Below the pieces are notes generated by a model. The model was not told the DNA's origin, did not search any database, and worked only from the letters and a program-made list of their open reading frames with translations. Of a DNA stretch of 64,000 nucleotides, positions 1-64,000 are shown one piece after another. The position numbers were made by a program, and so were the translations under genes. Origin of the DNA: an uncultured bacterium. Its GTDB lineage: Bacteria; Babelota; Babeliae; Babelales; RVW-14. Position 1 is the first letter of the stretch. Each line of letters opens with the position of its first letter. Location: assembly GCA_963759805.1 (NCBI GenBank), contig CAVXAT010000008.1, positions 1 through 64,000 on the forward strand, in the 5' to 3' direction.

Positions 1-120
1 AAAGCAGCAAAAATATACACCCGAAAACCTCCTGTATCTTGCTCATTGTATTATAGGCCCCATTATTTTAGGCTATTCGTTTGCACAAGACTCTTTATGC
101 ACAAATTTTAATTATTAGGA

Positions 121-781
121 TTATTTAATCTTCTTTACAACTTTGTGCCCTGGCGTCTTTTTAATTTCTCCAGCCTTTTGCTCGCTTTCTTTGAACGCAT
201 GATTGACTTGATCTACAGCATCTTGCGTAGCTATGGATTTCTTGAACTCTATCTTACTTAAAGTTGAAAGCTTCCATGCCTTGTCCGCACCGGTATTAAT
301 CTCAATGGCACTTAACTGAACCTTTTTGGGAATCAAAATATTCTCAAGCGTAACCCCTGTATCAAAAACCACTTTGGCAAGAACAAATTCTTCCGAAGTA
401 TTATCTTGTTTTTTATACTTATTGCTTTTAAAGGCCGAATTTATAATCTGAATCTCTTTAATTTTTGCTATATCCAAATCCGTAACTGAAAAATCCCCCT
501 CCGTCTCGTTCTTTATCCCACCAAGTTTGGTGCTACCTCCAAATGAAATCTCTTTAACATCGTAAATAACTTTGGGATTTCCTTGTGCGTCAAGTTCCCC
601 TCCAAAAATTTTCGCCTCAAAAATACCCTGTCCTTCTTGCAGCGGACACAAATTTTAAATCATCCAAATCAGCCGAAGAAACCCCTCCTGAGGAACCAGG
701 CCCACGTATATCCATAGCTGAAAAGATCGCAAGGCAAACACATAATGAAAATAATTTTAGTAAATTGGAACAATAATACAT
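121..781 (-). pseudogene. Secreted hypothetical protein split by an apparent +1 frameshift near 650
   Basis: ORF 617..874 has ATG at 781 and a signal-peptide-like start (MYYCSNLLKLFSLCVCLAIFSA). Removing one T near 650 joins it to ORF 121..651 (DLKLCPLQEG...). Could be a sequencing error. Confidence 0.5.
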
Positions 782-879
782 AAAAAATCTCCTTTCTCCT
801 AACAGTTTTAAAACTTTAGCCGTAAGGTAACAATTTTTATTTAAAAAATACAAGAATTTTAAAATAAGTTCCAATAAGC

Positions 880-3429
880 TTAAAATAAATTCATTGTAAT
901 ATTGTCATCGATATCTTGAGATTGCACCGAATCAGGCTCGGGTTGTGCAGAATCAAAACTTACCGGTTTTCCGGATTTGGATTTTTTTCGGTGCTGTTTT
1001 TCATGCGGGTGATCACAACAGGCAGATGAATTTTCATGTAAATTTTCATGCGTGACGGCTGCACCGATCGATTCAGGAGCACCCGATTCAAGACGCACTT
1101 GTTCAAGAACCACCGGTTCGAGTATTAACTTTGGAGCCTGTGCTTTAAGCTCAACATTATTTAAACTATTTTTAGTCAATTTTTCAGCATGATTTGAAAA
1201 ACCAAGTTCAATTACCTTATCAATAAATTCCATCGGCTTCATACCACACTCTGCCGCTTGATGGAAGATACAGGTTGCAGGAGTCATTCCGGGTAATGTG
1301 TTAAATTCTAGGATCACAACTCGAGGCTTACCTGTTTTGCTCTGGGTTCCATCTTGATAAAAACAGTCAATCCTAGCATATCCGACACATCCGACAAATT
1401 TGTACGCCTCAACCATTATATTTTTAACAAACTCAAGCGTAGCAACCGGAAGATTTGCTGGAGTCTGATTTTCTCCCGCACCGGGTAAAAACTTCTCTTC
1501 AATTGAAAGTATGTCGTTTTTGGCTACAGTTTGGGATGGGACAAGGGCTCTGACGTCTTTATCGTTCCCAATTACACCGCAAGTCAACTCCGTACCAACA
1601 ATAAGCTCCTCAATCATTGCATTTGTTTTTCCTGATTGAACAAAGTACTGATCAATAAGATCAATGGCATCACCACGATTTTTGATTTTTTTAACAAATA
1701 CACTGCATCCGTCATCATGGGGTTTTAGAACAAGTGGATAATGATAATCTTTTAAATTTGAATCGATATATTCGTTTTTTTCTTCAACCGATTTTTCCTG
1801 CCAAGCTTGAAGTGGAATTAAGAAAGAGTCCGGAACATCAAATCCATGTGAACGTAAAAAATTGTTAGTTTTAAATTTGTCCATGCAAAGTGCACTGGCC
1901 AACACACCAGAACCGTTGTAAGGAAGGGCCAACATCTCTAGTGCCCCCTGAACTCCTCCTCCCTCACCAAGGCCACCATGCAGACCAATAAATACAAAAT
2001 CACAAATGTTAGGTAGTTCTGACCAAGAGACTTTTTGCGCCTTATCAAGCATACTTGATATCCCACGAGTAGAATTCTTAATCAACAAACGCTGATCTAA
2101 CTTATACAACTCATGCAAATTAGTAACAAAAAGTGGTATACATTCATATTTTTGGGGAGAAAGTTTATAGCAGATGTTTCTTCCGGATTCAAGCGAAATT
2201 TCACGTTCATTTGTGGCACCGCCTAACAACACTGCTACTCGTATTTTTTCCCCGCCACGTTTATTTGTTTCCACAGAATTTTCCCCCTTGCTACCGTCAC
2301 CGGTAAATTCGAGCATTCCTGCTAATTTTAGTTCGGTTTCGATTAAATAATTGATCAGTTGAGTGTGACTCATTCCATACTCTGCAGCCTGATGGAATAA
2401 AAACGTTGAAGGAGACATTCCCGTCAAAGTGTTCGGATCAATTAAAATGACCCTCCCGTCTTTAGTTAAAAAGCCATCAATACGCGAAATAGTTGAAAAA
2501 TTCAAAAGAATAGATGCTTTTATACATGTTTGTGAAATTTTTTGCAAATCCTGATCCGAACAACGAGCAGGTGTAATTTTTGTTGCACGGCCGGGCATAT
2601 ACTTTTGTTCGTAATCATATATACTCTGCTCTTCCGGAACAACTTCCGTTATCGGAAAAGTAAACCACTCTGCATCTATCTTTTCATTTCGCTTAATAGC
2701 TCGCTGCAAGCAGACGCAAACAAACTCCATGCCTTCAATTTTTTCTTCAATAATGACATCCTGAACTCTACGATCGTCGACATATGCAGCTTTTTTAATT
2801 GCGGGAATAAGCTCATCTTCTGTTAAAACTTTTGATACTCCAAGACTGGAACCTTCGTGAATAGGTTTTACTATGCAGGGCAACTTGGTTCCAGCTTTTT
2901 CAAGTCTAAGCAAAATGTCTTTGGTACTTAAAGAATTTGCTTCAGTCAAAGAATCAACTTCAGATTTATTAACAGTAATACCGGGGGCAACATCAATCCC
3001 ATTGGCCCTAAAAATCTCTTTCTGAACAAATTTGTTCATGCCAAGGGCACTGCCAAAAATTTTACTGCCCAGATATGGAATGTTCAAAATCTCAAGCATG
3101 CCTTGAATTGTACCATCTTCAGCAAAACGGCCATGTACGGCAAGATAAACAAAGTCGACCAAACTTCTCAGCTCATCCCAAGTAATTTTTTGAGCCTCTT
3201 TTGCCAATCGTGACTGAAAATCTGCAATCTTTCCACGATGCAAAAAATGCCATGGTAGACTGTACAAAGTTCCATCTTCATCTTGAAATAATGGAATAAC
3301 CTCGTACTTACCAGTATCCAAATGGTCGCAAATTGTGCGACCGGAATTTAATGAGACTTCCCGTTCAATTGATTTACCACCAAAGAATACCCCCACTTTA
3401 AGCTTAGCTGCCGTGTTTAAAACTTGCAT
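880..3429 (-). CDS. ddl: D-alanine--D-alanine ligase with two tandem Ddl (ATP-grasp) modules and a low-complexity C-terminal tail
   Basis: Two sets of Ddl motifs: GGKSIEREVSLNSG / HGRFAEDG / KPIHEGSSLG / RIDGF, then GGATNEREISLESG / HGGLGEGG / KPHDDGCS / RIDCF / EFNTLPG. Confidence 0.9.
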   Translation of the reverse strand: MQVLNTAAKLKVGVFFGGKSIEREVSLNSGRTICDHLDTGKYEVIPLFQDEDGTLYSLPWHFLHRGKIADFQSRLAKEAQKITWDELRSLVDFVYLAVHGRFAEDGTIQGMLEILNIPYLGSKIFGSALGMNKFVQKEIFRANGIDVAPGITVNKSEVDSLTEANSLSTKDILLRLEKAGTKLPCIVKPIHEGSSLGVSKVLTEDELIPAIKKAAYVDDRRVQDVIIEEKIEGMEFVCVCLQRAIKRNEKIDAEWFTFPITEVVPEEQSIYDYEQKYMPGRATKITPARCSDQDLQKISQTCIKASILLNFSTISRIDGFLTKDGRVILIDPNTLTGMSPSTFLFHQAAEYGMSHTQLINYLIETELKLAGMLEFTGDGSKGENSVETNKRGGEKIRVAVLLGGATNEREISLESGRNICYKLSPQKYECIPLFVTNLHELYKLDQRLLIKNSTRGISSMLDKAQKVSWSELPNICDFVFIGLHGGLGEGGGVQGALEMLALPYNGSGVLASALCMDKFKTNNFLRSHGFDVPDSFLIPLQAWQEKSVEEKNEYIDSNLKDYHYPLVLKPHDDGCSVFVKKIKNRGDAIDLIDQYFVQSGKTNAMIEELIVGTELTCGVIGNDKDVRALVPSQTVAKNDILSIEEKFLPGAGENQTPANLPVATLEFVKNIMVEAYKFVGCVGYARIDCFYQDGTQSKTGKPRVVILEFNTLPGMTPATCIFHQAAECGMKPMEFIDKVIELGFSNHAEKLTKNSLNNVELKAQAPKLILEPVVLEQVRLESGAPESIGAAVTHENLHENSSACCDHPHEKQHRKKSKSGKPVSFDSAQPEPDSVQSQDIDDNITMNLF

Positions 3430-3488
3430 CTAACGCCTTCCCAATCTTGAAACATGACTGTTACTTTAAAATTTAAAAACTTAATCTA

Positions 3489-3752
3489 ATGCGAGTTCGG
3501 TAACTCTAAAATTAAAGCGCAATGGATTGTGCAGTGTTTTGGTAATACTGTGTCATGCTGAACTAGTTTCAGCATCCATGGATAAATTTATTCCAAATTT
3601 TTGTAATTGAGCAATAGGAGCAACTAATCCATGGATCCCAGCCGTCGCTAAAGCTATGGCGGGCAGGCCTGAAATAAATTCAGGATGACAGACCTCTGGT
3701 CAGAAGCTACTTTTAACATCCACAGCCCTTTTACTAATTATCGAACTTGCGT
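3489..3752. mobile_element. MITE-like element A: IS982-like terminal inverted repeats, 7-bp target duplication TAATCTA, nested palindromic core
   Basis: Left end ATGCGAGTTCGGTAA, right end TTATCGAACTTGCGT; TAATCTA at 3482-3488 and 3753-3759; core TGTCATGCTGAAC...TTCAGGATGACA at 3551-3690 with a 31-nt hairpin insert at 3637-3667. Confidence 0.75.
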
Positions 3753-3764
3753 TAATCTATCAAT

Positions 3765-4460
3765 TTAAGTAGGTTTTAACATTTCGTAAAGCTCTTTTAA
3801 TGCTTTAACCGGATTTTTTTCAGAAAAAATAGATGACCCGACAACAACGGCATCGATGCCAAGCCCTGAAAGCATTTTTATGTTATCTTTGCCAATTCCA
3901 CCATCCATATAAATTTTAAAGTTTTCATTTTGAGTATTTCTGTAGGCAATGACTCTTTTAACCTTTTCAATAACCTCCGGCATAAACGTCTGTCCGGCAA
4001 AGCCCGGTTTTACAGACATTATAAGAATTTTGTCAAAAAGATTAAGATGCGATGCCACAAGAGAGATATTTGTGTGGGGATCATATATGTGAGTGTGTGG
4101 ATTAAAGGCCATTCCAACCTGCCAACCCTTTGCCTTAACTTTATCAACTAAATCTTTCATGGGCTTGAAACATTCAAATGCCTCGTAATGAAATATAAAT
4201 ACATCCTTCTTACTAAGATCCAATCTATCAACCCAACATTTTGGATGATCAACCATCAAGTGTACGTGGATTGGCTTGTGTGTTGCTTGTGCAATTGCAT
4301 TCACGAAATCCGGACCCATTGTTAAATTTGGAACAAAGTGATCATCCATAACGTCAATGTGGTAACCATCACAGTGTTCATCTAAATCAGAGATAACTTT
4401 TGCCAGATTTAGCAAATCTGCACACATCAGAGAAGGGTATATTTCCATTATCTTGGACAT
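3765..4460 (-). CDS. rpe: Ribulose-phosphate 3-epimerase
   Basis: PSLMCAD, HIDVMDDHFVPNLTMG, HVHLMV, MSVKPGFAGQ and DGGI motifs. Confidence 0.95.
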   Translation of the reverse strand: MSKIMEIYPSLMCADLLNLAKVISDLDEHCDGYHIDVMDDHFVPNLTMGPDFVNAIAQATHKPIHVHLMVDHPKCWVDRLDLSKKDVFIFHYEAFECFKPMKDLVDKVKAKGWQVGMAFNPHTHIYDPHTNISLVASHLNLFDKILIMSVKPGFAGQTFMPEVIEKVKRVIAYRNTQNENFKIYMDGGIGKDNIKMLSGLGIDAVVVGSSIFSEKNPVKALKELYEMLKPT

Positions 4461-4488
4461 TAGAATTCCTAAATTTTAAGGCTAAATT

Positions 4489-6171
4489 TTAATATCTTTC
4501 TTTTATTAAAACACTCTTGCCCTGAAAAGCAATCCCAAGCTTCAAAATTTTCTTGATACCAAAAGCGTTCAATTCTTGTGCATATTTTTTATCTTCGATC
4601 TGCTCCAACGCTGCAACAACAGCTTGCTCAAGTGTCTCTTTCTGATATTGACTTCTTTTTTTGAATTCGATTATAATACCAAGTTTATTCTTGTCATTTG
4701 GAATTAACATGACATCATAGCGCCCCAATCCACTCTCTCTATTTGATCTTATAACATATTCATTGCCCAAACTCACAAGCATTCCAAGCACAAACGCGTG
4801 ATAAAATTTTTCAGGCTCTTGTCCACTAACATCAAACATGCTAAAACTTTTCAGCACAAAATCAGTAAAAAGTTCTTTAAATTTTTCTACTTCGCCTGAG
4901 ATAAGACTATTGAGCATCAGATTGTAACGCTTCTCCCCAATATTATTTTTACACCAACTGTTAATAACATTTCTGTAAAACCATGCTACTTCATCATTAG
5001 GAATCAACAAATCGGCGTATTTTTGACCATTCTCAACGGCAGCATTTTTAAATGTCAGATATCCACTAAAAATTAAAAAGCTCCAAACAGCATTTGTAGC
5101 CTTGTTTTCCACCAAGTCTGCAAACACAATATTTTCTTCTATTGCCTTACGTATCGATTCTCTTTTTATTAAAGCCTCAAAATCTTCTTTGAGCTCATCA
5201 CTTCCATGTTGAATTAAGTCCTTAACAATATCATTGCTACTGGTATTAACCCAAAATGGCTCAAATTCACCGTTATTTTTAATCAGATTTATAATCGACC
5301 AAGGGTTATAAACATTGATTTTACTCCCGGTTGCATAACCGTTATACCAAGATTTAACATCTTCAATTTTATTTGAAAGATTATAATGGGCCATTGCATC
5401 TGCAACTTCTGTTTCCGTCATTCCAAATTTATCAGAATACAAAGATGATAGCATCGAGCAAACGCTCAAATTATTTAATCCGCTAAAAATACTCTCTTTG
5501 GCAATACGTAAAATGCCTGTGATTACGGAGAATTGAAGAGAAGCGTTGTCCTTTAGCCCTCCACTCAAAAATCCTCTGGAAAAACTAATTATCTTATCAT
5601 AATATTTGTGATAAAAACCTGCCTGAATTGGAGTATCGTATTCATCAATTAGAATAATTGGATTTTGTTTGTGGTATTTTGCAAGACTCTCAGATAGATT
5701 CTTTAACGAATTTTGATAAACAGTCATACTTGCAATTCTGTTAATTATATTTTCAAAGTCTTTTTTTTGAGTGGAGTCTAAAACATCACTTGAAAGCAAA
5801 TAATTATGTCGACGAAATTCTTCGCTTATGAGCTGCACAAGCATGTTATAGCAATCATTCCAGTTATACTGCTTCACATCTTTAAATGTCAAAAATATCA
5901 CAGGATATTTGCCCTGATTAGCCATAAATTCATGATGCTTAGAAATTTTTAGTCCGTCAAAGAGTCCTATGTTCGATGTTGTTGTTTTTTCGAAAAAATA
6001 TTTCAACATGGACAAGTTTGTGGTTTTCCCAAATCTACGGGGACGGGGGATCAATGTAGCCGCAGCACCTGAATCAAAAATTTCTTTAATAAATAGACTT
6101 TTATCAACGAAGTAGTAATCGCCGGATCTTATTATTCCAAAGTCACTTATGCCAACAGGTAATTTTTGCAT
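4489..6171 (-). CDS. AAA-ATPase-like protein with C-terminal PD-(D/E)XK (PDDEXK_9-type) nuclease domain
   Basis: LPVGISDF, RPRRFGKT, LIDEYDTP, YNPWS, SNRESGLGRYD, IIEFK; start moved to ATG 6171, which has a GGGAG RBS. Confidence 0.85.
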   Translation of the reverse strand: MQKLPVGISDFGIIRSGDYYFVDKSLFIKEIFDSGAAATLIPRPRRFGKTTNLSMLKYFFEKTTTSNIGLFDGLKISKHHEFMANQGKYPVIFLTFKDVKQYNWNDCYNMLVQLISEEFRRHNYLLSSDVLDSTQKKDFENIINRIASMTVYQNSLKNLSESLAKYHKQNPIILIDEYDTPIQAGFYHKYYDKIISFSRGFLSGGLKDNASLQFSVITGILRIAKESIFSGLNNLSVCSMLSSLYSDKFGMTETEVADAMAHYNLSNKIEDVKSWYNGYATGSKINVYNPWSIINLIKNNGEFEPFWVNTSSNDIVKDLIQHGSDELKEDFEALIKRESIRKAIEENIVFADLVENKATNAVWSFLIFSGYLTFKNAAVENGQKYADLLIPNDEVAWFYRNVINSWCKNNIGEKRYNLMLNSLISGEVEKFKELFTDFVLKSFSMFDVSGQEPEKFYHAFVLGMLVSLGNEYVIRSNRESGLGRYDVMLIPNDKNKLGIIIEFKKRSQYQKETLEQAVVAALEQIEDKKYAQELNAFGIKKILKLGIAFQGKSVLIKERY

Positions 6172-6246
6172 AAACGCACTCCCGTTATTCAACTCCACCA
6201 TTACAATAAGATTTTGTTTGATCCAGTATAACATCAAACATAGTTT

Positions 6247-7062
6247 CTAATTTATTCTACACCCCATCCTAACTTCAGATTCTCTATCATGTAAAGAATT
6301 TTGGATAAAAGTTTCACTTGGAATAATCACACCATTTTTAAAGATCATAACAATGCTGGAGCCACCGAATGCAAAGTAGCCTAATTCATCACCTTTTCGT
6401 TGAAACTTTTTTGGGTCGTAAGTTTCAACAATCTTGCCCACAAGCATTGCCCCAACGGGGACAAAAAGAACTTTGCCAAATTTTTCTGAATTCAAAACAA
6501 TTAAATGGCGTTCATTTTGGGTCAAGGGCTGAACACCTGATTTATAAACTACCGAATTCACTGACTCAAGTTTGCCGTTAATAATTTTAGGTTCGCCGGC
6601 AACACAATCAAATGGAAAATGAAATCTGTGGTAATCAGCGGGGGCTAACCTGAAAAGAAACAGCGTCCCGCCGGCAAATTCGTCTGCCAAATTTTTATCG
6701 TGTAAAAAAAGAGCAAGATCAAATGTGCACTTTTTAACAAAGAAATAAGTTTGCGCGTTTATTTCTGAAATAACCAAAAGCTTGCTGTCTGCGGGACAAG
6801 CTACCGAATCAAGATTTTGATCAATAACTCTTTTATTTGGCTTTAATTTTCGATAAAAAAATTCATTAAAAGTTTTATATCCACCCTCAGGAACAACATA
6901 TTGCGACATATCAATTTTGTTGCGCTTAATAAATGATTCAATAAAATATCGACTAAATTTTGAACCTGCAAATACACCCCAAATCCGAGAAAACCAAGGG
7001 GAGGTTATTGGAAGGCGAATCTGCCTTCCAATAAAATTTTGATAAAGAAATTTAAGCATCAT
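6247..7062 (-). CDS. psd: Phosphatidylserine decarboxylase proenzyme
   Basis: FNEFFYRKLK, PADS, RLAPADYHRFHFP and the FGGSS self-cleavage motif. Confidence 0.9.
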   Translation of the reverse strand: MMLKFLYQNFIGRQIRLPITSPWFSRIWGVFAGSKFSRYFIESFIKRNKIDMSQYVVPEGGYKTFNEFFYRKLKPNKRVIDQNLDSVACPADSKLLVISEINAQTYFFVKKCTFDLALFLHDKNLADEFAGGTLFLFRLAPADYHRFHFPFDCVAGEPKIINGKLESVNSVVYKSGVQPLTQNERHLIVLNSEKFGKVLFVPVGAMLVGKIVETYDPKKFQRKGDELGYFAFGGSSIVMIFKNGVIIPSETFIQNSLHDRESEVRMGCRIN

Positions 7063-7065
7063 CTC

Positions 7066-9561
7066 CTACCAGGCGTAATTCATACTCAGGTGGAATTCGT
7101 AAGCAGATTCGTGAAGATTCTTTTTACGGTCAAGCTTGAAACCCCAGTCTATTTTGGCGGGGAAAGGATTAACTAAATTTACACCAAAACCAATTGAATG
7201 TCGTAAATCAAACTTATCCCGTATGATAAAGGCTTCTGGATCCCTTACCCCATTGGTTGGAGTACTCCAACCGGCACCTGCATCATAGAACACATGCCCC
7301 TTCATTGAATAATCCGCAATCAGTGGAAATATGAGCTCCGTACCGAACAAAAGTCCGTTTCTTGCGCCAAGTGGTGCATCGGTAGACTTCCATGCAGGTC
7401 CAACTCCACCCCATAAAAATCCTCTTACAGTATCTTGACCACCCATTTGATAAAGTTCCTTGTACGGTATATTACGACCATTTAAACTGCTAACACGTCC
7501 CCCTCTGGCTCGCATTGCAAGTACAAGCGAATCCTGTCCGATCAACGCATAATACCAACTGGCCTCCAATTCAGCTTTGAAGAATCCAAAATTGTTGTTG
7601 ATTGTTGTTGGAGCAAGTTTTGTAGATAAAATAACTTTGTATCCATCATTTGGATAAACTTGATGATTACGAGTGTCCTTAACAAAATCAAGGCCAATCC
7701 AGGTTAAATCACCATTTTGAAACCTTCTGTAAACAATGGGCGCAATCGGATTTGCATTTCCACCATAAACCTTTGGTTTATCCCCACCGATATGTTCATA
7801 CCCAGTATCAAGAATTACCTGTAATCGCTTATCAACTTTGGTCAGTGGAAAACCAAGACGCAAATTAAATCCTGCAACTTTCTGAATTGGTTTATGATTA
7901 ACAGAATTTCCCCAAGAGTCATACTCCATCCAACGCCAGTATGGATTTACAAATGCAGAAACATTTGTGTCAAAAATATGAGAATCTGCAAAACTTCCTT
8001 CTAATCGTTGCAAATGATGTTTGCTTGCTTGAACCATGGCTTTAACATCGTAGCCAAGTCCAAATAAATTATCTTTTTCAACATTAATAGAACCATGCAG
8101 GGAAGGTTGAGGAGTAATTTTATCACTACCATAACTGATTGCAACATTGGCATGTCCCGTTTTAGCCTCTTGAACCATCATCTCAAGATCAGCCAAATCA
8201 TCTGTGATGCGGTGAATTTTCCAATCCACAGCACCTCGCTCGAAATACCCAAGGTACTCTACCTGATTTTTCGACCTACGCATATTTTTGCTTGTGATAA
8301 GATCTCCTTCGTCAATATCAAGTTGACGACGAATGACTTTATCATGAGTATATTTGTTTCCGGTAATCTCAATCTTGTTAACATACATTCTGTTGCCACG
8401 CTCAACATTTAAAGTTACGTCAACAACATTTTTATCTTCATCAGGTTTAATTTGGGGATAAACATCGGCATTGATATAACCCTTTTTACCCCATAACTCT
8501 CGAATTAAATTAATAGATTCCACAAGTTTTGCCTGCGAAAATGGTTTGCCCGACTCCAGGCTTACCAGCGGCATAAGTTCATCTTCGCCATAAATTTCGT
8601 CACCGGGCGCATGAATATCACGAACTATAAATTGGGGACCTTCTTGAATATAGAATGTTACGCAAACATCCTTTTCATTCCTAGAAAAATCAACTTTACT
8701 TTTATAAACCTTTGTCTGCAGGTAACCATTATCTCGATAAAAGTACTCGAGACGATGCTTATCTATCTCCACGGCATCTTCAGCATAAGACCCGGCACCA
8801 TCAGAAAAGCTACCTATCCAATCCTCACGAGTGGAGATAACTTTGCGTAACTTGCGATCTGGAATATGTTTATTTCCGGAAAAATAAACTCTTTTAACTA
8901 GGGACTTTGGCCCTTCATCGATCTTAAATAGTAAAACAACCTTATCAGCATTATCTTCGCTTGGAATAAGCTCAAATTCTACCCGAAGCTTGTGACGATT
9001 CTCTTCCAGATACGCCTTTTTTATCTCTTTAATTAATTTTTGTGCTGAAATTTCATCAATCGTACTAATTTTATCAACATTTAACTCTTCTCTTAATTTC
9101 TTAGCGGTAACGGCCCTGTTGCCTTTAAACTCTACTTTTTCAACCAGCTTTTTTTCTTCAACAATAACAATTAAGTTCATTAATTCGGACGAAAGCTGTT
9201 CACCTTGTAGTTCTACCTGTCTGAAATATCCGACATCACATAGATTATTGATAGCATCGGCACTTTTTGTCGAATCAAAAACATCCCCAATTTTATATGG
9301 AATTCTATTCAAAATAACAGGCGTTCCAACATTTTTATTACCCCTGACAATAATCTGATTAATCACCATTTTTGGGGGCTTTTTTTCATCGGAACTCGAT
9401 TCAACTGACACATCAGACTCGGACAAATTTGGATCTGCCTGACTTTGCTCGAGTGGATCCTGCTCTGATTCAGCTTCAATGAACTCAAAACTTGAGGTCA
9501 AAAAAAACAGACTCGCTATCGAAAAAACGACATTTAATATTTTTTTACTTTTAACCATCAT
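7066..9561 (-). CDS. bamA: Outer membrane protein assembly factor BamA
   Basis: Repeated POTRA domains (GN motifs), VRGF motif (GGQDTVRGF), C-terminal aromatic beta strand. Confidence 0.93.
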   Translation of the reverse strand: MMVKSKKILNVVFSIASLFFLTSSFEFIEAESEQDPLEQSQADPNLSESDVSVESSSDEKKPPKMVINQIIVRGNKNVGTPVILNRIPYKIGDVFDSTKSADAINNLCDVGYFRQVELQGEQLSSELMNLIVIVEEKKLVEKVEFKGNRAVTAKKLREELNVDKISTIDEISAQKLIKEIKKAYLEENRHKLRVEFELIPSEDNADKVVLLFKIDEGPKSLVKRVYFSGNKHIPDRKLRKVISTREDWIGSFSDGAGSYAEDAVEIDKHRLEYFYRDNGYLQTKVYKSKVDFSRNEKDVCVTFYIQEGPQFIVRDIHAPGDEIYGEDELMPLVSLESGKPFSQAKLVESINLIRELWGKKGYINADVYPQIKPDEDKNVVDVTLNVERGNRMYVNKIEITGNKYTHDKVIRRQLDIDEGDLITSKNMRRSKNQVEYLGYFERGAVDWKIHRITDDLADLEMMVQEAKTGHANVAISYGSDKITPQPSLHGSINVEKDNLFGLGYDVKAMVQASKHHLQRLEGSFADSHIFDTNVSAFVNPYWRWMEYDSWGNSVNHKPIQKVAGFNLRLGFPLTKVDKRLQVILDTGYEHIGGDKPKVYGGNANPIAPIVYRRFQNGDLTWIGLDFVKDTRNHQVYPNDGYKVILSTKLAPTTINNNFGFFKAELEASWYYALIGQDSLVLAMRARGGRVSSLNGRNIPYKELYQMGGQDTVRGFLWGGVGPAWKSTDAPLGARNGLLFGTELIFPLIADYSMKGHVFYDAGAGWSTPTNGVRDPEAFIIRDKFDLRHSIGFGVNLVNPFPAKIDWGFKLDRKKNLHESAYEFHLSMNYAW

Positions 9562-9601
9562 TCACTTCTCCTGCACGACAGATTGATCAATTGATAAAAA
9601 A

Positions 9602-9806
9602 GAGGTGCTGTAGGTTTCTATGATACCCTGTCAGCAAAAAAAAGCTACGTTTTATTGAAATTTATTGAAATAATCATATCTAGTTCTATAGACTATTTTT
9701 AGATGAAGCGATTTAAAAATCGTAAAATTGGGGAAGAGGGGGATTTTCAATGCTAAAAACTAAACGACCTTTATTACTTTTAATTGGTACGTTTGGAGTA
9801 GCGCAT
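9602..9806 (+). repeat. Direct repeat copy 1 of a ~205-bp divergent promoter/RBS/signal-peptide-start block
   Basis: Near-identical to 14507-14711 (GAGGTGCTGTAGGTTTCTATG...GTACGTTTGGA..GCAT); an extra matching piece lies at 9561-9576 vs 14487-14502. Confidence 0.9.
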
Positions 9807-11349
9807 GGCTATTCATAAACGATTATTTGTTGTTACCACAATAATAATTTTTAACATTCTTTATATTGCCGCAGTATTTCCTGCACAAAGGCCAGCCCCA
9901 CAGCCTGCACAGCAACCTACACAACAATTAGCAGAGCTGCGATCAGATATAGATATTGCAAAAGCAGAAACTGAAAAAGTTTGGGACAATTTAGCTGCTG
10001 CGCTGCTTAGAATAAATAAAATAAACTTAATATCAAGGGAAGCGGCTGAAGAAGTCGTACGTACTCGTAAAGATAACATTGAAGCAATAACAAGAATTGA
10101 AGCGCTACGAATTAGTACGGAACAGGTTCAAGGTGTACTTGCAGCAGTAGGACACTCTGTTACAAATTTTGCACGTGAGGTTGAGCAGGTGAGTATAAAA
10201 GAAAAGGCAGGTATCACAGCACATGCAGCGGAAGCAGGAAAATTGCTAGAAAAATCTATTGATGAAGCTTTTAAAAAAAACAACAATCCCGAGCTAGCGA
10301 AAGAGAAAGCAAAAATTATGGCTCAAATAAAATGGGAAAAAATTCAAGAAATTATAAGTGACCCAAAGCTTTTGACGAAAATTGCTATTACAATTGTAGT
10401 CATTGCATTGTGTATCTACATACTCAAATATGGCTTACCAGTACTTGTAAATTATTTGACAAGACCACGTGTTATAAGTGAAACATCAAGACCTGGATTG
10501 TTTGAATGGTTTAAACCAAAACAAACCGTTAATATTGATGACTTAATTTTTACACCCTCTCTGCAAAATCAACTTTTTGATCTCTTATTACGCGTACAAA
10601 CGGCAAAAAAATATAATGAAGGGCTTCCCAATGTCCTTTTTCACGGAGCTCCAGGAACTGGCAAGACCGCATTTGTTAAAGCATTGGCTTATGAATCAGG
10701 ACTTGATTATGCATTAACATCTGGTTCAGAATTTGCAAAAATTACGGACCTTAACCAGGCTAACAACGAATTACGAAAGCTCTTAAATTGGGCAAAAAGA
10801 AGCAAAAATGGACTGATTGTTTTTATTGACGAGGCTGAATCTTTGTTTGCAAATAGAAAGTTGCAAACCACATCCAAAGCAACACAAGACTTTATAAATA
10901 CATTTTTATCTCTCGTTTCAGATCAATCACAAAAAAAAGTTATGTTTATTTTCGCAACTAATCACCCATTTAAGCTTGATGATGCAATTACCAATCGCGT
11001 TGGAATAAACATTGAGTTTACTTTGCCAGAAGCACCCGAACGAGAAAAAATTCTTTCTGTATATCTTGTAAAATCTGCCCAAGAAAATGAAGCTGCTATT
11101 GTTGATTTGCATCCAGACGTTATAAAATTGCTTCCAATGTATGCAGATGAGCTTAAAGGGTTTTCGCCACGAGCTATTAAATTTGTTGCCGAAGAGATGA
11201 TTATTAATGCACGACGACAAGAATCTATGCAGTTAACTAATGACATTGCGCAAGCAGTAATGGACCAGGCAAAACATAGCTTGCGGCAAGCAGTTCTGTG
11301 GGAAACAGAACGTAAAGCATGGAGTGGAGATTCAAATGTTATTCATTAG
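9805..11349 (+). CDS. AAA+ ATPase, ATAD3-like, with signal peptide, coiled coil and TM segment
   Basis: Walker A GAPGTGKT, Walker B VFIDEAE, SGLDYA, ATNHP..LDDAITNR; ISETSR after the TM helix as in ATAD3. Confidence 0.8.
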   Translation: MAIHKRLFVVTTIIIFNILYIAAVFPAQRPAPQPAQQPTQQLAELRSDIDIAKAETEKVWDNLAAALLRINKINLISREAAEEVVRTRKDNIEAITRIEALRISTEQVQGVLAAVGHSVTNFAREVEQVSIKEKAGITAHAAEAGKLLEKSIDEAFKKNNNPELAKEKAKIMAQIKWEKIQEIISDPKLLTKIAITIVVIALCIYILKYGLPVLVNYLTRPRVISETSRPGLFEWFKPKQTVNIDDLIFTPSLQNQLFDLLLRVQTAKKYNEGLPNVLFHGAPGTGKTAFVKALAYESGLDYALTSGSEFAKITDLNQANNELRKLLNWAKRSKNGLIVFIDEAESLFANRKLQTTSKATQDFINTFLSLVSDQSQKKVMFIFATNHPFKLDDAITNRVGINIEFTLPEAPEREKILSVYLVKSAQENEAAIVDLHPDVIKLLPMYADELKGFSPRAIKFVAEEMIINARRQESMQLTNDIAQAVMDQAKHSLRQAVLWETERKAWSGDSNVIH

Positions 11350-12448
11350 CCTTCTCCCGAAACCCAACAAATCCCCCAAGCCCGCTCGTGGTGAGCTTGT
11401 CGAACCATCGACCGTCTTGTCCGTCGTAGCTCGAAGAGCGAAGTCGGAAGGGCGACGGACAAAGTTTCTGATTTTCACAAATTTGAGATATCTGTTTTTT
11501 TGCTTTGCATGTTTTATTGCTTTGAGTAATCACAGTCCATTATTAGCACAAGATACTGGTGAAAATATAGCTTCTATACCGAAAAAAATGGGCACTGACG
11601 AGTTTAAGGCGCTTGTAGAAAATATTTATGATCTTCTCCTCCAAGGACATTCGGCCGATGATATTGTAAAAATACTTGAGACTGAAAAAGCGGGCCCATA
11701 CAATATTAAAAAACTTGTAGCACACATTTATGATCTTTTAAATAAACAAAATTCACAGAATACAATCATAAACATTATTGTGAATAATAATGGATCTAAA
11801 GAATATCGCGCTCGAACAAATTTTTTAAACATTTTAACAAATCCAGCAACTTTTTACCTTGCATTAAAAATCATTGCCATCATTCTCGCTGTTATAGTTA
11901 CTTGTTACGTATTGGCACGATACTTTTCCGGAAAATCCGGTTTTTTCAATGGGGCACCACAACCTAAAAATAGGTGCTCTGTCAAAAATCTTAGTAAAAA
12001 ATCTAATGATTATGAATTGTCTAATCCGGATATCTTGCCTTTCGACAATGCGCCTCAATTAATTGAAAAACAAGAAATGCATGGACATGAAATTTCAGTG
12101 CAAGCTGCACCAAAAACACTGCCTGGAACGCATCCAACAAGTCAAAGCTGTGCGCCTGCGAGTGAGAAAACAGGTCCAGCAATAATACAAAATCAACAGT
12201 CCCCATCAGTAATTTGTATTAAAAAGATTGCGGTTAATGATGAATTAATGGAAGAAGCAAATAGAATGGTTGAATGTGCAATAAGCTTATGCCCCAATTT
12301 TGTAAAACCACCGCATGTAGATATACGAGGCATGCGTACTATCGGAGAGGCTGCCGCTAAAGAACCAATCGACACCCGAAAGCTCAGTGAAATAATAGAC
12401 GAAAGCATTAGTGAATTCAACAGATTGGGTGAACAACTTAGAAAATGA
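11336..12448 (+). CDS. Hypothetical secreted/membrane protein with a palindromic-element-derived N-terminal insert
   Basis: ATG 11336 with GGAG RBS; hydrophobic signal-like stretch and one TM helix; no recognised domain. Confidence 0.6.
   Translation: MLFISLLPKPNKSPKPARGELVEPSTVLSVVARRAKSEGRRTKFLIFTNLRYLFFCFACFIALSNHSPLLAQDTGENIASIPKKMGTDEFKALVENIYDLLLQGHSADDIVKILETEKAGPYNIKKLVAHIYDLLNKQNSQNTIINIIVNNNGSKEYRARTNFLNILTNPATFYLALKIIAIILAVIVTCYVLARYFSGKSGFFNGAPQPKNRCSVKNLSKKSNDYELSNPDILPFDNAPQLIEKQEMHGHEISVQAAPKTLPGTHPTSQSCAPASEKTGPAIIQNQQSPSVICIKKIAVNDELMEEANRMVECAISLCPNFVKPPHVDIRGMRTIGEAAAKEPIDTRKLSEIIDESISEFNRLGEQLRK
11348..11464. repeat. Palindromic element copy in the 5' end of the 11336 ORF
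   Basis: 11383-11408 is the exact reverse complement of 19141-19166 in gpmI; followed by a TTGTCCGTCG...CGACGGACAA hairpin. Confidence 0.8.
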
Positions 12449-12496
12449 TAATTATATTTTTAAAAAAAGTTAAAACATGGAGAGGGGGTAACTATT

Positions 12497-13381
12497 ATGA
12501 TGAAATATACGATGCAATCAATATTATTTACCGGACTGTTTTTTTTCAACTTGGTAAATGCAAATAACAATCGCATTGAATTTGCCAAGAACGAAGTTTT
12601 TATTCCAGAAAGATTAGGAAATCTTAAGCTTTATAAAGACTATTATGGATTTCATATTCGTAAAGACGGCGAAACTTATGACATCCCAAATTGTTTTTGT
12701 GATTCATTGTTACAAAGAATGTCCAATGAACAACTAGTGAATTTTTTAGGAAGAAACAAACCCCAAATTATTATTCTAACCCCGGAAGAATTTGCCCAAG
12801 TTAATAAGGATGTCTTTGTTGAAATAACTGAAGATGAAATGGTCAATCTTCTAAGCCAATTATTTGGCAGTGGATATATTTCAATTAACCAGATGGATGA
12901 TGGCGAATATATCCTTCGCGCTAAAATAAGGCTTCTGGGGGGAGTAGGAGAAGAATTAGGCAAAGCATTAAAAGATGGAGCAGTAGTAGCAGGAACGGTA
13001 GCGGGAGCAGGAATAGGAGGAGCAGCCATAGCAGGAGGAGTAATATCAGGAGCAACCGTATTCGCAGGATCAGCAGGAGAAGCCGTAGCAGCTGTATGGG
13101 CAGGTGGAGCATTATTGGGAGAAACAGGATCAGGAATAGCTATATCACTAGGAGCGGGAGCGCATACATTTGCCGCATTAGGTGGGGCAGCCGCAGCAGC
13201 AAGCACAGTCGTTGTACCGGTAACAATTATTGCAGGCGTGGTGTATTTAGGCTATTTAGGAATTAGATGGCTAACAAGACCCACTGAAGAACCTGTTGCA
13301 AATCCGCCTGCACCAAATGAAGAAGTGGCACTGCAATCAATGCCTGCAGCAAGAATACGTATTCTTCCGAAAGTCCAATAA
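12497..13381 (+). CDS. Secreted hypothetical protein with KIRLLGG motif followed by a Gly/Ala-rich hydrophobic region
   Basis: Signal peptide; RAKIRLLGG; GxxxG-rich segment and TM helix. Confidence 0.75.
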   Translation: MMKYTMQSILFTGLFFFNLVNANNNRIEFAKNEVFIPERLGNLKLYKDYYGFHIRKDGETYDIPNCFCDSLLQRMSNEQLVNFLGRNKPQIIILTPEEFAQVNKDVFVEITEDEMVNLLSQLFGSGYISINQMDDGEYILRAKIRLLGGVGEELGKALKDGAVVAGTVAGAGIGGAAIAGGVISGATVFAGSAGEAVAAVWAGGALLGETGSGIAISLGAGAHTFAALGGAAAAASTVVVPVTIIAGVVYLGYLGIRWLTRPTEEPVANPPAPNEEVALQSMPAARIRILPKVQ

Positions 13382-13511
13382 AATAACAAAAAGAAAATGC
13401 GAATTGAAAGACAACAAAATAATTAAATGGCAACCCGATGCTCAATAGCTAGCGCCATATATTTGGTAAAAAACTTGTTTAGCATTACGAGCAGATCCGT
13501 AAAGCCCACAT

Positions 13512-14474
13512 TTATAGGTTGGGAATAAGTTGATCGTCCGTTAAAAGTAAAGATACTAGTGCGGCTGGAATAGATACTTTAGAAAGTTCAGGAGAAAGCT
13601 TTTTCCTAGCATCGCAGTATTTTTTTATAAGAAATATCCAGCAGCTCCATGCTCCTAATGTTGATAAGACATGGGCTATTTTAAGAGGAGTATCTGCAAC
13701 GCCCATGTATTCTTTCCATATTTCCACGCCATCTCCACCTCGATATGGTGTGCATCCATAGAAGAGATCGAAAATAAGAGATAAACATATTACAAGAGTT
13801 GTATTAATCAAGAAACGCTTTTGTTTAATGGATAAGTTTTTTGTATTCAAAATGTAAGAAAATGGACTAGCTCCATTGAGGAAGCTTTTTAAAGTTATTT
13901 CGGATAATTTTTTATTATCACAGTAAGCGCAGTATCCTGTTATAGCCGATAGTAAAAAATACATAAATGCTGCAGCGGACAGGCCCCCTGCGACTGTTAC
14001 GGTTGCTGGATAGATAGCAACCTTGCTTTGTTTTACGTCTACATAATCTCCAAAGTCTGTTAGGCCTCTCGTCCAAGGTATCGTTTTATAAAAATGCATA
14101 TTTTTTCCTAATGAAAAAAGCTTAGGAGTTGTCTCTGGCGTTCTCGTTCCTATGCGAATTTGAATTGGCTTATGTAAATAAAATAAGGATTTTGCAGAAG
14201 CAGCATGTCCTAATTCATGGGTTATGGTGCCCATGGAAAAAATGGCAAGCTCTAGTGTTTCTATCTGTGCAAAATCAATAAGAAATTCTTTGCATAGCTC
14301 TTTAAATTCATTGTTATTATTTGAAGTATGATTTTGTACTAGATTAGTATCTGCGCATGAAGTTTCATCAACAAATTCTGCATCTTTAATTGAACTTGTA
14401 ACATCATCAGGTGTTTGCGCACCGATTGATACAAATGTTATCAATAATAAACAATATTTTAACGTTTTTAGCAT
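13512..14474 (-). CDS. Membrane zinc metalloprotease (M50-like)
   Basis: THELGH (HExxH), AGG, and TPYRGGDG resembling the NxxPxxxxDG motif; several TM helices; likely start ATG 14474. Confidence 0.6.
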   Translation of the reverse strand: MLKTLKYCLLLITFVSIGAQTPDDVTSSIKDAEFVDETSCADTNLVQNHTSNNNNEFKELCKEFLIDFAQIETLELAIFSMGTITHELGHAASAKSLFYLHKPIQIRIGTRTPETTPKLFSLGKNMHFYKTIPWTRGLTDFGDYVDVKQSKVAIYPATVTVAGGLSAAAFMYFLLSAITGYCAYCDNKKLSEITLKSFLNGASPFSYILNTKNLSIKQKRFLINTTLVICLSLIFDLFYGCTPYRGGDGVEIWKEYMGVADTPLKIAHVLSTLGAWSCWIFLIKKYCDARKKLSPELSKVSIPAALVSLLLTDDQLIPNL

Positions 14475-14506
14475 GCGGTAAATTCCTTCACTATTCCTGC
14501 ACAAAG

Positions 14507-14711
14507 GAGGTGCTGTAGGTTTCTATGGTATCCTGTCAGCAAAAAAAAGCTACGTTTTATTGAAATTTATTGAAATAATCCTAACGAGTTCTATAGACTA
14601 TTTTTAGATGAATCGATTTAAAAATCAGAGAAATTGGGAAGAGGGGGACTTGCAATGCTAAAAGCTAGACTACTTTTATTACTTTTAATTAGTACGTTTG
14701 GAATCCTGCAT
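14507..14711 (+). repeat. Direct repeat copy 2 of the promoter/RBS/signal-start block
   Basis: Matches 9602-9806. Confidence 0.9.
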
Positions 14712-15974
14712 ATAAACACTTTAAAAGCTAAAAATCCAAATATTTTTAAACAAATTTTAACCGATTTGAAGCAAAATCAAAGCCCAGAGGTGATTAGTCT
14801 CTTGAAACAAGCAGAACAAAAAGCTGCAATGCTAGAAAATCAAACAGATTTAAGAATAAAAAAATTGGAAAAGGACGCAGTGGGACAAGTAACCCAAATA
14901 AATAAAAATCTTGAACAGGACATCGAAGCTGTCTGCCAAAAAGCCTATGATGACACCTCATCAATTAAACAGTCAGCTACTCAGGAGACACAAGAGCTAA
15001 CAACACAAGCTAAACAAAAATTAAGTGCAATTGATATCCAAATCAAACAAAACATCGCAAGATTTAAAAAAGATGCCGTTTTAAAAATTCTTGCGATAAT
15101 AGACAAAGCAGATGAAGAGGCACTTAAAATCCGAAAAGCTAAACGTCAACAAATGACCTTGGACGAGCTGCAAGAATCACTTGATCGAATCCCATCTGTT
15201 GAAATGTATAATTTGACACAGTCTTCTCTTAACTTTGACCCCATTCCGGAAAATCTTAAAATTTCGGCCGAAAATGAATTTAATACAAATACTGCACTAC
15301 TTCAAAAAATAATTTTAGATGCAGAAAATCCTGAACAAATCAGTGATTTCTCAAATAAATTTGAAAATCAAAAAATTTGGTTTGATAAGACGCTGCGCTC
15401 ATCAAAATACATGTCAGACCCTTACTACAACCAAATTATAAACAAAAACGCTCAGCTTGATCGCCTAGCAACGGCAGTTAAAAAATCCGATTCCATTATC
15501 GAAAATCTAGAACTGAGTGAAGAGCAAAAAAAGAAAATTCGCTTGAATTTTCTTTATGAAATTAACTCTGAGCAGAAACAAAAATCTATCCCAAGTATGT
15601 CGGATAAGCAAATCAGGCTTCTGACAATTAAGATTATTGAAGATATTAGCGGAAAAAAGGCAAGTGACTTTCCGGAATTGCAGTTGGCAAAAATACAATT
15701 CAGGGAAAAAACTGAAAGGCTTGATCAACAAATGCTTGAGTTGCAAATTACAAATAAAGAATTATTGGAGAAAGTCGACGAAAACAGCAAAATAACTAGC
15801 GACATGAAAAAATTAATATCCGAGTTAAACAATCAAAAAAAAGAGTGCGAAAATAAAGTAGAATTAGCTGAACAAGTATGCAATTTAAAAATAAAAGAAC
15901 AATCAGCATTCCAAATTGAGCAAGAAAATAAGGATAAAATAAATCAAGAATTACATAATTTTATTAAAAAATAG
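14655..15974 (+). CDS. Secreted coiled-coil hypothetical protein
   Basis: ATG 14655 after GAGGGGG RBS; signal peptide MLKARLLLLLLIS; Q/K/E-rich heptads. Confidence 0.7.
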   Translation: MLKARLLLLLLISTFGILHINTLKAKNPNIFKQILTDLKQNQSPEVISLLKQAEQKAAMLENQTDLRIKKLEKDAVGQVTQINKNLEQDIEAVCQKAYDDTSSIKQSATQETQELTTQAKQKLSAIDIQIKQNIARFKKDAVLKILAIIDKADEEALKIRKAKRQQMTLDELQESLDRIPSVEMYNLTQSSLNFDPIPENLKISAENEFNTNTALLQKIILDAENPEQISDFSNKFENQKIWFDKTLRSSKYMSDPYYNQIINKNAQLDRLATAVKKSDSIIENLELSEEQKKKIRLNFLYEINSEQKQKSIPSMSDKQIRLLTIKIIEDISGKKASDFPELQLAKIQFREKTERLDQQMLELQITNKELLEKVDENSKITSDMKKLISELNNQKKECENKVELAEQVCNLKIKEQSAFQIEQENKDKINQELHNFIKK

Positions 15975-16158
15975 GCATTTCGAATTAAACCATGATTATT
16001 ATGCATAAATACAACGGTTTGTAATTTTTTTAAAAATGCTTAGGACATTAATATTTCTTATGCTACCATAAAAGAGAGAGAAGGGTTTATCATATCTAAT
16101 TGTCTTTAATTTAAAATTCGAGATAATTAGGTAAAAACCTAGAAAAAGAGGAGATTGC

Positions 16159-16341
16159 ATGAAGTGTCCAAAGTGCGGAGGTTTACTGGTTGTTCAGTCA
16201 TTCTTTGACCACTTCATAAATTTCGAGGGTTGGAAGTGTATAAATTGTGGTAAAATTATAGAAAAAAAAGAAAATACATTAAAAGATGATGCATTCAGCC
16301 TCTTTTATCAGCGTCAAAAGTTAAAAAAACAACACGAATAA
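16159..16341 (+). CDS. Small zinc-ribbon protein
   Basis: CPKCGG...WKCINCG; strong GAGGAG RBS. Confidence 0.75.
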   Translation: MKCPKCGGLLVVQSFFDHFINFEGWKCINCGKIIEKKENTLKDDAFSLFYQRQKLKKQHE

Positions 16342-16345
16342 ACTT

Positions 16346-17032
16346 ATGTCAGTCAAATTTGCCAGCATTCATGGAACAAGCAACAAACTCGATATCGCAC
16401 TATTTCAAGACCAAGAATGTCTAGATTCGGTCACCAAATTAGATTCGCGAGCCAGCTCAGATCTTCTTCCCATTTTGGACTCACTTTTAAAAAATCATAA
16501 CTTGTTACTTTCAGATCTATCCTTCATCACTGTGGATAAAGGTCCCGGCGCTTTTACATCACTGCGCGTTACAATTGCAACGGTCAACGGCATCGCATTT
16601 AACAATAAAATTCCATTGATAGGAATCAACAGCCTGGAAGCTCTAACCAGGGAAGCTTTGCACGCTGATCCCGATGCCAAAAATTTAGGCACCCAAAATA
16701 TTGTCACGCTTTTAAATGCTTACAATAACGACGTTTATTTTTTAGTCGCAGAATCTGCGCAGGGGTGTCAAAATATTGATGTGCTACTCGATGACATAAA
16801 ATTAAAATTTAAAGATCAGAAAATCCTGTTCTGTGGGCAAGGCAGCCAACTTTACAAAGCTAGCATCGAACACATGTTTGCAGATCAAGCGGTAATACTC
16901 GATGAACCATTACTGGCGTCTGCAATAACCGTCGGTCAGATGGGATATGAATACTGGTTAAAAAAAGAGAATATAGAAAACCAAATCACGCCTCTGTATA
17001 TAAAAACGCAATATTTTGCTATCAGAAAATAA
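16346..17032 (+). CDS. tsaB: tRNA threonylcarbamoyladenosine biosynthesis protein TsaB
   Basis: GPGAFTSLRV, GINSLEAL, C-terminal PLY. Confidence 0.9.
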   Translation: MSVKFASIHGTSNKLDIALFQDQECLDSVTKLDSRASSDLLPILDSLLKNHNLLLSDLSFITVDKGPGAFTSLRVTIATVNGIAFNNKIPLIGINSLEALTREALHADPDAKNLGTQNIVTLLNAYNNDVYFLVAESAQGCQNIDVLLDDIKLKFKDQKILFCGQGSQLYKASIEHMFADQAVILDEPLLASAITVGQMGYEYWLKKENIENQITPLYIKTQYFAIRK

Positions 17033-17034
17033 CT

Positions 17035-17841
17035 TTATTTAGCACTTCTGACACCACCTAATCCAACAATAACAGCCTCACGTGCGCGTAATACCGTTGG
17101 GGTGAGGACATACGTTACAAAGCCAAGATCAGATAACTGCTTTTCCTCGTGACCTGTTAGCCCACCCTCCGGCCCAAAGAATAAAATAATATCCGGATCT
17201 TTACTCTCTTTGATTTTGTTAAGCAAATCGATAAAGCAGCCACCGCTTGGATCAAAATAAATTTTTAGGCTTTCCCGCCCCTCTGGCAACCTTGTGTCAA
17301 TTTGCTTGGCAATATCTTGCATTTCAATATCCTGAATTTTAACAGGCTCGCAAATTTCAGGTAAAAAGAAATTTTTTGACTGCTCACATGCAGCCACCAT
17401 AATATTGAATAATCTTTCACTCTCTTTTTTCCCACCCCATGGCCGCTGCACTTTATCAGACAAAATTGGAATGATTTTATTAACACCCATCTGCGCGCAG
17501 GCATATACCACATCCTCAAATGCATCTTTTTTCAGAAGACATGGCATCAACGTTATATTCGGTTTTAGCGCCTGGCTGTACTGAACAGATTCTATCTGTA
17601 CTACTACAAACTCTTTTTTGGTAAATGTTTTATCCAAAACAGTCGCAATAGCATTTACATGCTGGTCAAATAACACCAATTTCTGTCCCGCCCTTAAACG
17701 CAGCACCTTGGTCAACCTCTGCCATAAATCATAGTCAATAAACTCGATTTGGCTTCCGCCGGTAAAATGTCCAGAAATATACCCAGAAATATATTGGGAC
17801 AAATCTTTATAAAATAAAGCAAAAAGATGTTTTTCGTTCAT
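17035..17841 (-). CDS. rsmE: 16S rRNA m3U1498 methyltransferase RsmE
   Basis: KVLRL, ACEQS, GPEGG, VLRA motifs. Confidence 0.9.
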   Translation of the reverse strand: MNEKHLFALFYKDLSQYISGYISGHFTGGSQIEFIDYDLWQRLTKVLRLRAGQKLVLFDQHVNAIATVLDKTFTKKEFVVVQIESVQYSQALKPNITLMPCLLKKDAFEDVVYACAQMGVNKIIPILSDKVQRPWGGKKESERLFNIMVAACEQSKNFFLPEICEPVKIQDIEMQDIAKQIDTRLPEGRESLKIYFDPSGGCFIDLLNKIKESKDPDIILFFGPEGGLTGHEEKQLSDLGFVTYVLTPTVLRAREAVIVGLGGVRSAK

Positions 17842-17844
17842 TTT

Positions 17845-18351
17845 TCAGTTTTGAGGCGCAACAACCTTTTTATTTTTTTGATTCAAAAAATATATACCCA
17901 CCAAGGCCACGACTATTGTACCTGCAACCAGGCCATAGGCATACTCTCTTTGATTACGTAAAAAGTGTTTTACAGCAGAGTCTTTATACTCTCCGGTTTG
18001 TACTTTTAACCAGAACCAATATAAATCCATCTTATCACCGAACGTAAGGGGCTTTTCAATTAAAGAAATTTCATCTAAAGAGATGTCACTCAAAGAAATA
18101 CTGTCCGAAGGGTTATCATCACAGGGGCCACCACAGGGACCACCACAGACATCATCATAGACATCATCATACGCATAGTCGTAGACATCGTCCGAAGAAA
18201 CATCATCAACTAATTTATCTGCCTGTAATTTATCCGTCTGCTCTTGCAAAGAAATCTCCACCCCAGGCTGATCATCAGCTCTAACAAATCCAAATCCCAA
18301 GCAGATAGAAAATAAAATACTGCTGTATAATATTGCCAAACAGCGCTTCAT
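17845..18351 (-). CDS. Hypothetical acidic protein with signal peptide and C-terminal TM anchor
   Basis: Signal peptide, Asp-rich 4-residue repeats, C-terminal TM helix and basic tail. Confidence 0.7.
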   Translation of the reverse strand: MKRCLAILYSSILFSICLGFGFVRADDQPGVEISLQEQTDKLQADKLVDDVSSDDVYDYAYDDVYDDVCGGPCGGPCDDNPSDSISLSDISLDEISLIEKPLTFGDKMDLYWFWLKVQTGEYKDSAVKHFLRNQREYAYGLVAGTIVVALVGIYFLNQKNKKVVAPQN

Positions 18352-18455
18352 AGTGTTATCCTTTTTTTAAAATTAACAATTTTTGGATTTTAGACATGTA
18401 TTTTACCGTAAAACAAGTTTTTTTGAAAATATATCAAAATTAAAGTGATTTTTTT

Positions 18456-20237
18456 ATGAATAACAAAGACAAACACCCCCCAATAATGCTTGTAATCCTT
18501 GATGGCTTTGGATATAACCCTAATTCATCCGGCAACGCCGTGGCACACGCCAAAATGCCGTTCTGGACCTGGCTGATACAAAATTACCCCCACACATTAC
18601 TGCGTGCGGCAGGGGAAGATGCCGGATTACTCCCGGGGTATATCGGCAACTCAGAAGTTGGACACCTAACAATCGGGGCAGGACGTATTGTTGAATCCGT
18701 TCTTAAAAAATTTCATGATGAAATTATTAGCGGCAAGTTTTTTGAAAATAAAATGTTAATAAATAATTTTAATAAGTTAAGAGAAACAAATAAAGCCCTA
18801 CATATAATTGGCTTACTATCAGATGGAGGCGTACACAGCCATGAATCCCATCTTTATGCCTTTTTAAAATTGGCAAAAACTATTGGGATAAAAAAGGTCT
18901 TTGTTCATGCAATTCTTGACGGACGCGACGTGGCCCCCAAAAGTGCTGCCACTTACCTTAGTCGACTAGAAAATGAGTGTAAAAATTTAGGCTGTGGCAA
19001 AATTGCAAGCATCGGCGGAAGATTTTATGCCATGGACCGAGATGGGAATTGGGACAGAACCAAACAGTTCTATGATATGCTGGTTGGAGCAACCACACAG
19101 AATAGACTTTTTGGGGAACCTGGCGCGTCACCCAAGGGTGATGGTTCGACAAGCTCACCACGAGCGCGCCTACTTAATGGCGTTCGTCCTGCTATGCCCG
19201 GCGTAGCCACGAAGGGCGAAGCCTGGGAGCCTGTCGAAGGATGCGAGTGTCAGACGAGATCTAATGAACAAGCAAACAAATCAATTGTAAACCAAACCTG
19301 GGAAACTCTTCTTGAACACGAATATAAATCCGGAAGAACCGACGAATTCGTAACCCCTATACTTATTCAACCCGAAGGCTTTGTTAAGCAGGGCGATGGC
19401 GTAGTTTTTTTCAACTTCCGCCCCGACCGCGCACGTCAACTCACGGAAAGCTTTATCAACCCAAATTTCAATAAATTCCCAACTCAAAATTTATGCAGCA
19501 CAAATCATGAACTTGCATTCTTCATAACTACCACACGTTATAACGAAGATTTTGCAAAATTTAATAATGACGTTTTGTTTGAGCGTGAAAAAATCGCAAA
19601 CACACTTCTGGACATATTTTCCCAACAAAAAAATCCCCGAGATGAATCTCGAAAAGTATTTATAGTTGCCGAAACCGAAAAATATGCCCACGTAACATAC
19701 TTTTTTCACGGCATGCAAGATTACCAAGCGCCAAACGAAACAAGGGTATTAATCTCATCAATAAAAACCCAAAACTATATAAATTATCCTGAAATGTGCG
19801 CAAACGATATAACAACCACCGTTTTGAACTCTTTAAAAACATATCCTGCTGATTTTTATCTGATTAATTATGCCAATGCCGACATGGTTGGACACTCCGG
19901 AGACTTTGACGCAACGGTTAAGGCGTGTGAGTGCCTGGACAAACAACTTGAGCAACTGTACAAAGTTTTTGTTGAAAAAATGGATGAAACAATGTTTATC
20001 ACCGCCGACCACGGCAATGCCGAGGAAAAAATAGATCCAATAACCGGCACCCCACTTACGGCACACACAAAAAACCCGGTCCCATTTATTTTTGTAAATA
20101 AAGGCATGCAGGGCAAGCAAGACACGAGCTGGCCAACCGAACCCAAATTTGGCCTATCAAATATTGCACCAACAATACTAAATTTTATGGAGTTAAACAT
20201 CCCCAAAGAAATGGTAAAACAAAAAATAGAATTTTAA
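18456..20237 (+). CDS. gpmI: 2,3-bisphosphoglycerate-independent phosphoglycerate mutase carrying a 53-aa in-frame insert
   Basis: ILDGFG, GNSEVGH, SDGGVHSH, DGRD, YAMDRD, NFRPDRARQ, ETEKYAHVT, DMVGH, ADHGN all intact. Confidence 0.96.
   Translation: MNNKDKHPPIMLVILDGFGYNPNSSGNAVAHAKMPFWTWLIQNYPHTLLRAAGEDAGLLPGYIGNSEVGHLTIGAGRIVESVLKKFHDEIISGKFFENKMLINNFNKLRETNKALHIIGLLSDGGVHSHESHLYAFLKLAKTIGIKKVFVHAILDGRDVAPKSAATYLSRLENECKNLGCGKIASIGGRFYAMDRDGNWDRTKQFYDMLVGATTQNRLFGEPGASPKGDGSTSSPRARLLNGVRPAMPGVATKGEAWEPVEGCECQTRSNEQANKSIVNQTWETLLEHEYKSGRTDEFVTPILIQPEGFVKQGDGVVFFNFRPDRARQLTESFINPNFNKFPTQNLCSTNHELAFFITTTRYNEDFAKFNNDVLFEREKIANTLLDIFSQQKNPRDESRKVFIVAETEKYAHVTYFFHGMQDYQAPNETRVLISSIKTQNYINYPEMCANDITTTVLNSLKTYPADFYLINYANADMVGHSGDFDATVKACECLDKQLEQLYKVFVEKMDETMFITADHGNAEEKIDPITGTPLTAHTKNPVPFIFVNKGMQGKQDTSWPTEPKFGLSNIAPTILNFMELNIPKEMVKQKIEF
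19104..19262 (+). mobile_element. In-frame palindromic element (RPE-like) inside gpmI
   Basis: 159 nt = 53 codons; AGA...TCT ends flanked by AAT on both sides; homologous to the insert in fcl. Confidence 0.85.
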
Positions 20238-21523
20238 GTTTTTTTCTGCTTGGTTGCCATCCATTTTGCAGATGCTGCAGCAACTCCAAGTAAGAATATC
20301 GATAGAAACGAAAATGATATTCCGAATTTAACTATATTAAATAACGAGACAAATAAAATATAAGATGCCGTGCAGATTCCCAACACCGGAACCCAACGGC
20401 TCAAACCAAATCCAACCACAGATTTAGCAGCATAAAAAGCTGCTACTGCGCTAAGAAGCATCGCAATCAGCTGTGAGAAGACAGCCACATTCATTAATGG
20501 AACCTGAGCACTTGTAATTGCCAATATAATAGCCGTGATAACTCCCTCAACAACCAACGCAATCCATGGGATCTGTTTTATTGAAAGTTTTGTAAGAAAT
20601 CGTTTAAATGGAAGATGATTGTTTTCTGCCAATGTAAATAAGTTCCAGCAGTTTGCGGTAAATATTGAGAAACACGCCCCCAAAATCGCCGCATAAACCG
20701 AACCATTTAATACTCTTCCGATAATTTCATAGGTCGGAATTGCCTTTTGAGCTAGTGGCATAATTGGAATAGTAGCAGTGGATACTGCCCCACCAAGAGC
20801 CCCGTAAACAACAATTTGAAAAACAGTGTTTATGCAAACAGCTATTCCAAATGCGGTTATAATAACACGTTTAATATTTTTCGCAGAGTTGGTAATCAGA
20901 TGTCCAACGGAACATATAATTTCAAAGCCCGCTGTAGCAAAAACGCAAACCGGAACAATTAAAAATAGGCTTGAAAAATCGTTCATAGTAAATTGATAAA
21001 ATGACGGGTCAAATGTAACAAATCCAAAAATAAAAACAAAAAATATTGGAATCATTTTCATACATGTAATCAGATACTGGATTTTACCTCCAATTCTTGC
21101 ACCAAGAATATGAATCGAAATTAAAAAGATCAAAATAGAGTAATCTAGCATCAGGGTTGGAATTTGATTTAAACAGTTAAATTGTGCTTGGAAAAATTGA
21201 ACAAATTTATGCATTAAAAGTCCGGCCGCCGCCATTTTTCCAAGAAAATAACTCCAGCCACTCAAAAAACCGGCCCAATTCCCTATATGTTTTTTGCTAA
21301 ATATATATAATCCACCTGAAACAGGATGCAGTTTGGCAAGGGTGCTGATACTCAGAATCAATGGCAACATGAGTACGGCTGCCGCAAGATATCCAACAAA
21401 TCCCCAAGGGCCAACTTTTTGTGCAAGCGTGGCCGCATTGATAAAAAGCCCGGCGCCAATCATTGTGTTAATACATATAAGCACGCCCACAACCGGTGAT
21501 ATCATATTTTTATTTGATGACAT
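20234..21523 (-). CDS. APC family amino acid permease
   Basis: MIGAGLF, SGGLY, GFE motifs; about 12 TM helices. Confidence 0.85.
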   Translation of the reverse strand: MSSNKNMISPVVGVLICINTMIGAGLFINAATLAQKVGPWGFVGYLAAAVLMLPLILSISTLAKLHPVSGGLYIFSKKHIGNWAGFLSGWSYFLGKMAAAGLLMHKFVQFFQAQFNCLNQIPTLMLDYSILIFLISIHILGARIGGKIQYLITCMKMIPIFFVFIFGFVTFDPSFYQFTMNDFSSLFLIVPVCVFATAGFEIICSVGHLITNSAKNIKRVIITAFGIAVCINTVFQIVVYGALGGAVSTATIPIMPLAQKAIPTYEIIGRVLNGSVYAAILGACFSIFTANCWNLFTLAENNHLPFKRFLTKLSIKQIPWIALVVEGVITAIILAITSAQVPLMNVAVFSQLIAMLLSAVAAFYAAKSVVGFGLSRWVPVLGICTASYILFVSLFNIVKFGISFSFLSIFLLGVAAASAKWMATKQKKT

Positions 21524-21547
21524 AAATATTTCCCTGATTTTTAACGA

Positions 21548-22138
21548 TTACGATCGCCTGCGCTGAAATACTGTTGTCAAAATTAAGATGAAAATTGCTT
21601 TGACTACAAAATCGCCAAGAATAAATGGATATAAACCTAACGCTAAAACTTTATTTGATGGTACAAAACAGGCCAACTGCAGCAATCCAAACACATAGTA
21701 CAAAATACAACAAAACCAGTAGCTAATCAATAACCGAATTTTAGATGCTGGCGTTTGGGATGCCAATTCAAGATCTCGAAGAAACACCATAACAAGCATG
21801 GCAACACCAAAACCAATCAGATATCCACCGGTGGGGCCAAGCAGATGGACTGCGCCCGATCCAAATCTTGAAAAGAACGGCGCGCCAAATAAGCCTTGAA
21901 GAAGATACATAAAATATGCATTTACTGCAGCGTAACCAAAAATCCACGCGCAAAACAGAAACATTACAGACTGTAACGTCACAGGAACAAGATTAAGGGG
22001 AAGGGGGATAAGACATTGCGAACAAAGCGCATAAAACCACGATAAGCACAAACAAAACACTATTCTGTGAACTATGGATCGTTTTGCCCAATTTTCAATA
22101 TTTGAAATTAGATTGCTACCAAAAGTCATGAATTGCAT
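21548..22138 (-). CDS. bioY: Biotin transporter BioY
   Basis: VPVTLQ, GAPFF, LGPTGGYLIGF, PFILGD; start ATG 22138 with RBS. Confidence 0.88.
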   Translation of the reverse strand: MQFMTFGSNLISNIENWAKRSIVHRIVFCLCLSWFYALCSQCLIPLPLNLVPVTLQSVMFLFCAWIFGYAAVNAYFMYLLQGLFGAPFFSRFGSGAVHLLGPTGGYLIGFGVAMLVMVFLRDLELASQTPASKIRLLISYWFCCILYYVFGLLQLACFVPSNKVLALGLYPFILGDFVVKAIFILILTTVFQRRRS

Positions 22139-22309
22139 AAAAACCTCTTTTTTTAGGACCAATCTGAAAAAGTTAAACCTACAGGCAGGGTAACAAAAGC
22201 GCTTTGGTTTTGCAAAAGATATAACTCTGGGCTTTACAAAAAGCCCGCTGGCTTTTAAAATTGTCATGTCGTATAAAGAGGTTTATTAGGCTGACAAACA
22301 AGGAGTTTT

Positions 22310-24298
22310 ATGGAATTACTACATTATCTACTGGTGTTCAGTGGAATTTCTGTATTGGGAATTTTGCTCACAAGCATTCTTTATAGAAAAGTTACATCTT
22401 ATACAAACGAAGACAAGAAATCTGCACACATAGCAGACTTGATTCGTAACGGAGCCATGACATTCCTACACAAAGAGTACTCCGTGCTTGCCGTTGTTAT
22501 CGCAATAATATTCACAATTCTGTTTTTAGTTTTTGATGCAGTGTCCGCAATAATTTACGTATGCGGGGCATTAACCTCAATGCTTGCAGGCTATATTGGC
22601 ATGAAGGCTGCCACCAGAGCCAATGAGCTAACAACTCTAAGAGCCAAAAATCAGGGCGAACGCGCTGCATTTTTGACAGCACTGCTCGGCGGTTCGGTCA
22701 TGGGCTTTGTTGTCGCAAGTCTTGGGCTGCTCGGCCTTGGAATCATATTCTTCCTGTTCGCACAAAATTCGGCATTCAACTTTATTAGAATCATCACATG
22801 CTTTGGTTTTGGCGCAAGCTCAATTGCATTCTTCGCACGTGTTGGCGGCGGAATTTATACCAAAGCAGCTGACGTCGGAGCTGATCTTGTTGGAAAAGTT
22901 GAGATGGGAATCCCTGAGGATGACCCTCGTAACCCTGCAGTTATTGCAGACAATGTCGGAGACTGCGTAGGCGATACGGCAGGGATGGGTGCCGACATTT
23001 ATGAATCTTATGTTGGAGCAGTTGTTGGCGCAATGCCTTTGGCTGTAGTACTCTATCATAACGACATGAGATATGTCGCTCTTCCAATTATGCTCTGCGC
23101 GATTGGCTTGATCGCATCAATTTTCGGGTTAATTTCAGCATTTATCTTCAAATCAAAACTAAACTTAATCTTGCACAAGGCAACTTATGTTGCAATCGCA
23201 TGCTTTCTTGCCGGATCATACGCTTATTTGGCCGGTATGAGCATGGATATGGCCCTTTTTGGCTCAATCTTTCTTGGAGCTTTTTCAGGTGTGATTATTG
23301 GTGCAGCTACTGACCACTACACAAGTGGCAACCCAATCAAAAAGTTGGCTGCATCATCTCAATCAGGCGCAGGCACGAACCTAATCTATGGGCTTTCAAT
23401 CGGATTTGAATCTGTAGTAATTCCCGTTTGCTCAATTGCTATCATCGTTTTTGTCTCATACTCATACTTTGGCGGATTGTTTGGAGTCGCACTTGCAGCC
23501 GTTTCAATGCTTGCAACCGTCGGAATTACAATGTCCGTTGATGCTTATGGACCAATAGCAGACAATGCGGGCGGAATTTCTGAAATGTCAGGATTCGGAC
23601 CGGAAGTTCGTAAAATTACAGATAAACTAGATTCACTTGGCAATATGACCGCAGCTCTTGGAAAAGGATTTGCTATCGGCTCAGCAGCTTTTGCGGCTCT
23701 CGCACTGTTTGCTGCATACTGCCAAGAGGCCGGAGTTCCAAGCCTTGACCTGTTGAACCCAATTGTTATCGCCGGAATGTTCCTTGGTGGATGTCTGCCT
23801 TTCTTGATTTCAGCATTAACAATGAAATCTGTTGGTAAAGCTGCTTGGAAAATGGTTGAAGAAGTTCGCCGTCAATTCAAAAAAATTCCGGGATTGATGG
23901 AAGGAAAAGCAGAGGCTGATTATGACCGTTGCATTCAAATTAGCACAAACGCAGCCCTTTACGAGATGATCCTGCCCGGCGTAGTTATATTAGTTGCCCC
24001 AATTGCCATTCGCTTTGGCTTTGGAGCAAATGGAAAGATGGCACTTGGCGGATTTTTGGCAGGCGCAACACTCACCGGAATTGTTCTTGCATTAACGATG
24101 GCAAATGCCGGCGGTGCCTGGGACAATGCAAAGAAATACATTGAAGCAGGAAACTTTGGAGGTAAAGGATCTCCGGCACATAAAGCAGCTGTTGTGGGAG
24201 ACACGGTTGGAGATCCATTTAAGGATACATCCGGACCATCATTAAATATTTTGATTAAATTGATGTCTATACTATCTTTACTTTTGGCAACACTGTAG
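22310..24298 (+). CDS. hppA: Membrane-bound ion-translocating pyrophosphatase, K+-dependent type (probably Na+-pumping)
   Basis: [52 protein letters not shown] has Ala at the K+-dependence position. Confidence 0.93.
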
Positions 24299-24331
24299 AA
24301 TAACAAAACAGTTTAAATTTATAGTTTTTTT

Positions 24332-24367
24332 GCCGATCATCGTAAAAAACACGATGGTCGGCTTTTT
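24332..24367 (+). terminator. Rho-independent terminator after hppA
   Basis: GCCGATCATCGT-loop-ACGATGGTCGGC followed by TTTTT. Confidence 0.8.
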
Positions 24368-24489
24368 GTCCCTCAAAAACAGCTGTTTGTGGCATTTTTT
24401 AAGCCTATTTTTACTAATTTATTATTTCTGTTAGTATATGAAGTATATTTCTGCATTATAACAAATCAGTATTTTTCGGAGGTTACATC

Positions 24490-26115
24490 GTGAGTCAATT
24501 AAGTAAATTTTTTAGAATTAGGCTGTTTATAATAGCGTTCACTTTATCCTGCGGTGCCTGCTTGTGTCCTATGGGCATCAAATCCATGCACCCTATGGAT
24601 TTACAAAATCCACTCGAAGATCTATATGATAAAACTTTTTTGGAAACAATAACGTTTGATAGCTGGTTCCATACACAACAACATCCCACAACGCTTCTGA
24701 GAATACTAAAATTATTCAACAACACACAGGCTGAATATTTAAGAAACAACGAGCTTTGGGCAAAACAGCATACAGATGGACATTGGGTAAATCAAGCGCC
24801 AGTTGAGATAATAGATGACTTAATGTCTGGCAGTATTAAAATAAACATGGAAGACTCTTCACCCCCACCATTTTTGCCATTTCTTGCCAAATGCATAATA
24901 CCACAAGGTATGTTTGTAATTGACATCGGGGATTTACATGGAAACTTTGAAGCTAGTGAAGCAATTCTTAAAAAAATGCGTGTACGTAACATGCTTAAAC
25001 CCTCTATGGAGCTAGATGAACGAATTAAATTAGTCTTTCTTGGCGATTACATGGATAGAGGCCCACAGTCGTTAAAGGTACTTGCAACTGCAGCTCTTCT
25101 TAGTTTAAAAAATCCTGGACAAGTTATTATGCTCAGAGGAAATCATGAGAATATTGCTTTCAACCTAGCCCCAAACAATTACCCTCACAATATTGCTTTC
25201 GAAATCAATGCAATGGGTACAACGCAGGAAACCACTTGCGCAATTATAGAAGAACTTTCAAAATTGTACGAAATTCTCCCAGTTGGGGCATTCATTGGAT
25301 ACCAAGAATCAGTCAAGCCTACAGAATTCTTTTTCCATGTTCATGGATGTATCGATATAAGAATATCTTGTAAAGGTTTTTTAGAATATTACGCAAGAAA
25401 TTTATCTCAAAATTGTGGAACAAAATTCTGGAAACTTGAATTTGAAAACATCATGACTCCAATGAACTTAATTGATTATTATGCCGATATAATTCCAGAC
25501 ATTCAAACTACAATATCTAATTTTTCTCAAGCATGGTTAAATCCAAATCCGGCATTTGGATTTTTGTGGAATGACGTATCCCTACAAACACAATGTCCTT
25601 TATTTGCAGGGGACAGAGGGGAAGATGTAATAAGCCTGAATCCTTATATAATTAAAAAATACTTCGAAAAAAACAACTCAGATAATGTAAAAATCTGTGG
25701 AATAATAAGAGCACATCAACATCACCTACCTAAAATTAGGCATGCCGTACTATCTGCAAATAAATCCAAAAGTCCTGTAGATTTAATAAATAGAGTAGAC
25801 AGTCCAAAGTTTTTTGATCATGCTCGTTATTTTACAAAAATTTGCCCTGAAATAAGTCCTGCCTGCTTAATGATATCCATTTCCCCGAACCACGAAGCTG
25901 ATTACAATGAAATTGGTGACGAAACTGATTACCCCTTTGCCTACAACTTTATTGAAGCCTCCACCAAAACAGGTATTGTTCTCAACCCTGATTTTTCCAT
26001 AATTACTTTAATGAGCGCTCCAATAATGCTTGAAAATAAAATAACAATGTCATACCCTCCAACATTTTTATTTTTGGGCCAACATAATGGTGGGAATATA
26101 GTAAGAGTTTATTAA
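24490..26115 (+). CDS. Secreted PPP-family (calcineurin-like) Ser/Thr phosphatase
   Basis: GDLHG, GDYMDRG, LRGNHE, HG, LWND, RAHQ; N-terminal hydrophobic signal. Confidence 0.85.
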   Translation: MSQLSKFFRIRLFIIAFTLSCGACLCPMGIKSMHPMDLQNPLEDLYDKTFLETITFDSWFHTQQHPTTLLRILKLFNNTQAEYLRNNELWAKQHTDGHWVNQAPVEIIDDLMSGSIKINMEDSSPPPFLPFLAKCIIPQGMFVIDIGDLHGNFEASEAILKKMRVRNMLKPSMELDERIKLVFLGDYMDRGPQSLKVLATAALLSLKNPGQVIMLRGNHENIAFNLAPNNYPHNIAFEINAMGTTQETTCAIIEELSKLYEILPVGAFIGYQESVKPTEFFFHVHGCIDIRISCKGFLEYYARNLSQNCGTKFWKLEFENIMTPMNLIDYYADIIPDIQTTISNFSQAWLNPNPAFGFLWNDVSLQTQCPLFAGDRGEDVISLNPYIIKKYFEKNNSDNVKICGIIRAHQHHLPKIRHAVLSANKSKSPVDLINRVDSPKFFDHARYFTKICPEISPACLMISISPNHEADYNEIGDETDYPFAYNFIEASTKTGIVLNPDFSIITLMSAPIMLENKITMSYPPTFLFLGQHNGGNIVRVY

Positions 26116-26145
26116 AATCACAAGTCATAACGCCCCAGGCTTAAT

Positions 26146-27627
26146 ATGAAAACAAATTTTAAACTATTCAGTTTGGTCTTTATTTTGCTCATTAGCACAG
26201 CAGCATATTCTATGGAATCAAGAAGTATATCCGAGCATATACAAATTCAAGCCTTTTTAAACGGTATAAATCTTGCAAACTGGCTTGATACCCCACAAAA
26301 TGCAGAGACCACGCTCAGAGTACTAAAAATATTTAATAATACAATGGCCGGATGGTTAAATAACAATGAAATTTGGATAAATCAGGCTCCCAACGAACTA
26401 AAGGAGATAAAAGATATAATATTCGGATTAAGATTAGGCGGAATCAAAGTTCCGTTACACCTTTCCCCTGAAGGATTTTCTCAGCATATTCCAAATATAC
26501 CCTATCTTGCGAAATGGATCATCCCACAGGACAATGATGTTATTACGATTGGGGATTTGCATGGGGATTTTGAAGCATTAAAAACAATTATTAAGTCAAT
26601 TCATATGGATAGCCATACCAAGATTGTATTTCTTGGGGATTTCATGGACCGTGGTTGTAGCTCATTAAAAGTATTTACCACAGCAGCGCTTATTGCCCTA
26701 AAATATCCCGGCCAAGTACTAATGCTCCGAGGAAATCATGAATACATCGATACCAATTTAGATACATACGGCCTAGAATCAGAAATTAGAGCAATTGGTG
26801 CATCAGATGAAACGGTATACGGTATCATAGATGAGCTCTCAAAATCTTATGATTTTCTTCCTGTTGGAGCATTTATTGGACAACAGGGCACACTACCAAC
26901 AAAATTCATCTTTCATGCACACGGCTGTGTTGATATAAGAATAAATTGCAAAGATCTTCTAGAATCAGATGCAAACAATTTGTCACAAAATGGCGGAATT
27001 AAATTATGGAAATTTGGACCTGAGAACATAATGACAGAACCTGAAAAACTAATTAGATTTTATAAAGATATTGTTCCAAATTTAGGTAATTTAATGAAGG
27101 ATCTTACGGAAGTTGCGCAAGCCCTAACAAATACAAATCCAATATCTGGCTTGCTGTGGAGTGATATATCTTGCTACTCGAAACATCTTTTATACAGAAG
27201 CGCACGCGGAGAAAATATAATCGATATAGATATCAATATGGTAAAAAAATATTTAGAAAATTATAACTCGGATAATGTGAAGGTTTGTGGAATGATCAGA
27301 GCACATCAACATAATTTTTCCAAAGAGATTTATAACTTTTTGCATGAAAATTCATCAAATCTGAAGCATGTTTGCAGAAAAATCACACCAGCCTGTCTTG
27401 TTACAGCTCCGGCACCCACCGGAAGCAGCGTTCTATTACTGGAAAATTGCAATCTGATAAAATTTAACAATAATTTTTGGGTAGCAACCTTGATAAGCGC
27501 ACCAATAATAGAAAACAAATATATACAAATATTATATCCGCCAACATTCTTACGCTTAAGGTTTAATCCATCCTCCGGTCAGCACGAAATTCAGGCCATT
27601 TTTAATACAGAATTATTGCAAAATTAA
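26146..27627 (+). CDS. Secreted PPP-family Ser/Thr phosphatase, tandem paralog
   Basis: GDLHG, GDFMDRG, LRGNHE, LWSD, RAHQ; signal peptide; co-linear with the upstream paralog. Confidence 0.85.
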   Translation: MKTNFKLFSLVFILLISTAAYSMESRSISEHIQIQAFLNGINLANWLDTPQNAETTLRVLKIFNNTMAGWLNNNEIWINQAPNELKEIKDIIFGLRLGGIKVPLHLSPEGFSQHIPNIPYLAKWIIPQDNDVITIGDLHGDFEALKTIIKSIHMDSHTKIVFLGDFMDRGCSSLKVFTTAALIALKYPGQVLMLRGNHEYIDTNLDTYGLESEIRAIGASDETVYGIIDELSKSYDFLPVGAFIGQQGTLPTKFIFHAHGCVDIRINCKDLLESDANNLSQNGGIKLWKFGPENIMTEPEKLIRFYKDIVPNLGNLMKDLTEVAQALTNTNPISGLLWSDISCYSKHLLYRSARGENIIDIDINMVKKYLENYNSDNVKVCGMIRAHQHNFSKEIYNFLHENSSNLKHVCRKITPACLVTAPAPTGSSVLLLENCNLIKFNNNFWVATLISAPIIENKYIQILYPPTFLRLRFNPSSGQHEIQAIFNTELLQN

Positions 27628-28448
27628 AATGATTTAACCTGTTTTTGTTGTTGATTGTTCTTTACAAATAAAGCATCACCAAACCAAATATTACTATGAT
27701 TTATACCAACAAGCTTAAAACCCTTCGTCCTTAACCATTTGGTAAATTCTTTAAACTGCGCCTGATTTTTGTACGCCTCAACAAATTCAACCTCTGTTAA
27801 GATGACTGATACCGTACTCAACATTCTTGGTGACGAATTTAAGGCAAGAAGCTCTGCACCCTGCAAATCAAGCCAAAGCATATCGATTTTTTCGATATTA
27901 TTATCAGATGCCCATTGATCAATTGTTATAGTATCAACCTCAATTTTCCCATTAAATACAACGTATGGGGCATAGGTTAAATGTTTTTTGGGTTCCAAAA
28001 GCGAGCTGGATTGAGATGGTTCATTTGGAGTTTCGCATTGTCCGGATACAAAAAAATTTGCCTTTCCTGTTTTGTCGCTAAGCGCAATATTATAAGTTTT
28101 TATATTTTTATAATTATTTGTTTTTTCAACAACAGTTTTATAGTGCTGTGGAATGGGTTCAAATGAATGCAGCAATCCTGCAGGCCAAAATTTTACAAGG
28201 GTTACACTTTCGTCACCCAAATAAGCTCCAGCTTCAAGTATTACTGGATCTTCAGGCAAATATTTGGCAGCTAAACCTAACGCATTTATCGGATGATTAA
28301 ATTTTTTTATATTTCGATAAAATAAAAAAAATTTAACTCTTTGATAAAGAGACAATGATAAAAAACTCATTTTTTGATAAATCCTGACAACCGCCATTCT
28401 TGGATTTTTTACAAAGTTCCACATTTTTTTGGAATTCATTTTGCTCAT
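27624..28448 (-). CDS. FkbM family methyltransferase
   Basis: EAGAYLG, SFEP, LWLDLQGAEL. Confidence 0.85.
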   Translation of the reverse strand: MSKMNSKKMWNFVKNPRMAVVRIYQKMSFLSLSLYQRVKFFLFYRNIKKFNHPINALGLAAKYLPEDPVILEAGAYLGDESVTLVKFWPAGLLHSFEPIPQHYKTVVEKTNNYKNIKTYNIALSDKTGKANFFVSGQCETPNEPSQSSSLLEPKKHLTYAPYVVFNGKIEVDTITIDQWASDNNIEKIDMLWLDLQGAELLALNSSPRMLSTVSVILTEVEFVEAYKNQAQFKEFTKWLRTKGFKLVGINHSNIWFGDALFVKNNQQQKQVKSF

Positions 28449-28661
28449 GCTATATCCCTTGATACTTTAATTTATACAATTTTATGCTCAGTTAATAATA
28501 ATGTTAATAAGCTGTCAAATTAAATCTTTAGGAGAAAGTATTAAGAAAATTCAAACGAGAAAGGCTTTTTTAGTTGTCGAACTGGCGTTAATTTTATGGT
28601 AGACTTTGACAATCGTTTGAATCTTTTTCTTATCTGAATGTTAATGTGAAAGGAGTTCCAT

Positions 28662-29438
28662 ATGTATGCTTTTAGAACAATATTTTTAAAGTTATTAAGG
28701 AAGTTTAATTTTTATTTACCAGCCTCAACAAATAAAGCTGCTAGCGATACCATTGAATATTTTATTGGCTTATTTTGCAAGGCCGGGGGGCTTGTGTTTG
28801 ATATTGGTGCAAATGCTGGGATAAAAACAGAATGCTATCTTTCACAAGGAGCGTGTGTCATTAGTGTTGAACCCCAGTCCAAATGCATAAAAATAATGAA
28901 ACGAAAATTTAGAAAAAATAAAAATATTACCATAGTTGAAAAGGCTATTGATGAAAAGTGTGGTACATTGGATATGTATATTTGTATCAGTGATCCCGAT
29001 GCTTCGATATCTACTTTTTCAGATAAATGGATTAATGAGGGTAGATTTTCTAAGCATCATAAATGGGACAAACGAGCCAAAGTAGAAACCACGACACTTG
29101 ATGAGCTGATAAAACTTTATGGGATTCCAAATTTTTGTAAAATTGATGTCGAGGGTTTTGAGGTACAAGTATTAAAAGGCCTTTCAAAACAAATTCCGCT
29201 TCTATCATTTGAATTTACTATTGAATTTATTAATGATGCAGAAAAATGCATGGATATTTTAAATAAATTAGGAAACTATGCTTATAATATTGGGTTTGGG
29301 TTGGATGCAAAATTCGCATTAGAAAAATGGCAATCAAGTAAGGATATCCTAGAAGCGATATCAGAATATTCTAAAACACATCCAAAGGCATGGGGAGATA
29401 TCTATGCTTTTGTATTAGAGTCTTTATATGCTAAATAG
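28662..29438 (+). CDS. FkbM family methyltransferase
   Basis: FDIGANAG, VEPQ, TTLD, KIDVEGFE. Confidence 0.9.
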   Translation: MYAFRTIFLKLLRKFNFYLPASTNKAASDTIEYFIGLFCKAGGLVFDIGANAGIKTECYLSQGACVISVEPQSKCIKIMKRKFRKNKNITIVEKAIDEKCGTLDMYICISDPDASISTFSDKWINEGRFSKHHKWDKRAKVETTTLDELIKLYGIPNFCKIDVEGFEVQVLKGLSKQIPLLSFEFTIEFINDAEKCMDILNKLGNYAYNIGFGLDAKFALEKWQSSKDILEAISEYSKTHPKAWGDIYAFVLESLYAK

Positions 29439-30828
29439 TAGCACTTCGAATTCAAACCCATGGTCAGATTTGTGTAAGAAAAAGAACTTATATTTATGTA
29501 CAGCAACAATGGTTGTAGGATTGTGCATAAGATTTATTTTATTTTTTGGATACATGCATCAAGATGGACATTATAATTTTCTAATCGACTCCACACAGTA
29601 TAATGAAGTTGCCATTCAAATCTCTCAAGATAAAGGAATTTCAACAAAAAATGGGACTCCTAATTTCTTTAGATTACCTGCATATCCAATGTTTTTGGGA
29701 TATTTATATAAATTTACCAATAATCCTAAAAATATAATGCTCTTACAGATTATTTTATCAAGTCTTATATTGCCTTTGATATTTGTATTATCACGCGCAC
29801 TACTTCCCGGATATGAGATTGTCGCTCAGGTATCAACTATAGTAGCGGCCTTACATCCAGGTTTTATAATGTTTTCAGGCGTTCAGTCCACCGAAACAAT
29901 TTTTCTTATTTTCTTTTTATTATTTCTGATTTTTTTATTTCAAGGTATTAATAATAGTCGATTATTATATTTTGGTTTCTCTGGAATTTTATTAGGCATA
30001 GCTTCACTTTTCCGTGCAGTTGGACACCATTTCATCTTTCTTGTAATTTTGCTCACCCTGTTGCTGTTTAAACGAACGTGGTATAAACGTTTATCCGCGG
30101 CATGTATCTTATTTGGAAGTTGGCTTTGTATTTTTGGAATATGGCTTGTCAGAAATTATATGCTTACAGGACTCATTTTTGTTCATAGCCTGCCAGGACA
30201 ACATTTTTTACGTTACAATGCGGTACATATTCTCATGGAAGTAGAAAAAACCAATTGGATGGAACCAATGGATAAATTATTCGCATTACGTAATAATCTG
30301 GTTGTTCAAAAGGAGAAGGCCCTGGGAAGAAAATTAATGGAGCCGGAAATAGATGACCTCTCTTCCAAACTAGCATTACAAATAATACTTAAACATCCAT
30401 TCATAGCAGTAAAAAACGCTTGCAATCAAATTTTACACACATGTTTTTTGCCGTATTATACAATCCTTATTCAATTACCGAATGGAACTGTTTTTAATTC
30501 GCAAACTCCTGCAATTTATAAACTAAAAAAGTATTTAGAATATTTCGCCGTATATCCAATTATTATTCCATTCGTTCTATGGGATCTGTTGTTTTTATTT
30601 ATGCTTTGGTTGGGAGTAATAATCTTTGCATTTTTTTGTTATAATAAAAAGGTTTTTGGAAAACTATGGTTATCCATTTTACCAATGATTTTATTACTTA
30701 TTGGGCTTACACTCTCGTGTGGAGTTTCGCGATTAAGATTTCCTGCCGAGCCATTCCTGATAATTTTGTCAGTATGCGGATGGATATTTTTTTTAAAGCA
30801 AAAACAGTACATTTTTATCAAATTCTGA
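29428..30828 (+). CDS. GT-C fold (ArnT/PMT-like) polytopic glycosyltransferase
   Basis: DS..Y in the first loop, FRLPAYP, STET, LFR, RLRFP; many TM helices. Confidence 0.75.
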   Translation: MLNSSTSNSNPWSDLCKKKNLYLCTATMVVGLCIRFILFFGYMHQDGHYNFLIDSTQYNEVAIQISQDKGISTKNGTPNFFRLPAYPMFLGYLYKFTNNPKNIMLLQIILSSLILPLIFVLSRALLPGYEIVAQVSTIVAALHPGFIMFSGVQSTETIFLIFFLLFLIFLFQGINNSRLLYFGFSGILLGIASLFRAVGHHFIFLVILLTLLLFKRTWYKRLSAACILFGSWLCIFGIWLVRNYMLTGLIFVHSLPGQHFLRYNAVHILMEVEKTNWMEPMDKLFALRNNLVVQKEKALGRKLMEPEIDDLSSKLALQIILKHPFIAVKNACNQILHTCFLPYYTILIQLPNGTVFNSQTPAIYKLKKYLEYFAVYPIIIPFVLWDLLFLFMLWLGVIIFAFFCYNKKVFGKLWLSILPMILLLIGLTLSCGVSRLRFPAEPFLIILSVCGWIFFLKQKQYIFIKF

Positions 30829-31633
30829 TTTGATAATCTGTAAAAAGTTCCTCTCGAATCTCATCCTTTAACCACATCTTAGGTGCAATAACTATTTTTT
30901 TAGGATTACTGTTTAACCATGCAGCCCACCAGCTAAATGTGCTATTTGCCATAATATTATGCTTGCAACAACTCATCATATAAAAATCTACACATTCATC
31001 ATTTCCATTAACAAAAAAATGCGGCACATCAAGTTTTAGATTATCTTTAACCCAGTCAATATCATCTGAAAAAATAAATATAACGGGATCGATTGCCTGA
31101 CTCTTTATAATTTGCATAGCCCTTTGATAATAATCTAAATCACAAACATTATAATGTTGATTTACCGGGATAGAGACATAATCACCACGTCTAACATGCA
31201 AGCTTACTGAATTTGTGGATAATATATTTTGCATGAAGCAAGCGGATAAATCTCTGATACGTATCTCCTTTTTTATAACATCCGATATCTCCGCAAAGTA
31301 TTTTTCAGATTGCCAGTATCCATCGATAATGCAAATTTTGGAGTTAGCTAAGACCTGCAAATTCAACAATCCTTTATTCTCTTTAAAATAATATATCTCT
31401 CTAGATAATGCAGGCCAGTAAGAACGTAATTTTAATTCAAATTTTTCTTTAAAATTTAAAATCCCATCAAATACTGTACCAAATCTATTTAGGGCAAATG
31501 AACGCAAATTTTGTTGTCTGTAAAATGATAAATCAAACTTAAGTTTTTTCCCGGTTTTCATGGCCAGAGCGCGTCCAAACGCATATTGAAACAACTGATT
31601 TCCAAGCCCCCCTTTAATTTTTATTATAATCAT
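30818..31633 (-). CDS. Alpha-1,2-fucosyltransferase (GT11)
   Basis: GGLGNQLFQYA, GYWQSEKYF, HVRRGDY, FSDD, NSTFSWWAAWL. Confidence 0.93.
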   Translation of the reverse strand: MIIIKIKGGLGNQLFQYAFGRALAMKTGKKLKFDLSFYRQQNLRSFALNRFGTVFDGILNFKEKFELKLRSYWPALSREIYYFKENKGLLNLQVLANSKICIIDGYWQSEKYFAEISDVIKKEIRIRDLSACFMQNILSTNSVSLHVRRGDYVSIPVNQHYNVCDLDYYQRAMQIIKSQAIDPVIFIFSDDIDWVKDNLKLDVPHFFVNGNDECVDFYMMSCCKHNIMANSTFSWWAAWLNSNPKKIVIAPKMWLKDEIREELFTDYQIRI

Positions 31634-31634
31634 C

Positions 31635-32555
31635 TCATATTCCGGTAAAAGTCCTAATTTTTCTCACCAAAGCTCTCTGCTTCCAATAAAAATAATCTTT
31701 AATTTTTTTATAATTTGATTTTGTTTTCAGAACCTCAGGAGATTCTTTTAAAATTCCCGTATGTAGATTTAAAAATTGTTCGCCTGTTTTTGTGGGATCC
31801 GTGTGATATTTTAAAATTCCACCGCCACGATTATCTTGAATCTTATCGTAAAAAATTCCATCCCATTTTTTTAAGTAATTATTTAAATCCCTATTAAATA
31901 ATGCATAATTTGATTTACGAACATTTACATTTGCATGAGGGTAATGCTCTATGAGCGAATCATCTGATTTAATACATTTATAACCGGCATACCACAACTT
32001 CAGACACAAATCACCATCCCCATTGTAAAAGAAAAAATTATCTTCATCGATATACTCAACTTCTTTAAGTACAGAATTTAAATATAGTCCATGATTCACA
32101 TAAATTTTATCACCCAACGTCAAATTAACATGGTAAGGATCCTCCGTTGACCAATTACGCCAAAAAAAAGCCACTGCTCCAATTTTTTCACCCTGCTGTA
32201 AGTTTTTTTCAAACAGGCTGATCCCATTAACAATCGCACCGGGAACAATCAGGCAGTCGTCGCTCAGCATGCAGACAAATTTGCCCTGAGCACATTTGAA
32301 TGCAAGGTTCATAAAATACCCCCACGACCTACGTTCAATCCTTTTTCCCAGCCATTCTCCGCGATTATGCTGAACAATTGTTATTATATCTTTCTGTTCT
32401 ACAAGCCACTGCAAAGTTCCGTCTTGAGAACCACCATCAACAACTATTATTTCATGCGATAAATCTTTAACTTCTTGTCGTATACTATCAATCGTGAGAT
32501 TTAGAAAATCTAAGCGATTATATGAGCCAAGAACGATTGAAACAATTGGATTCAT
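31635..32555 (-). CDS. Glycosyltransferase family 2
   Basis: SYNR, VVDGGSQDGT, LSDD. Confidence 0.88.
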   Translation of the reverse strand: MNPIVSIVLGSYNRLDFLNLTIDSIRQEVKDLSHEIIVVDGGSQDGTLQWLVEQKDIITIVQHNRGEWLGKRIERRSWGYFMNLAFKCAQGKFVCMLSDDCLIVPGAIVNGISLFEKNLQQGEKIGAVAFFWRNWSTEDPYHVNLTLGDKIYVNHGLYLNSVLKEVEYIDEDNFFFYNGDGDLCLKLWYAGYKCIKSDDSLIEHYPHANVNVRKSNYALFNRDLNNYLKKWDGIFYDKIQDNRGGGILKYHTDPTKTGEQFLNLHTGILKESPEVLKTKSNYKKIKDYFYWKQRALVRKIRTFTGI

Positions 32556-32562
32556 AGAAACC

Positions 32563-34317
32563 TTAAGTTATACTATTTAAAACAATAAATTTATTATTTT
32601 TGTAATCCCACGTAAGAAATTTAGCATCATGATGGAAATACTTTTTATCGTTGAAAACAATTGATATATCATAAATTTTATTTTCCTGGAATGGAATAAT
32701 CACAAAATCGTCCTTATCATGAATATAAGCCTCAGAACGTTCATCTCCACTGTCCACGCAATTGAACCATAATTTTTTTTTATCAAGCGTGGTAAATCTG
32801 TAAGAATTTTTATCCACTCTAATTAGCAAGTCGTTTTTAATCCCTATATTTGAGCCACATATTCTAATTTTGTGATCCCAATAACAATTAACAGCAACCT
32901 TACTAATGCCGTATATTTCGAGAGAATGTGGAACACAACTATTGCAACTAACCTCCGTTGGCAAATTAAAAATAAAAAGTGGCGTATATTGCAACGTCTT
33001 GCCAGCCGACTTCTTTAATTCATCTAGGGAAAGAAATGAACTTTCTTTGGCATCGAAATAACGCCGTCGCCCCTGAATAAAAAAAACAAAGTTATACACT
33101 ACAAAAAAAGAAAGCACAAACACACCGCAAAATCTTGCAAAGCGATATTTTTTTAAAAACGTAAATTTAAAAAGAGAGATAAATGATAACATAAATAAAA
33201 TCGACGGCTCATAAAAAGATCGGTCATTGAAAGACCCATACCCACAAATAATTACAGGCCAAAAAAGCAATCCCGTACAAGCCGCCAAAATCAAAATTAA
33301 TTTTTTTTTGGTGCTGGTAAAAAAAAGTATTAACGGAATGGAAAGAGTGAAAATTTTTATAAGCCTGTAAAGCCATAAAAGGTTGTGAAGCTCAAAAAAA
33401 TGTACACTGTATAGTGGATGAAAACATCCTAAAAAATAAAGATATAAGCAGCGAATAGTATCCATGGTTAAATACCTAGTAAAAAACATATGTAGATAGC
33501 CCGTTGTCTCACCACTTGAAAAAACAATTGGATACGCAATTTGCCTTAAGAAGCAGTAACCCAAAACAGTTAATCCGAAACCTATCAATATTTTTAGCTG
33601 TGTAGTTATTTTTTTAAATCTATAATACTGCGATTGTTCATATAAATTCATGATTAAAATAGCTATCAGTGGAAAAACAACAAAAGTTTCTCTTGTACAT
33701 AAAGAAAAAAAGAAGAAAATGTATGAGGCCAACGGCAAAGCGTTTTTACTTTGAGCCATTCTTATTTTTTTAATTAGAAAAATAACTGCCAATATGGCAA
33801 AAAATGTTGCAAAAATATGTTGTTGATGATCCCACGTTCCGATCAAATAATGTGATGGGTGAAAAGCAAAAAACAATGAAAATAAAATAGCAAAAAAATT
33901 CCCCGTAAATGGAATAATAAAATAACAAAACATTGAGGTAATGACTGAGTGAAAAAATATTAAAAACATAAAATGCATGTATGCGTTTAAACCAAACAAG
34001 CTGTATTCCAAAAAATAGAATATCAGAGATAAAGGCCTGTAATAAACCGAAAAAAAGGTTTGTCTACAAAACTCAAAGGGATGATCCAACGACGCATAGC
34101 TATCAAGCGATCCATGAATAAAAAAATCTAAAAAATCTCTAACTGATCTTAATTTATAACATCTAAAAAGTTGTGGGAAATCCCCACCATTAAAATACCA
34201 TCTTGAATTCATTAATATAAAAATTAAAAAAACAAGCCCAAATATGACTAATGAGACAATCTTTCTTGAATGTTTTTTTGCGAATTCTTTATACAAGACC
34301 GGCATTCTACCTTCCAC
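32563..34317 (-). CDS. GT-C-like polytopic membrane protein (paralog family)
   Basis: FFSVYYRPL, EYSLFGLNAY, FHP, RET, YEP, C-terminal WD..KF shared with paralogs. Confidence 0.7.
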   Translation of the reverse strand: MEGRMPVLYKEFAKKHSRKIVSLVIFGLVFLIFILMNSRWYFNGGDFPQLFRCYKLRSVRDFLDFFIHGSLDSYASLDHPFEFCRQTFFSVYYRPLSLIFYFLEYSLFGLNAYMHFMFLIFFHSVITSMFCYFIIPFTGNFFAILFSLFFAFHPSHYLIGTWDHQQHIFATFFAILAVIFLIKKIRMAQSKNALPLASYIFFFFSLCTRETFVVFPLIAILIMNLYEQSQYYRFKKITTQLKILIGFGLTVLGYCFLRQIAYPIVFSSGETTGYLHMFFTRYLTMDTIRCLYLYFLGCFHPLYSVHFFELHNLLWLYRLIKIFTLSIPLILFFTSTKKKLILILAACTGLLFWPVIICGYGSFNDRSFYEPSILFMLSFISLFKFTFLKKYRFARFCGVFVLSFFVVYNFVFFIQGRRRYFDAKESSFLSLDELKKSAGKTLQYTPLFIFNLPTEVSCNSCVPHSLEIYGISKVAVNCYWDHKIRICGSNIGIKNDLLIRVDKNSYRFTTLDKKKLWFNCVDSGDERSEAYIHDKDDFVIIPFQENKIYDISIVFNDKKYFHHDAKFLTWDYKNNKFIVLNSIT

Positions 34318-34435
34318 AATAACCCTTCTCGTGCTTTTTTTAAAAAAAATATTCGATTTACATTTAAATCAAAGCTATATAAATTTCAAATTTAAGCGTA
34401 CTAAATTAAAATCAAAATTTAAACAGGAGATAGTA

Positions 34436-36181
34436 ATGGTACGGTCGTATCTGAAAAATTATAAATTCGTTCTTTCTATCGCCATTTTTTTAATAATATT
34501 CTGTATTTTAGGGCTCCCTTGGACAAACTGGTGGTTCAATGGAGGCGATGACTTCAGCGCAATATTTTCTGCGTATAAAATTAAAAATTGGAGAGAACTT
34601 TGGGATGCAATAATTCGAGGAAATACTGGATTTATGGCAAATCCAACAAATTTTGTAGCCCAAACCTGCCAACCAAGTTTTTTTTCCGTTTATTTCCGCC
34701 CACTTCATGTACTACTCTTCACAACTGAGTATCTGGTTATTTGGAACAAATGCATACTTGTACTTATTAACAAACGTGCTTTTTCACGCAATCAATACAG
34801 TTCTTTTGTTCAACATATTTTTATGGTTTACAGATTATATCCCGGCATTGATTACAGCCCTGATTTTCGCATTCCATCCTCAAATTGCATTCAGATTCGG
34901 AGCCATTGTAAACATCCAGTACTACATAAATTTAACACTTATCCTTTTTGCAATCACGCTTTTTAAAAAATTTCTGGACACCCAAAAATGGCGTTATAAC
35001 ATTTTTTCAGCTCTATTTCTTACAACGTCTATATTTATAAGAGAAACAATGCTTGTTCTGCCCGCAATAATCTTCATGAGTACTTATCTTTACAAAAATA
35101 AGCAATACTCTATTAAATCGTTTTTCACGCAGTTTATAGAATTATTTAAAATAGCGCTCCCGTCAATTATTGCGGCGTGCACATACCTGTTGGTTACGGG
35201 CATATAACTATCCATTAAAACTTTCACAATCACTAACACAATTAGCACTTTCAAACCCACCACTTTTAAATACATCACTTTTAAGCACACTTAAGAATCG
35301 CCTTCCGGAACTTAAAGTTATAATCTATGACCTATTCTGCCTATCATGGCTACCATGGGGATGCAAAACAGTTCGAGCAATTGTTTTAATTCTCATTTTT
35401 TCATCACTTCTGTTTCTTTTTATTAAAACAAAAAATAAACTCACTGCTCTATCTTGTTTTATATTTACAGGCATTTTACTATGGCCCAGCTTCGTTATTT
35501 GTAACAGCCCAAGATATTTATACGAAGCCTATCCATTTTTTTTGGCAGGAATATTACTGCTGTTCACCGGATGCACATTTAAATATAAACGAATTAAACC
35601 CATAATAACTATTATGGCAAGTGTGTTCTTAATTTTCTTAATACTGTTTTCTATAGAAAATTTTGCAGCAAGAACAAAAAAAATGACTCTATTTTCTTCT
35701 GCGCTTAAGCAACTTGCTGTCAATCCCAAAATTCAGAATCGCCCTTTATGCTTTTTGGCATACCCATCTGATGGACTTGGAGACAACTTTGCTTCAATTT
35801 TATGGTTAATGCTTAAAAATCCAAATATCCCAATTTATTTTGATTCTAAAACGATGATTACACAACATGATTCAAATCTATTTAAAAATAAAAAATGGCG
35901 ACTATTCTGCATCTGAGTACTTTGATAAAAATTATTTAAAAATAATAATTTTGAAAAATGGGTTTAGATTAACATCTCTTGATCCGCAAAAGGTTGCCTT
36001 CTATACACAAAAACCGTCTTTCTCAATTGGACAAACAATCACACATAAAACAGAACTAGTAACTGGAGAAATCTTAATCACAGATTTAACATTAATAATT
36101 GATGCAAAAATATTACAACAAAATCCATTGTTTATCTGGTGGGATTATGAAAAACAAAATTTTGTAATTTATGATAAATAG
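34436..36181 (+). pseudogene. GT-C-like paralog broken into four ORF fragments by single-base indels
   Basis: Motifs FFSVYFRPL, LFGTNAY, RET, YEA and WWD lie in successive frames; breaks near 34730, 35190 and 35890. May be assembly errors. Confidence 0.65.
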
Positions 36182-36214
36182 AGATCAAAAAGAAAATCAT
36201 CTTACAATTGCAAC

Positions 36215-37327
36215 TTAAACACTTTTATAAACATCGCCGGTCTGTCGTGCAGCCACCTCCCATGAAAAATTTTTTGCTTGAGCAATGCCTTTGGATATCA
36301 AATCCGAACGTAAGTTTTTATTTTCAATAACTTGGCAAACTGCTTGAGATATTGAATTACTACTCCGCCCATCAAAATATAACGCCGCATCCTGACCTAC
36401 CTCTCTTAAAGCCGCACAATTACTTGCAACAACTGGACACCTACAAGCAAATGCCTCAAGCATGGGCAATCCAAAGCCTTCATATAAAGATGGAAAAACA
36501 AAAGCAAGCGCTTTTTTGTATAAATAAACTAACTGAGAATCACTAACAAAGTAACGTAAAATTTGGTTTTTTATCCCATTGCTAGCAAGAAACAACGCTT
36601 CTTCGCTTGTAAAGTCAGGCCCGCCAACACAAATAACATTCAAATTTTTATCTTTTTGAAGCATTGGAGATATCGATTCTATAAAAAAAATAAAGTTTTT
36701 ATAACGCCCTCTAGCTCCTATAAAAAGCAAGAATTTTTCAGGAACAGCAATCGGCTCACACAAATTTATATCTAATGAATTGGCATGATATATTACTTTT
36801 ATTTTACTTTCGTTAATTCCGTAAAATTTAATAATATCGTTTTTAGTATTTTGGGAAATTGTTATGATTTTTGCTGCATTTTGAACCAATACTCGCTTTC
36901 TTGAAAGAGAAATATCATTTGAGTCAAAAAACTCACCGGCATAAATTTCATGTATCATATCATGAATAGTTATAACAAATGGCTTATTATCCAAAAGCTC
37001 CAAAAAATACGGATCGTAATCAGTTGGATGAAAAACATCGAACCTCCCATGTGATAAACAAAGCCTGCTTGAAACTCTGTTTAATTTTTGTAAAATTTTT
37101 AAAACTCGATAACTGCCCTTAAATTCTTTGCCCTCTAAAAATGCATAAGTTCTAACTTTTTTTAGCTCTTTTAGATAAATATTTTCCGAATAGATCAGGG
37201 GCATTTTGTAATCAATTAAGGCTTTGTTTTCAAAAGCTTTAAACAACTGACTGAAATATCTGGAAATTCCACCAGCTTTCTGTCCAAAAATCTGATCATC
37301 AAAAAGAACTTTTATCATGTTTTTCAA
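36215..37327 (-). CDS. Glycosyltransferase family 4 (GT-B)
   Basis: GGISRYF, TIHDMI, FPSLYEGFGLPMLEA. Confidence 0.92.
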   Translation of the reverse strand: MKNMIKVLFDDQIFGQKAGGISRYFSQLFKAFENKALIDYKMPLIYSENIYLKELKKVRTYAFLEGKEFKGSYRVLKILQKLNRVSSRLCLSHGRFDVFHPTDYDPYFLELLDNKPFVITIHDMIHEIYAGEFFDSNDISLSRKRVLVQNAAKIITISQNTKNDIIKFYGINESKIKVIYHANSLDINLCEPIAVPEKFLLFIGARGRYKNFIFFIESISPMLQKDKNLNVICVGGPDFTSEEALFLASNGIKNQILRYFVSDSQLVYLYKKALAFVFPSLYEGFGLPMLEAFACRCPVVASNCAALREVGQDAALYFDGRSSNSISQAVCQVIENKNLRSDLISKGIAQAKNFSWEVAARQTGDVYKSV

Positions 37328-37338
37328 CGCTATTAATC

Positions 37339-38304
37339 TTATGTTTTCGTTAAGTTTAATAATTTTTTTAAATATTTTTTTAAAAAAATTAAGAATCTAT
37401 ATCGAAAAGGCTTTATAATCCGCATATTTTTGTGAGTTATTATTTCAAATCTTTGGTTTACTTCTATATTTCCCAAAAAAGAAATTTTACTAACATCCAG
37501 CCTTCTTAATGGAATATCCAAAAAAATACTTTTCCCACTACCGTGCGCACCAATCACACCTATATTTGATACCAAGTTTAGCCTTGGATTAAGACTCAAG
37601 CCATCATTAAAAATACAGCAGTATGCCCACTGATAATCCCATGTATCTATCTTTTTATTAATAATCTTGTCAAAATTCTCACACCAATACCCTGCAACAG
37701 ATCGATTTTTAAATATCTTATGCAATTTATTTATTCTTGCATCTCTTTGCGTTTCCCAATCGAGCAGTTCAAAATCATATAAGCTCCAAGCCCTCTTCCA
37801 TGTAGCCCATCCCCAGATTAAGAATGTTCTTGAAAAAAAATAGTCACCGGACGAAAAAAATAAGTTTGAAACTCCAGTTTTATTAAAAAGAAAATTTGTG
37901 CCACTAATCATCATAACTTGTTTATCAAGGCGATACTTATCCAGCATTACAGAACAAAATTCAAAGAACGATTCGTCAGGCAGGCAGTCATCTTCAAGAA
38001 TTATACCCTCTTCAACATGTTCAAAAAACCAGTTAATTGCAGAACTTACAGCCTTTCCACACCCCATATTTTCGTTTCTGAAGAGAGTAGAAATTTGGCA
38101 ATCCCAATCTATCTCATTAATTACTTTACGGGCTTGCGAACAATTGATCGCGTCACTCGACATTGCCAGGCCTAGGCCCATCCGCGGCTATAAAAAGTTT
38201 TTTGGTTTTACCTTTTTTATTTGATTAAAGACAAGCTTCGTGGTGCTGGGCCTATTAAAAATAATAAACAAAATAGGAGTTTTAAAGTCTGGAATACTCA
38301 TCAT
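37339..38304 (-). pseudogene. Nucleotide-diphospho-sugar transferase (GT-A), frameshifted near 38160-38205
   Basis: TPILFIIFNRP in one frame; NMGC..AVSSAI, IILEDDCLP, WGWATW and WDYQW in another. Confidence 0.7.
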
Positions 38305-39916
38305 TAATGCCTTATATAAATTTGGTACAACTTTAATATCAAACTCATCATTAAATTTATTCCAAATAAGCAATGTTATAAATTTTGCTTTATATTCCGA
38401 CAACCATTTACAGAAAAGCTTAAACTTCGCATCGTCCAGACATGAGCATCGGATCCATAAGATATTTTAGGTTGCTATTATGCATAAAATTAAGTTGAAC
38501 CGCTTCAATAATTCCAACATTATAGTTCGCATTATCAAATTCTCTTGTATTTAGAACAATTATAGGATTATCACTTAATTCTGCATGATGGAATTTTTTT
38601 AATTTCTCTAAAGCATTAGAAAAATTACTCCAATTCTTTGATCCAATTTGCTGCGAATGCATTATTGTAAGACAATTGATTAATATGAGTGGTAAAAAAA
38701 TCGTCCCAATAATATATTTATATATTTTTATTTCAGCATATTTATTGCATTGCAAAAGTATACCGACAATACAGACATACAAATGGCAAGAATTCATAAT
38801 AATGTCGTAATCCAAAACATGGCCCAATCCATTTGGTCCAAGATAATAAAATAATACTTATGATACCAAAAAAAATGTATCCCTTTTGCTTATTTATTAA
38901 AAATAAATATCCCAATATTAGTAAAAATAAGTTTTTTATCAACTTGTATAAAAAAATGATACTGTTATTTTTGCAAAAAAAATAAACTTTATAATTAATA
39001 AATACAGAAATTAGCATGCAGTACAATTCTTGAACAAACCCAAACGCTGCAGTTTTTAATGCACCAATCGATCGCAAGATGGGAAATGAGAAACGACCAG
39101 CACAATGCATTGAAAAATTAATCATAGGAAATGGATAATAAATTTGTTTCATAAGAAAGTAGATTAATGTTACACCACTCAAAACACCAACAATCAAAAA
39201 AATTTTATTAAGAGAAATCCTGCTACTGTAAGATTTTCAATGGGATTAATAACAAAATTATTAATGGGGTAATAATAAACGTTTCTCGAATTGATAAACA
39301 AAATAGATACATCATGCCAAATGCAATAAACAAAAATCTTGAATTCCTGCTTGTTAAAAGTAAACGCATTAAAAAAAACCCTAAAAGTAAAAAAAATAAC
39401 AAATCAATTTGATGCTGTTGAGTATCAATTTTACCGAACCAATCGATTAAAGTTGCATTAAAAGTAAAAAAAATGGCACATAAAAATGATATCCATGTTT
39501 TAAAAAAATTTTTAAAAATATAAAACAATAGGAGTGAATTAATTATATGAAGTAAAACAATAAACAGATTGTATAAATAGGCATTTAGTCCAAAAAGATG
39601 ATATTCTATAAAATTTGTCAGCAACAATCCTGGGCCGATAACATGAATCAAAAAAACAATATCTTTCTGCATTCTTCACGCTAGGATTAAGCGGATTTTG
39701 AGTCCCTGCAAGATTCATCACATTGGCTTGTACAAAAATAATTTTTCCAAAATCCTTCGGATTCTCAATTTCACTTGCACGATAAAGAATCGAATAATCT
39801 TCTGCTATAAAATTCCACTCTCTGCACGAAACTATAAAAACTAAGATGCATAAAATGGTTATAGCAATATAAGGCAAAAAAGGAACCCATCTTCGATTTA
39901 ACAAAAAACTTAACAT
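38305..39916 (-). pseudogene. GT-C-like paralog fragmented into about five ORFs
   Basis: CYRP, EYHLFGLNAY, IRET, YYE and LIWNKF pieces in different frames. Confidence 0.6.
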
Positions 39917-39932
39917 CTATTCTCCAGTAAAT

Positions 39933-41024
39933 TCAAGCAAAGAATGATTTTAAAATACTATCAACTAAAAATACCCCTTTTCCACCAACACAATCTTTCA
40001 TTACTCCACTAAAGTCGGATCTATTAAAAAAGTAGTTATATACATTTAATCGAGAGTGATGATTCAGAAATCTTCTCATTTTTTTATTTACGTAATCCTC
40101 ATACCCACCAGTGGCAATCTTCCCAGTGGCAACAGCCATAAAAATCTCTTTCTAAAGATAAATTTGGCAAGATAAAAATTAAATCCGGATTGCATGTGCC
40201 AAAATAAAACCTTTTTTTTATAAAAGCAATCTTTACCATCTTCTCTTTTACATAAAAAATAATCTATGCCATTTTCTCGAACACACTTCAAATACGGAAA
40301 ATTATCATCATACATGTGAATATAATGCGGATTCTGAAAAACCATATAATCATAAAGTGCCAACGAGATCTTTTCAACGGAGCTCTGAATTATTCGACCA
40401 GTATGCATAAGATGGGATATAAAATCCTGATCACTTGTGATAATTGGCCTAAATCTTGATCCGGCCCAACGAGTCCTAAAAGAAATTTCCCATCCAGCTC
40501 GTTCCTGCCAGGCCTTGGAAGAGTAGCCTTCGATATCTTCGACAAACTTATCCAACTCACGTTTATAAGATTCAAACCAAGATAAATCGCTTATAACAGT
40601 AAAAGCAGGACATCCCTGTAGAACAAATGTAAATCCCTGCAATAATTTTTGAATTACTGCCACATCTTCGTTTAAAACTATATCACCATCATAGTGAATT
40701 ATCTGTTCGCCCTTGAAAAAATCATCTATAACTAACCAACGCAGGAAACACTTTTTTTCATAATCCCCAAATCGACTCAATTGCTGGTATTTCTCATCAA
40801 ATTTTTGATACGATAGCAGAACAATCGTGTAAATGGTATCCCAAGGCCACTAAGCTATTCTTATACTTTCGACTTAAACGCTCAAACCCCTGTAAAAACA
40901 ACAATCTGAAATCATTTGAAAAACCAAGCTTTTTATTACGTTTCCCTACAAAATTTAGTGGCACAAAATTTTCAAAGTCAATTTCATTTGAATTGCACCA
41001 GGCAACGATAATATTTTTCATCAC
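39933..41024 (-). pseudogene. Hypothetical glycosyltransferase-like protein in three fragments
   Basis: Adjacent ORFs 40797..41024, 40088..40780 (CFLRW, HYDGD DxD-like motif, SDQ) and 39933..40139. Confidence 0.5.
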
Positions 41025-41348
41025 AATCCAGTTAAATTATTAACTCTCTATTTAATTTAAATAGAGATAAAAAGCTTGTACAAAAAATAAAGTTTTCAGT
41101 AAATAAATTTTCTGTATCATAACAAGTTTAAATATATTTAGCTACATTGCCATGTGGGTACAAACAAAAGTGTTACCCATAGGCACAGGCCGTACCAGAT
41201 GATTTAAACCCAGTCCAATATTTATCCCAAAGATCAACCAGCTTTAATTTGACAATTTATCAACACTATTATTTACTAAACAAAGATTATCTGAATAAAA
41301 CTCAGCGCTTAATTGCAACAATCGAAAATTAATAAAGGAAGAAAAGGC

Positions 41349-43136
41349 ATGTACACTTCAAACAATTATAATTTAAAATACTATGCAATAATATTTGGCA
41401 TTTGCATATTAGCTTTTATTATTCCATGCAAAACAAGGCATTTCACAGGAGAATCTTATTCATCAGTGTACGGCATAATTAACATTGAAAAAACTTACGG
41501 GCTTGATAGTATCAGAAATTTTAAAAAATTTATAACCTGCGATTTAGTTCCATATCTACGAGGGAATACTACAAATGTTCCTGTGCAACATGACAAAACT
41601 TCTTTCTTTGCTTGTTATCACCCTACGCCTTATTCCATACAGCAGGAAACTTCTTATTTTACTTATTATCGCCCAGCACTTTGTCTCACATATCTAATTG
41701 AATACAAATTATTTGGGCTAAATGCATATCTTTACTATTTACTTATCATCTTAATTCACATAATAAATTCATTTCTACTTTTTTATTTTCTAAAATTTTT
41801 ATTCAACGAATTAATTGCCTTAGCGTGCACACTGTTTTTTACTGTAAGTCCTACTTTATTCATATGGCTTGGAGAAATGTGTCGTCAACAAAACCCAATA
41901 GCACTTTTACTATTCCTACTTTCAGTTTTTTTGTTAAAGAGATTCTTAGAAGCAAAAACAAATTACATATATATTTTACCTGCAAGCATTCTATATCTTT
42001 TATGCATTTGCATAAGAGAAACATTTTTAATCACTCCATTTCTATTAATATTAGCAATTCCTCTTGTCCATTCGCAAAAACATATCCTTAAAAAATTATA
42101 CTTCATCCTTGCAGCTTTTATTACAATGGTATTTCTATATTGTATAATGCGATATATATGTTACCCCATAAAAATAAACTCAATAACTATGCCTATGGCA
42201 AATTATCTTGGTATTCTAAAAACAATACTATGCTTGATTCCAAATTATGTTATTAAATTTATTAAAGAATTATACCTAATTTTTGTATCACTGTTTTTCT
42301 ATCACGAATTTTATTTTCTTTGTAAGGCTCACGGCTTAGTTTTTATATATAAAATTATTAAAGATTCTTTATTTTTAGCGCTTGCGATATTATTTATTTT
42401 AAATAAACAGAAAAAAATGTTCTTTTATTTTATTACATGTTTTCTACTCGTTTCATGGCCTTTTTTTCTTATTCAAGCAATGCTATCCTTAAAGGTATGT
42501 TGTTTTTTTTATGAATCATTACCCTTTGCAGCAGCTGCACTTGGAACACTCTTGTTCTATAATGCGAATTCAGAAACAAAAATATTCAAAATACTCCTTT
42601 TTATATTCGCTTTGTTTTTTGTTATATCAAATACAACAGGAATGATGATTTATCAAAATCGCAAATCAAAGGAAGGTAAACAACTCGATTATGCAATTAA
42701 AAATTTGAAGGCTAATAATCATGAAATTCTGAAAGATAAAGTTTTTTTAATTACCAACGTGAAATATATATTTGGAGTGGCACAGGCCGTTCAGTTAAAT
42801 TTCATGGAAAGCAAGATGCCTAAAGCCGTTTTACAAAGTATCGATATATCAACATCAGATCATGACTTAACAAAATATTTAGATGCGATTTTTGACAAGG
42901 CAGATGGCTCAAAAATCATACTTAAAAGCAAAGCCCCTAATATCCTTTGGTTTGAAATACGTCAGCAGTTCAAATATAATGATCTAGAAAGTTGCATAGA
43001 AAAATTTGAAATAAATTCAAACTTTGAACAAAAAATTTACGAATTAACAATATTCCTAAAAAAGGATTTTAGAAGCACAAAACAAGCATTGCTAATTTGG
43101 GATGATGCCTGCAATAAATTTCATGTTATAGTGTAA
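41349..43136 (+). CDS. GT-C-like polytopic membrane protein (intact paralog)
   Basis: YYRPA, EYKLFGLNAY, RET, YESLPF, IWDD..NKF; close paralog of 52303..54015. Confidence 0.75.
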   Translation: MYTSNNYNLKYYAIIFGICILAFIIPCKTRHFTGESYSSVYGIINIEKTYGLDSIRNFKKFITCDLVPYLRGNTTNVPVQHDKTSFFACYHPTPYSIQQETSYFTYYRPALCLTYLIEYKLFGLNAYLYYLLIILIHIINSFLLFYFLKFLFNELIALACTLFFTVSPTLFIWLGEMCRQQNPIALLLFLLSVFLLKRFLEAKTNYIYILPASILYLLCICIRETFLITPFLLILAIPLVHSQKHILKKLYFILAAFITMVFLYCIMRYICYPIKINSITMPMANYLGILKTILCLIPNYVIKFIKELYLIFVSLFFYHEFYFLCKAHGLVFIYKIIKDSLFLALAILFILNKQKKMFFYFITCFLLVSWPFFLIQAMLSLKVCCFFYESLPFAAAALGTLLFYNANSETKIFKILLFIFALFFVISNTTGMMIYQNRKSKEGKQLDYAIKNLKANNHEILKDKVFLITNVKYIFGVAQAVQLNFMESKMPKAVLQSIDISTSDHDLTKYLDAIFDKADGSKIILKSKAPNILWFEIRQQFKYNDLESCIEKFEINSNFEQKIYELTIFLKKDFRSTKQALLIWDDACNKFHVIV

Positions 43137-44583
43137 ATTTATTGCGTTTAATTTTACTGATCATATCGTGATATTTTAAATAAATCCTATCTGTTAACGT
43201 AAGCTGCGCTTTAAGCTTTTCATTCAAAAAACTACCTTCAAAAAACCCTGAAGGCTTAAATCGTTTAAAATCTATTCCTCTAGTCGCCGCCCAAAATGCA
43301 TATTTAAACGAATTTTCCTTAGGCTTTGGTTTTAAATCGGCATTTATCAAATCAAAAAGTTCTGTTTTGCTTTTAGGATTATAAGTGCAATCCAAATCTT
43401 CGTAAATCGCTCGCCCTATCAAAATTGCAGGCTTAGCCCAGAAACATGATTCTACACCAATTGTAGAACTAAAAACTATCACTTTGTTTGCTGCATTCAT
43501 TAGGGCATAACTATCAACGTTGTTTTCCGGATCAATAATTTCTAGATTTTTTAAATTCATTTGTTTTAATTTATGCAATTCTCTTAGTTGGCTATTATTT
43601 TTATCTTTCAAATTGGGATGTATTCTTAAATAAAACTTTAACTTATCATCATGCTCAAATTGTTTAGATATGGATATTAAGGCATCTATTTCATCCTTAA
43701 ATAAATCCCATGCCCAATCATCGATTGTATCGTATTCAGAAGCAGACGAATTAAAAATTACAACATTTGTCAGATTCTTATCAAAATTACTTGGCAAAGC
43801 ATATTTTTGTTGATTTTTAATATATGAAAACCAATCTTGATCAATGCCTTTTAATCGATCAAAAAACCATTTTTGAGATATTTTTACTTTTTCATTTTCA
43901 TCAAGATTTGAATTTTTCCAATAAACTTGAATTTCTCTTTTTTGATTGGATAATGAATGAACCCATTCACAGTCAACCAACCAATATTTATCTGCGGAAG
44001 CCCCACGCTCATGCGTATAAAATTTCACACCCAATTGCTGGCAAGCTCTAAGAGCTGAGCGATTATCTAAAAGACGCCCATTAAATAAATAGACACGATC
44101 AGGCTTCAAATTATTCAATAGCTCTGTTACCGACAAATAAATCTTTATGGATGAAACTAAACCATTGTAAACATCTTCTTTTTTTTGTAATGGATCAAAC
44201 AAATGATCATTCCATTCCGATGTCAATGAAGATATAACGCCCAGGCCAAAATCAACATTAAATAATTTAAAACTTCTTAATTCTTCTAGGCTTTCAATTT
44301 TTGCAGGAATCAGCGATAAAATTTCTTTGAGAATATGTTTTTTTAAAAAAAATATATTTTTTGAAGAAAGACCAATTTCCTTCATTCCTAACCAAAAACG
44401 TCTCTTGCATTTAATGCAACCCAACTTTATGTTTTGAGGATTTGATGAACATCGCAAAAGATTTTGTCCGCATGTTAAAACATAAACATCATCGCCAACG
44501 CCCAAATGGTCCATCATTAATTCTAATTCCGTTTCAAAATGAGGGATCCAGCAATTGTTAATAGAAAAAAAGAGTACTTTCAT
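43126..44583 (-). CDS. Capsule/glycan modification protein, GT-B-like (candidate nonulosonate transferase)
   Basis: FNGR, HERG, LRIHPN, FSSTIGVE, KP motifs of KpsS-like proteins; last gene of the pse operon. Confidence 0.6.
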   Translation of the reverse strand: MKVLFFSINNCWIPHFETELELMMDHLGVGDDVYVLTCGQNLLRCSSNPQNIKLGCIKCKRRFWLGMKEIGLSSKNIFFLKKHILKEILSLIPAKIESLEELRSFKLFNVDFGLGVISSLTSEWNDHLFDPLQKKEDVYNGLVSSIKIYLSVTELLNNLKPDRVYLFNGRLLDNRSALRACQQLGVKFYTHERGASADKYWLVDCEWVHSLSNQKREIQVYWKNSNLDENEKVKISQKWFFDRLKGIDQDWFSYIKNQQKYALPSNFDKNLTNVVIFNSSASEYDTIDDWAWDLFKDEIDALISISKQFEHDDKLKFYLRIHPNLKDKNNSQLRELHKLKQMNLKNLEIIDPENNVDSYALMNAANKVIVFSSTIGVESCFWAKPAILIGRAIYEDLDCTYNPKSKTELFDLINADLKPKPKENSFKYAFWAATRGIDFKRFKPSGFFEGSFLNEKLKAQLTLTDRIYLKYHDMISKIKRNKFTL

Positions 44584-44589
44584 AAAAAA

Positions 44590-45345
44590 TTACTTTCTCA
44601 CCCTAAAACCACAATCAGCCAAATATTTTTTTGCTTCCTTAGGCGTCTGTTCTGTAAAATGAAAAATACTTGCGGCAGCCACAGCCTTGGCCCCATTTTT
44701 GATTGCATCAGCCATATCTTTATATCCCTTGACTCCACCGGAGGCAATAACAGGAATATTAACGCAACTCGTCACAAGCTTGATTAAATCTAAATCATAA
44801 CCTAGCATTGTTCCATCGCGATCTGTGCTAGTTATCAAAATTTCACCAGCACCAAGGGCCTCAGCCGTTTTCACCCAATCTTTAACTAGCATACCGGTCG
44901 CTTGTGTGCCGCTATGACTGTAGCATTCATATTCACCATCTAATCTTTTTTTTGCATCCACACTTATAACAATACACTGCGAACCAAAAACATTTGCTGC
45001 TTCTTTTATAAAGTTAGGATTTTCAAAAACAACGCTGTTAATGCAAATTTTATCTGCACCAAATTTTAATAAATCTCTGATATCATCAAGCGATCTTATT
45101 CCACCACCAACAGTCAAGGGAACAAAGCATTCGCATGAAAATTCTTTCACCAGCTCAAAATCAGGTCGCCTACCTTCTCTTGTGGCAGCAATATCAACAA
45201 TGATTAACTCATCAACCTGCCGCATATTATAAACCTTAATTGCAGGCAAAATTGTTCCAACATGCCGCCAGCTATCAAATTTAATGCCTTTAACAAGACT
45301 ATTCCCATCATAAAGAAGGGTTGGAATTAATCGAATTTTTAGCAA
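44590..45345 (-). CDS. HisF-like cyclase subunit of a glycan amidotransferase (WbuZ/AglZ-like)
   Basis: RLIPTL, VDEL, PLTVGGG, GAGEI..DRDGT..GYD, PVIASGG; glycan-locus context. Confidence 0.85.
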   Translation of the reverse strand: MLKIRLIPTLLYDGNSLVKGIKFDSWRHVGTILPAIKVYNMRQVDELIIVDIAATREGRRPDFELVKEFSCECFVPLTVGGGIRSLDDIRDLLKFGADKICINSVVFENPNFIKEAANVFGSQCIVISVDAKKRLDGEYECYSHSGTQATGMLVKDWVKTAEALGAGEILITSTDRDGTMLGYDLDLIKLVTSCVNIPVIASGGVKGYKDMADAIKNGAKAVAAASIFHFTEQTPKEAKKYLADCGFRVRK

Positions 45346-45362
45346 ATTAATATCTCCTAGCT

Positions 45363-45397
45363 TGTCATCCTGAATTTATTTCAGGATCCATGGATTA
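45363..45397 (-). repeat. Solo half of the palindromic core, in the empty state
   Basis: TGTCATCCTGAATTTATTTCAGGATCCATGGATTA is the reverse complement of the right arm of elements A and C without the 31-nt insert. Confidence 0.85.
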
Positions 45398-45419
45398 AAT
45401 AAGTTCCTTAAAAAAAGTT

Positions 45420-46034
45420 TCATACCTTTAAAAAATTTTTAATCAATTCAAAGCCCCATGGAACGCTTTTTTCCGGATGAAATTGAACTCCAAAAATATT
45501 TTTATGTTTTATAGCAGAAACAAATTCATTGCAGTATGGGGTAGATGTTAAAGCGACATTACTATCAACCGGAATAAAATGATAACTATGAACAAAATAA
45601 AAATCGCTTTTATCTGGAATATTTTCAAAAAGTTTGTTCTGTTTTTTTATGCAAACTTCATTCCATCCAACATGCGGAATTGATTCTAAATCATGTTTTC
45701 TTTCAAGTTTTTCAACTATTCCGGAAACAAATCCTAAACCGTTACAAATCCCACCCTCTGTTCCAGTATCAGCTAAAAGCTGCATTCCCAAACAAACACC
45801 TAATAATGGAATATTGTTTTCCAAAACCTCTTTTCTTAAAACATCGACAAACCCGAATTTTATTAAATTATTCATCCCAGAACCAAAAGCACCCACACCA
45901 GGCAGAACAATTTTTTCGGCTGCACACAAATCCTTGGGTTCATCAGAAACTTTTACACTTGCACCGCATTCCTGAAAAAACCGCGTAATTGATCCCAAAT
46001 TACCCATTCCATAATCAATTATTACAACTGTCAT
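45420..46034 (-). CDS. HisH-like glutamine amidotransferase (WbuY-like)
   Basis: DYGMGN, LPGVG, GVCLGMQ, PHVGWN, YFVHSY, QFHPEKS. Confidence 0.88.
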   Translation of the reverse strand: MTVVIIDYGMGNLGSITRFFQECGASVKVSDEPKDLCAAEKIVLPGVGAFGSGMNNLIKFGFVDVLRKEVLENNIPLLGVCLGMQLLADTGTEGGICNGLGFVSGIVEKLERKHDLESIPHVGWNEVCIKKQNKLFENIPDKSDFYFVHSYHFIPVDSNVALTSTPYCNEFVSAIKHKNIFGVQFHPEKSVPWGFELIKNFLKV

Positions 46035-47236
46035 AAATTTACACTGTTAAATTTTGTAGAAATCGCAAAATTCAAAAAATCACTCTCCAGCGACTCCGGA
46101 TAATGTAATTTTATTAAATTTCCATCAGGATCCTTAACAAGATTTCCCCTTGAATCCGTTTTAAAAATCTTCTTGTTGGTAAATTTATCACAAATCTTGA
46201 TAAATTGGTCAACAGTCATATCTATAGGTTTCAAAATTTCCCCGATAGGCTTACCCAAACAAGTCCATGGGAATTTACCATCTAACCTTCTAACAATCTC
46301 AACCGCATCACGTCGACTTAATCTACCCCTCCTTAAGTGTAAACATGCCAGATCTGTAGCTCTACCAAAACCAAATTTTAAATACTTAAAATAATCATGA
46401 ACTCCTGTTTGATGGTTATCTACATTTTCATAACTAACCATCGATCCTTCAACAGTATTTGAATATGATGTAAATCCAAAAGCCTGCGAAATTAGCGCAT
46501 TAGAAAGCCCGTCCCACGGTAAATAGTAACCTAAATATAATCCCGTAACCCCAACGACTCTCAATTGCTCATCGCAAGGATATGTAAAGGCAATTAAATC
46601 TTTTTTCTCAATTCCATCAACTCCAATTAGATCAGAGACTCTTAAACCCAAAAGCCCCCCAAACTCTTCTAACCATCTTCTATCTAAAACATTATTTTCA
46701 CCTGCGGCAGCGGGCCCACCATATTCATTTTGAGCATTCTCTCCCCAAATAATTAATGGGATTCTATAATTAACTGCCACCTGGATAGGAATTGTAAAAA
46801 TGCCAACATGCTCAGGCCAAGAAATATCCCCAACCTGCATTAGTGCAATTTTATTCAATTTTTTTCTAATCACAGGATTTGTTGTAAATTCCAGATAATC
46901 AACACCCAAATTTTTAAGATTTTCGATATTTTTTCTGCCTATTTCAGATAAGTGGCAAGTTGTAGCAGTTACGCACAATGGGTTCATTCCAAGCTGCAAC
47001 ATACGTATAACTTGGTATGTACTATCCTTCCCCCCACTGACAGGAACTATGCAATCCCAGTTACTTCCGTCTTTAGATTTGTATCGATCCAGAATATTTA
47101 ACAATTCATCACGCCTAGCTGTCCAATCTATTATTTTTCTTTTTTCATAATTTTCACAAGCACTGCAAACTCCGCACTCATTAAATTTTAAATCAGGCTT
47201 TGTATCAGGCATTACACATTTAACGCAATAACGCAT
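46031..47236 (-). CDS. N-acetyl sugar amidotransferase (WbuX/PseA-like)
   Basis: CxxCxMPDTKP, PP-loop VSGGKDS, WGEN..EYGG, KFGFGRA. Confidence 0.9.
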   Translation of the reverse strand: MRYCVKCVMPDTKPDLKFNECGVCSACENYEKRKIIDWTARRDELLNILDRYKSKDGSNWDCIVPVSGGKDSTYQVIRMLQLGMNPLCVTATTCHLSEIGRKNIENLKNLGVDYLEFTTNPVIRKKLNKIALMQVGDISWPEHVGIFTIPIQVAVNYRIPLIIWGENAQNEYGGPAAAGENNVLDRRWLEEFGGLLGLRVSDLIGVDGIEKKDLIAFTYPCDEQLRVVGVTGLYLGYYLPWDGLSNALISQAFGFTSYSNTVEGSMVSYENVDNHQTGVHDYFKYLKFGFGRATDLACLHLRRGRLSRRDAVEIVRRLDGKFPWTCLGKPIGEILKPIDMTVDQFIKICDKFTNKKIFKTDSRGNLVKDPDGNLIKLHYPESLESDFLNFAISTKFNSVNL

Positions 47237-47252
47237 AAATTTATCTCCAATT

Positions 47253-47879
47253 TTATTTGTTAACTTTTTCTAATAAGAACCAAGTTACATCATCCTGTGC
47301 AAAATATTTATCGCGACGATAAGCAAAACCATAATCAACCAAAGCAACATCCTTAAACCTATCTAAAAATTCTCCCGCAAAATCACGCTTAAATAGCTTA
47401 TTAGAGTGCCCTCTGTAATCAAGCGCAACAGGCTTTGGATTATAGTATTCAATAATGCAAATATATTTATTTGAAGTTTCATGCATTAAATCATAAACTT
47501 GAGATAATTTTTCTGGATTTATGTGAATTAAAACACCTTTTGATAAAACAAAATCATATTTTTTATTACATGAAAAATCTAAAATTGATTGATTGTAAAC
47601 ATCAATCTTACCAAGTTGACTAAGTTTTTGGCAGGCATATTCATTAATTTCAATTGCAGCAAGATTAATGTCTGGAATAAGAGTTTTTATCGCTTGTAAA
47701 TTAAGCCCAATATTTGCCCCAATCTCAAGCACAGACCCTATATTTCTCGTACAATTTAAAATTTTTGAAAACAATGCAACATTACTTGCAAATAAATTAG
47801 CCCCCTGATTTCGGTCTGTATATTCGTCACCAAATCTATCTGCCCAAAACTTTTCTTGATCTGTTTCAAACTGCAACAT
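47253..47879 (-). CDS. Pseudaminic acid biosynthesis-associated methyltransferase
   Basis: QEKFW..FGDEY..RN, EIGANIGLN, GVLIHINP, LFKRDFAG, DDVTWFL. Confidence 0.85.
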   Translation of the reverse strand: MLQFETDQEKFWADRFGDEYTDRNQGANLFASNVALFSKILNCTRNIGSVLEIGANIGLNLQAIKTLIPDINLAAIEINEYACQKLSQLGKIDVYNQSILDFSCNKKYDFVLSKGVLIHINPEKLSQVYDLMHETSNKYICIIEYYNPKPVALDYRGHSNKLFKRDFAGEFLDRFKDVALVDYGFAYRRDKYFAQDDVTWFLLEKVNK

Positions 47880-47908
47880 AATAACCTTTCTCCGATTATG
47901 TCAAAAAT

Positions 47909-48610
47909 TTATAAACTCTCGTGAATAATTTTATACTTAAATTCTGCAATCTTCCAGTCTTCAAGTGTATCAACATCCTGGACTTCAGTCTCTGGAATTT
48001 TAAACGGAATAGAATTTTCAGAAAATATTTTTTTCTGCTTTAAAAAACTTTCAACTTTCATCCAATAAAATTGTCCGCAGTCATGATATGCAGGAGTTAA
48101 ATCTTGAGATCGCTTATTATAATTTTCGGGCCAAAACATTTTCAATTTTTCATCTTCGATTTTTAAAGCTCTCTGAATTGGATAGCTAAATCTCGTTACA
48201 GGGATAATGGAGTCTGCTTCAGAATTTTTCAAAAGTTCAAAGGTTTGAATTAAGCGATCTGCAGTAACAAATGGCGCAGTTGCAAGAATACAACAAAAAT
48301 ACTTAAATTCGCAGCCCATGTTTTTATATTCTAAAATCACCTCTTCAACAACATCCCCCATGGTCGCATAATCATCCGCTGTTTTTGCAGATCGAAAAAA
48401 TGGCACACTCGCACCACAGGATTGCGCTACCCGGGAAATTTCCATATCTTCTGTTGAAACCATAACTTCATCAAATAAATTAGCGCTACGCGCAGCATCA
48501 ATTGAATATTGGATTATTGGTTTGTCCAAAAACAGTTTTATATTCTTTCGAGGGATTCTTTTACTTCCTCCACGAGCCGGAATAATGGCCAAACATTTAT
48601 CTTTATGCAT
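47909..48610 (-). CDS. pseF: Pseudaminic acid cytidylyltransferase
   Basis: IPARGGSKRIPRKNIK, RSQDL..AYHD.GQFYW, DVDTLEDW. Confidence 0.9.
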   Translation of the reverse strand: MHKDKCLAIIPARGGSKRIPRKNIKLFLDKPIIQYSIDAARSANLFDEVMVSTEDMEISRVAQSCGASVPFFRSAKTADDYATMGDVVEEVILEYKNMGCEFKYFCCILATAPFVTADRLIQTFELLKNSEADSIIPVTRFSYPIQRALKIEDEKLKMFWPENYNKRSQDLTPAYHDCGQFYWMKVESFLKQKKIFSENSIPFKIPETEVQDVDTLEDWKIAEFKYKIIHESL

Positions 48611-48620
48611 AAAAATCTTT

Positions 48621-49673
48621 TCAAATTATAGCATCCCATTTAACTGGAGTACCCTTCTTTAAATCTCGAGAAATTTTTTTACCCAAAAATTCGTCGTAAT
48701 ATTTTGGTGAAAGTCCTAACCCAGGTCTAACTATTCTTAAATTTTCTTGAGTGAATATATCGCCAGACTTCATATCTTGAGCCACGTACAGAGACTGACG
48801 GAACTGAAGAGACTTCTCCTCCGCACCTGATGGTTTATAACAAACATCACCCAACGCTTGCCAAGCGCGTTTGGTTTCAATAACTAAATTTTTCATCTCC
48901 TCAGGCTCAAGCGAAAATGTGGAATCTACCCCACCATCTGCCCGATTTAATGTAAAATGTTTTTCAATAAATGTAGCCCCAAGCGCAACACTAGCAACAC
49001 TAACACCAATGCCAAGTGTATGGTCAGACAAGCCAACCTGACAGTCGAAAAGCTTTTGCATATGAGGAATTGTTAAAATATTCGACTGGCTTGGTTCGGC
49101 AGGATAAGAACTTGTACACTTGAGTAATATTAAATCTTTGCAACCATTGCCTCTTGCAGTTTTTACAGCATCATCAAGCTCTGCAACGCTTGCCATACCA
49201 GTGGACATAATTATTGGCTTACCTGTTTGCGCCACCTTTTTTATCAAGGGCAGATGAACATTTTCAAACGATGCAATTTTATAACAGGGGACATTTAATG
49301 TTTCTAAAAAATCAACCGCCGTTTCATCAAATGGGGTACTAAAACAAATAATACCCAACTCTTTACACTTATCCATAATCGGCTTATGCCATTGCCATGG
49401 AGTATGTGCCTTTTGGTAAAGATCATAAAGCTTAGTGCCATTCCATTGGCTTTTTGCATCGGATATATAAAAGTCCGGGGTTTCAGCATTCAAGGTGATT
49501 GTATCTGCAGTATATGTTTGTAATTTTAACGCATGTGCACCAGATTTTGCGGCCGCACCAACCAATTCTAATGCCCGCGCTAAGGATTGATTGTGATTTC
49601 CAGACATTTCTGCAACAATAAATGGCTGGACCTCCCAACCAACTCTTTTTTCACCTATTACCAGCTCTCTCAT
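48621..49673 (-). CDS. pseI: Pseudaminic acid synthase
   Basis: AEMSGNHNQSL, KLQTYT, KIASFE, GLSDHT, IEKHF, C-terminal SAF domain. Confidence 0.92.
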   Translation of the reverse strand: MRELVIGEKRVGWEVQPFIVAEMSGNHNQSLARALELVGAAAKSGAHALKLQTYTADTITLNAETPDFYISDAKSQWNGTKLYDLYQKAHTPWQWHKPIMDKCKELGIICFSTPFDETAVDFLETLNVPCYKIASFENVHLPLIKKVAQTGKPIIMSTGMASVAELDDAVKTARGNGCKDLILLKCTSSYPAEPSQSNILTIPHMQKLFDCQVGLSDHTLGIGVSVASVALGATFIEKHFTLNRADGGVDSTFSLEPEEMKNLVIETKRAWQALGDVCYKPSGAEEKSLQFRQSLYVAQDMKSGDIFTQENLRIVRPGLGLSPKYYDEFLGKKISRDLKKGTPVKWDAII

Positions 49674-49706
49674 ATGAATACACCTCAATTTTACAAATCT
49701 TTGATT

Positions 49707-50192
49707 TTACAAATCGCTAATTTTGGAAATCTCAAATTTTAAAAATTCAGTAGAATTAATTAATTTTTGCCCAACTAATTTATACCCCACTTTTAAAAAA
49801 ATATTAATAGACTGTTTATTTTCTTTTTTTATGTAAGCTAATATTTTATTGAAATTAAAGCTGTTAAAAGCTTTTTCGGTTGAATCTTTTAAAATCATTG
49901 CCCCTAAACCCTTACCACGAAAATCTTGCGCTATGCTAATACTGACAACCCCAATTTCGAAATTGTCTTGATCTCGATCAAATCTGACCTGCGCAACTAA
50001 TTTATCATGCACATCTTTTGCAACAAAATAAACGCAAGCACTAGATTTGATCTTGTTTGAAAACCAAACAACATGATCTCTCCACTTTATTGGATCAGAG
50101 TTAATAGAATTCTGTCGAACCAGTGGATCATTAGATAAATCAAATATATCTTTTATATCTTTTTTAGATGCAAGTTCTACAAGTAAAGCCAT
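49707..50192 (-). CDS. GNAT N-acetyltransferase, PseH-like
   Basis: NDPLVR, H..WF, QVRFD, FRGKGLG, N..SI..F..GY; start ATG 50192. Confidence 0.75.
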   Translation of the reverse strand: MALLVELASKKDIKDIFDLSNDPLVRQNSINSDPIKWRDHVVWFSNKIKSSACVYFVAKDVHDKLVAQVRFDRDQDNFEIGVVSISIAQDFRGKGLGAMILKDSTEKAFNSFNFNKILAYIKKENKQSINIFLKVGYKLVGQKLINSTEFLKFEISKISDL

Positions 50193-50979
50193 TATCTCTC
50201 TCTTTTGATAACCAATAATATTTCTTGAAATAAATGATATCTTGCTCAAAATCTTTAAGGCTGTCCTTAAAATCTTTTGGCGTTTCAAGAGTTAACATAA
50301 AAGATTCGGGCAAAAGTGCGATGATTTTTTGCATATCACAGTTTCCGTCATATAGATGCCTGTGTTCATCATAGATATTTAAAATATCATTTCCACTGAT
50401 GTGAAATATTTTGGGATTAAATTTTACAAATTCGCTTACATATTCGCATTGATCAATTTCTTGCGCATTTGCCGCACAAATTGCATGCGCAATATCCAAA
50501 CAAAATCCAACTTTCGTTTCTTCTACAATTTTTTCAATTTCTTGTGGAGAGTTTCCGTTACAAATCAGATTATCCACTATGGCAAAATAAGGCTTATTTT
50601 CTATAACAATTCTAGAATCGTTAATTTTATTTAACTGAAAAATTGTTTGATCAATATCACCTGCAACGCCCGGATGAAATATAATTATCTCAGCACCAAG
50701 TGCATCTGCAAACTTTTGTGCTTGAGCTACTAATTTCATATTTTTTTCAAAACAATCTTTATCAGCAAAATTTAACCCTGTTGTATAGTGCGGCCCATGT
50801 ATGACATATGGAATATTTAGAGACTTCCAAATATCTATAGTTTCTGAATAAGTATCAGGAATAGTAAAAAGTTCGATGTAATCAAAAACGCCTAAATCAT
50901 ACAATCGACGAGATTCATCCACATAATTTTTATTTGTAGACCAGAGCTTTAATCCAAGTTTAAACATATTCAAACACAA
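50164..50979 (-). CDS. Xylose isomerase/endonuclease IV-like TIM-barrel metalloprotein
   Basis: HGPH, IFHPG, IENKP, CLDIAHA, FHISG, DEH.HL, LETP. Confidence 0.75.
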   Translation of the reverse strand: MCLNMFKLGLKLWSTNKNYVDESRRLYDLGVFDYIELFTIPDTYSETIDIWKSLNIPYVIHGPHYTTGLNFADKDCFEKNMKLVAQAQKFADALGAEIIIFHPGVAGDIDQTIFQLNKINDSRIVIENKPYFAIVDNLICNGNSPQEIEKIVEETKVGFCLDIAHAICAANAQEIDQCEYVSEFVKFNPKIFHISGNDILNIYDEHRHLYDGNCDMQKIIALLPESFMLTLETPKDFKDSLKDFEQDIIYFKKYYWLSKERDNGFTCRTCI

Positions 50980-52124
50980 ACCTTTTTAATAATTCCAACA
51001 ATTTTTTTAATATCATTGTCGCTCAAACCTGGATGCAATGGCAAAGAAAGTGTTTTTTGATAATACCGTTCAGCCTCTGGGTAATCACCAACTTTAAAAC
51101 CAAGTTTCTGAAAATATGGTTGTGTATGCACAGGAATATAATGAACTTGTAGCCAAAGGCCATGCTGTTTTAATTTTTCAAACAGCTCTTTTTTATTAAT
51201 TTTAATTTTATCAAAATCAATCATCAGCGGCCAGAGGTGCCAAGCGGATTTTGAGTATCCCTGCTCTTGTAAAAAGCCAAATCGCGCATCACCTGCAAAA
51301 AGTTGCTTGTAAATCTCAACAATTTCTCTCCGCCGTTTTATAAATTTGCCGATTCGTTTGAGCTGAGAAAGACCTAGTGCAGCTTGGACATCGGTCATCC
51401 TGTAATTATATCCAAGCTCAATCATCTGGTGGCACCAACCACCATCACAGTGGAACATTTTTTGTGGATCACGGGTTATGCCATAAGAACGTAATAACAG
51501 AAGTTTTTCATACAATTCTTTGCTATTTGTGGTAATGGCACCCCCCTCTCCGGAAGTTATTGTTTTAACCGGGTGGAAAGAAAATATGGTCATGTCTGAA
51601 AATTCGCATGCACCAATTTTTTTGCTTTTATATTCAGAGCCAATTGCATGTGCAGCATCTTCGACTATAAATAGATTATGTTTTTTGGCTATTTCGTAAA
51701 TCTTTTGCATATCACATGGCTGTCCTGCAAAGTGAACAGGGACTATGCCCCAAGTTTTTGATGTAATCTGTTTTTTGATTTTTTCTGGATCTATACAAGC
51801 TATTTCTGGATCGATATCTGCAAATTTTACGATTCCACCAGTGTACAAAACACAGATTGCTGAAGCTAAAAACGTGTTTGGGGTAGTAATTACCTCGTCT
51901 CCGGACTTAACACCAAGCGCAAGCATGCATAAATGAAGTGCAGCGCCACCGTTGCTGACAACAACAGCATACTTTGCACCGGTGTAACTACAAAGTGCAT
52001 CTTCAAACTCTTTAATCTTTGGCCCTTGGGTCAACCAGTCCGATCTTAGAACCTTTACTACCTCCCAAATATCTCGTAAAGATATTGACTGCTTGCCGTA
52101 GGTATAAATCTTTTTTGAAAACAT
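50970..52124 (-). CDS. pseC: UDP-4-amino-4,6-dideoxy-N-acetyl-beta-L-altrosamine transaminase
   Basis: YGKQSI, WLTQGP, EDAAHAIG, SFHPVKTITSGEGG, GYNYR, VHYIPVH. Confidence 0.92.
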   Translation of the reverse strand: MFSKKIYTYGKQSISLRDIWEVVKVLRSDWLTQGPKIKEFEDALCSYTGAKYAVVVSNGGAALHLCMLALGVKSGDEVITTPNTFLASAICVLYTGGIVKFADIDPEIACIDPEKIKKQITSKTWGIVPVHFAGQPCDMQKIYEIAKKHNLFIVEDAAHAIGSEYKSKKIGACEFSDMTIFSFHPVKTITSGEGGAITTNSKELYEKLLLLRSYGITRDPQKMFHCDGGWCHQMIELGYNYRMTDVQAALGLSQLKRIGKFIKRRREIVEIYKQLFAGDARFGFLQEQGYSKSAWHLWPLMIDFDKIKINKKELFEKLKQHGLWLQVHYIPVHTQPYFQKLGFKVGDYPEAERYYQKTLSLPLHPGLSDNDIKKIVGIIKKVCV

Positions 52125-52302
52125 TCTACTCTCCTGAACACATAAAACATAGTTACCATGTTACACGTCATAACCAAGAGCTCAATCGCAACAATCTGTA
52201 TCATATCAAGACTATTTGTTCTGACAAGATTGCCCCTTTATCAAAAATAGATAGAATACATTTGTGGTGCTAAATCAAGATTGCTAAAAAAGGAGATTTC
52301 GT

Positions 52303-54015
52303 ATGTCTGTTTTTAAAAAATATGAAGTATTATATCCCTACATAATAATCCTATGCATAGGCATTTTGGCATTTATCATTCCATGTAAAACGTGGAACTT
52401 TGTAGGAGAATCCTATCCATCAATTTACGGCATTACTAATATCAAAAATTTGAACACTTTTATAACCGGTAACATCCTGGAAAACATGAATAGCAATACA
52501 GTAAACGTTTCAATTCAACCTAAAAATCTTACATTTTTCAATTCAATTTATCGTCCCGCGCTTTTGCTTACATATCTCATTGAATACAAACTATTTGGGA
52601 TAAATGCGTATCTTTATTATTTATTAATAATCTTGATTCATATTCTAAACTCTTTCTTACTTTTTTATTTGTTAACAAATTTGTTCAGTGGGATAGTCGC
52701 TCTATTTTGTACACTGTTTTTTACCATAAACCCCTCCCAATTCCTATCGATTGGAGAAGTATGTCGCCACCAAAACCAACTCTCACTGTTATTTTTTCTA
52801 CTTTCTATGCTCTTATTTAAAAAATTTTTAGAATCAAAAACAAATTTATTAGTTACTTTACCCGCAGGCATTTTGTATCTTTTATGTATATTGATGAGGG
52901 AAACATTTCTCGTCGCACCGTTTTTGGTAGTACTGGCAATCCCACTGGTTTATAAGCACAAGTTCACACTCAAAAAAATATTATTTATTCTTTCAATGTT
53001 GCTTACAGCGATATTGATATATTTTATAATGCGACGAATAGGCTATCCGCTTGCAATAAACTCTTCACACAACCCTTTTATTTTTGGGGGAGAAATGCTT
53101 TATAGCATACCCAAATATATTATTTCGTTTGCAAAAGAACTGTACCTAATTTTTGTATCAATATTTTTTTATCATAAATTTTATTTCTTCTGTGAAGTGC
53201 ATAATCTGGTTTTTTTATATAAAATTATTAAAGATTCCTTAATTGTAGGCCTCATAATTTTGTTTATTTTAAATACACAAAAAAAATTATTTTTATATTT
53301 TTCCATCTGCTTTATTGCAGCTTCATGGCCATTTTTTGTTATAAAGGCACTGTCCTCAATGAATATCTTCTGTTATTTTTATGAATCTTTACCATTTGCA
53401 GCTGCTGCTCTTGGGACGCTTTTATACTATAATTCATACACAAAATCAAAACTATTTAAAATAATTTTTTATACAGCTTCTACTCTTTTCGTTGTATCCA
53501 ATACAGCAGGAATGATGATTTATCAACACAGGTGTTCTACGGCAGGAGAGAAATTTAAGAATGGAATCAAAAATTTAAAACTCGATAACAATGAAATTTT
53601 ACAAGATAAGGTATTTTTAATCACAAATGTAAAAAACATTTTAGGAAGTAGATTCGGAACTGCACACGCCTTTCAATTAAATTTCATGGAAAACAAAAAA
53701 CCAAAAGCCGTTTTACTCAGCCTTGATATATATTCATTAAATAACGATCTTACTCAATATTTGGATGTAAATTTTGATAATGATGGCTCAAAAATCACGC
53801 TCAAAAGCAAAAACACAGATTTACTTTGGTTTGAGATAAATAACCTGCAAGAAGAGGATTTAAATAGTTGCGTAGAAAAATTTGAGGCAAACATAAAATC
53901 CGAACAAAAAATATATGATTTAACGATCGTTTTAAAAAATGATTTTATAACCCAAAAGCAGGCGCTAATTATTTGGGATGACAATTGCAATAAATTTCAC
54001 GTTAAATCCAGATGA
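52303..54015 (+). CDS. GT-C-like polytopic membrane protein (intact paralog)
   Basis: IYRPA, EYKLFGINAY, RET, YESLPF, IWDD..NKF. Confidence 0.75.
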   Translation: MSVFKKYEVLYPYIIILCIGILAFIIPCKTWNFVGESYPSIYGITNIKNLNTFITGNILENMNSNTVNVSIQPKNLTFFNSIYRPALLLTYLIEYKLFGINAYLYYLLIILIHILNSFLLFYLLTNLFSGIVALFCTLFFTINPSQFLSIGEVCRHQNQLSLLFFLLSMLLFKKFLESKTNLLVTLPAGILYLLCILMRETFLVAPFLVVLAIPLVYKHKFTLKKILFILSMLLTAILIYFIMRRIGYPLAINSSHNPFIFGGEMLYSIPKYIISFAKELYLIFVSIFFYHKFYFFCEVHNLVFLYKIIKDSLIVGLIILFILNTQKKLFLYFSICFIAASWPFFVIKALSSMNIFCYFYESLPFAAAALGTLLYYNSYTKSKLFKIIFYTASTLFVVSNTAGMMIYQHRCSTAGEKFKNGIKNLKLDNNEILQDKVFLITNVKNILGSRFGTAHAFQLNFMENKKPKAVLLSLDIYSLNNDLTQYLDVNFDNDGSKITLKSKNTDLLWFEINNLQEEDLNSCVEKFEANIKSEQKIYDLTIVLKNDFITQKQALIIWDDNCNKFHVKSR

Positions 54016-54042
54016 AACAGTCCCAAAGCTACAAAGAGTGTA

Positions 54043-54690
54043 TTAACGTCGAATGCGAACCGTGCGCAACACCCTTATAAATTCAAGATTCAAAACCCAA
54101 TTTAAAGAATAATACAAAACAACCATGCCGCAAGCCATAACCAGGCGTTCAATAGCAACAACAGGAATTAATGCCAACCACTGTGTGCTTGTCATTGGCA
54201 CGGTATAAATCCAAATTATACTTCCAACGGCATGGGCCAAAAAGGTTGCTGACAAAGCCCGATAAAAAGTGTTTCTGTAGTTAAAAACATAAAGAGTAAT
54301 GGGAATAAGCCAGTAAAATGAGTATAAAAACGCTTCGCCTCCAACCGGATGAGTTATAAACAAAATCATGCATGATAGGGGTAAAATTACATGCAGTAAG
54401 AAATCTATTTTTTTAGATTTGGCAGCCCAACTACAAGTTGCAACAAGCGTTGGGAGCCCCATTGTTAAAATTCCAAATCCAACAGATAATTTAAGAATAA
54501 ATAAAGAACAAATTAATAACATAGAAACGGGCAAACTGAAAAATGCACCGATAACTGGCAAAATAAAATTAATTCCTGAGAAAAAGAATTTGTGGGATCC
54601 AAGCATGAAACTTAGTTTAAATAGAGATAAAAGACTTATGCAAAGTCCAAACATGCTTAAAAGCAAACATTTCTTAATAAAATCGTTCAT
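54043..54690 (-). CDS. Hypothetical integral membrane protein (possibly ECF S-component-like)
   Basis: About 6-7 TM helices; TFLAHAVGS and LIPVVAIER motifs; function not recognised. Confidence 0.55.
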   Translation of the reverse strand: MNDFIKKCLLLSMFGLCISLLSLFKLSFMLGSHKFFFSGINFILPVIGAFFSLPVSMLLICSLFILKLSVGFGILTMGLPTLVATCSWAAKSKKIDFLLHVILPLSCMILFITHPVGGEAFLYSFYWLIPITLYVFNYRNTFYRALSATFLAHAVGSIIWIYTVPMTSTQWLALIPVVAIERLVMACGMVVLYYSLNWVLNLEFIRVLRTVRIRR

Positions 54691-54755
54691 GGCAACCCCT
54701 ATCAAAGAATAGCGACCTAAATAAAACTAACATAAAAATATATACATAAAATTTA

Positions 54756-55127
54756 ACGCCAGTTCGATAACTATTCGACAACTAATTATTTCTTAGATTT
54801 CTGTCCTGAATACTCTTTGGAGCGAAATTTTTCCGCCGTCAACCATGGCCAAAGACTGTGTCATGCTGAATTTATTTCAGCCCCGTCCGCCATAGCCACG
54901 AGTGCAACGAGGGCGACGGCTGGAATCCATGGATAAATTAAGTTCATAATATTTTTTATATGAATTTTACTAATCCATGGATCCTGAAACGAGTTCAGGA
55001 TGACAAACTAGACTGATGAAAGCAATCTAACGCTTCAAACAGTTGCAAAATAAATTCAGGATGACAAAGTATTCCAAAGCTCATACAATGCACATGTAAG
55101 CCAATTTCAAAGTCATCGAGTTTGCGT
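54756..55127. mobile_element. MITE-like element B with nested palindromic core
   Basis: ACGCCAGTTCGATAAC ... GTCATCGAGTTTGCGT; core 54859-55005 with a 43-nt hairpin insert at 54882-54924; extra half-arm at 55048-55066. Confidence 0.7.
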
Positions 55128-55185
55128 TAATTTTATGTATCATATCAAGATTAATCTGAACAATCTACCCAGATTGTAGAATTTT

Positions 55186-56736
55186 CTAGCTATCAGTTTT
55201 GTCGAGTAGATTCTTTTGCACAACAGCCTCCAGCATTTTGATTTCCTCATCTGTAAGCATCTTGAAATGAGTTGCCCTTTTACCTTGCGAAAGCGTGCCA
55301 TTGTTTTGTGTCGTAACTCTTATGAATAAATCAAGCTGTTGGTCAGGCATGTCAACGATTTGGCTGAGCTCTTTCTTTGTTTTGTCATAATTTGTTAAAT
55401 ACAAAAGTTCTTTCTTAAAATCAGTGTGAATTGTTTTCTCAATACATGATGCCAGATACTCTGCCTGAGCCGTGTAATCTATATACTTATAAAATTGTGC
55501 AGTTTTCTGTTTAACCGTTAAAACCCCATCATCATTTACTTCGTAATCTGAAATCAAAGACATAAGTGGTTTTGAAAAGCGTTCGAGAGTCTCATTGTAG
55601 CGCTGCATGTCGGCAAGTATGGTATCTGAGATCGGAAATATTGTACCGGCAGGAACAAATCCGGTTCTGTGTAAAATATAGTGAATTAAAAAACGATGCA
55701 AACGACCGTTGCCATCATCAAATGGATGTATAAAAACAAATCCGAATGAAATTGCTGAAGCAATAACAATTGGATGAACACCACTCTCAAGCATGCGCTC
55801 AAGCTCTGCTAGTAGCCCCGTCATTAAGGCATTAACATCTTCAGGCTTGGGTGAAATATAGTAAATGAGTTGATCGTACCAGTCCAGTTTTTGACCAACA
55901 TAATTTTGGGTTGTTCTATAAGAATTATTTACAAACCTATCTTCAACCAAACTGTTTTGAAGTTTTATAAGAATTTCATTTGTTAAATTTGGAACTTCCT
56001 CAACTTTTTTTATAAGTTGGATAAATCTTGCTAACCGTTGCTTGCTTGGAACCTCACGTTCAATCTGATAAGATGACATTGTTTCTTTGGCGTACAAGTA
56101 ATTGCTTGCTCGATTGATTATTTGTTGATCGTACGATTTAACTATATCCCTGGCCACAATATCAAGCTTTTTATGCTCAATGGACTTCAATAAATCAGTC
56201 TTTCTCACAAATGAGCAAAAGTAAATTGAGCCAAAAAGATTATGATTAATTCGATAACGTCGATGCTGAATGGATTTTGCGGCGTAGTACTCTTCTTCAT
56301 CCAGCAAATCAACGTAAGAACCCTGCTCCAAATCCGGAACTTCAAGATCTATTCCGGTTAATTTTTCATAAAGATACCAAACCATGCGTTGATATTTACC
56401 CGTTCGTTGCTCTTCTATAAACTTTTGTACGATTTTATTTGGGACATGGTCACTTGTAATGCAGTTAAAAAAAGCCGAAATTATTTCAAGATTTAAGCCC
56501 TCATGCTTAAGCGCAAATACAAGATTTTGCATTGAATCATCCGGATTATCAAGAACATACCCTTGGTCATAGAGGTAAATTTCCGGCATAGAAAGATTAG
56601 TTGGGTCTTTCAGAACCTTTCTGGCCCCAGATTCAATAATATAAGACCAACGAAAATGCGGTATTACATTAAGTTTATAATTATTGACCAGCCACAAATA
56701 TCCAACCGGCTTTGCCTTTGGCGGAATGATCTCCAT
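55186..56736 (-). CDS. Fic domain protein
   Basis: Canonical HPFDDGNGRLHR motif. Confidence 0.92.
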   Translation of the reverse strand: MEIIPPKAKPVGYLWLVNNYKLNVIPHFRWSYIIESGARKVLKDPTNLSMPEIYLYDQGYVLDNPDDSMQNLVFALKHEGLNLEIISAFFNCITSDHVPNKIVQKFIEEQRTGKYQRMVWYLYEKLTGIDLEVPDLEQGSYVDLLDEEEYYAAKSIQHRRYRINHNLFGSIYFCSFVRKTDLLKSIEHKKLDIVARDIVKSYDQQIINRASNYLYAKETMSSYQIEREVPSKQRLARFIQLIKKVEEVPNLTNEILIKLQNSLVEDRFVNNSYRTTQNYVGQKLDWYDQLIYYISPKPEDVNALMTGLLAELERMLESGVHPIVIASAISFGFVFIHPFDDGNGRLHRFLIHYILHRTGFVPAGTIFPISDTILADMQRYNETLERFSKPLMSLISDYEVNDDGVLTVKQKTAQFYKYIDYTAQAEYLASCIEKTIHTDFKKELLYLTNYDKTKKELSQIVDMPDQQLDLFIRVTTQNNGTLSQGKRATHFKMLTDEEIKMLEAVVQKNLLDKTDS

Positions 56737-57050
56737 AGTTACTACTCCTATTTTCTACGAAAAGCTAATTTTCCACACCATTTTTATTATAATAACACAA
56801 TTTTACACGAAAACTATATAACTTGATATTTAATACACGAATTTAATATTACTGAAACTGCGCGCCCTGTAAAATTTCAATGCTCTATTTTTGGTCAAAA
56901 ACCCAAGTGAAGCAAAATTCTTATAATATAAACTCTTGTTTGAGTAAGTTTCATGCGATTTTAACTAATTTAAACCATCTCTGGATCATTGCTTAGAAAT
57001 AGCTTATGCTATTCATGTAGTCGAGTACATAAATAGCATAAGGAGAATCC

Positions 57051-58244
57051 ATGTTTTTAGAAAGATCCATTACCGATATGCTTCTTCGTTTCGCAAAATT
57101 TCCGGTTGTTGGCCTCTTTGGCCCGCGACAGTCAGGAAAAACAACTCTGGTTAAAGCAGTTTTTAAAAATCACCGTTACCTCAACTTTGAAGATCCTGAA
57201 ACACGAGAACTTGCCACAACCGACCCAAAGCGTTTTTTACAGGAGAATGAAAACAAGCATGGCGTTATTTTGGATGAGTTTCAGTATGTTCCCCAAATTC
57301 TTTCGTACGTACAAATAGAGTCTGATGAAAAAAAACGGCCGGGGTATTTTGTTTTGACGGGTTCTCAAAATTTTTTGATGAATCAAGCTGTTACGCAATC
57401 ATTAGCAGGCAGAATTGGAATTCTTACACTTCTTCCATTATCAATCAAAGAACTCAAACAAAATAATCTATTATCCCAATCCGTTAATGAACTAATTCTA
57501 AAGGGTGGTTATCCCAAAATCTATACTGAAAAATTTGACCCAGGCGAGCTTTATCCTTCCTATATTCATTCCTATGTCGAACGTGATATTCGTCAACTGG
57601 TTAACGTTGAAAACTTAAGAACATTTCAACGGTTCATGCAACTATGCGCAGGAAGAATTGGTCAACTTCTGAATATTTCTGATATAGCAATGAACTGTGG
57701 AATTAATAGCAGAACAGCAGAAAAATGGCTTTCTATTTTACAAGCAAGTTATATAATTTTTTTATTAAGTCCTTATCACGAAAATTTCAATAAACGTGTA
57801 ACTAAAACACCAAAACTTTATTTTTATGATACCGGTCTTGCCTGCTCTTTGTTAGATCTTAAATCACCTGAAACCATATCGCTAAGTCCTTTTCGCGGTC
57901 ACCTTTTTGAGTCATTTATAATTGCAGATTTATTTAAACAGTACTTCAGCCTTGGAACCAATGCTCCATTGTATTTTTGGCGTGATAAAAATGGCTACAT
58001 TGAGATAGATTGTCTTATTAACATGGGCAATAAACTCGTACCAATTGAGGTCAAATCGGGCCAAACGATTATGACTGATTTTTTTGATGGACTTTCGAAA
58101 TGGAATGTAATAGCAGAATCTTCACCAGACAATGGATATGTCATTTATGGTGGTGATGCTGTACAAAAACGTAGTGCAGGAAACATTATTGGTTGGCAGA
58201 CATCAGGCGATTTAATTAATACCATAGAAAATAAAAGCCGTTAA
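57051..58244 (+). CDS. AAA_14/DUF4143-type ATP-binding protein
   Basis: GPRQSGKTT, LDEFQ, TGSQ, SLAGR, GGYP, PKLYFYDTGL, EID..IEVK. Confidence 0.88.
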   Translation: MFLERSITDMLLRFAKFPVVGLFGPRQSGKTTLVKAVFKNHRYLNFEDPETRELATTDPKRFLQENENKHGVILDEFQYVPQILSYVQIESDEKKRPGYFVLTGSQNFLMNQAVTQSLAGRIGILTLLPLSIKELKQNNLLSQSVNELILKGGYPKIYTEKFDPGELYPSYIHSYVERDIRQLVNVENLRTFQRFMQLCAGRIGQLLNISDIAMNCGINSRTAEKWLSILQASYIIFLLSPYHENFNKRVTKTPKLYFYDTGLACSLLDLKSPETISLSPFRGHLFESFIIADLFKQYFSLGTNAPLYFWRDKNGYIEIDCLINMGNKLVPIEVKSGQTIMTDFFDGLSKWNVIAESSPDNGYVIYGGDAVQKRSAGNIIGWQTSGDLINTIENKSR

Positions 58245-58260
58245 TTTTTGTGCTAATCTA

Positions 58261-58654
58261 ACGCCAGTTCGAGAATTAGTTACGGCTTTATTTTTGCTCT
58301 AAATGTTCTTTGTTAAGCATTTTTGCCGTGCACGCCGTAGCATTTCAAATGCGAAGGCTGTGTCATGCTGCCGTGCCCGCCGAAGCGGCGAGCTATCCTT
58401 CGCCCAGGTGGCTACGGAGGCCGGCGCGAAGGCTGGGAACTCGTTTCAGCATCCATGGATAAATTTATTCCAAATTTCTGCAATTGGGCAATAGGAGCAA
58501 CTAATCCATGGATTCCAGCCGTCGCCAAGGCTATGGCGGACAGGCCTGAAATAAATTCAGGATGACACCGTTCTCACTCGAGGCTTCTGTGGGAACAGCA
58601 AAAAACATCTTTCAGTAGCTGTTTCCAGTGAGTATCGAGTTATCGAGTTCGCGT
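58261..58654. mobile_element. MITE-like element C with multiply nested palindromic core
   Basis: TAATCTA|ACGCCAGTTCGAGAA ... TTATCGAGTTCGCGT|TATCTA; core 58361-58567 nearly identical to A, with inserts at 58371-58437 and 58514-58544; another hairpin at 58326-58360. Confidence 0.75.
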
Positions 58655-59781
58655 TATCTAGAATCATGCCTAAAAACTTTTTGCATGGCTGATTCCTTTG
58701 GATGAAATTCATCAAAAAAATCACTGTCTTCTAAATGATTTATTGATGGATCAAAATCCCCAACAACTTTTATCCCGTTTTTTTGTGCAATATTTATAAA
58801 ATAATCTCGCACAGAGCAAACCAATTTATATTTCTCAGAAGCTTTTAATAACTCGTATGCTTTTGGATGATATGGCGTCAGAAAGAAAGTTACCGATACT
58901 TTATCATGCAACAATAGTTTGATAAAAAGCTCAAACAGCATAGCTGTTCCCGCGTCAATCCTGTTAAAATTACCCAAATGAGCAAAGCCCTTTTCTTTGA
59001 TACCCGCAAGAACCTGGTGATTGACTTCCTCAACACTTCTCGACCTTCGAACTAATCCATAATTTATACTTCCGTCAGCAAGCATTACTTCAGAGACGGC
59101 AAAATTTTCTTTTGTTGGATAAAAAACACCAATGCCTTTAAATCCACACTCATGTAATAAAACGTTTACAACATACATCAATGAATTTCGAAATAAATCT
59201 ATTGAGACTAAGCGTTGTGCAAATTCCAATGATTTTTCAGCAATCTGCTTATGACTATCAGGACCGTCAGAGAAGCTAAATATAGAGAAAACACTAGAGT
59301 CAATTGTAGATAGAAAATCTGAGTCAACTTCCATAAACTTATCTTTAATTACATCCATCAAGTCGCTTTGAGATTTACCTTTTAAAAGCCATACATCAAG
59401 GCCTAAGATTACATGCGACGGAACAAGTCCTTTTTCTCGCCATAAAAAATAAAAATAAATAAAATTTTCGAGTCGACCATCTGTAACGCTTGTGTTAAAA
59501 AAAGTTTTGCTAGGGAACAACTTGCTGTTAATTCCCAATGAACGGCTTGAGCCAAACACAAGGGTGTCTTTTTCTTGTGCAGCACTCTTTGCATAAAACT
59601 CTTTTATACAACAGTCGCCGCATGTGTACGCATTGGCAATGTTGTACCCTTGCAGGAGGTAATGCGCAGCTTCGCGTGCATTGTTTTGTAAAAGATTTGT
59701 TTTTTCTACAATGTAATTAACTGCTACTATAAATATGGGGATTGGCAGCAGGTACATCATTTTTTTTAAAAAAATATTCAT
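58654..59781 (-). CDS. SGNH/DltD-like periplasmic partner of the MBOAT acyltransferase
   Basis: N-terminal TM helix, FGSSR, C-terminal DEFH (DxxH); adjacent to MBOAT. Confidence 0.6.
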   Translation of the reverse strand: MNIFLKKMMYLLPIPIFIVAVNYIVEKTNLLQNNAREAAHYLLQGYNIANAYTCGDCCIKEFYAKSAAQEKDTLVFGSSRSLGINSKLFPSKTFFNTSVTDGRLENFIYFYFLWREKGLVPSHVILGLDVWLLKGKSQSDLMDVIKDKFMEVDSDFLSTIDSSVFSIFSFSDGPDSHKQIAEKSLEFAQRLVSIDLFRNSLMYVVNVLLHECGFKGIGVFYPTKENFAVSEVMLADGSINYGLVRRSRSVEEVNHQVLAGIKEKGFAHLGNFNRIDAGTAMLFELFIKLLLHDKVSVTFFLTPYHPKAYELLKASEKYKLVCSVRDYFINIAQKNGIKVVGDFDPSINHLEDSDFFDEFHPKESAMQKVFRHDSR

Positions 59782-59792
59782 GCGTATATCCC

Positions 59793-61250
59793 CTAAAATT
59801 GAAAGTAAATAAACCTTGAAGCCCCAAGCATGCCAAATAAAATAATGCTCCAAATAAGCAGATAATATAAAGCCCAGCGAACATAGGTTGGTTGGGCATT
59901 AACTCGCGCTATTAAATCATTACGATTAGCCCACAGTTGAATAGTTTCAAGTATTATTATCGAAGCTATCGCAATCAAAAAATCTACTTTTGATCGTCCA
60001 CAAAAAATTGACTCTATCCCACCGCCTCGAGAGGCACCCCATGGGCCATAAAATATTTTTTTTATAATAAGAAAAGCACCGGAAATACTTTCTGCTCTGA
60101 AAAAAATCCATGCAAAACAGATAAGCCCAAAAGTTATAGTAACTTGCAATGATTTATGTAGAGCAGGAAATTTATCAATCTTAATATATTGAACAAATGC
60201 TTTTCGCCATGATTTAGTGGCAGCACCAATGATAAGATAAACACCATTGAGAGCACCCCAAATAACATAGGTCCAATTTGCACCATGCCAAAGTCCGCTA
60301 AGTAAAAATGTTATAAAAAGATTTCTGTAAACTTTGCTGACAGACACACGGTTACCACCAAGCGGTATATACACATAATCACGAAACCAGTTAGAAAGTG
60401 AAATATGCCAACGTCGCCAAAATTCTGAAATTGATTTTGAGGCATAGGGCCGGTCAAAATTCAGCATCAACTTAAATCCCATAACTTGAGCGGCTCCAAG
60501 AGCAATGTCAGTATATCCTGAAAAATCACAGTAAATTTGATATGCAAAAAATATCGTTGCAACCGTAAGAGATGTCCCATCACGTGATGCCGTTTGTGTA
60601 TAAATTTGATTTACAAATAAAGCCAACCTGTCTGCAATAACCAGCTTTTTAAAAAATCCCCATGTCATTAATTTTAAACCGTCAGTTACCCGTTGATAAT
60701 CAAAATTATGTTTTTCATAAAACTGATGTAATAAATTTTGAGGGCGCTCGATTGGGCCTGCCACGAGTTGCGGATAAAACATCACATAAAGAGAGTATAT
60801 TCCAAAATGTCGCTCTGCTTTTTGCCGCCCGAAATAAACCTCTATCGTGTAACTCATGGCTTGAAAAGTATGGAATGATAAGCCAATTGGCAAGATTATA
60901 TCCAACTCAGGAATGGGGTTGGTAAATCCAAACCAATACGCCAAACCAGAAACACTACTGTTAAAAAAATTAAAATATTTAAAAAAACATAAAATCGATA
61001 AATTTGAAATTAGGCTTAGAAGCAAAAAAAGTTTTCTTCGATTATCCGAGGCACCTTCAATAAGAATTCCCGCTATATAATCAATAATTATCGTAAAAAA
61101 TAGAATCAAAATATAAACGGGAATAAAAGACATGTAGAAAATGCAGCTTGCTATCAGTAGCATAAGCCAGCGCCACCTGTGCGGCAAGATAAAGTACAAA
61201 CTTGTTACGATTGGAAAGAAAATTGCAAATTCAAGCGAATTAAAAAGCAT
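59793..61250 (-). CDS. MBOAT family O-acyltransferase (AlgI/DltB/PatA-like)
   Basis: MLFNS, LPIGLSFHTFQ, GPIER, YCDFSGY, FWRRWHISLS, GLWHGANW. Confidence 0.93.
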   Translation of the reverse strand: MLFNSLEFAIFFPIVTSLYFILPHRWRWLMLLIASCIFYMSFIPVYILILFFTIIIDYIAGILIEGASDNRRKLFLLLSLISNLSILCFFKYFNFFNSSVSGLAYWFGFTNPIPELDIILPIGLSFHTFQAMSYTIEVYFGRQKAERHFGIYSLYVMFYPQLVAGPIERPQNLLHQFYEKHNFDYQRVTDGLKLMTWGFFKKLVIADRLALFVNQIYTQTASRDGTSLTVATIFFAYQIYCDFSGYTDIALGAAQVMGFKLMLNFDRPYASKSISEFWRRWHISLSNWFRDYVYIPLGGNRVSVSKVYRNLFITFLLSGLWHGANWTYVIWGALNGVYLIIGAATKSWRKAFVQYIKIDKFPALHKSLQVTITFGLICFAWIFFRAESISGAFLIIKKIFYGPWGASRGGGIESIFCGRSKVDFLIAIASIIILETIQLWANRNDLIARVNAQPTYVRWALYYLLIWSIILFGMLGASRFIYFQF

Positions 61251-61290
61251 GGCGGCTGCTTAATTTAAAATAGTTAAAATGTTAGGGAAA

Positions 61291-62364
61291 TCAGGGTTGT
61301 CCCGTTATGCTCTCATTCCATATATTATTCTTAATATTATTTTTCGATTTTGAAAATGACCGGTCTTTATCGGGAAATAGATCCTGTACCATTTGCTGCA
61401 TCTGTTCAATGGACAGCCATTCTTTGTTGTTGCCACTATGATACTCAAAATCATCTATAACAGGAGTCCCACAAACTTTGTGTTTGGATACGCTACCTAA
61501 GCCAAATGACGGCTTAACAACATAATGCGTCTCAAATTCTTCTGTGTTTCGTGCATCTTCGCGCGTAATCATAACTTCATGAATTTTTTCACCGGGACGA
61601 ATCCCTACCTCTACCATTTTCATATCCGGCGCCATGGCTTGCGCCAAGTCAATCATGCGCATCGACGGAATTTTTTTAACAAAAAGCTCACCACCTTGCA
61701 TAATATCAAGAGCCATTAAAACCATATCCACCGCCTGTTCAAGCCTTAGCCAAAAACGAGTCATCCTGAAATCTGTAATTGGAAGCTCTTTTGCCCCCTT
61801 ATCTATTAAATCTTTAAAATATGGAATTACAGAACCACGGCTACCTGCCACATTTCCATATCTGACAACGCTGAAACGCGTATCATGAGAGCCAACGTAA
61901 ACATTACCGGATATAAAAAGCTTGTCCGAACAAAGTTTTGTCGCTCCATACAAATTTACAGGGGCACATGCTTTGTCTGTGCTTAAGGCAACAACCCTTT
62001 TAACATTACGATCAATAGCAGCATCAATAACATTTTGAGCCCCAATAATATTAGTTTTTACAGCTTCAAATGGATTGTATTCACATGATGGAACTTGTTT
62101 TAATGCCGCAGCATGAATTACAACATCAACGCCATCAAACGCGCGAATGAGCCGATCTTTGTCACGAACATCACCAACAAAAAACCGCAATCGTGAATTA
62201 TCTTTAAACTCTGGCATGTTTGACATTTCAAACTGCTTGAACTCATCGCGAGAAAGAACAGCAATTCTTTGCACCTCAGGATGTTTTTGTAAAATTGTTT
62301 TTATAAAAGCTTTACCGAATGATCCGGTCCCGCCTGTGACAAGAATCGATTTGTATTTTAACAT
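61291..62364 (-). CDS. pseB: UDP-N-acetylglucosamine 4,6-dehydratase (inverting)
   Basis: TGGTGSFG, SRDE.KQ, HAAALKQVP, STDKA, YGATK, RYGNV.GSRGSV, MTRFW, GIRPGEK. Confidence 0.95.
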   Translation of the reverse strand: MLKYKSILVTGGTGSFGKAFIKTILQKHPEVQRIAVLSRDEFKQFEMSNMPEFKDNSRLRFFVGDVRDKDRLIRAFDGVDVVIHAAALKQVPSCEYNPFEAVKTNIIGAQNVIDAAIDRNVKRVVALSTDKACAPVNLYGATKLCSDKLFISGNVYVGSHDTRFSVVRYGNVAGSRGSVIPYFKDLIDKGAKELPITDFRMTRFWLRLEQAVDMVLMALDIMQGGELFVKKIPSMRMIDLAQAMAPDMKMVEVGIRPGEKIHEVMITREDARNTEEFETHYVVKPSFGLGSVSKHKVCGTPVIDDFEYHSGNNKEWLSIEQMQQMVQDLFPDKDRSFSKSKNNIKNNIWNESITGQP

Positions 62365-63659
62365 GATATCATACTCCCCTTCTCTCGCAGTAATATCTGC
62401 TGGTAACTATCACAATACCATTCGTAAGTTTTTTTTATTCCGGATTCAAGTGGAGTTTGTACCCTCCATCCTAATTTTGAAATTCTGTTTACATCCAGCA
62501 ACTTGCGAGGCGTTCCATCTGAACTGGCATGATCAAATTTAATATCACCATCAAACCCAACAATGTTTTTTATTAATTGTGCAAGCTCAGAAATTTTTAA
62601 ATCAGTGCCAACCCCAATGTTAATACACTCGCCAAGATCTTTAAAATCATAGTTATTAATTAAAAGAATCAAGGCTAGCCCCAGATCATCTACATGTAGG
62701 AATTCTCGATACACAGCACCTGTTCCCCACAACACCAAAGCCTCTGGAGTAATACCAAATTTTGCAAGCAACTCTGTTATTTCAGAATCACTAAAAATTT
62801 CAATAGATCTCTTCTGTAACTCGCATCCTTCGACAGGCTCCCAGCCTTCGCCCTTCGTGGCTACGCCGGGCACGGCAGGACGATCCTTCGACAGGCTCCC
62901 AGCCTTCGCTTGGGATAGCTTCGGCGGGCACGGCAGGATGAGCGGCCTGCTTGCCTGGGCGCCGTAGCTATCCAAGCGAAGGCGGCTCGAACCATCACCC
63001 TTGGGTGACGCGCCGGGTTGGGGCAACCCAAATTTTTCAAAATCAGATCTAATACTTGAAAAATCTTTGGCTGCAAGCAACTTGGCCAAATGAAATTTTC
63101 TAATCATAGCAGGTAGAACATGCGCAGTTTCAAGATTAAAATTATCATTTTGGCCATAAAGATTTGTGGGCATTACTGAGATAAAATTTGTTCCATACTG
63201 TTCATTAAAATATCTGCAAAGCTTGAGTGCAGAAATTTTTGCAATGGCATACGCCTCGTTTGTCGGCTCTAACAACCCGGAAAGCAGATACTCTTCTTTA
63301 AGAGGCTGTGGTGCGTTTTTGGGGTAAATGCATGATGACCCTAGGTTAAGTAACTTTTTAACGCCAAACTTATGAGAGGCATGAATGACGTTGGCCGATA
63401 TCATTAAATTATCATAAATAAAATCAGCCTTTTGCGTACTGTTTGCCCAAATTCCACCAACTTTTGCTGCAGCTAAGAAAACATATTCAGGACGATTTTC
63501 TTGAAAGAAAGCTTCAACTTGAGCCTGTGATCTCAGATCAAGATCTTGAAAATCTTTTGTAACAATATTTTTATATCCGTGTTTTTTTAAAGCTCTTAAA
63601 ACTGCAGATCCAACTAGACCGGTATGCCCTGCTACATAAATTTTAGAATCAACCTGCAT
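62358..63659 (-). CDS. fcl: GDP-L-fucose synthase carrying an in-frame palindromic insert
   Basis: AGHTGLVGSA, AAAKVGGI, LGSSCIYP, YAIAK, MPTNLYG, HVLPA, WGTG..YREFLHVDD, DGTPRK. Confidence 0.95.
   Translation of the reverse strand: MQVDSKIYVAGHTGLVGSAVLRALKKHGYKNIVTKDFQDLDLRSQAQVEAFFQENRPEYVFLAAAKVGGIWANSTQKADFIYDNLMISANVIHASHKFGVKKLLNLGSSCIYPKNAPQPLKEEYLLSGLLEPTNEAYAIAKISALKLCRYFNEQYGTNFISVMPTNLYGQNDNFNLETAHVLPAMIRKFHLAKLLAAKDFSSIRSDFEKFGLPQPGASPKGDGSSRLRLDSYGAQASRPLILPCPPKLSQAKAGSLSKDRPAVPGVATKGEGWEPVEGCELQKRSIEIFSDSEITELLAKFGITPEALVLWGTGAVYREFLHVDDLGLALILLINNYDFKDLGECINIGVGTDLKISELAQLIKNIVGFDGDIKFDHASSDGTPRKLLDVNRISKLGWRVQTPLESGIKKTYEWYCDSYQQILLREKGSMISC
62805..63050 (-). mobile_element. 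In-frame palindromic element (RPE-like) inside fcl
   Basis: 246 nt = 82 codons, bounded by AGATCT at both ends with AAT outside each; homologous to the gpmI insert; the gene-upstream boundary could be up to ~10 codons further in. Confidence 0.8.
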
Positions 63660-63673
63660 TAACAAGTGCCTTT

Positions 63674-64000
63674 CTACAAATAAGCTTCTTTTAGGCCCTG
63701 GTGCCAAGTAACAGTATGAGATGTGTATAAAAAGTTTTTACTTTTGCAAATATCCATGCCCTGACCAATGGGAGTAAGTCCGGCAAATTTTAGATCATAA
63801 TCAACCATAATTTTTACAAGCTCATCAAATGTCACACGTGGAGACCAGCATAAAATGTCTTTTGCTTTGGAAATATCTGCTTGAAGATGCTCCACCTCAG
63901 TTGGACGAAAATATCTAGGGTCAACTTCAATAATGACATCACCTGGCTTTAAAATACCGAACCAAATTGAGCTTAAATTTTTAATAATTCCGATCTCCTC
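63674..64000 (-). CDS. gmd: GDP-mannose 4,6-dehydratase, 3' part (runs off the window)
   Basis: [17 protein letters not shown]...L.W.P...F.ELV..MV..D. Confidence 0.9.

Follow-up and report, generated by a model that had tools for sequence, protein, structure and literature searches.

Nested DNA hairpins in an uncultured Babelota bacterium and their association with a short SLX1-like GIY-YIG nuclease

The nuclease SsnA cuts single-stranded DNA (ssDNA) 3 nt before CGTC; cleavage was demonstrated for the Ssn family, mobility was raised as a hypothesis only, and an SLX1-like group appears in the supplement as a sparsely characterised sister group (PMC11893778). Some REP families have been reported inside larger palindromes, no transposase has been found for CGTC repeats, and the spread of CGTC-type repeats and Rickettsia-like palindromes, including into genes, was left open (PMC3733652). 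Stand-alone Slx1-like proteins of prokaryotes were predicted to be DNA-repair enzymes in a paper whose main text does not contain the word element "palindrom" and whose relevant passages draw no link to tRNA genes (PMC1564403).

The stretch analyzed here (the window) comprises 64,000 nt of one contig from an uncultured Babelota bacterium. Its genome contains approximately 130 copies of a GC-rich DNA hairpin of 30 to 45 nt, hereafter called the module. On the G.A strand, the module starts with a leader of 2 to 3 nt and a TGYC tag that runs into a 6-bp stem, followed by an internal RWA/GWM loop, two more pairs and a variable loop, and it ends at the stem base. The left end lies 2 to 3 nt before the tag position in all eight window inserts described below. 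The tags at 63 junctions were TGCC (29), TGTC (23) and others (11), and GTAG was found only inside the stem and never at the terminus. The module family is beyond chance, with 122 genome matches in a family search versus 1, 1 and 1 in three order-3 Markov genomes, and 94 matches in an anchor-only search versus 2, 1 and 0. The stem arms also covary: over 48 arm types, 5.19 of the 6 positions were paired versus 3.98 +/- 0.11 with shuffled partners. Folding energy gave no hairpin evidence, as single copies folded no better than shuffles (z from -1.0 to +0.8). An Rfam search returned no match in the window and only tRNA/tmRNA at five leader loci. A literature search, thin on subscription journals, found no paper describing the module. 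Its motifs are absent from the PMC11893778 supplements searched and from four supplements of PMC3733652; one of the 28 REP families of the latter paper might still match it.

Table 1. Modules, host hairpins, MITEs and interrupted genes in the window.
Feature	Position	Strand	Remarks
MITE, outermost tier of locus A	3488..3753	.	inverted ends of 1004-bp DDE insertion sequence; 5-bp target duplication
Family A hairpin pair, head-to-head	3551..3690	.	TGTC tag, CCA tail; CGTC-REP/SRM-like
Module, 31 nt	3637..3667	- (= G.A strand)	in 3' arm of family A hairpin
Module, additional	11416..11448	+	beside family C hairpin; right end +/- 1 nt
iPGM gene	18456..20237	+	Pfam; in-frame B/C composite in variable loop
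Module, 36 nt	19192..19227	+	5' arm of family B hairpin
Family A hairpin, empty	45363..45397	+	
MITE, locus B	54755..55128	.	5-bp target duplication; contains family A pair
Module, 43 nt, tag CGTC	54882..54924	+	3' arm of left family A hairpin
MITE, locus C	58260..58655	.	4-bp target duplication; contains family A pair 58361-58567
Module, additional	58326..58362 (right end approximate)	+	left end of family A pair
Module, 67 nt	58371..58437	+	5' arm of family A hairpin
Module, 31 nt	58514..58544	-	3' arm of right family A hairpin
NAD-dependent epimerase gene	62358..63707	-	Pfam; in-frame composite
Module, 36 nt	62840..62875	-	family B 5' arm
Module, 36 nt	62898..62933	-	second family B 5' arm
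Module, 33 nt	62954..62986	+	loop/3' arm of family C hairpin

Eight of these modules had been read from the window in an earlier note, four intergenic (31, 31, 43 and 67 nt) and four coding (36, 36, 36 and 33 nt), and all were confirmed in position and length. The note had missed the two additional modules and the outer tier of MITEs. The additional module at 58326 was either inserted in the tag or is itself interrupted by the family A pair, and a second module on the opposite strand (approximately 58392-58425) lies within the loop of the 67-nt module. The three intergenic loci are located within DDE-type MITEs, and the rpe-ddl intergenic site of the first is empty in two relatives (G002 and G003). 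A direct repeat at 9598 and 14503 was tried as a further MITE and rejected.

For seven of the eight inserts, the 16-mer that excision would leave at the junction is present at other places in the genome (2 to 14 times), which agrees with the empty and filled pairs described in the earlier note; for 62954-62986, whose host arm has diverged, no exact empty junction was found in the genome. Duplication at module junctions was 0 to 2 nt, and the module is therefore inserted without target duplication, as had been claimed. The classical MITE traits, terminal inverted repeats and target duplication, were found in the outer tier only. Orthologous sites in sister species were empty or differently filled, and in one sister species the same host positions were occupied by different modules, in support of independent insertion at fixed hotspots. 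The composite in iPGM, which makes the gene approximately 135 nt longer than in sister species, was absent in 25 of the 25 orthologues covering the site (26 fetched). The aligned stretch of the epimerase gene measured 291 nt in this genome and 210 nt in G002, where the composite is a different one; in four other relatives it was empty and 57 to 93 nt long. Such RPE-like behavior, in frame in conserved genes and absent from orthologues, was seen in iPGM, epimerase, proS and two more genes. A strain-level read search for polymorphism yielded one DNA run, which held 0.06 of the words and whose contigs were short pieces of other organisms; no RNA run was listed.

The hosts are mostly two other hairpin-repeat families, the module itself and the 3' ends of tRNA and tmRNA genes, of which 19 of 43 carry a module. 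Of 134 module anchors, 120 were located within or next to a hairpin repeat, a tRNA or another module; hosts and tRNAs make up about 0.6% of the genome. Targets were classed by loose motifs found within 40 nt, and the preference looks stronger than it is because insertions elsewhere are selected against. The preference for hairpin arms proposed in the note is supported. Within other hairpins the module lands at fixed positions, and in tRNA genes it lands at the discriminator|CCA junction; modules also interrupt the D and T arms of tRNAs as well as loops of proteins. The last base of the left flank was G at 44 of 63 junctions, and the flank otherwise varied, with no fixed target tetranucleotide. 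In the body of family A, B and C hairpins, the module strand was the tagged strand of the host in 25 of 25 pattern matches; for insertions within the tag itself, it was the opposite one (C13:6464, C16:5465, C16:8718 and C21:6817). In genes, 14 modules were in sense and 6 in antisense orientation. A multi-tier hierarchy of parasite on parasite had been suggested; the nesting is instead reciprocal, as family B and C hairpins are found within modules too, and there is mutual insertion among the three families.

According to the earlier note, only coding copies have lengths that are multiples of 3. Among 63 inserts with an exact junction, this was true of 21/21 inside genes and 6/6 at gene ends, but also of 13/36 non-coding inserts (13/27 after collapsing tandem arrays; expected one third, p = 0.11), and the idea that the element itself has a frame bias was rejected. 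The 21 coding inserts collapse to 13 types, and many contain the same 36-nt module within the same B/C composite. In proS, a module of 30 to 31 nt gives a net gain of 27 nt, with a few target bases lost at the junction, showing that net length is what is constrained. The pattern in genes is ordinary purifying selection.

We also compared short GIY-YIG nucleases, which form three clades, each paired with one hairpin family. Genes of clades 1 and 2 are flanked on both sides by their own hairpins, and the family A type of the 3551..3690 pair lies on both sides of the clade-1 gene at C1:132943. The clade-3 protein, of 80 residues, is SLX1-like with a PF01541 match and is encoded elsewhere in the genome behind tRNA genes; action in trans, which the note had assumed for mobilization, is supported. 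Of the two clade-3 copies in this genome, one is frameshifted near its end (C5) and the other is cut by a contig end (C18). Among 31 genomes, a module was located within 260 nt upstream of 37/38 clade-3 genes versus 5/47 clade-1 and clade-2 genes; downstream modules accompanied 6/38 clade-3 genes, which are thus not flanked on both sides. Outside this set, the module accompanied 23/27 clade-3-type relatives versus 5/53 other matches, and the link reaches Patescibacteria, Verrucomicrobia, Alphaproteobacteria and Chlamydiae. At least four module copies were found in 69/93 genomes of the phylum with a clade-3 gene versus 9/58 without a detected gene (these nine hold 5 to 26 modules). In all such association counts, related genomes are not independent data points, and the leader of the gene itself contributes 1 to 2 modules to each count. 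The Tyr, Gly, Arg and His columns of the catalytic motif do not vary among the three clades, and the nearest solved structures by sequence are SLX1 proteins (E = 2.5e-7), with PDB 7wme, 4xlg and 1zg2 among the best-matching entries. In a tree from a quick search over 97 columns, clade 3 is set off by long 100% branches from the clade flanked by SRM-like hairpins. Because of these branches and the SLX1 best match, clade 3 probably lies outside CDD family cd10448, that of SsnA. The leader before clade-3 genes contains a covarying long-range helix that starts at the tRNA CCA, and it folds on both strands, as DNA or RNA.

From these sequence comparisons, we consider it probable that the module is a non-autonomous ssDNA hairpin and the non-coding partner of the 80-residue SLX1-like nuclease, by which we infer it to be mobilized. 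The nuclease would bind the folded single strand and nick just before the tag, as SsnA does, thereby producing the module 5' end. The target would be opened by a further nick, placed at or near a stem-loop junction in a tRNA gene or in another folded hairpin. Host ligation or template-switch repair would join the two, and copies that break the frame would be purged, leaving multiples of 3 in genes. The observed boundaries fit an SsnA-like geometry at the 5' end by analogy; the 3' end and the target cut are a proposal. GIY-YIG enzymes act as hydrolases and are not known to carry out strand transfer.

A different account would have the nucleases do no more than make breaks, each clade nicking its own hairpin, with template-switch repair copying in any GC-rich hairpin at hand; the module would then have no dedicated mobilizer, and its link to clade 3 would reflect a recognition or regulatory site. 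Reciprocal nesting, the placement of modules on the tagged strand of the host, the bases lost at some junctions such as proS, and tandem tRNA-fragment arrays that resemble repair products all speak for it. However, module ends are precise and constant over many target types, insertions in family A and B hairpins lie mid-arm rather than before the tags where their own enzymes would cut, and module number tracks clade 3; we regard this account as unlikely. An RNA role, in which the module serves mainly as a structured signal, either as a 3' trailer of tRNAs or as a leader that controls the nuclease gene, and spreads as a passenger by gene conversion, would suit its position behind tRNA and tmRNA genes and the covarying leader helix. 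It appears improbable, given that tRNA arms and protein loops are interrupted in both orientations, that Rfam gave no match, and that the leader folds as DNA or RNA on both strands.

Imperfect hairpins, one functional strand and the lack of target duplication are traits of HUH systems, and the earlier note had favored an HUH/Y1 driver. The genome does contain five Y1 matches, but a REP-like element moved by IS200/IS605 TnpA or RAYT is highly improbable. Three of four scanned Y1 proteins pass the IS200/IS605 cut-off, the fourth is a weak fragment, and none passes for RAYT (0/3 matches above the NF047646 cut-off in a genome 89% complete). The Y1 genes end in other hairpins of their own, the sole copy beside modules has an identical twin without modules, and the module lacks a terminal GTAG. 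Of the enzyme genes that the note had proposed to look for beside the hairpins, no RAYT was found, and GIY-YIG genes of clade 3 had the module upstream. The note had also named simple duplication of one ancestral composite, without independent movement of the module, as a possible origin of all nested copies. The shared 36-nt module and the collapse of the coding inserts are in line with this, but at least nine junction classes hold different modules, the same module type occurs at different sites, modules went straight into proS and other genes, and the modules found at a given site differ in a sister species. We give this origin almost no weight, and it is refuted for all but some of the coding copies.

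The preferred partnership of module and nuclease can be extended, tentatively and with less than even confidence, to stand-alone GIY-YIG nucleases of 80 to 95 residues as an ssDNA transposase class apart from HUH and DDE enzymes. Each clade would move its own tagged hairpin, and the SLX1-like clade would home to tRNA 3' ends via a leader in which two helices abut and expose the end of the tRNA as a 5' flap. The hairpins would parasitize each other because all these nucleases cut folded single strands. If true, this reading would supply the missing mobilizer of CGTC-type REPs and RPE-like elements. Module and nuclease would be a very small kind of mobile DNA, would show that sequence-specific ssDNA nucleases are not confined to the Ssn clade, and would account for short peptides that recur in the proteins of Dependentiae and other uncultured bacteria. 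One genome offers three nuclease-hairpin pairs with mapped insertion ends and empty and filled sites, and the question of spread therefore comes down to an assay in which an 80-residue protein is combined with oligonucleotides.

Among known systems, IS200/IS605 (TnpA Y1, peel-and-paste) shares ssDNA hairpin recognition, strand polarity and the absence of target duplication, but its catalytic fold differs from GIY-YIG and the module lacks a fixed target tetranucleotide. REP/REPIN/RAYT systems likewise have tagged palindromes of 20 to 45 nt, dimers and in-frame gene copies (PMC3733652); here, however, terminal GTAG and RAYT were not found, and whereas the CGTC repeats of that study had no transposase, every hairpin family here has a GIY-YIG partner. 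RPEs, too, are GC-rich palindromes that lie in frame within the housekeeping genes of a host-associated bacterium with AT-rich DNA, but RPE-1 is about 150 bp with no mobilizer named in the relevant passages (PMC10969869, PMC3733652), in contrast to a module of 30 to 45 nt that prefers hairpins and tRNA ends. Stand-alone Slx1-like proteins, as presented in the main text of PMC1564403, have the minimal GIY-YIG domain of clade 3. With regard to Ssn and its NTS/SRM hairpins, the module goes with an SLX1-like clade, has an internal G.A loop, and lies before the gene behind a tRNA rather than on both sides. The published SRM pattern matched the genome twice, at neither a module nor a family A copy, and occurred in the flanks of 0/38 clade-3 genes and of 4 and 6 of 29 clade-1 genes. 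Shared features are a single-domain GIY-YIG gene associated with a tagged hairpin that is one-sided, and a module whose left end lies 2 to 3 nt before a YGTC-like tag, matching the SsnA cut 3 nt before CGTC; host family A has a TGTC-hairpin-CCA layout and flanks a clade-1 gene on both sides.

All eight inserts that the earlier note had described in the window were found at their claimed lengths, with no target duplication beyond 0 to 2 nt at the junctions, and an empty junction was located elsewhere in the genome for seven of them. The window covers positions 1 to 64,000 of contig C8 in the source genome (G000), which is 1.5 Mb, with 37% GC and 89% completeness; the closest named kin of one of its genes belongs to Babeliales/Dependentiae. 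On the G.A strand, the module consists of a 2- to 3-nt leader, a TGYC tag entering a 6-bp stem, an internal loop (RWA facing GWM), two pairs, and a variable loop. A structure-based genome scan found 122 copies versus 1 per null genome, and the anchor list comprised 134 entries (143 after merging, 9 removed as false or doubled). Across 48 arm types, selected by anchors only without demanding pairing, 5.19 of 6 stem positions were paired versus 3.98 ± 0.11 with shuffled partners. The folding energy of the module by itself gave no signal.

The module is a real mobile hairpin family. Empty and filled sites, which the earlier note had proposed to seek, were seen in sister genomes at iPGM, epimerase, and rpe-ddl. 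The iPGM insert was missing in all 25 orthologues spanning the site. The epimerase site was empty in four relatives and carried a one-module composite in the sister species G002 and a three-module composite in G000, and the rpe-ddl site was empty in G002 and G003. In G002 and G000, the same host positions carried different modules (20 G002 module loci, from 28 pattern matches), which marks these sites as hotspots and shows that the module moves separately from its hosts.

With loose motifs and a distance of up to 40 nt, 120 of the 134 anchors lay in or beside a hairpin repeat, a module, or a tRNA gene; host hairpins and tRNAs make up about 9 kb of the genome. The module occupied the junction between discriminator and CCA in 19 of 43 tRNA/tmRNA genes, where the CCA was usually rebuilt by its first bases. 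Duplicated tRNA fragments were also split by modules in the D or T arm, with the intact gene adjoining. At locus L214, a tandem array of nine 5' fragments of tRNA-Val, all interrupted by a module in the D arm, preceded the intact gene, which lacks an encoded CCA; beyond it lay a 3' fragment with an interrupted T arm. Locus L215 held a tRNA-Arg 3' fragment in three 149-nt repeats, every one of which had one module inside the T arm and a second past the CCA. The insertion-site consensus came down to a G as the final base of the left flank (44 of 63 junctions), with nothing longer. Within the body of family A, B, and C hairpins, all 25 pattern matches had the module on the host's tagged strand; four reversed copies sat in the host tag itself. 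Nesting over several levels was confirmed, including a B/C hairpin within a module within family A; it is reciprocal rather than one-way, with B/C hairpins also occurring inside modules.

The claim that lengths are multiples of three only in coding copies did not hold genome-wide: among 63 exact-junction inserts, 13 of 36 noncoding ones shared this property (13 of 27 once tandem arrays were collapsed), and the earlier zero of four intergenic copies was chance. Inserts were multiples of three in gene interiors (21/21, representing only 13 types, with one composite carrying many) and at gene ends (6/6). Coding status was assigned by ORF and hexamer score, then inspection, and the test is circular to a degree, as any insert that shifted the frame would break up its own ORF. 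The pattern in genes is ordinary, the expected product of purifying selection. In proS (L207), the module measures 30 to 31 nt, yet the net gain was 27 nt over 5/5 orthologues. There and at L208 and L209, modules lay directly in genes as short loop peptides (net +27, +30, and +57 nt versus orthologues, respectively).

The three intergenic sites in the window (loci A, B, and C) lie within MITEs that have 4- to 5-bp target duplications and share their ends with a 1,004-bp DDE insertion sequence, of which there are three copies. Its Pfam family, DDE_Tnp_1_3, is of the IS982 type. Family A hairpins were inside four of five MITE-like pairs from the scan, and inside locus B.

Coordinates of MITEs, tRNA-associated loci, and other features
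Feature	Sequence	Positions	Remark
MITEs with DDE insertion-sequence ends	window	3488-3753; 54755-55128; 58260-58655	outer tier of intergenic loci
Further MITEs	G000	C1:52939; C1:85715; C2:123184	
Fic-domain gene; AAA_14/DUF4143 gene	window	55186-56736; 57051-58244	between MITE loci B and C
Paralogous gene pairs (two)	window	41313-43136 / 52303-54015; 24490-26115 / 26146-27627	72-81% alike over repeated stretches
Duplicated 209-nt upstream region	window	9598-9806 / 14503-14711	89% alike; includes start of signal-peptide-like ORF; rejected as MITE
L214	G000 C19	L214:150-1010	tRNA-Val array
L215	G000	C14:13130-13720	tRNA-Arg repeats
L216	G000	C11:19400-19800	leader with tRNA

The imperfect hairpins and clean insertions had led the earlier note to infer an HUH/Y1 system. 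A HUH/Y1 or RAYT driver was rejected: the Y1 genes of G000 are IS200/IS605 transposases with ends unlike the module, and none exceeded the RAYT cut-off. The earlier note had also named GIY-YIG genes as candidates to look for, and G000 has five short ones. In a quick tree, 85 GIY-YIG proteins from G000 and 30 relatives formed three groups, with two long branches at 100% SH-aLRT. The flanks of clade 1 (n = 29), judged by eye, were TGTC/CGTC-hairpin-CCA repeats such as family A, and the strict SRM pattern of SsnA-associated hairpins matched only 4 and 6 of the 29. Family B/C hairpins lay upstream of 14 and downstream of 11 of the 18 clade-2 genes and at none of the other 67, by a pattern composed after the clade-2 flanks had been viewed. 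The module goes with clade 3 (n = 38), lying upstream of 37/38 genes versus 5/47 for clades 1 and 2, and a tRNA was nearby in 25/38. In a GTDB scan covering several phyla, the hairpin accompanied 23/27 clade-3-type matches (2 of the 27 being loci already in the earlier set) versus 5/53 others. At least four modules were present in 69/93 phylum genomes with the gene versus 9/58 without it (n = 151; related genomes do not count as independent). The catalytic residues are retained in clade 3, whose best structural matches are SLX1 structures. Of the two G000 copies, one carries a frameshift and the other is truncated by the end of its contig. Additional short GIY-YIG genes, most of them from Patescibacteria (L149 to L151, L179, L186, L188, L198, and L200), lie 3' of a partial tRNA 5' copy and 5' of an intact tRNA, with unrelated palindromes; such loci likely represent more nuclease-hairpin pairs.

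A layout common to many clade-3 genes is tRNA, module, AT-rich spacer, antisense copy (CA plus the module's first 8 bases), second hairpin, and gene. Of 63 leaders, 27 could be anchored and scored (36 unscored, a few rows mis-anchored); in these, 6.6 of 8 helix positions were paired versus 4.6 ± 0.2 when loci were shuffled (highest value 5.6 in 5,000). The two leader helices abut and leave the tRNA end as a predicted 5' flap, a substrate type of SLX1; the arrangement may operate at the DNA or the RNA level. At L216, a tRNA with a complete two-helix leader of the clade-3 kind was preceded by two split 5' fragments and followed by no nuclease gene. At L086, L102, L115, and L118, the clade-3 gene had an intact tRNA on one side and, on the other, a second copy of that tRNA's 3' end whose T arm was split by a module.

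According to PMC11893778, SsnA binds a CGTC-tagged hairpin as single-stranded DNA and cleaves just one of the two strands, 3 nt 5' of the tag. Since all eight window inserts start 2 to 3 nt 5' of the equivalent tag, a clade-3 enzyme would set free the module's 5' end by an SsnA-like cut; folded hairpins and tRNA genes would be nicked near stem-loop junctions, and host repair would join the released module to the nicked target. We consider this scheme, taken as one, reasonably probable by analogy. The searched literature contained no description of the module or of its link with clade 3; that the family marks a new class of transposase is a tentative possibility. REPs are reported inside palindromes and genes in PMC3733652, which reports no transposase for CGTC repeats. 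By the tests run, the module family is no member of the Ssn/SRM pair, yet it is predicted to work alike.

Follow-up and report, generated by a model that had tools for sequence, protein, structure and literature searches.

The Rickettsia palindromic elements (RPEs), as described in the MITE review PMC10969869, are short palindromic repeats which are dispersed in a reduced intracellular genome, where they lie in frame in many unrelated housekeeping genes and encode a conserved peptide at positions that are compatible with the protein fold. In-frame palindromic repeats in coding genes have long been known, from Rickettsia. A second group to which the element described here can be likened is that of the TA-targeting MITEs derived from IS630/Tc1-mariner, of which we take the Correia elements of Neisseria and the RUP elements of pneumococci to be examples. 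The MITE features used for comparison below are those given in PMC10969869. In the literature that was found, there is no description of such repeats in Dependentiae, and repeat terms have no occurrences in the Dependentiae genome papers found.

The locus considered here lies in a window (the whole stretch of DNA that was analysed, 64,000 nt in length) from a genome, G000, which is a draft of 1.50 Mb in 21 contigs, with 35-40% GC. Within the window, the gene for GDP-L-fucose synthase (fcl) contains an in-frame segment which is probably one of many dispersed copies of a palindromic repeat. The repeat is GC-rich and modular, ends in terminal inverted repeats and is likely a non-autonomous mobile element; the segment in fcl is predicted to form a disordered surface loop of 72 residues (coordinates of this and other features are given in Table 1). 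Copies of the element would land at many sites, and those within genes would persist only where the element is read in its stop-free frame and the loop into which it falls is tolerant. The copy in fcl has probably been remodelled since, by the gain, loss or exchange of whole hairpin modules, and this remodelling is likely to have proceeded via recombination with other copies rather than by simple tandem duplication.

In Pfam, Fcl matches the Epimerase family (SDR; 1e-57), with the match split into two stretches. Solved GDP-L-fucose synthases from the PDB match with E values of 5e-103 to 1e-92 and align with residues 1-208 and 290-417, leaving about 81 residues between the aligned blocks without a match. 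The list of open reading frames shows that the frame of fcl is open throughout the repeat segment, just as the preliminary description of this DNA had stated. The frame directly upstream of fcl, which runs off the end of the window, is presumably gmd (GDP-mannose 4,6-dehydratase), as judged by eye from its sequence.

The insert has 64.8% GC, compared with 36.4% for the remainder of fcl, and its left edge is placed with an uncertainty of about 3 nt. The preliminary description had bounded the element by two AGATCT hexamers, giving it a length of 246 nt (82 codons). Both hexamers are present (62805-62810 and 63045-63050), but only the downstream one is part of the element, namely of its right terminal repeat, whereas the upstream one corresponds to the native Arg-Ser codons of the motif IRSD, and the true insert is about 216 nt (72 codons). 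The suspicion that IRSDFEKFGL might be native was well founded: since IRSDFEKFGLP is kept in same-genus orthologs without the insert, it is host sequence. In a search of 40 related genomes, fcl orthologs were found in three genomes of the same genus (G001, G002 and G003). The net size of the insert is +198 nt relative to the gene in G003 and +234 nt relative to that in G001. The left terminal repeat of the fcl copy is eroded, with a loss of 6 nt compared with the copy in G002.

Table 1. Coordinates in the window of the host genes, the repeat copies and their parts.
Feature	Position	Strand	Description and basis
fcl (GDP-L-fucose synthase), coding sequence	62358..63659	-	433 aa with the insert, stop codon counted; list of open reading frames, Pfam, PDB matches
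In-frame repeat insert in fcl	~62805..63020	-	216 nt, 72 codons, QPGASPKG...CELQKRS; ortholog DNA and protein alignments, GC, pLDDT
Right terminal inverted repeat of the element	62805..62820	-	AGATCTCTTCTGTAAC on the + strand; scan for terminal inverted repeats, copy alignment, comparison with G002
Two adjacent 58-nt units	62825-62882 and 62883-62940	-	83% identical; each a 22-nt hairpin unit with a 36-nt core
36-nt nested core, 'C' subtype	62898..62933	-	Discrete module, missing from otherwise similar copies; pairs with an upstream block in a long hairpin
41-nt block (approximate coordinates)	62948..62988	-	In the G000 insert but absent from that of G002; supplies the second arm of the long hairpin (pairwise alignment, RNA fold)
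Native fcl codons RSDFEKFGLP, outside the element	63021..63050	-	IRSDFNKFGLP in insert-free G003; IRSD in G001
ORF directly upstream of fcl, 3' part	63674..64000	-	Open-ended, running off the end of the window
gpmI (2,3-bisphosphoglycerate-independent phosphoglycerate mutase)	18456..20237	+	593 aa with the insert; list of open reading frames; Pfam iPGM_N (two stretches) and Metalloenzyme
Element copy in gpmI	19103..19263	+	Adds 159 nt = 53 codons; both terminal repeats; TA at both ends

The fcl copy comprises two loaded hairpin units, which differ in the subtype of their cores, and a 41-nt block that pairs with one of the cores. The two units had been described as an internal duplication with a period of 58 nt. 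They are real, and similar to one another, but are better read as adjacent 22-nt hairpin units that carry 36-nt cores of different subtypes. A period of 58 nt is not divisible by three, and translation therefore reads each unit in a frame of its own (...AGSLSKD and ...GWEPVEG). The copy in alaS has the same layout as that in fcl, minus one 36-nt core, and a metagenome contig joins position 62897 to position 62934, thereby skipping the core. Because the core is absent from the one and skipped in the other, nesting of modules, with exchange between copies, accounts for the tandem pattern better than a local duplication does. Folded as RNA, the fcl insert has a minimum free energy of -102.3 kcal/mol (z -3.5). 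Five of its six frames contain stop codons, and the same is true of the copy in gpmI.

Inteins, introns and translational bypass were considered as other kinds of intervening sequence and rejected, as the frame is unbroken, the length of the insert is insufficient and there is no family match; for an intein in particular, Pfam shows only SDR-type families in Fcl, and the inserted 72 aa are predicted to be disordered.

A query with the locus found five DNA runs, with only 5-6% of the sampled words, and no RNA run. Four DNA runs were assembled, and none of their contigs spanned the junctions of the insert, the coverage being limited to repeat modules or diverged pieces of fcl from relatives. A repeat wrongly collapsed into fcl during assembly might be suspected where no read set spanning the junctions has been found and the genome is a draft of 21 contigs. 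Such an artefact is nevertheless extremely improbable, as the reading frame is kept, a separate genome (G002) has an insert at the same site, and at least 10 other genes contain in-frame copies.

The insert in fcl had been noticed by its likeness to a second peptide in the window, in GpmI, in the same orientation and frame relative to the gene, and this likeness holds. The two copies match one another as inverted repeats, over 85 nt at 92% and over 33 nt at 97%, and since the two genes are on opposite strands, each copy is oriented and read alike with respect to its own host gene. A 25-mer from the fcl insert has three occurrences in the window, two of them in fcl and the third in gpmI, compared with none in 100 shuffles. 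The minimum free energy of the gpmI insert, folded as RNA, is -65.5 (z -2.4). The gpmI copy sits in an indel-rich region and is missing from the gpmI of all five relatives examined (G001, G002, G003, G007 and G015); as both of its ends are also intact, it looks young. What did not stand was the restriction to two unrelated enzymes sharing a peptide, as 18 copies were found in G000, of which 16 are in long open frames.

In BLAST searches with the fcl and gpmI inserts, dispersed copies are found on at least 10 contigs of G000. An alignment of 19 copies, together with a scan for terminal inverted repeats, shows that the copies have common ends, TAGACTTCTTCTGAAAC...GTTTCAGAAGAGATCTA, which form terminal inverted repeats of about 16 nt, and that a variable set of GC-rich hairpin modules lies between them. 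In the short form (about 100 nt), the 22-nt hairpin near the right end is bare, and in the longer forms the 36-nt core is nested in the loop of this hairpin. The 18 copies counted here are those which keep the right-end 21-mer with no more than three mismatches. Sixteen of these 18 are held in stop-free frames of at least 100 aa, in a single orientation and a single frame, which reads EPVEGCE. The frame in use is open in 16 of the 18 copies and is the sole open frame in nine. One reverse frame is also open in six of the 18, and is never the frame in use; thus, a filter against stop codons accounts for much of the orientation bias, but not clearly for all of it.

The 18 copies were sorted by Pfam and by inspection. 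About 11 lie within a protein (alaS, mnmA, prs, tamB, gpmI, fcl, mevalonate kinase, a YfiH-like fragment, an unknown 499-aa protein, a small secreted protein and a bridge between a histidine phosphatase and lptC), two make up the C-terminal ends of an ABC-F ATPase and a DUF167 protein, three are at or upstream of likely starts (M24 peptidase, murJ and UDG), and two are non-coding. In the bridging case (C5:100123-101628; L093), a stop-free frame of 501 aa comprises a histidine-phosphatase domain (residues 17-183), the repeat and an LptC domain (residues 316-488). Here, the element may have replaced a stop codon and spacer, and lptC seems to keep its own start. Where the repeat forms a C-terminal tail, in the ABC-F ATPase (C1:255726-257549) and the DUF167 protein (C5:2565-3014), a stop codon follows within a few codons. 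About 1 kb from the copy upstream of UDG there is a tandem array (C19:8661-9115) of seven units with a period of 69 nt, which, by BLAST, contains one module of the element.

There are other repeats in the window. Further GC-rich repeat families or module fragments lie at 3560-3690 / 58437-58567, 54855-55073, 45357-45416, 11380-11409 (an inverted copy of the GGTTCGACAAGCTCACCACGAG module) and 58363-58391, and one of these is a pair of 131 nt with 94% identity. Two gene-sized segments about 10.9 kb apart (41666-43128 and 52548-54004) are 73-74% identical, a level of similarity which suggests a pair of paralogous genes, and a similar pair, at 72-81%, lies at 25069-25722 and 26662-27312.

The site in fcl can be compared among the genomes of the genus. 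In G002, fcl contains a shorter insert whose junctions are those seen in G000, and neither insert disrupts the frame. In G003, fcl has no insert and reads IRSDFNKFGLPQ-SCCSNV-EILSDFE, and in G001 the gene, which also has no insert, is even shorter than in G003. The inserts in G000 and G002 differ by whole modules, of 41 and 58 nt, with a net difference of 81 nt. The earlier claim that the element keeps evolving inside the gene is therefore borne out to the extent that it has changed while inside fcl with the frame kept; its modules, however, are not drifting freely, being more conserved than the silent sites of the host. Over 117 alignable columns, the two inserts are 90.6% identical, whereas the flanking parts of fcl are 79% identical overall and 63% identical at third codon positions.

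Because G002 shares with G000 both junctions of the insert and a private variant of the right repeat (TTACAG, common to the two fcl inserts and present in none of the 17 other copies in G000), one ancestral insertion in fcl is favoured, and the ancestor shared with G002 is likely to have carried an fcl copy already. A rather unlikely alternative, against which the shared junctions and the TTACAG variant both speak, is that G000 and G002 gained their inserts independently and recently at a preferred target site, with no single old insertion remodelled in place. It would account for the excess of identity of the insert DNA over the flanking third codon positions, and it agrees with the 36-nt core of the G002 fcl copy, which differs by only 1 of 36 nt from that of an unrelated copy in G000 (C11:72329), compared with 3 of 36 nt from the core of the G000 fcl copy. 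It also agrees with the distances between the host genes: G000, G002 and G003 are roughly equidistant (dS 1.2, 0.88 and 0.80) and G003 is empty at this site, so that orthology of the two inserts needs either a loss in G003 or a different tree. To judge from the alignments, identity of 90.6% would not be expected for an old orthologous insert that evolves neutrally. Possible sources of the similarity between the two inserts are constraint at the level of DNA that acts on the hairpins, repeated targeting of the site, and concerted evolution in which other copies take part. In filled-versus-empty comparisons for fcl, gpmI and mevalonate kinase, any target duplication is blurred by indels in the relatives.

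The insert lies between PDB-aligned residues 208 and 290, in a segment that is variable among relatives, and Fcl from E. coli lacks the whole of the segment (200-307) which hosts it. In a model made by AlphaFold2 with a 12-sequence alignment (mean pLDDT 71.8), residues 215-284 have pLDDT values below 50, of about 25, and no predicted secondary structure, with confident helices on either side. These predictions support the view that the insert is a tolerated loop in Fcl, which is predicted to be translated. The flanking parts of fcl have dN/dS values of 0.089 relative to G002 and 0.151 relative to G003. The host gene is under purifying selection, and on this point the preliminary description was right. 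Residues S108, C110, Y137, K141 and H180 are invariant in all 12 orthologs; these correspond to the catalytic positions of E. coli Fcl.

G000 has a second fcl, an intact 349-aa ORF without an insert at C2:118188-119237, which adjoins a second gmd (382 aa); in this pair (C2:118188-120413) the key motifs are intact. Both products have hydrophobic N-terminal segments, and in the surrounding region (C2:117132-121441; locus L099:1133-5441) the pair is flanked by ORFs that resemble glycosyltransferases. With fcl as the query, no paralog of the C2 type was among the matches listed for G001, G002 and G003. The C2 pair could in principle cover the function of the insert-bearing fcl. The preliminary description had named an inactive protein together with a second intact fcl as grounds for giving up its reading, and of these the second intact gene was found, whereas the insert-bearing copy shows no sign of inactivation. 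It is quite improbable that the insert-bearing fcl is decaying or neofunctionalised, with GDP-fucose being made via the insert-free paralog, for which the second fcl-gmd pair with its intact motifs would provide the means: dN/dS of the flanks is low (0.09-0.15), including between the two insert-bearing orthologs, the frame is open, the catalytic positions are invariant, the gene stands directly downstream of the frame read as gmd, and no C2-type paralog is listed for the insert-bearing G002. Redundancy from the C2 gene could, on the other hand, have eased the fixation of frame-breaking intermediates during remodelling, as neither the 41-nt nor the 58-nt block keeps the frame by itself and the two do so only when taken together.

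It may also be asked whether the peptide itself has been selected as a functional module, such as an interaction or localisation loop, rather than being a tolerated passenger. In its favour, all 16 genic copies are read in the same peptide frame and the sequence is conserved above the neutral level. Across the 42 insert codons shared by G000 and G002, dN/dS is about 0.96 (a noisy value from so few codons), and the region is predicted to be disordered. Moreover, the conservation extends to non-coding copies and to the bare core in other phyla, which points to constraint at the level of DNA, and the peptide matches only five of 1.84 billion cluster representatives. A selected module is, on this balance, very improbable, and the tolerated passenger is the preferred reading.

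The count of five comes from a search with the 53-aa peptide of gpmI (E values no greater than 1e-3); three of the five matches are G000's own proteins, and one is a leucine-rich-repeat protein from another organism. Since clustering at 50% identity hides members that bear the insert, the protein search is a weak measure of spread. At the level of DNA, the full element is found at 28 places in G000 and at 16 in G002, and at none in G001 or G003, and of 24 further genomes from this family, 12 contain sub-modules. A 21-nt hairpin core, GAGCCTGTCGAAGGATGCGAG, is identical in 67 loci (L018-L084) of a collection of species-representative genomes. The record titles of these loci name about ten bacterial groups or phyla, including Latescibacterota, Dehalococcoidia, Gemmatimonadota, Acidobacteria, Planctomycetota, Anaerolineae, Novosphingobium and Marinobacter. 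Outside the Babeliales, the 21-nt core is a bare hairpin, often within other repeat contexts. In Dehalococcoidia it occurs in tandem arrays with a period of about 99 nt, and in Latescibacterota in a repeat about 170 nt long whose flanks are conserved (e.g. L026 and L049). Rfam holds no matching family; the best match, to a miRNA model, scores 23.8 bits against a cut-off of 87 and is taken as a chance palindrome.

The modules are near-constant (90.6% identity between the fcl inserts compared with about 63% at silent sites, and the 21-nt core in 67 loci), while entire modules are gained and lost, in frame, within essential genes. For this reason, a wider reading can be put forward tentatively, as a possibility that is itself doubtful: rather than a one-off relic insertion, the fcl copy might reflect an active, cross-phylum system that mobilises or copies hairpins, for which the reading frames of housekeeping enzymes would be safe havens and by which new protein loops would be built.

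Candidate genes for mobility were sought in G000. No partner transposase with matching terminal repeats was found in this assembly, which is 88.7% complete. A search for DDE_3 (IS630-type) transposases found only a 71-aa remnant (C12:2588-2800), and there was no matching repeat on contig C12. Matches to Y1_Tnp comprise four that are full-length and one that is weaker and partial. The four are apparently intact genes for Y1 (IS200-type) transposases (C4:113564-113923, C11:76599-76958, C8:141891-142247 and C14:18809-19165), two of which have identical scores. Six motifs of the element, allowing up to two mismatches, had no occurrence within about 1.5 kb on each side of the four full-length loci (L110-L113). 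A search for GIY-YIG genes found five small ORFs in addition to uvrC; scanned to about 1.5 kb, the flanks of four of these contained none of the six motifs, and the fifth, on C5, has a copy of the element about 1 kb away.

The element can be compared with three kinds of known repeat. The REP, BIME and REPIN sequences, which are associated with Y1 transposases of the IS200/RAYT type (cf. PMC3733652), resemble it in having GC-rich hairpin units that occur single, nested or as mosaics, and G000 encodes Y1_Tnp. They differ from it in two respects: no motif of the element lies near the four scanned Y1 genes, and REPs usually lie outside genes, in contrast to the present copies, most of which are inside genes and in frame. 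In common with the MITEs derived from IS630/Tc1-mariner, the element is 100-250 nt long, has terminal inverted repeats of about 16 nt, is likely non-autonomous and has many copies. TA is found at both ends in six of the eight copies for which both ends are recognisable, as read by eye, and might reflect a target-site duplication; the empty sites in fcl, gpmI and mevalonate kinase lie in indel-rich regions. The point of difference from these MITEs is the partner transposase with matching ends, in place of which only the DDE_3 remnant was found.

The closest functional match is to the RPEs. As with the RPEs in PMC10969869, this element is short, dispersed and hairpin-forming, and lies in frame in many unrelated housekeeping genes with a shared peptide. 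The insert in fcl likewise occupies a fold-tolerant position (a variable segment, with pLDDT of about 25). There are also differences: the host belongs to the Babeliales/Dependentiae rather than to Rickettsia; the element stands out by its high GC content from the AT-rich genome around it, and its terminal inverted repeats are clear; and it is nested and modular, being built from small hairpin units, one of which has a 21-nt core that is unchanged in many other phyla. The element thus resembles the RPEs in function and is not filed as one of them, the likeness being one of description, apart from any sequence comparison with RPE-1 to RPE-10.

The GC-rich islands matter for annotation too, since they make proteins longer and genes in genome bins of Dependentiae can be fused or extended by them. 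Having filled, differently filled and empty versions of one site in sister genomes makes it possible to study directly how a repeat comes to be tolerated, how it is remodelled and how it becomes protein sequence. The present analysis contributes these three states of an orthologous site, the remodelling by whole modules, the conservation of the insert above the level of silent sites, the family-wide tally of a single frame, and the second fcl. With Rickettsia as the first, the element can be seen as a second, independent instance in nature of "selfish DNA inside protein-coding genes", from another phylum of intracellular bacteria with reduced genomes.
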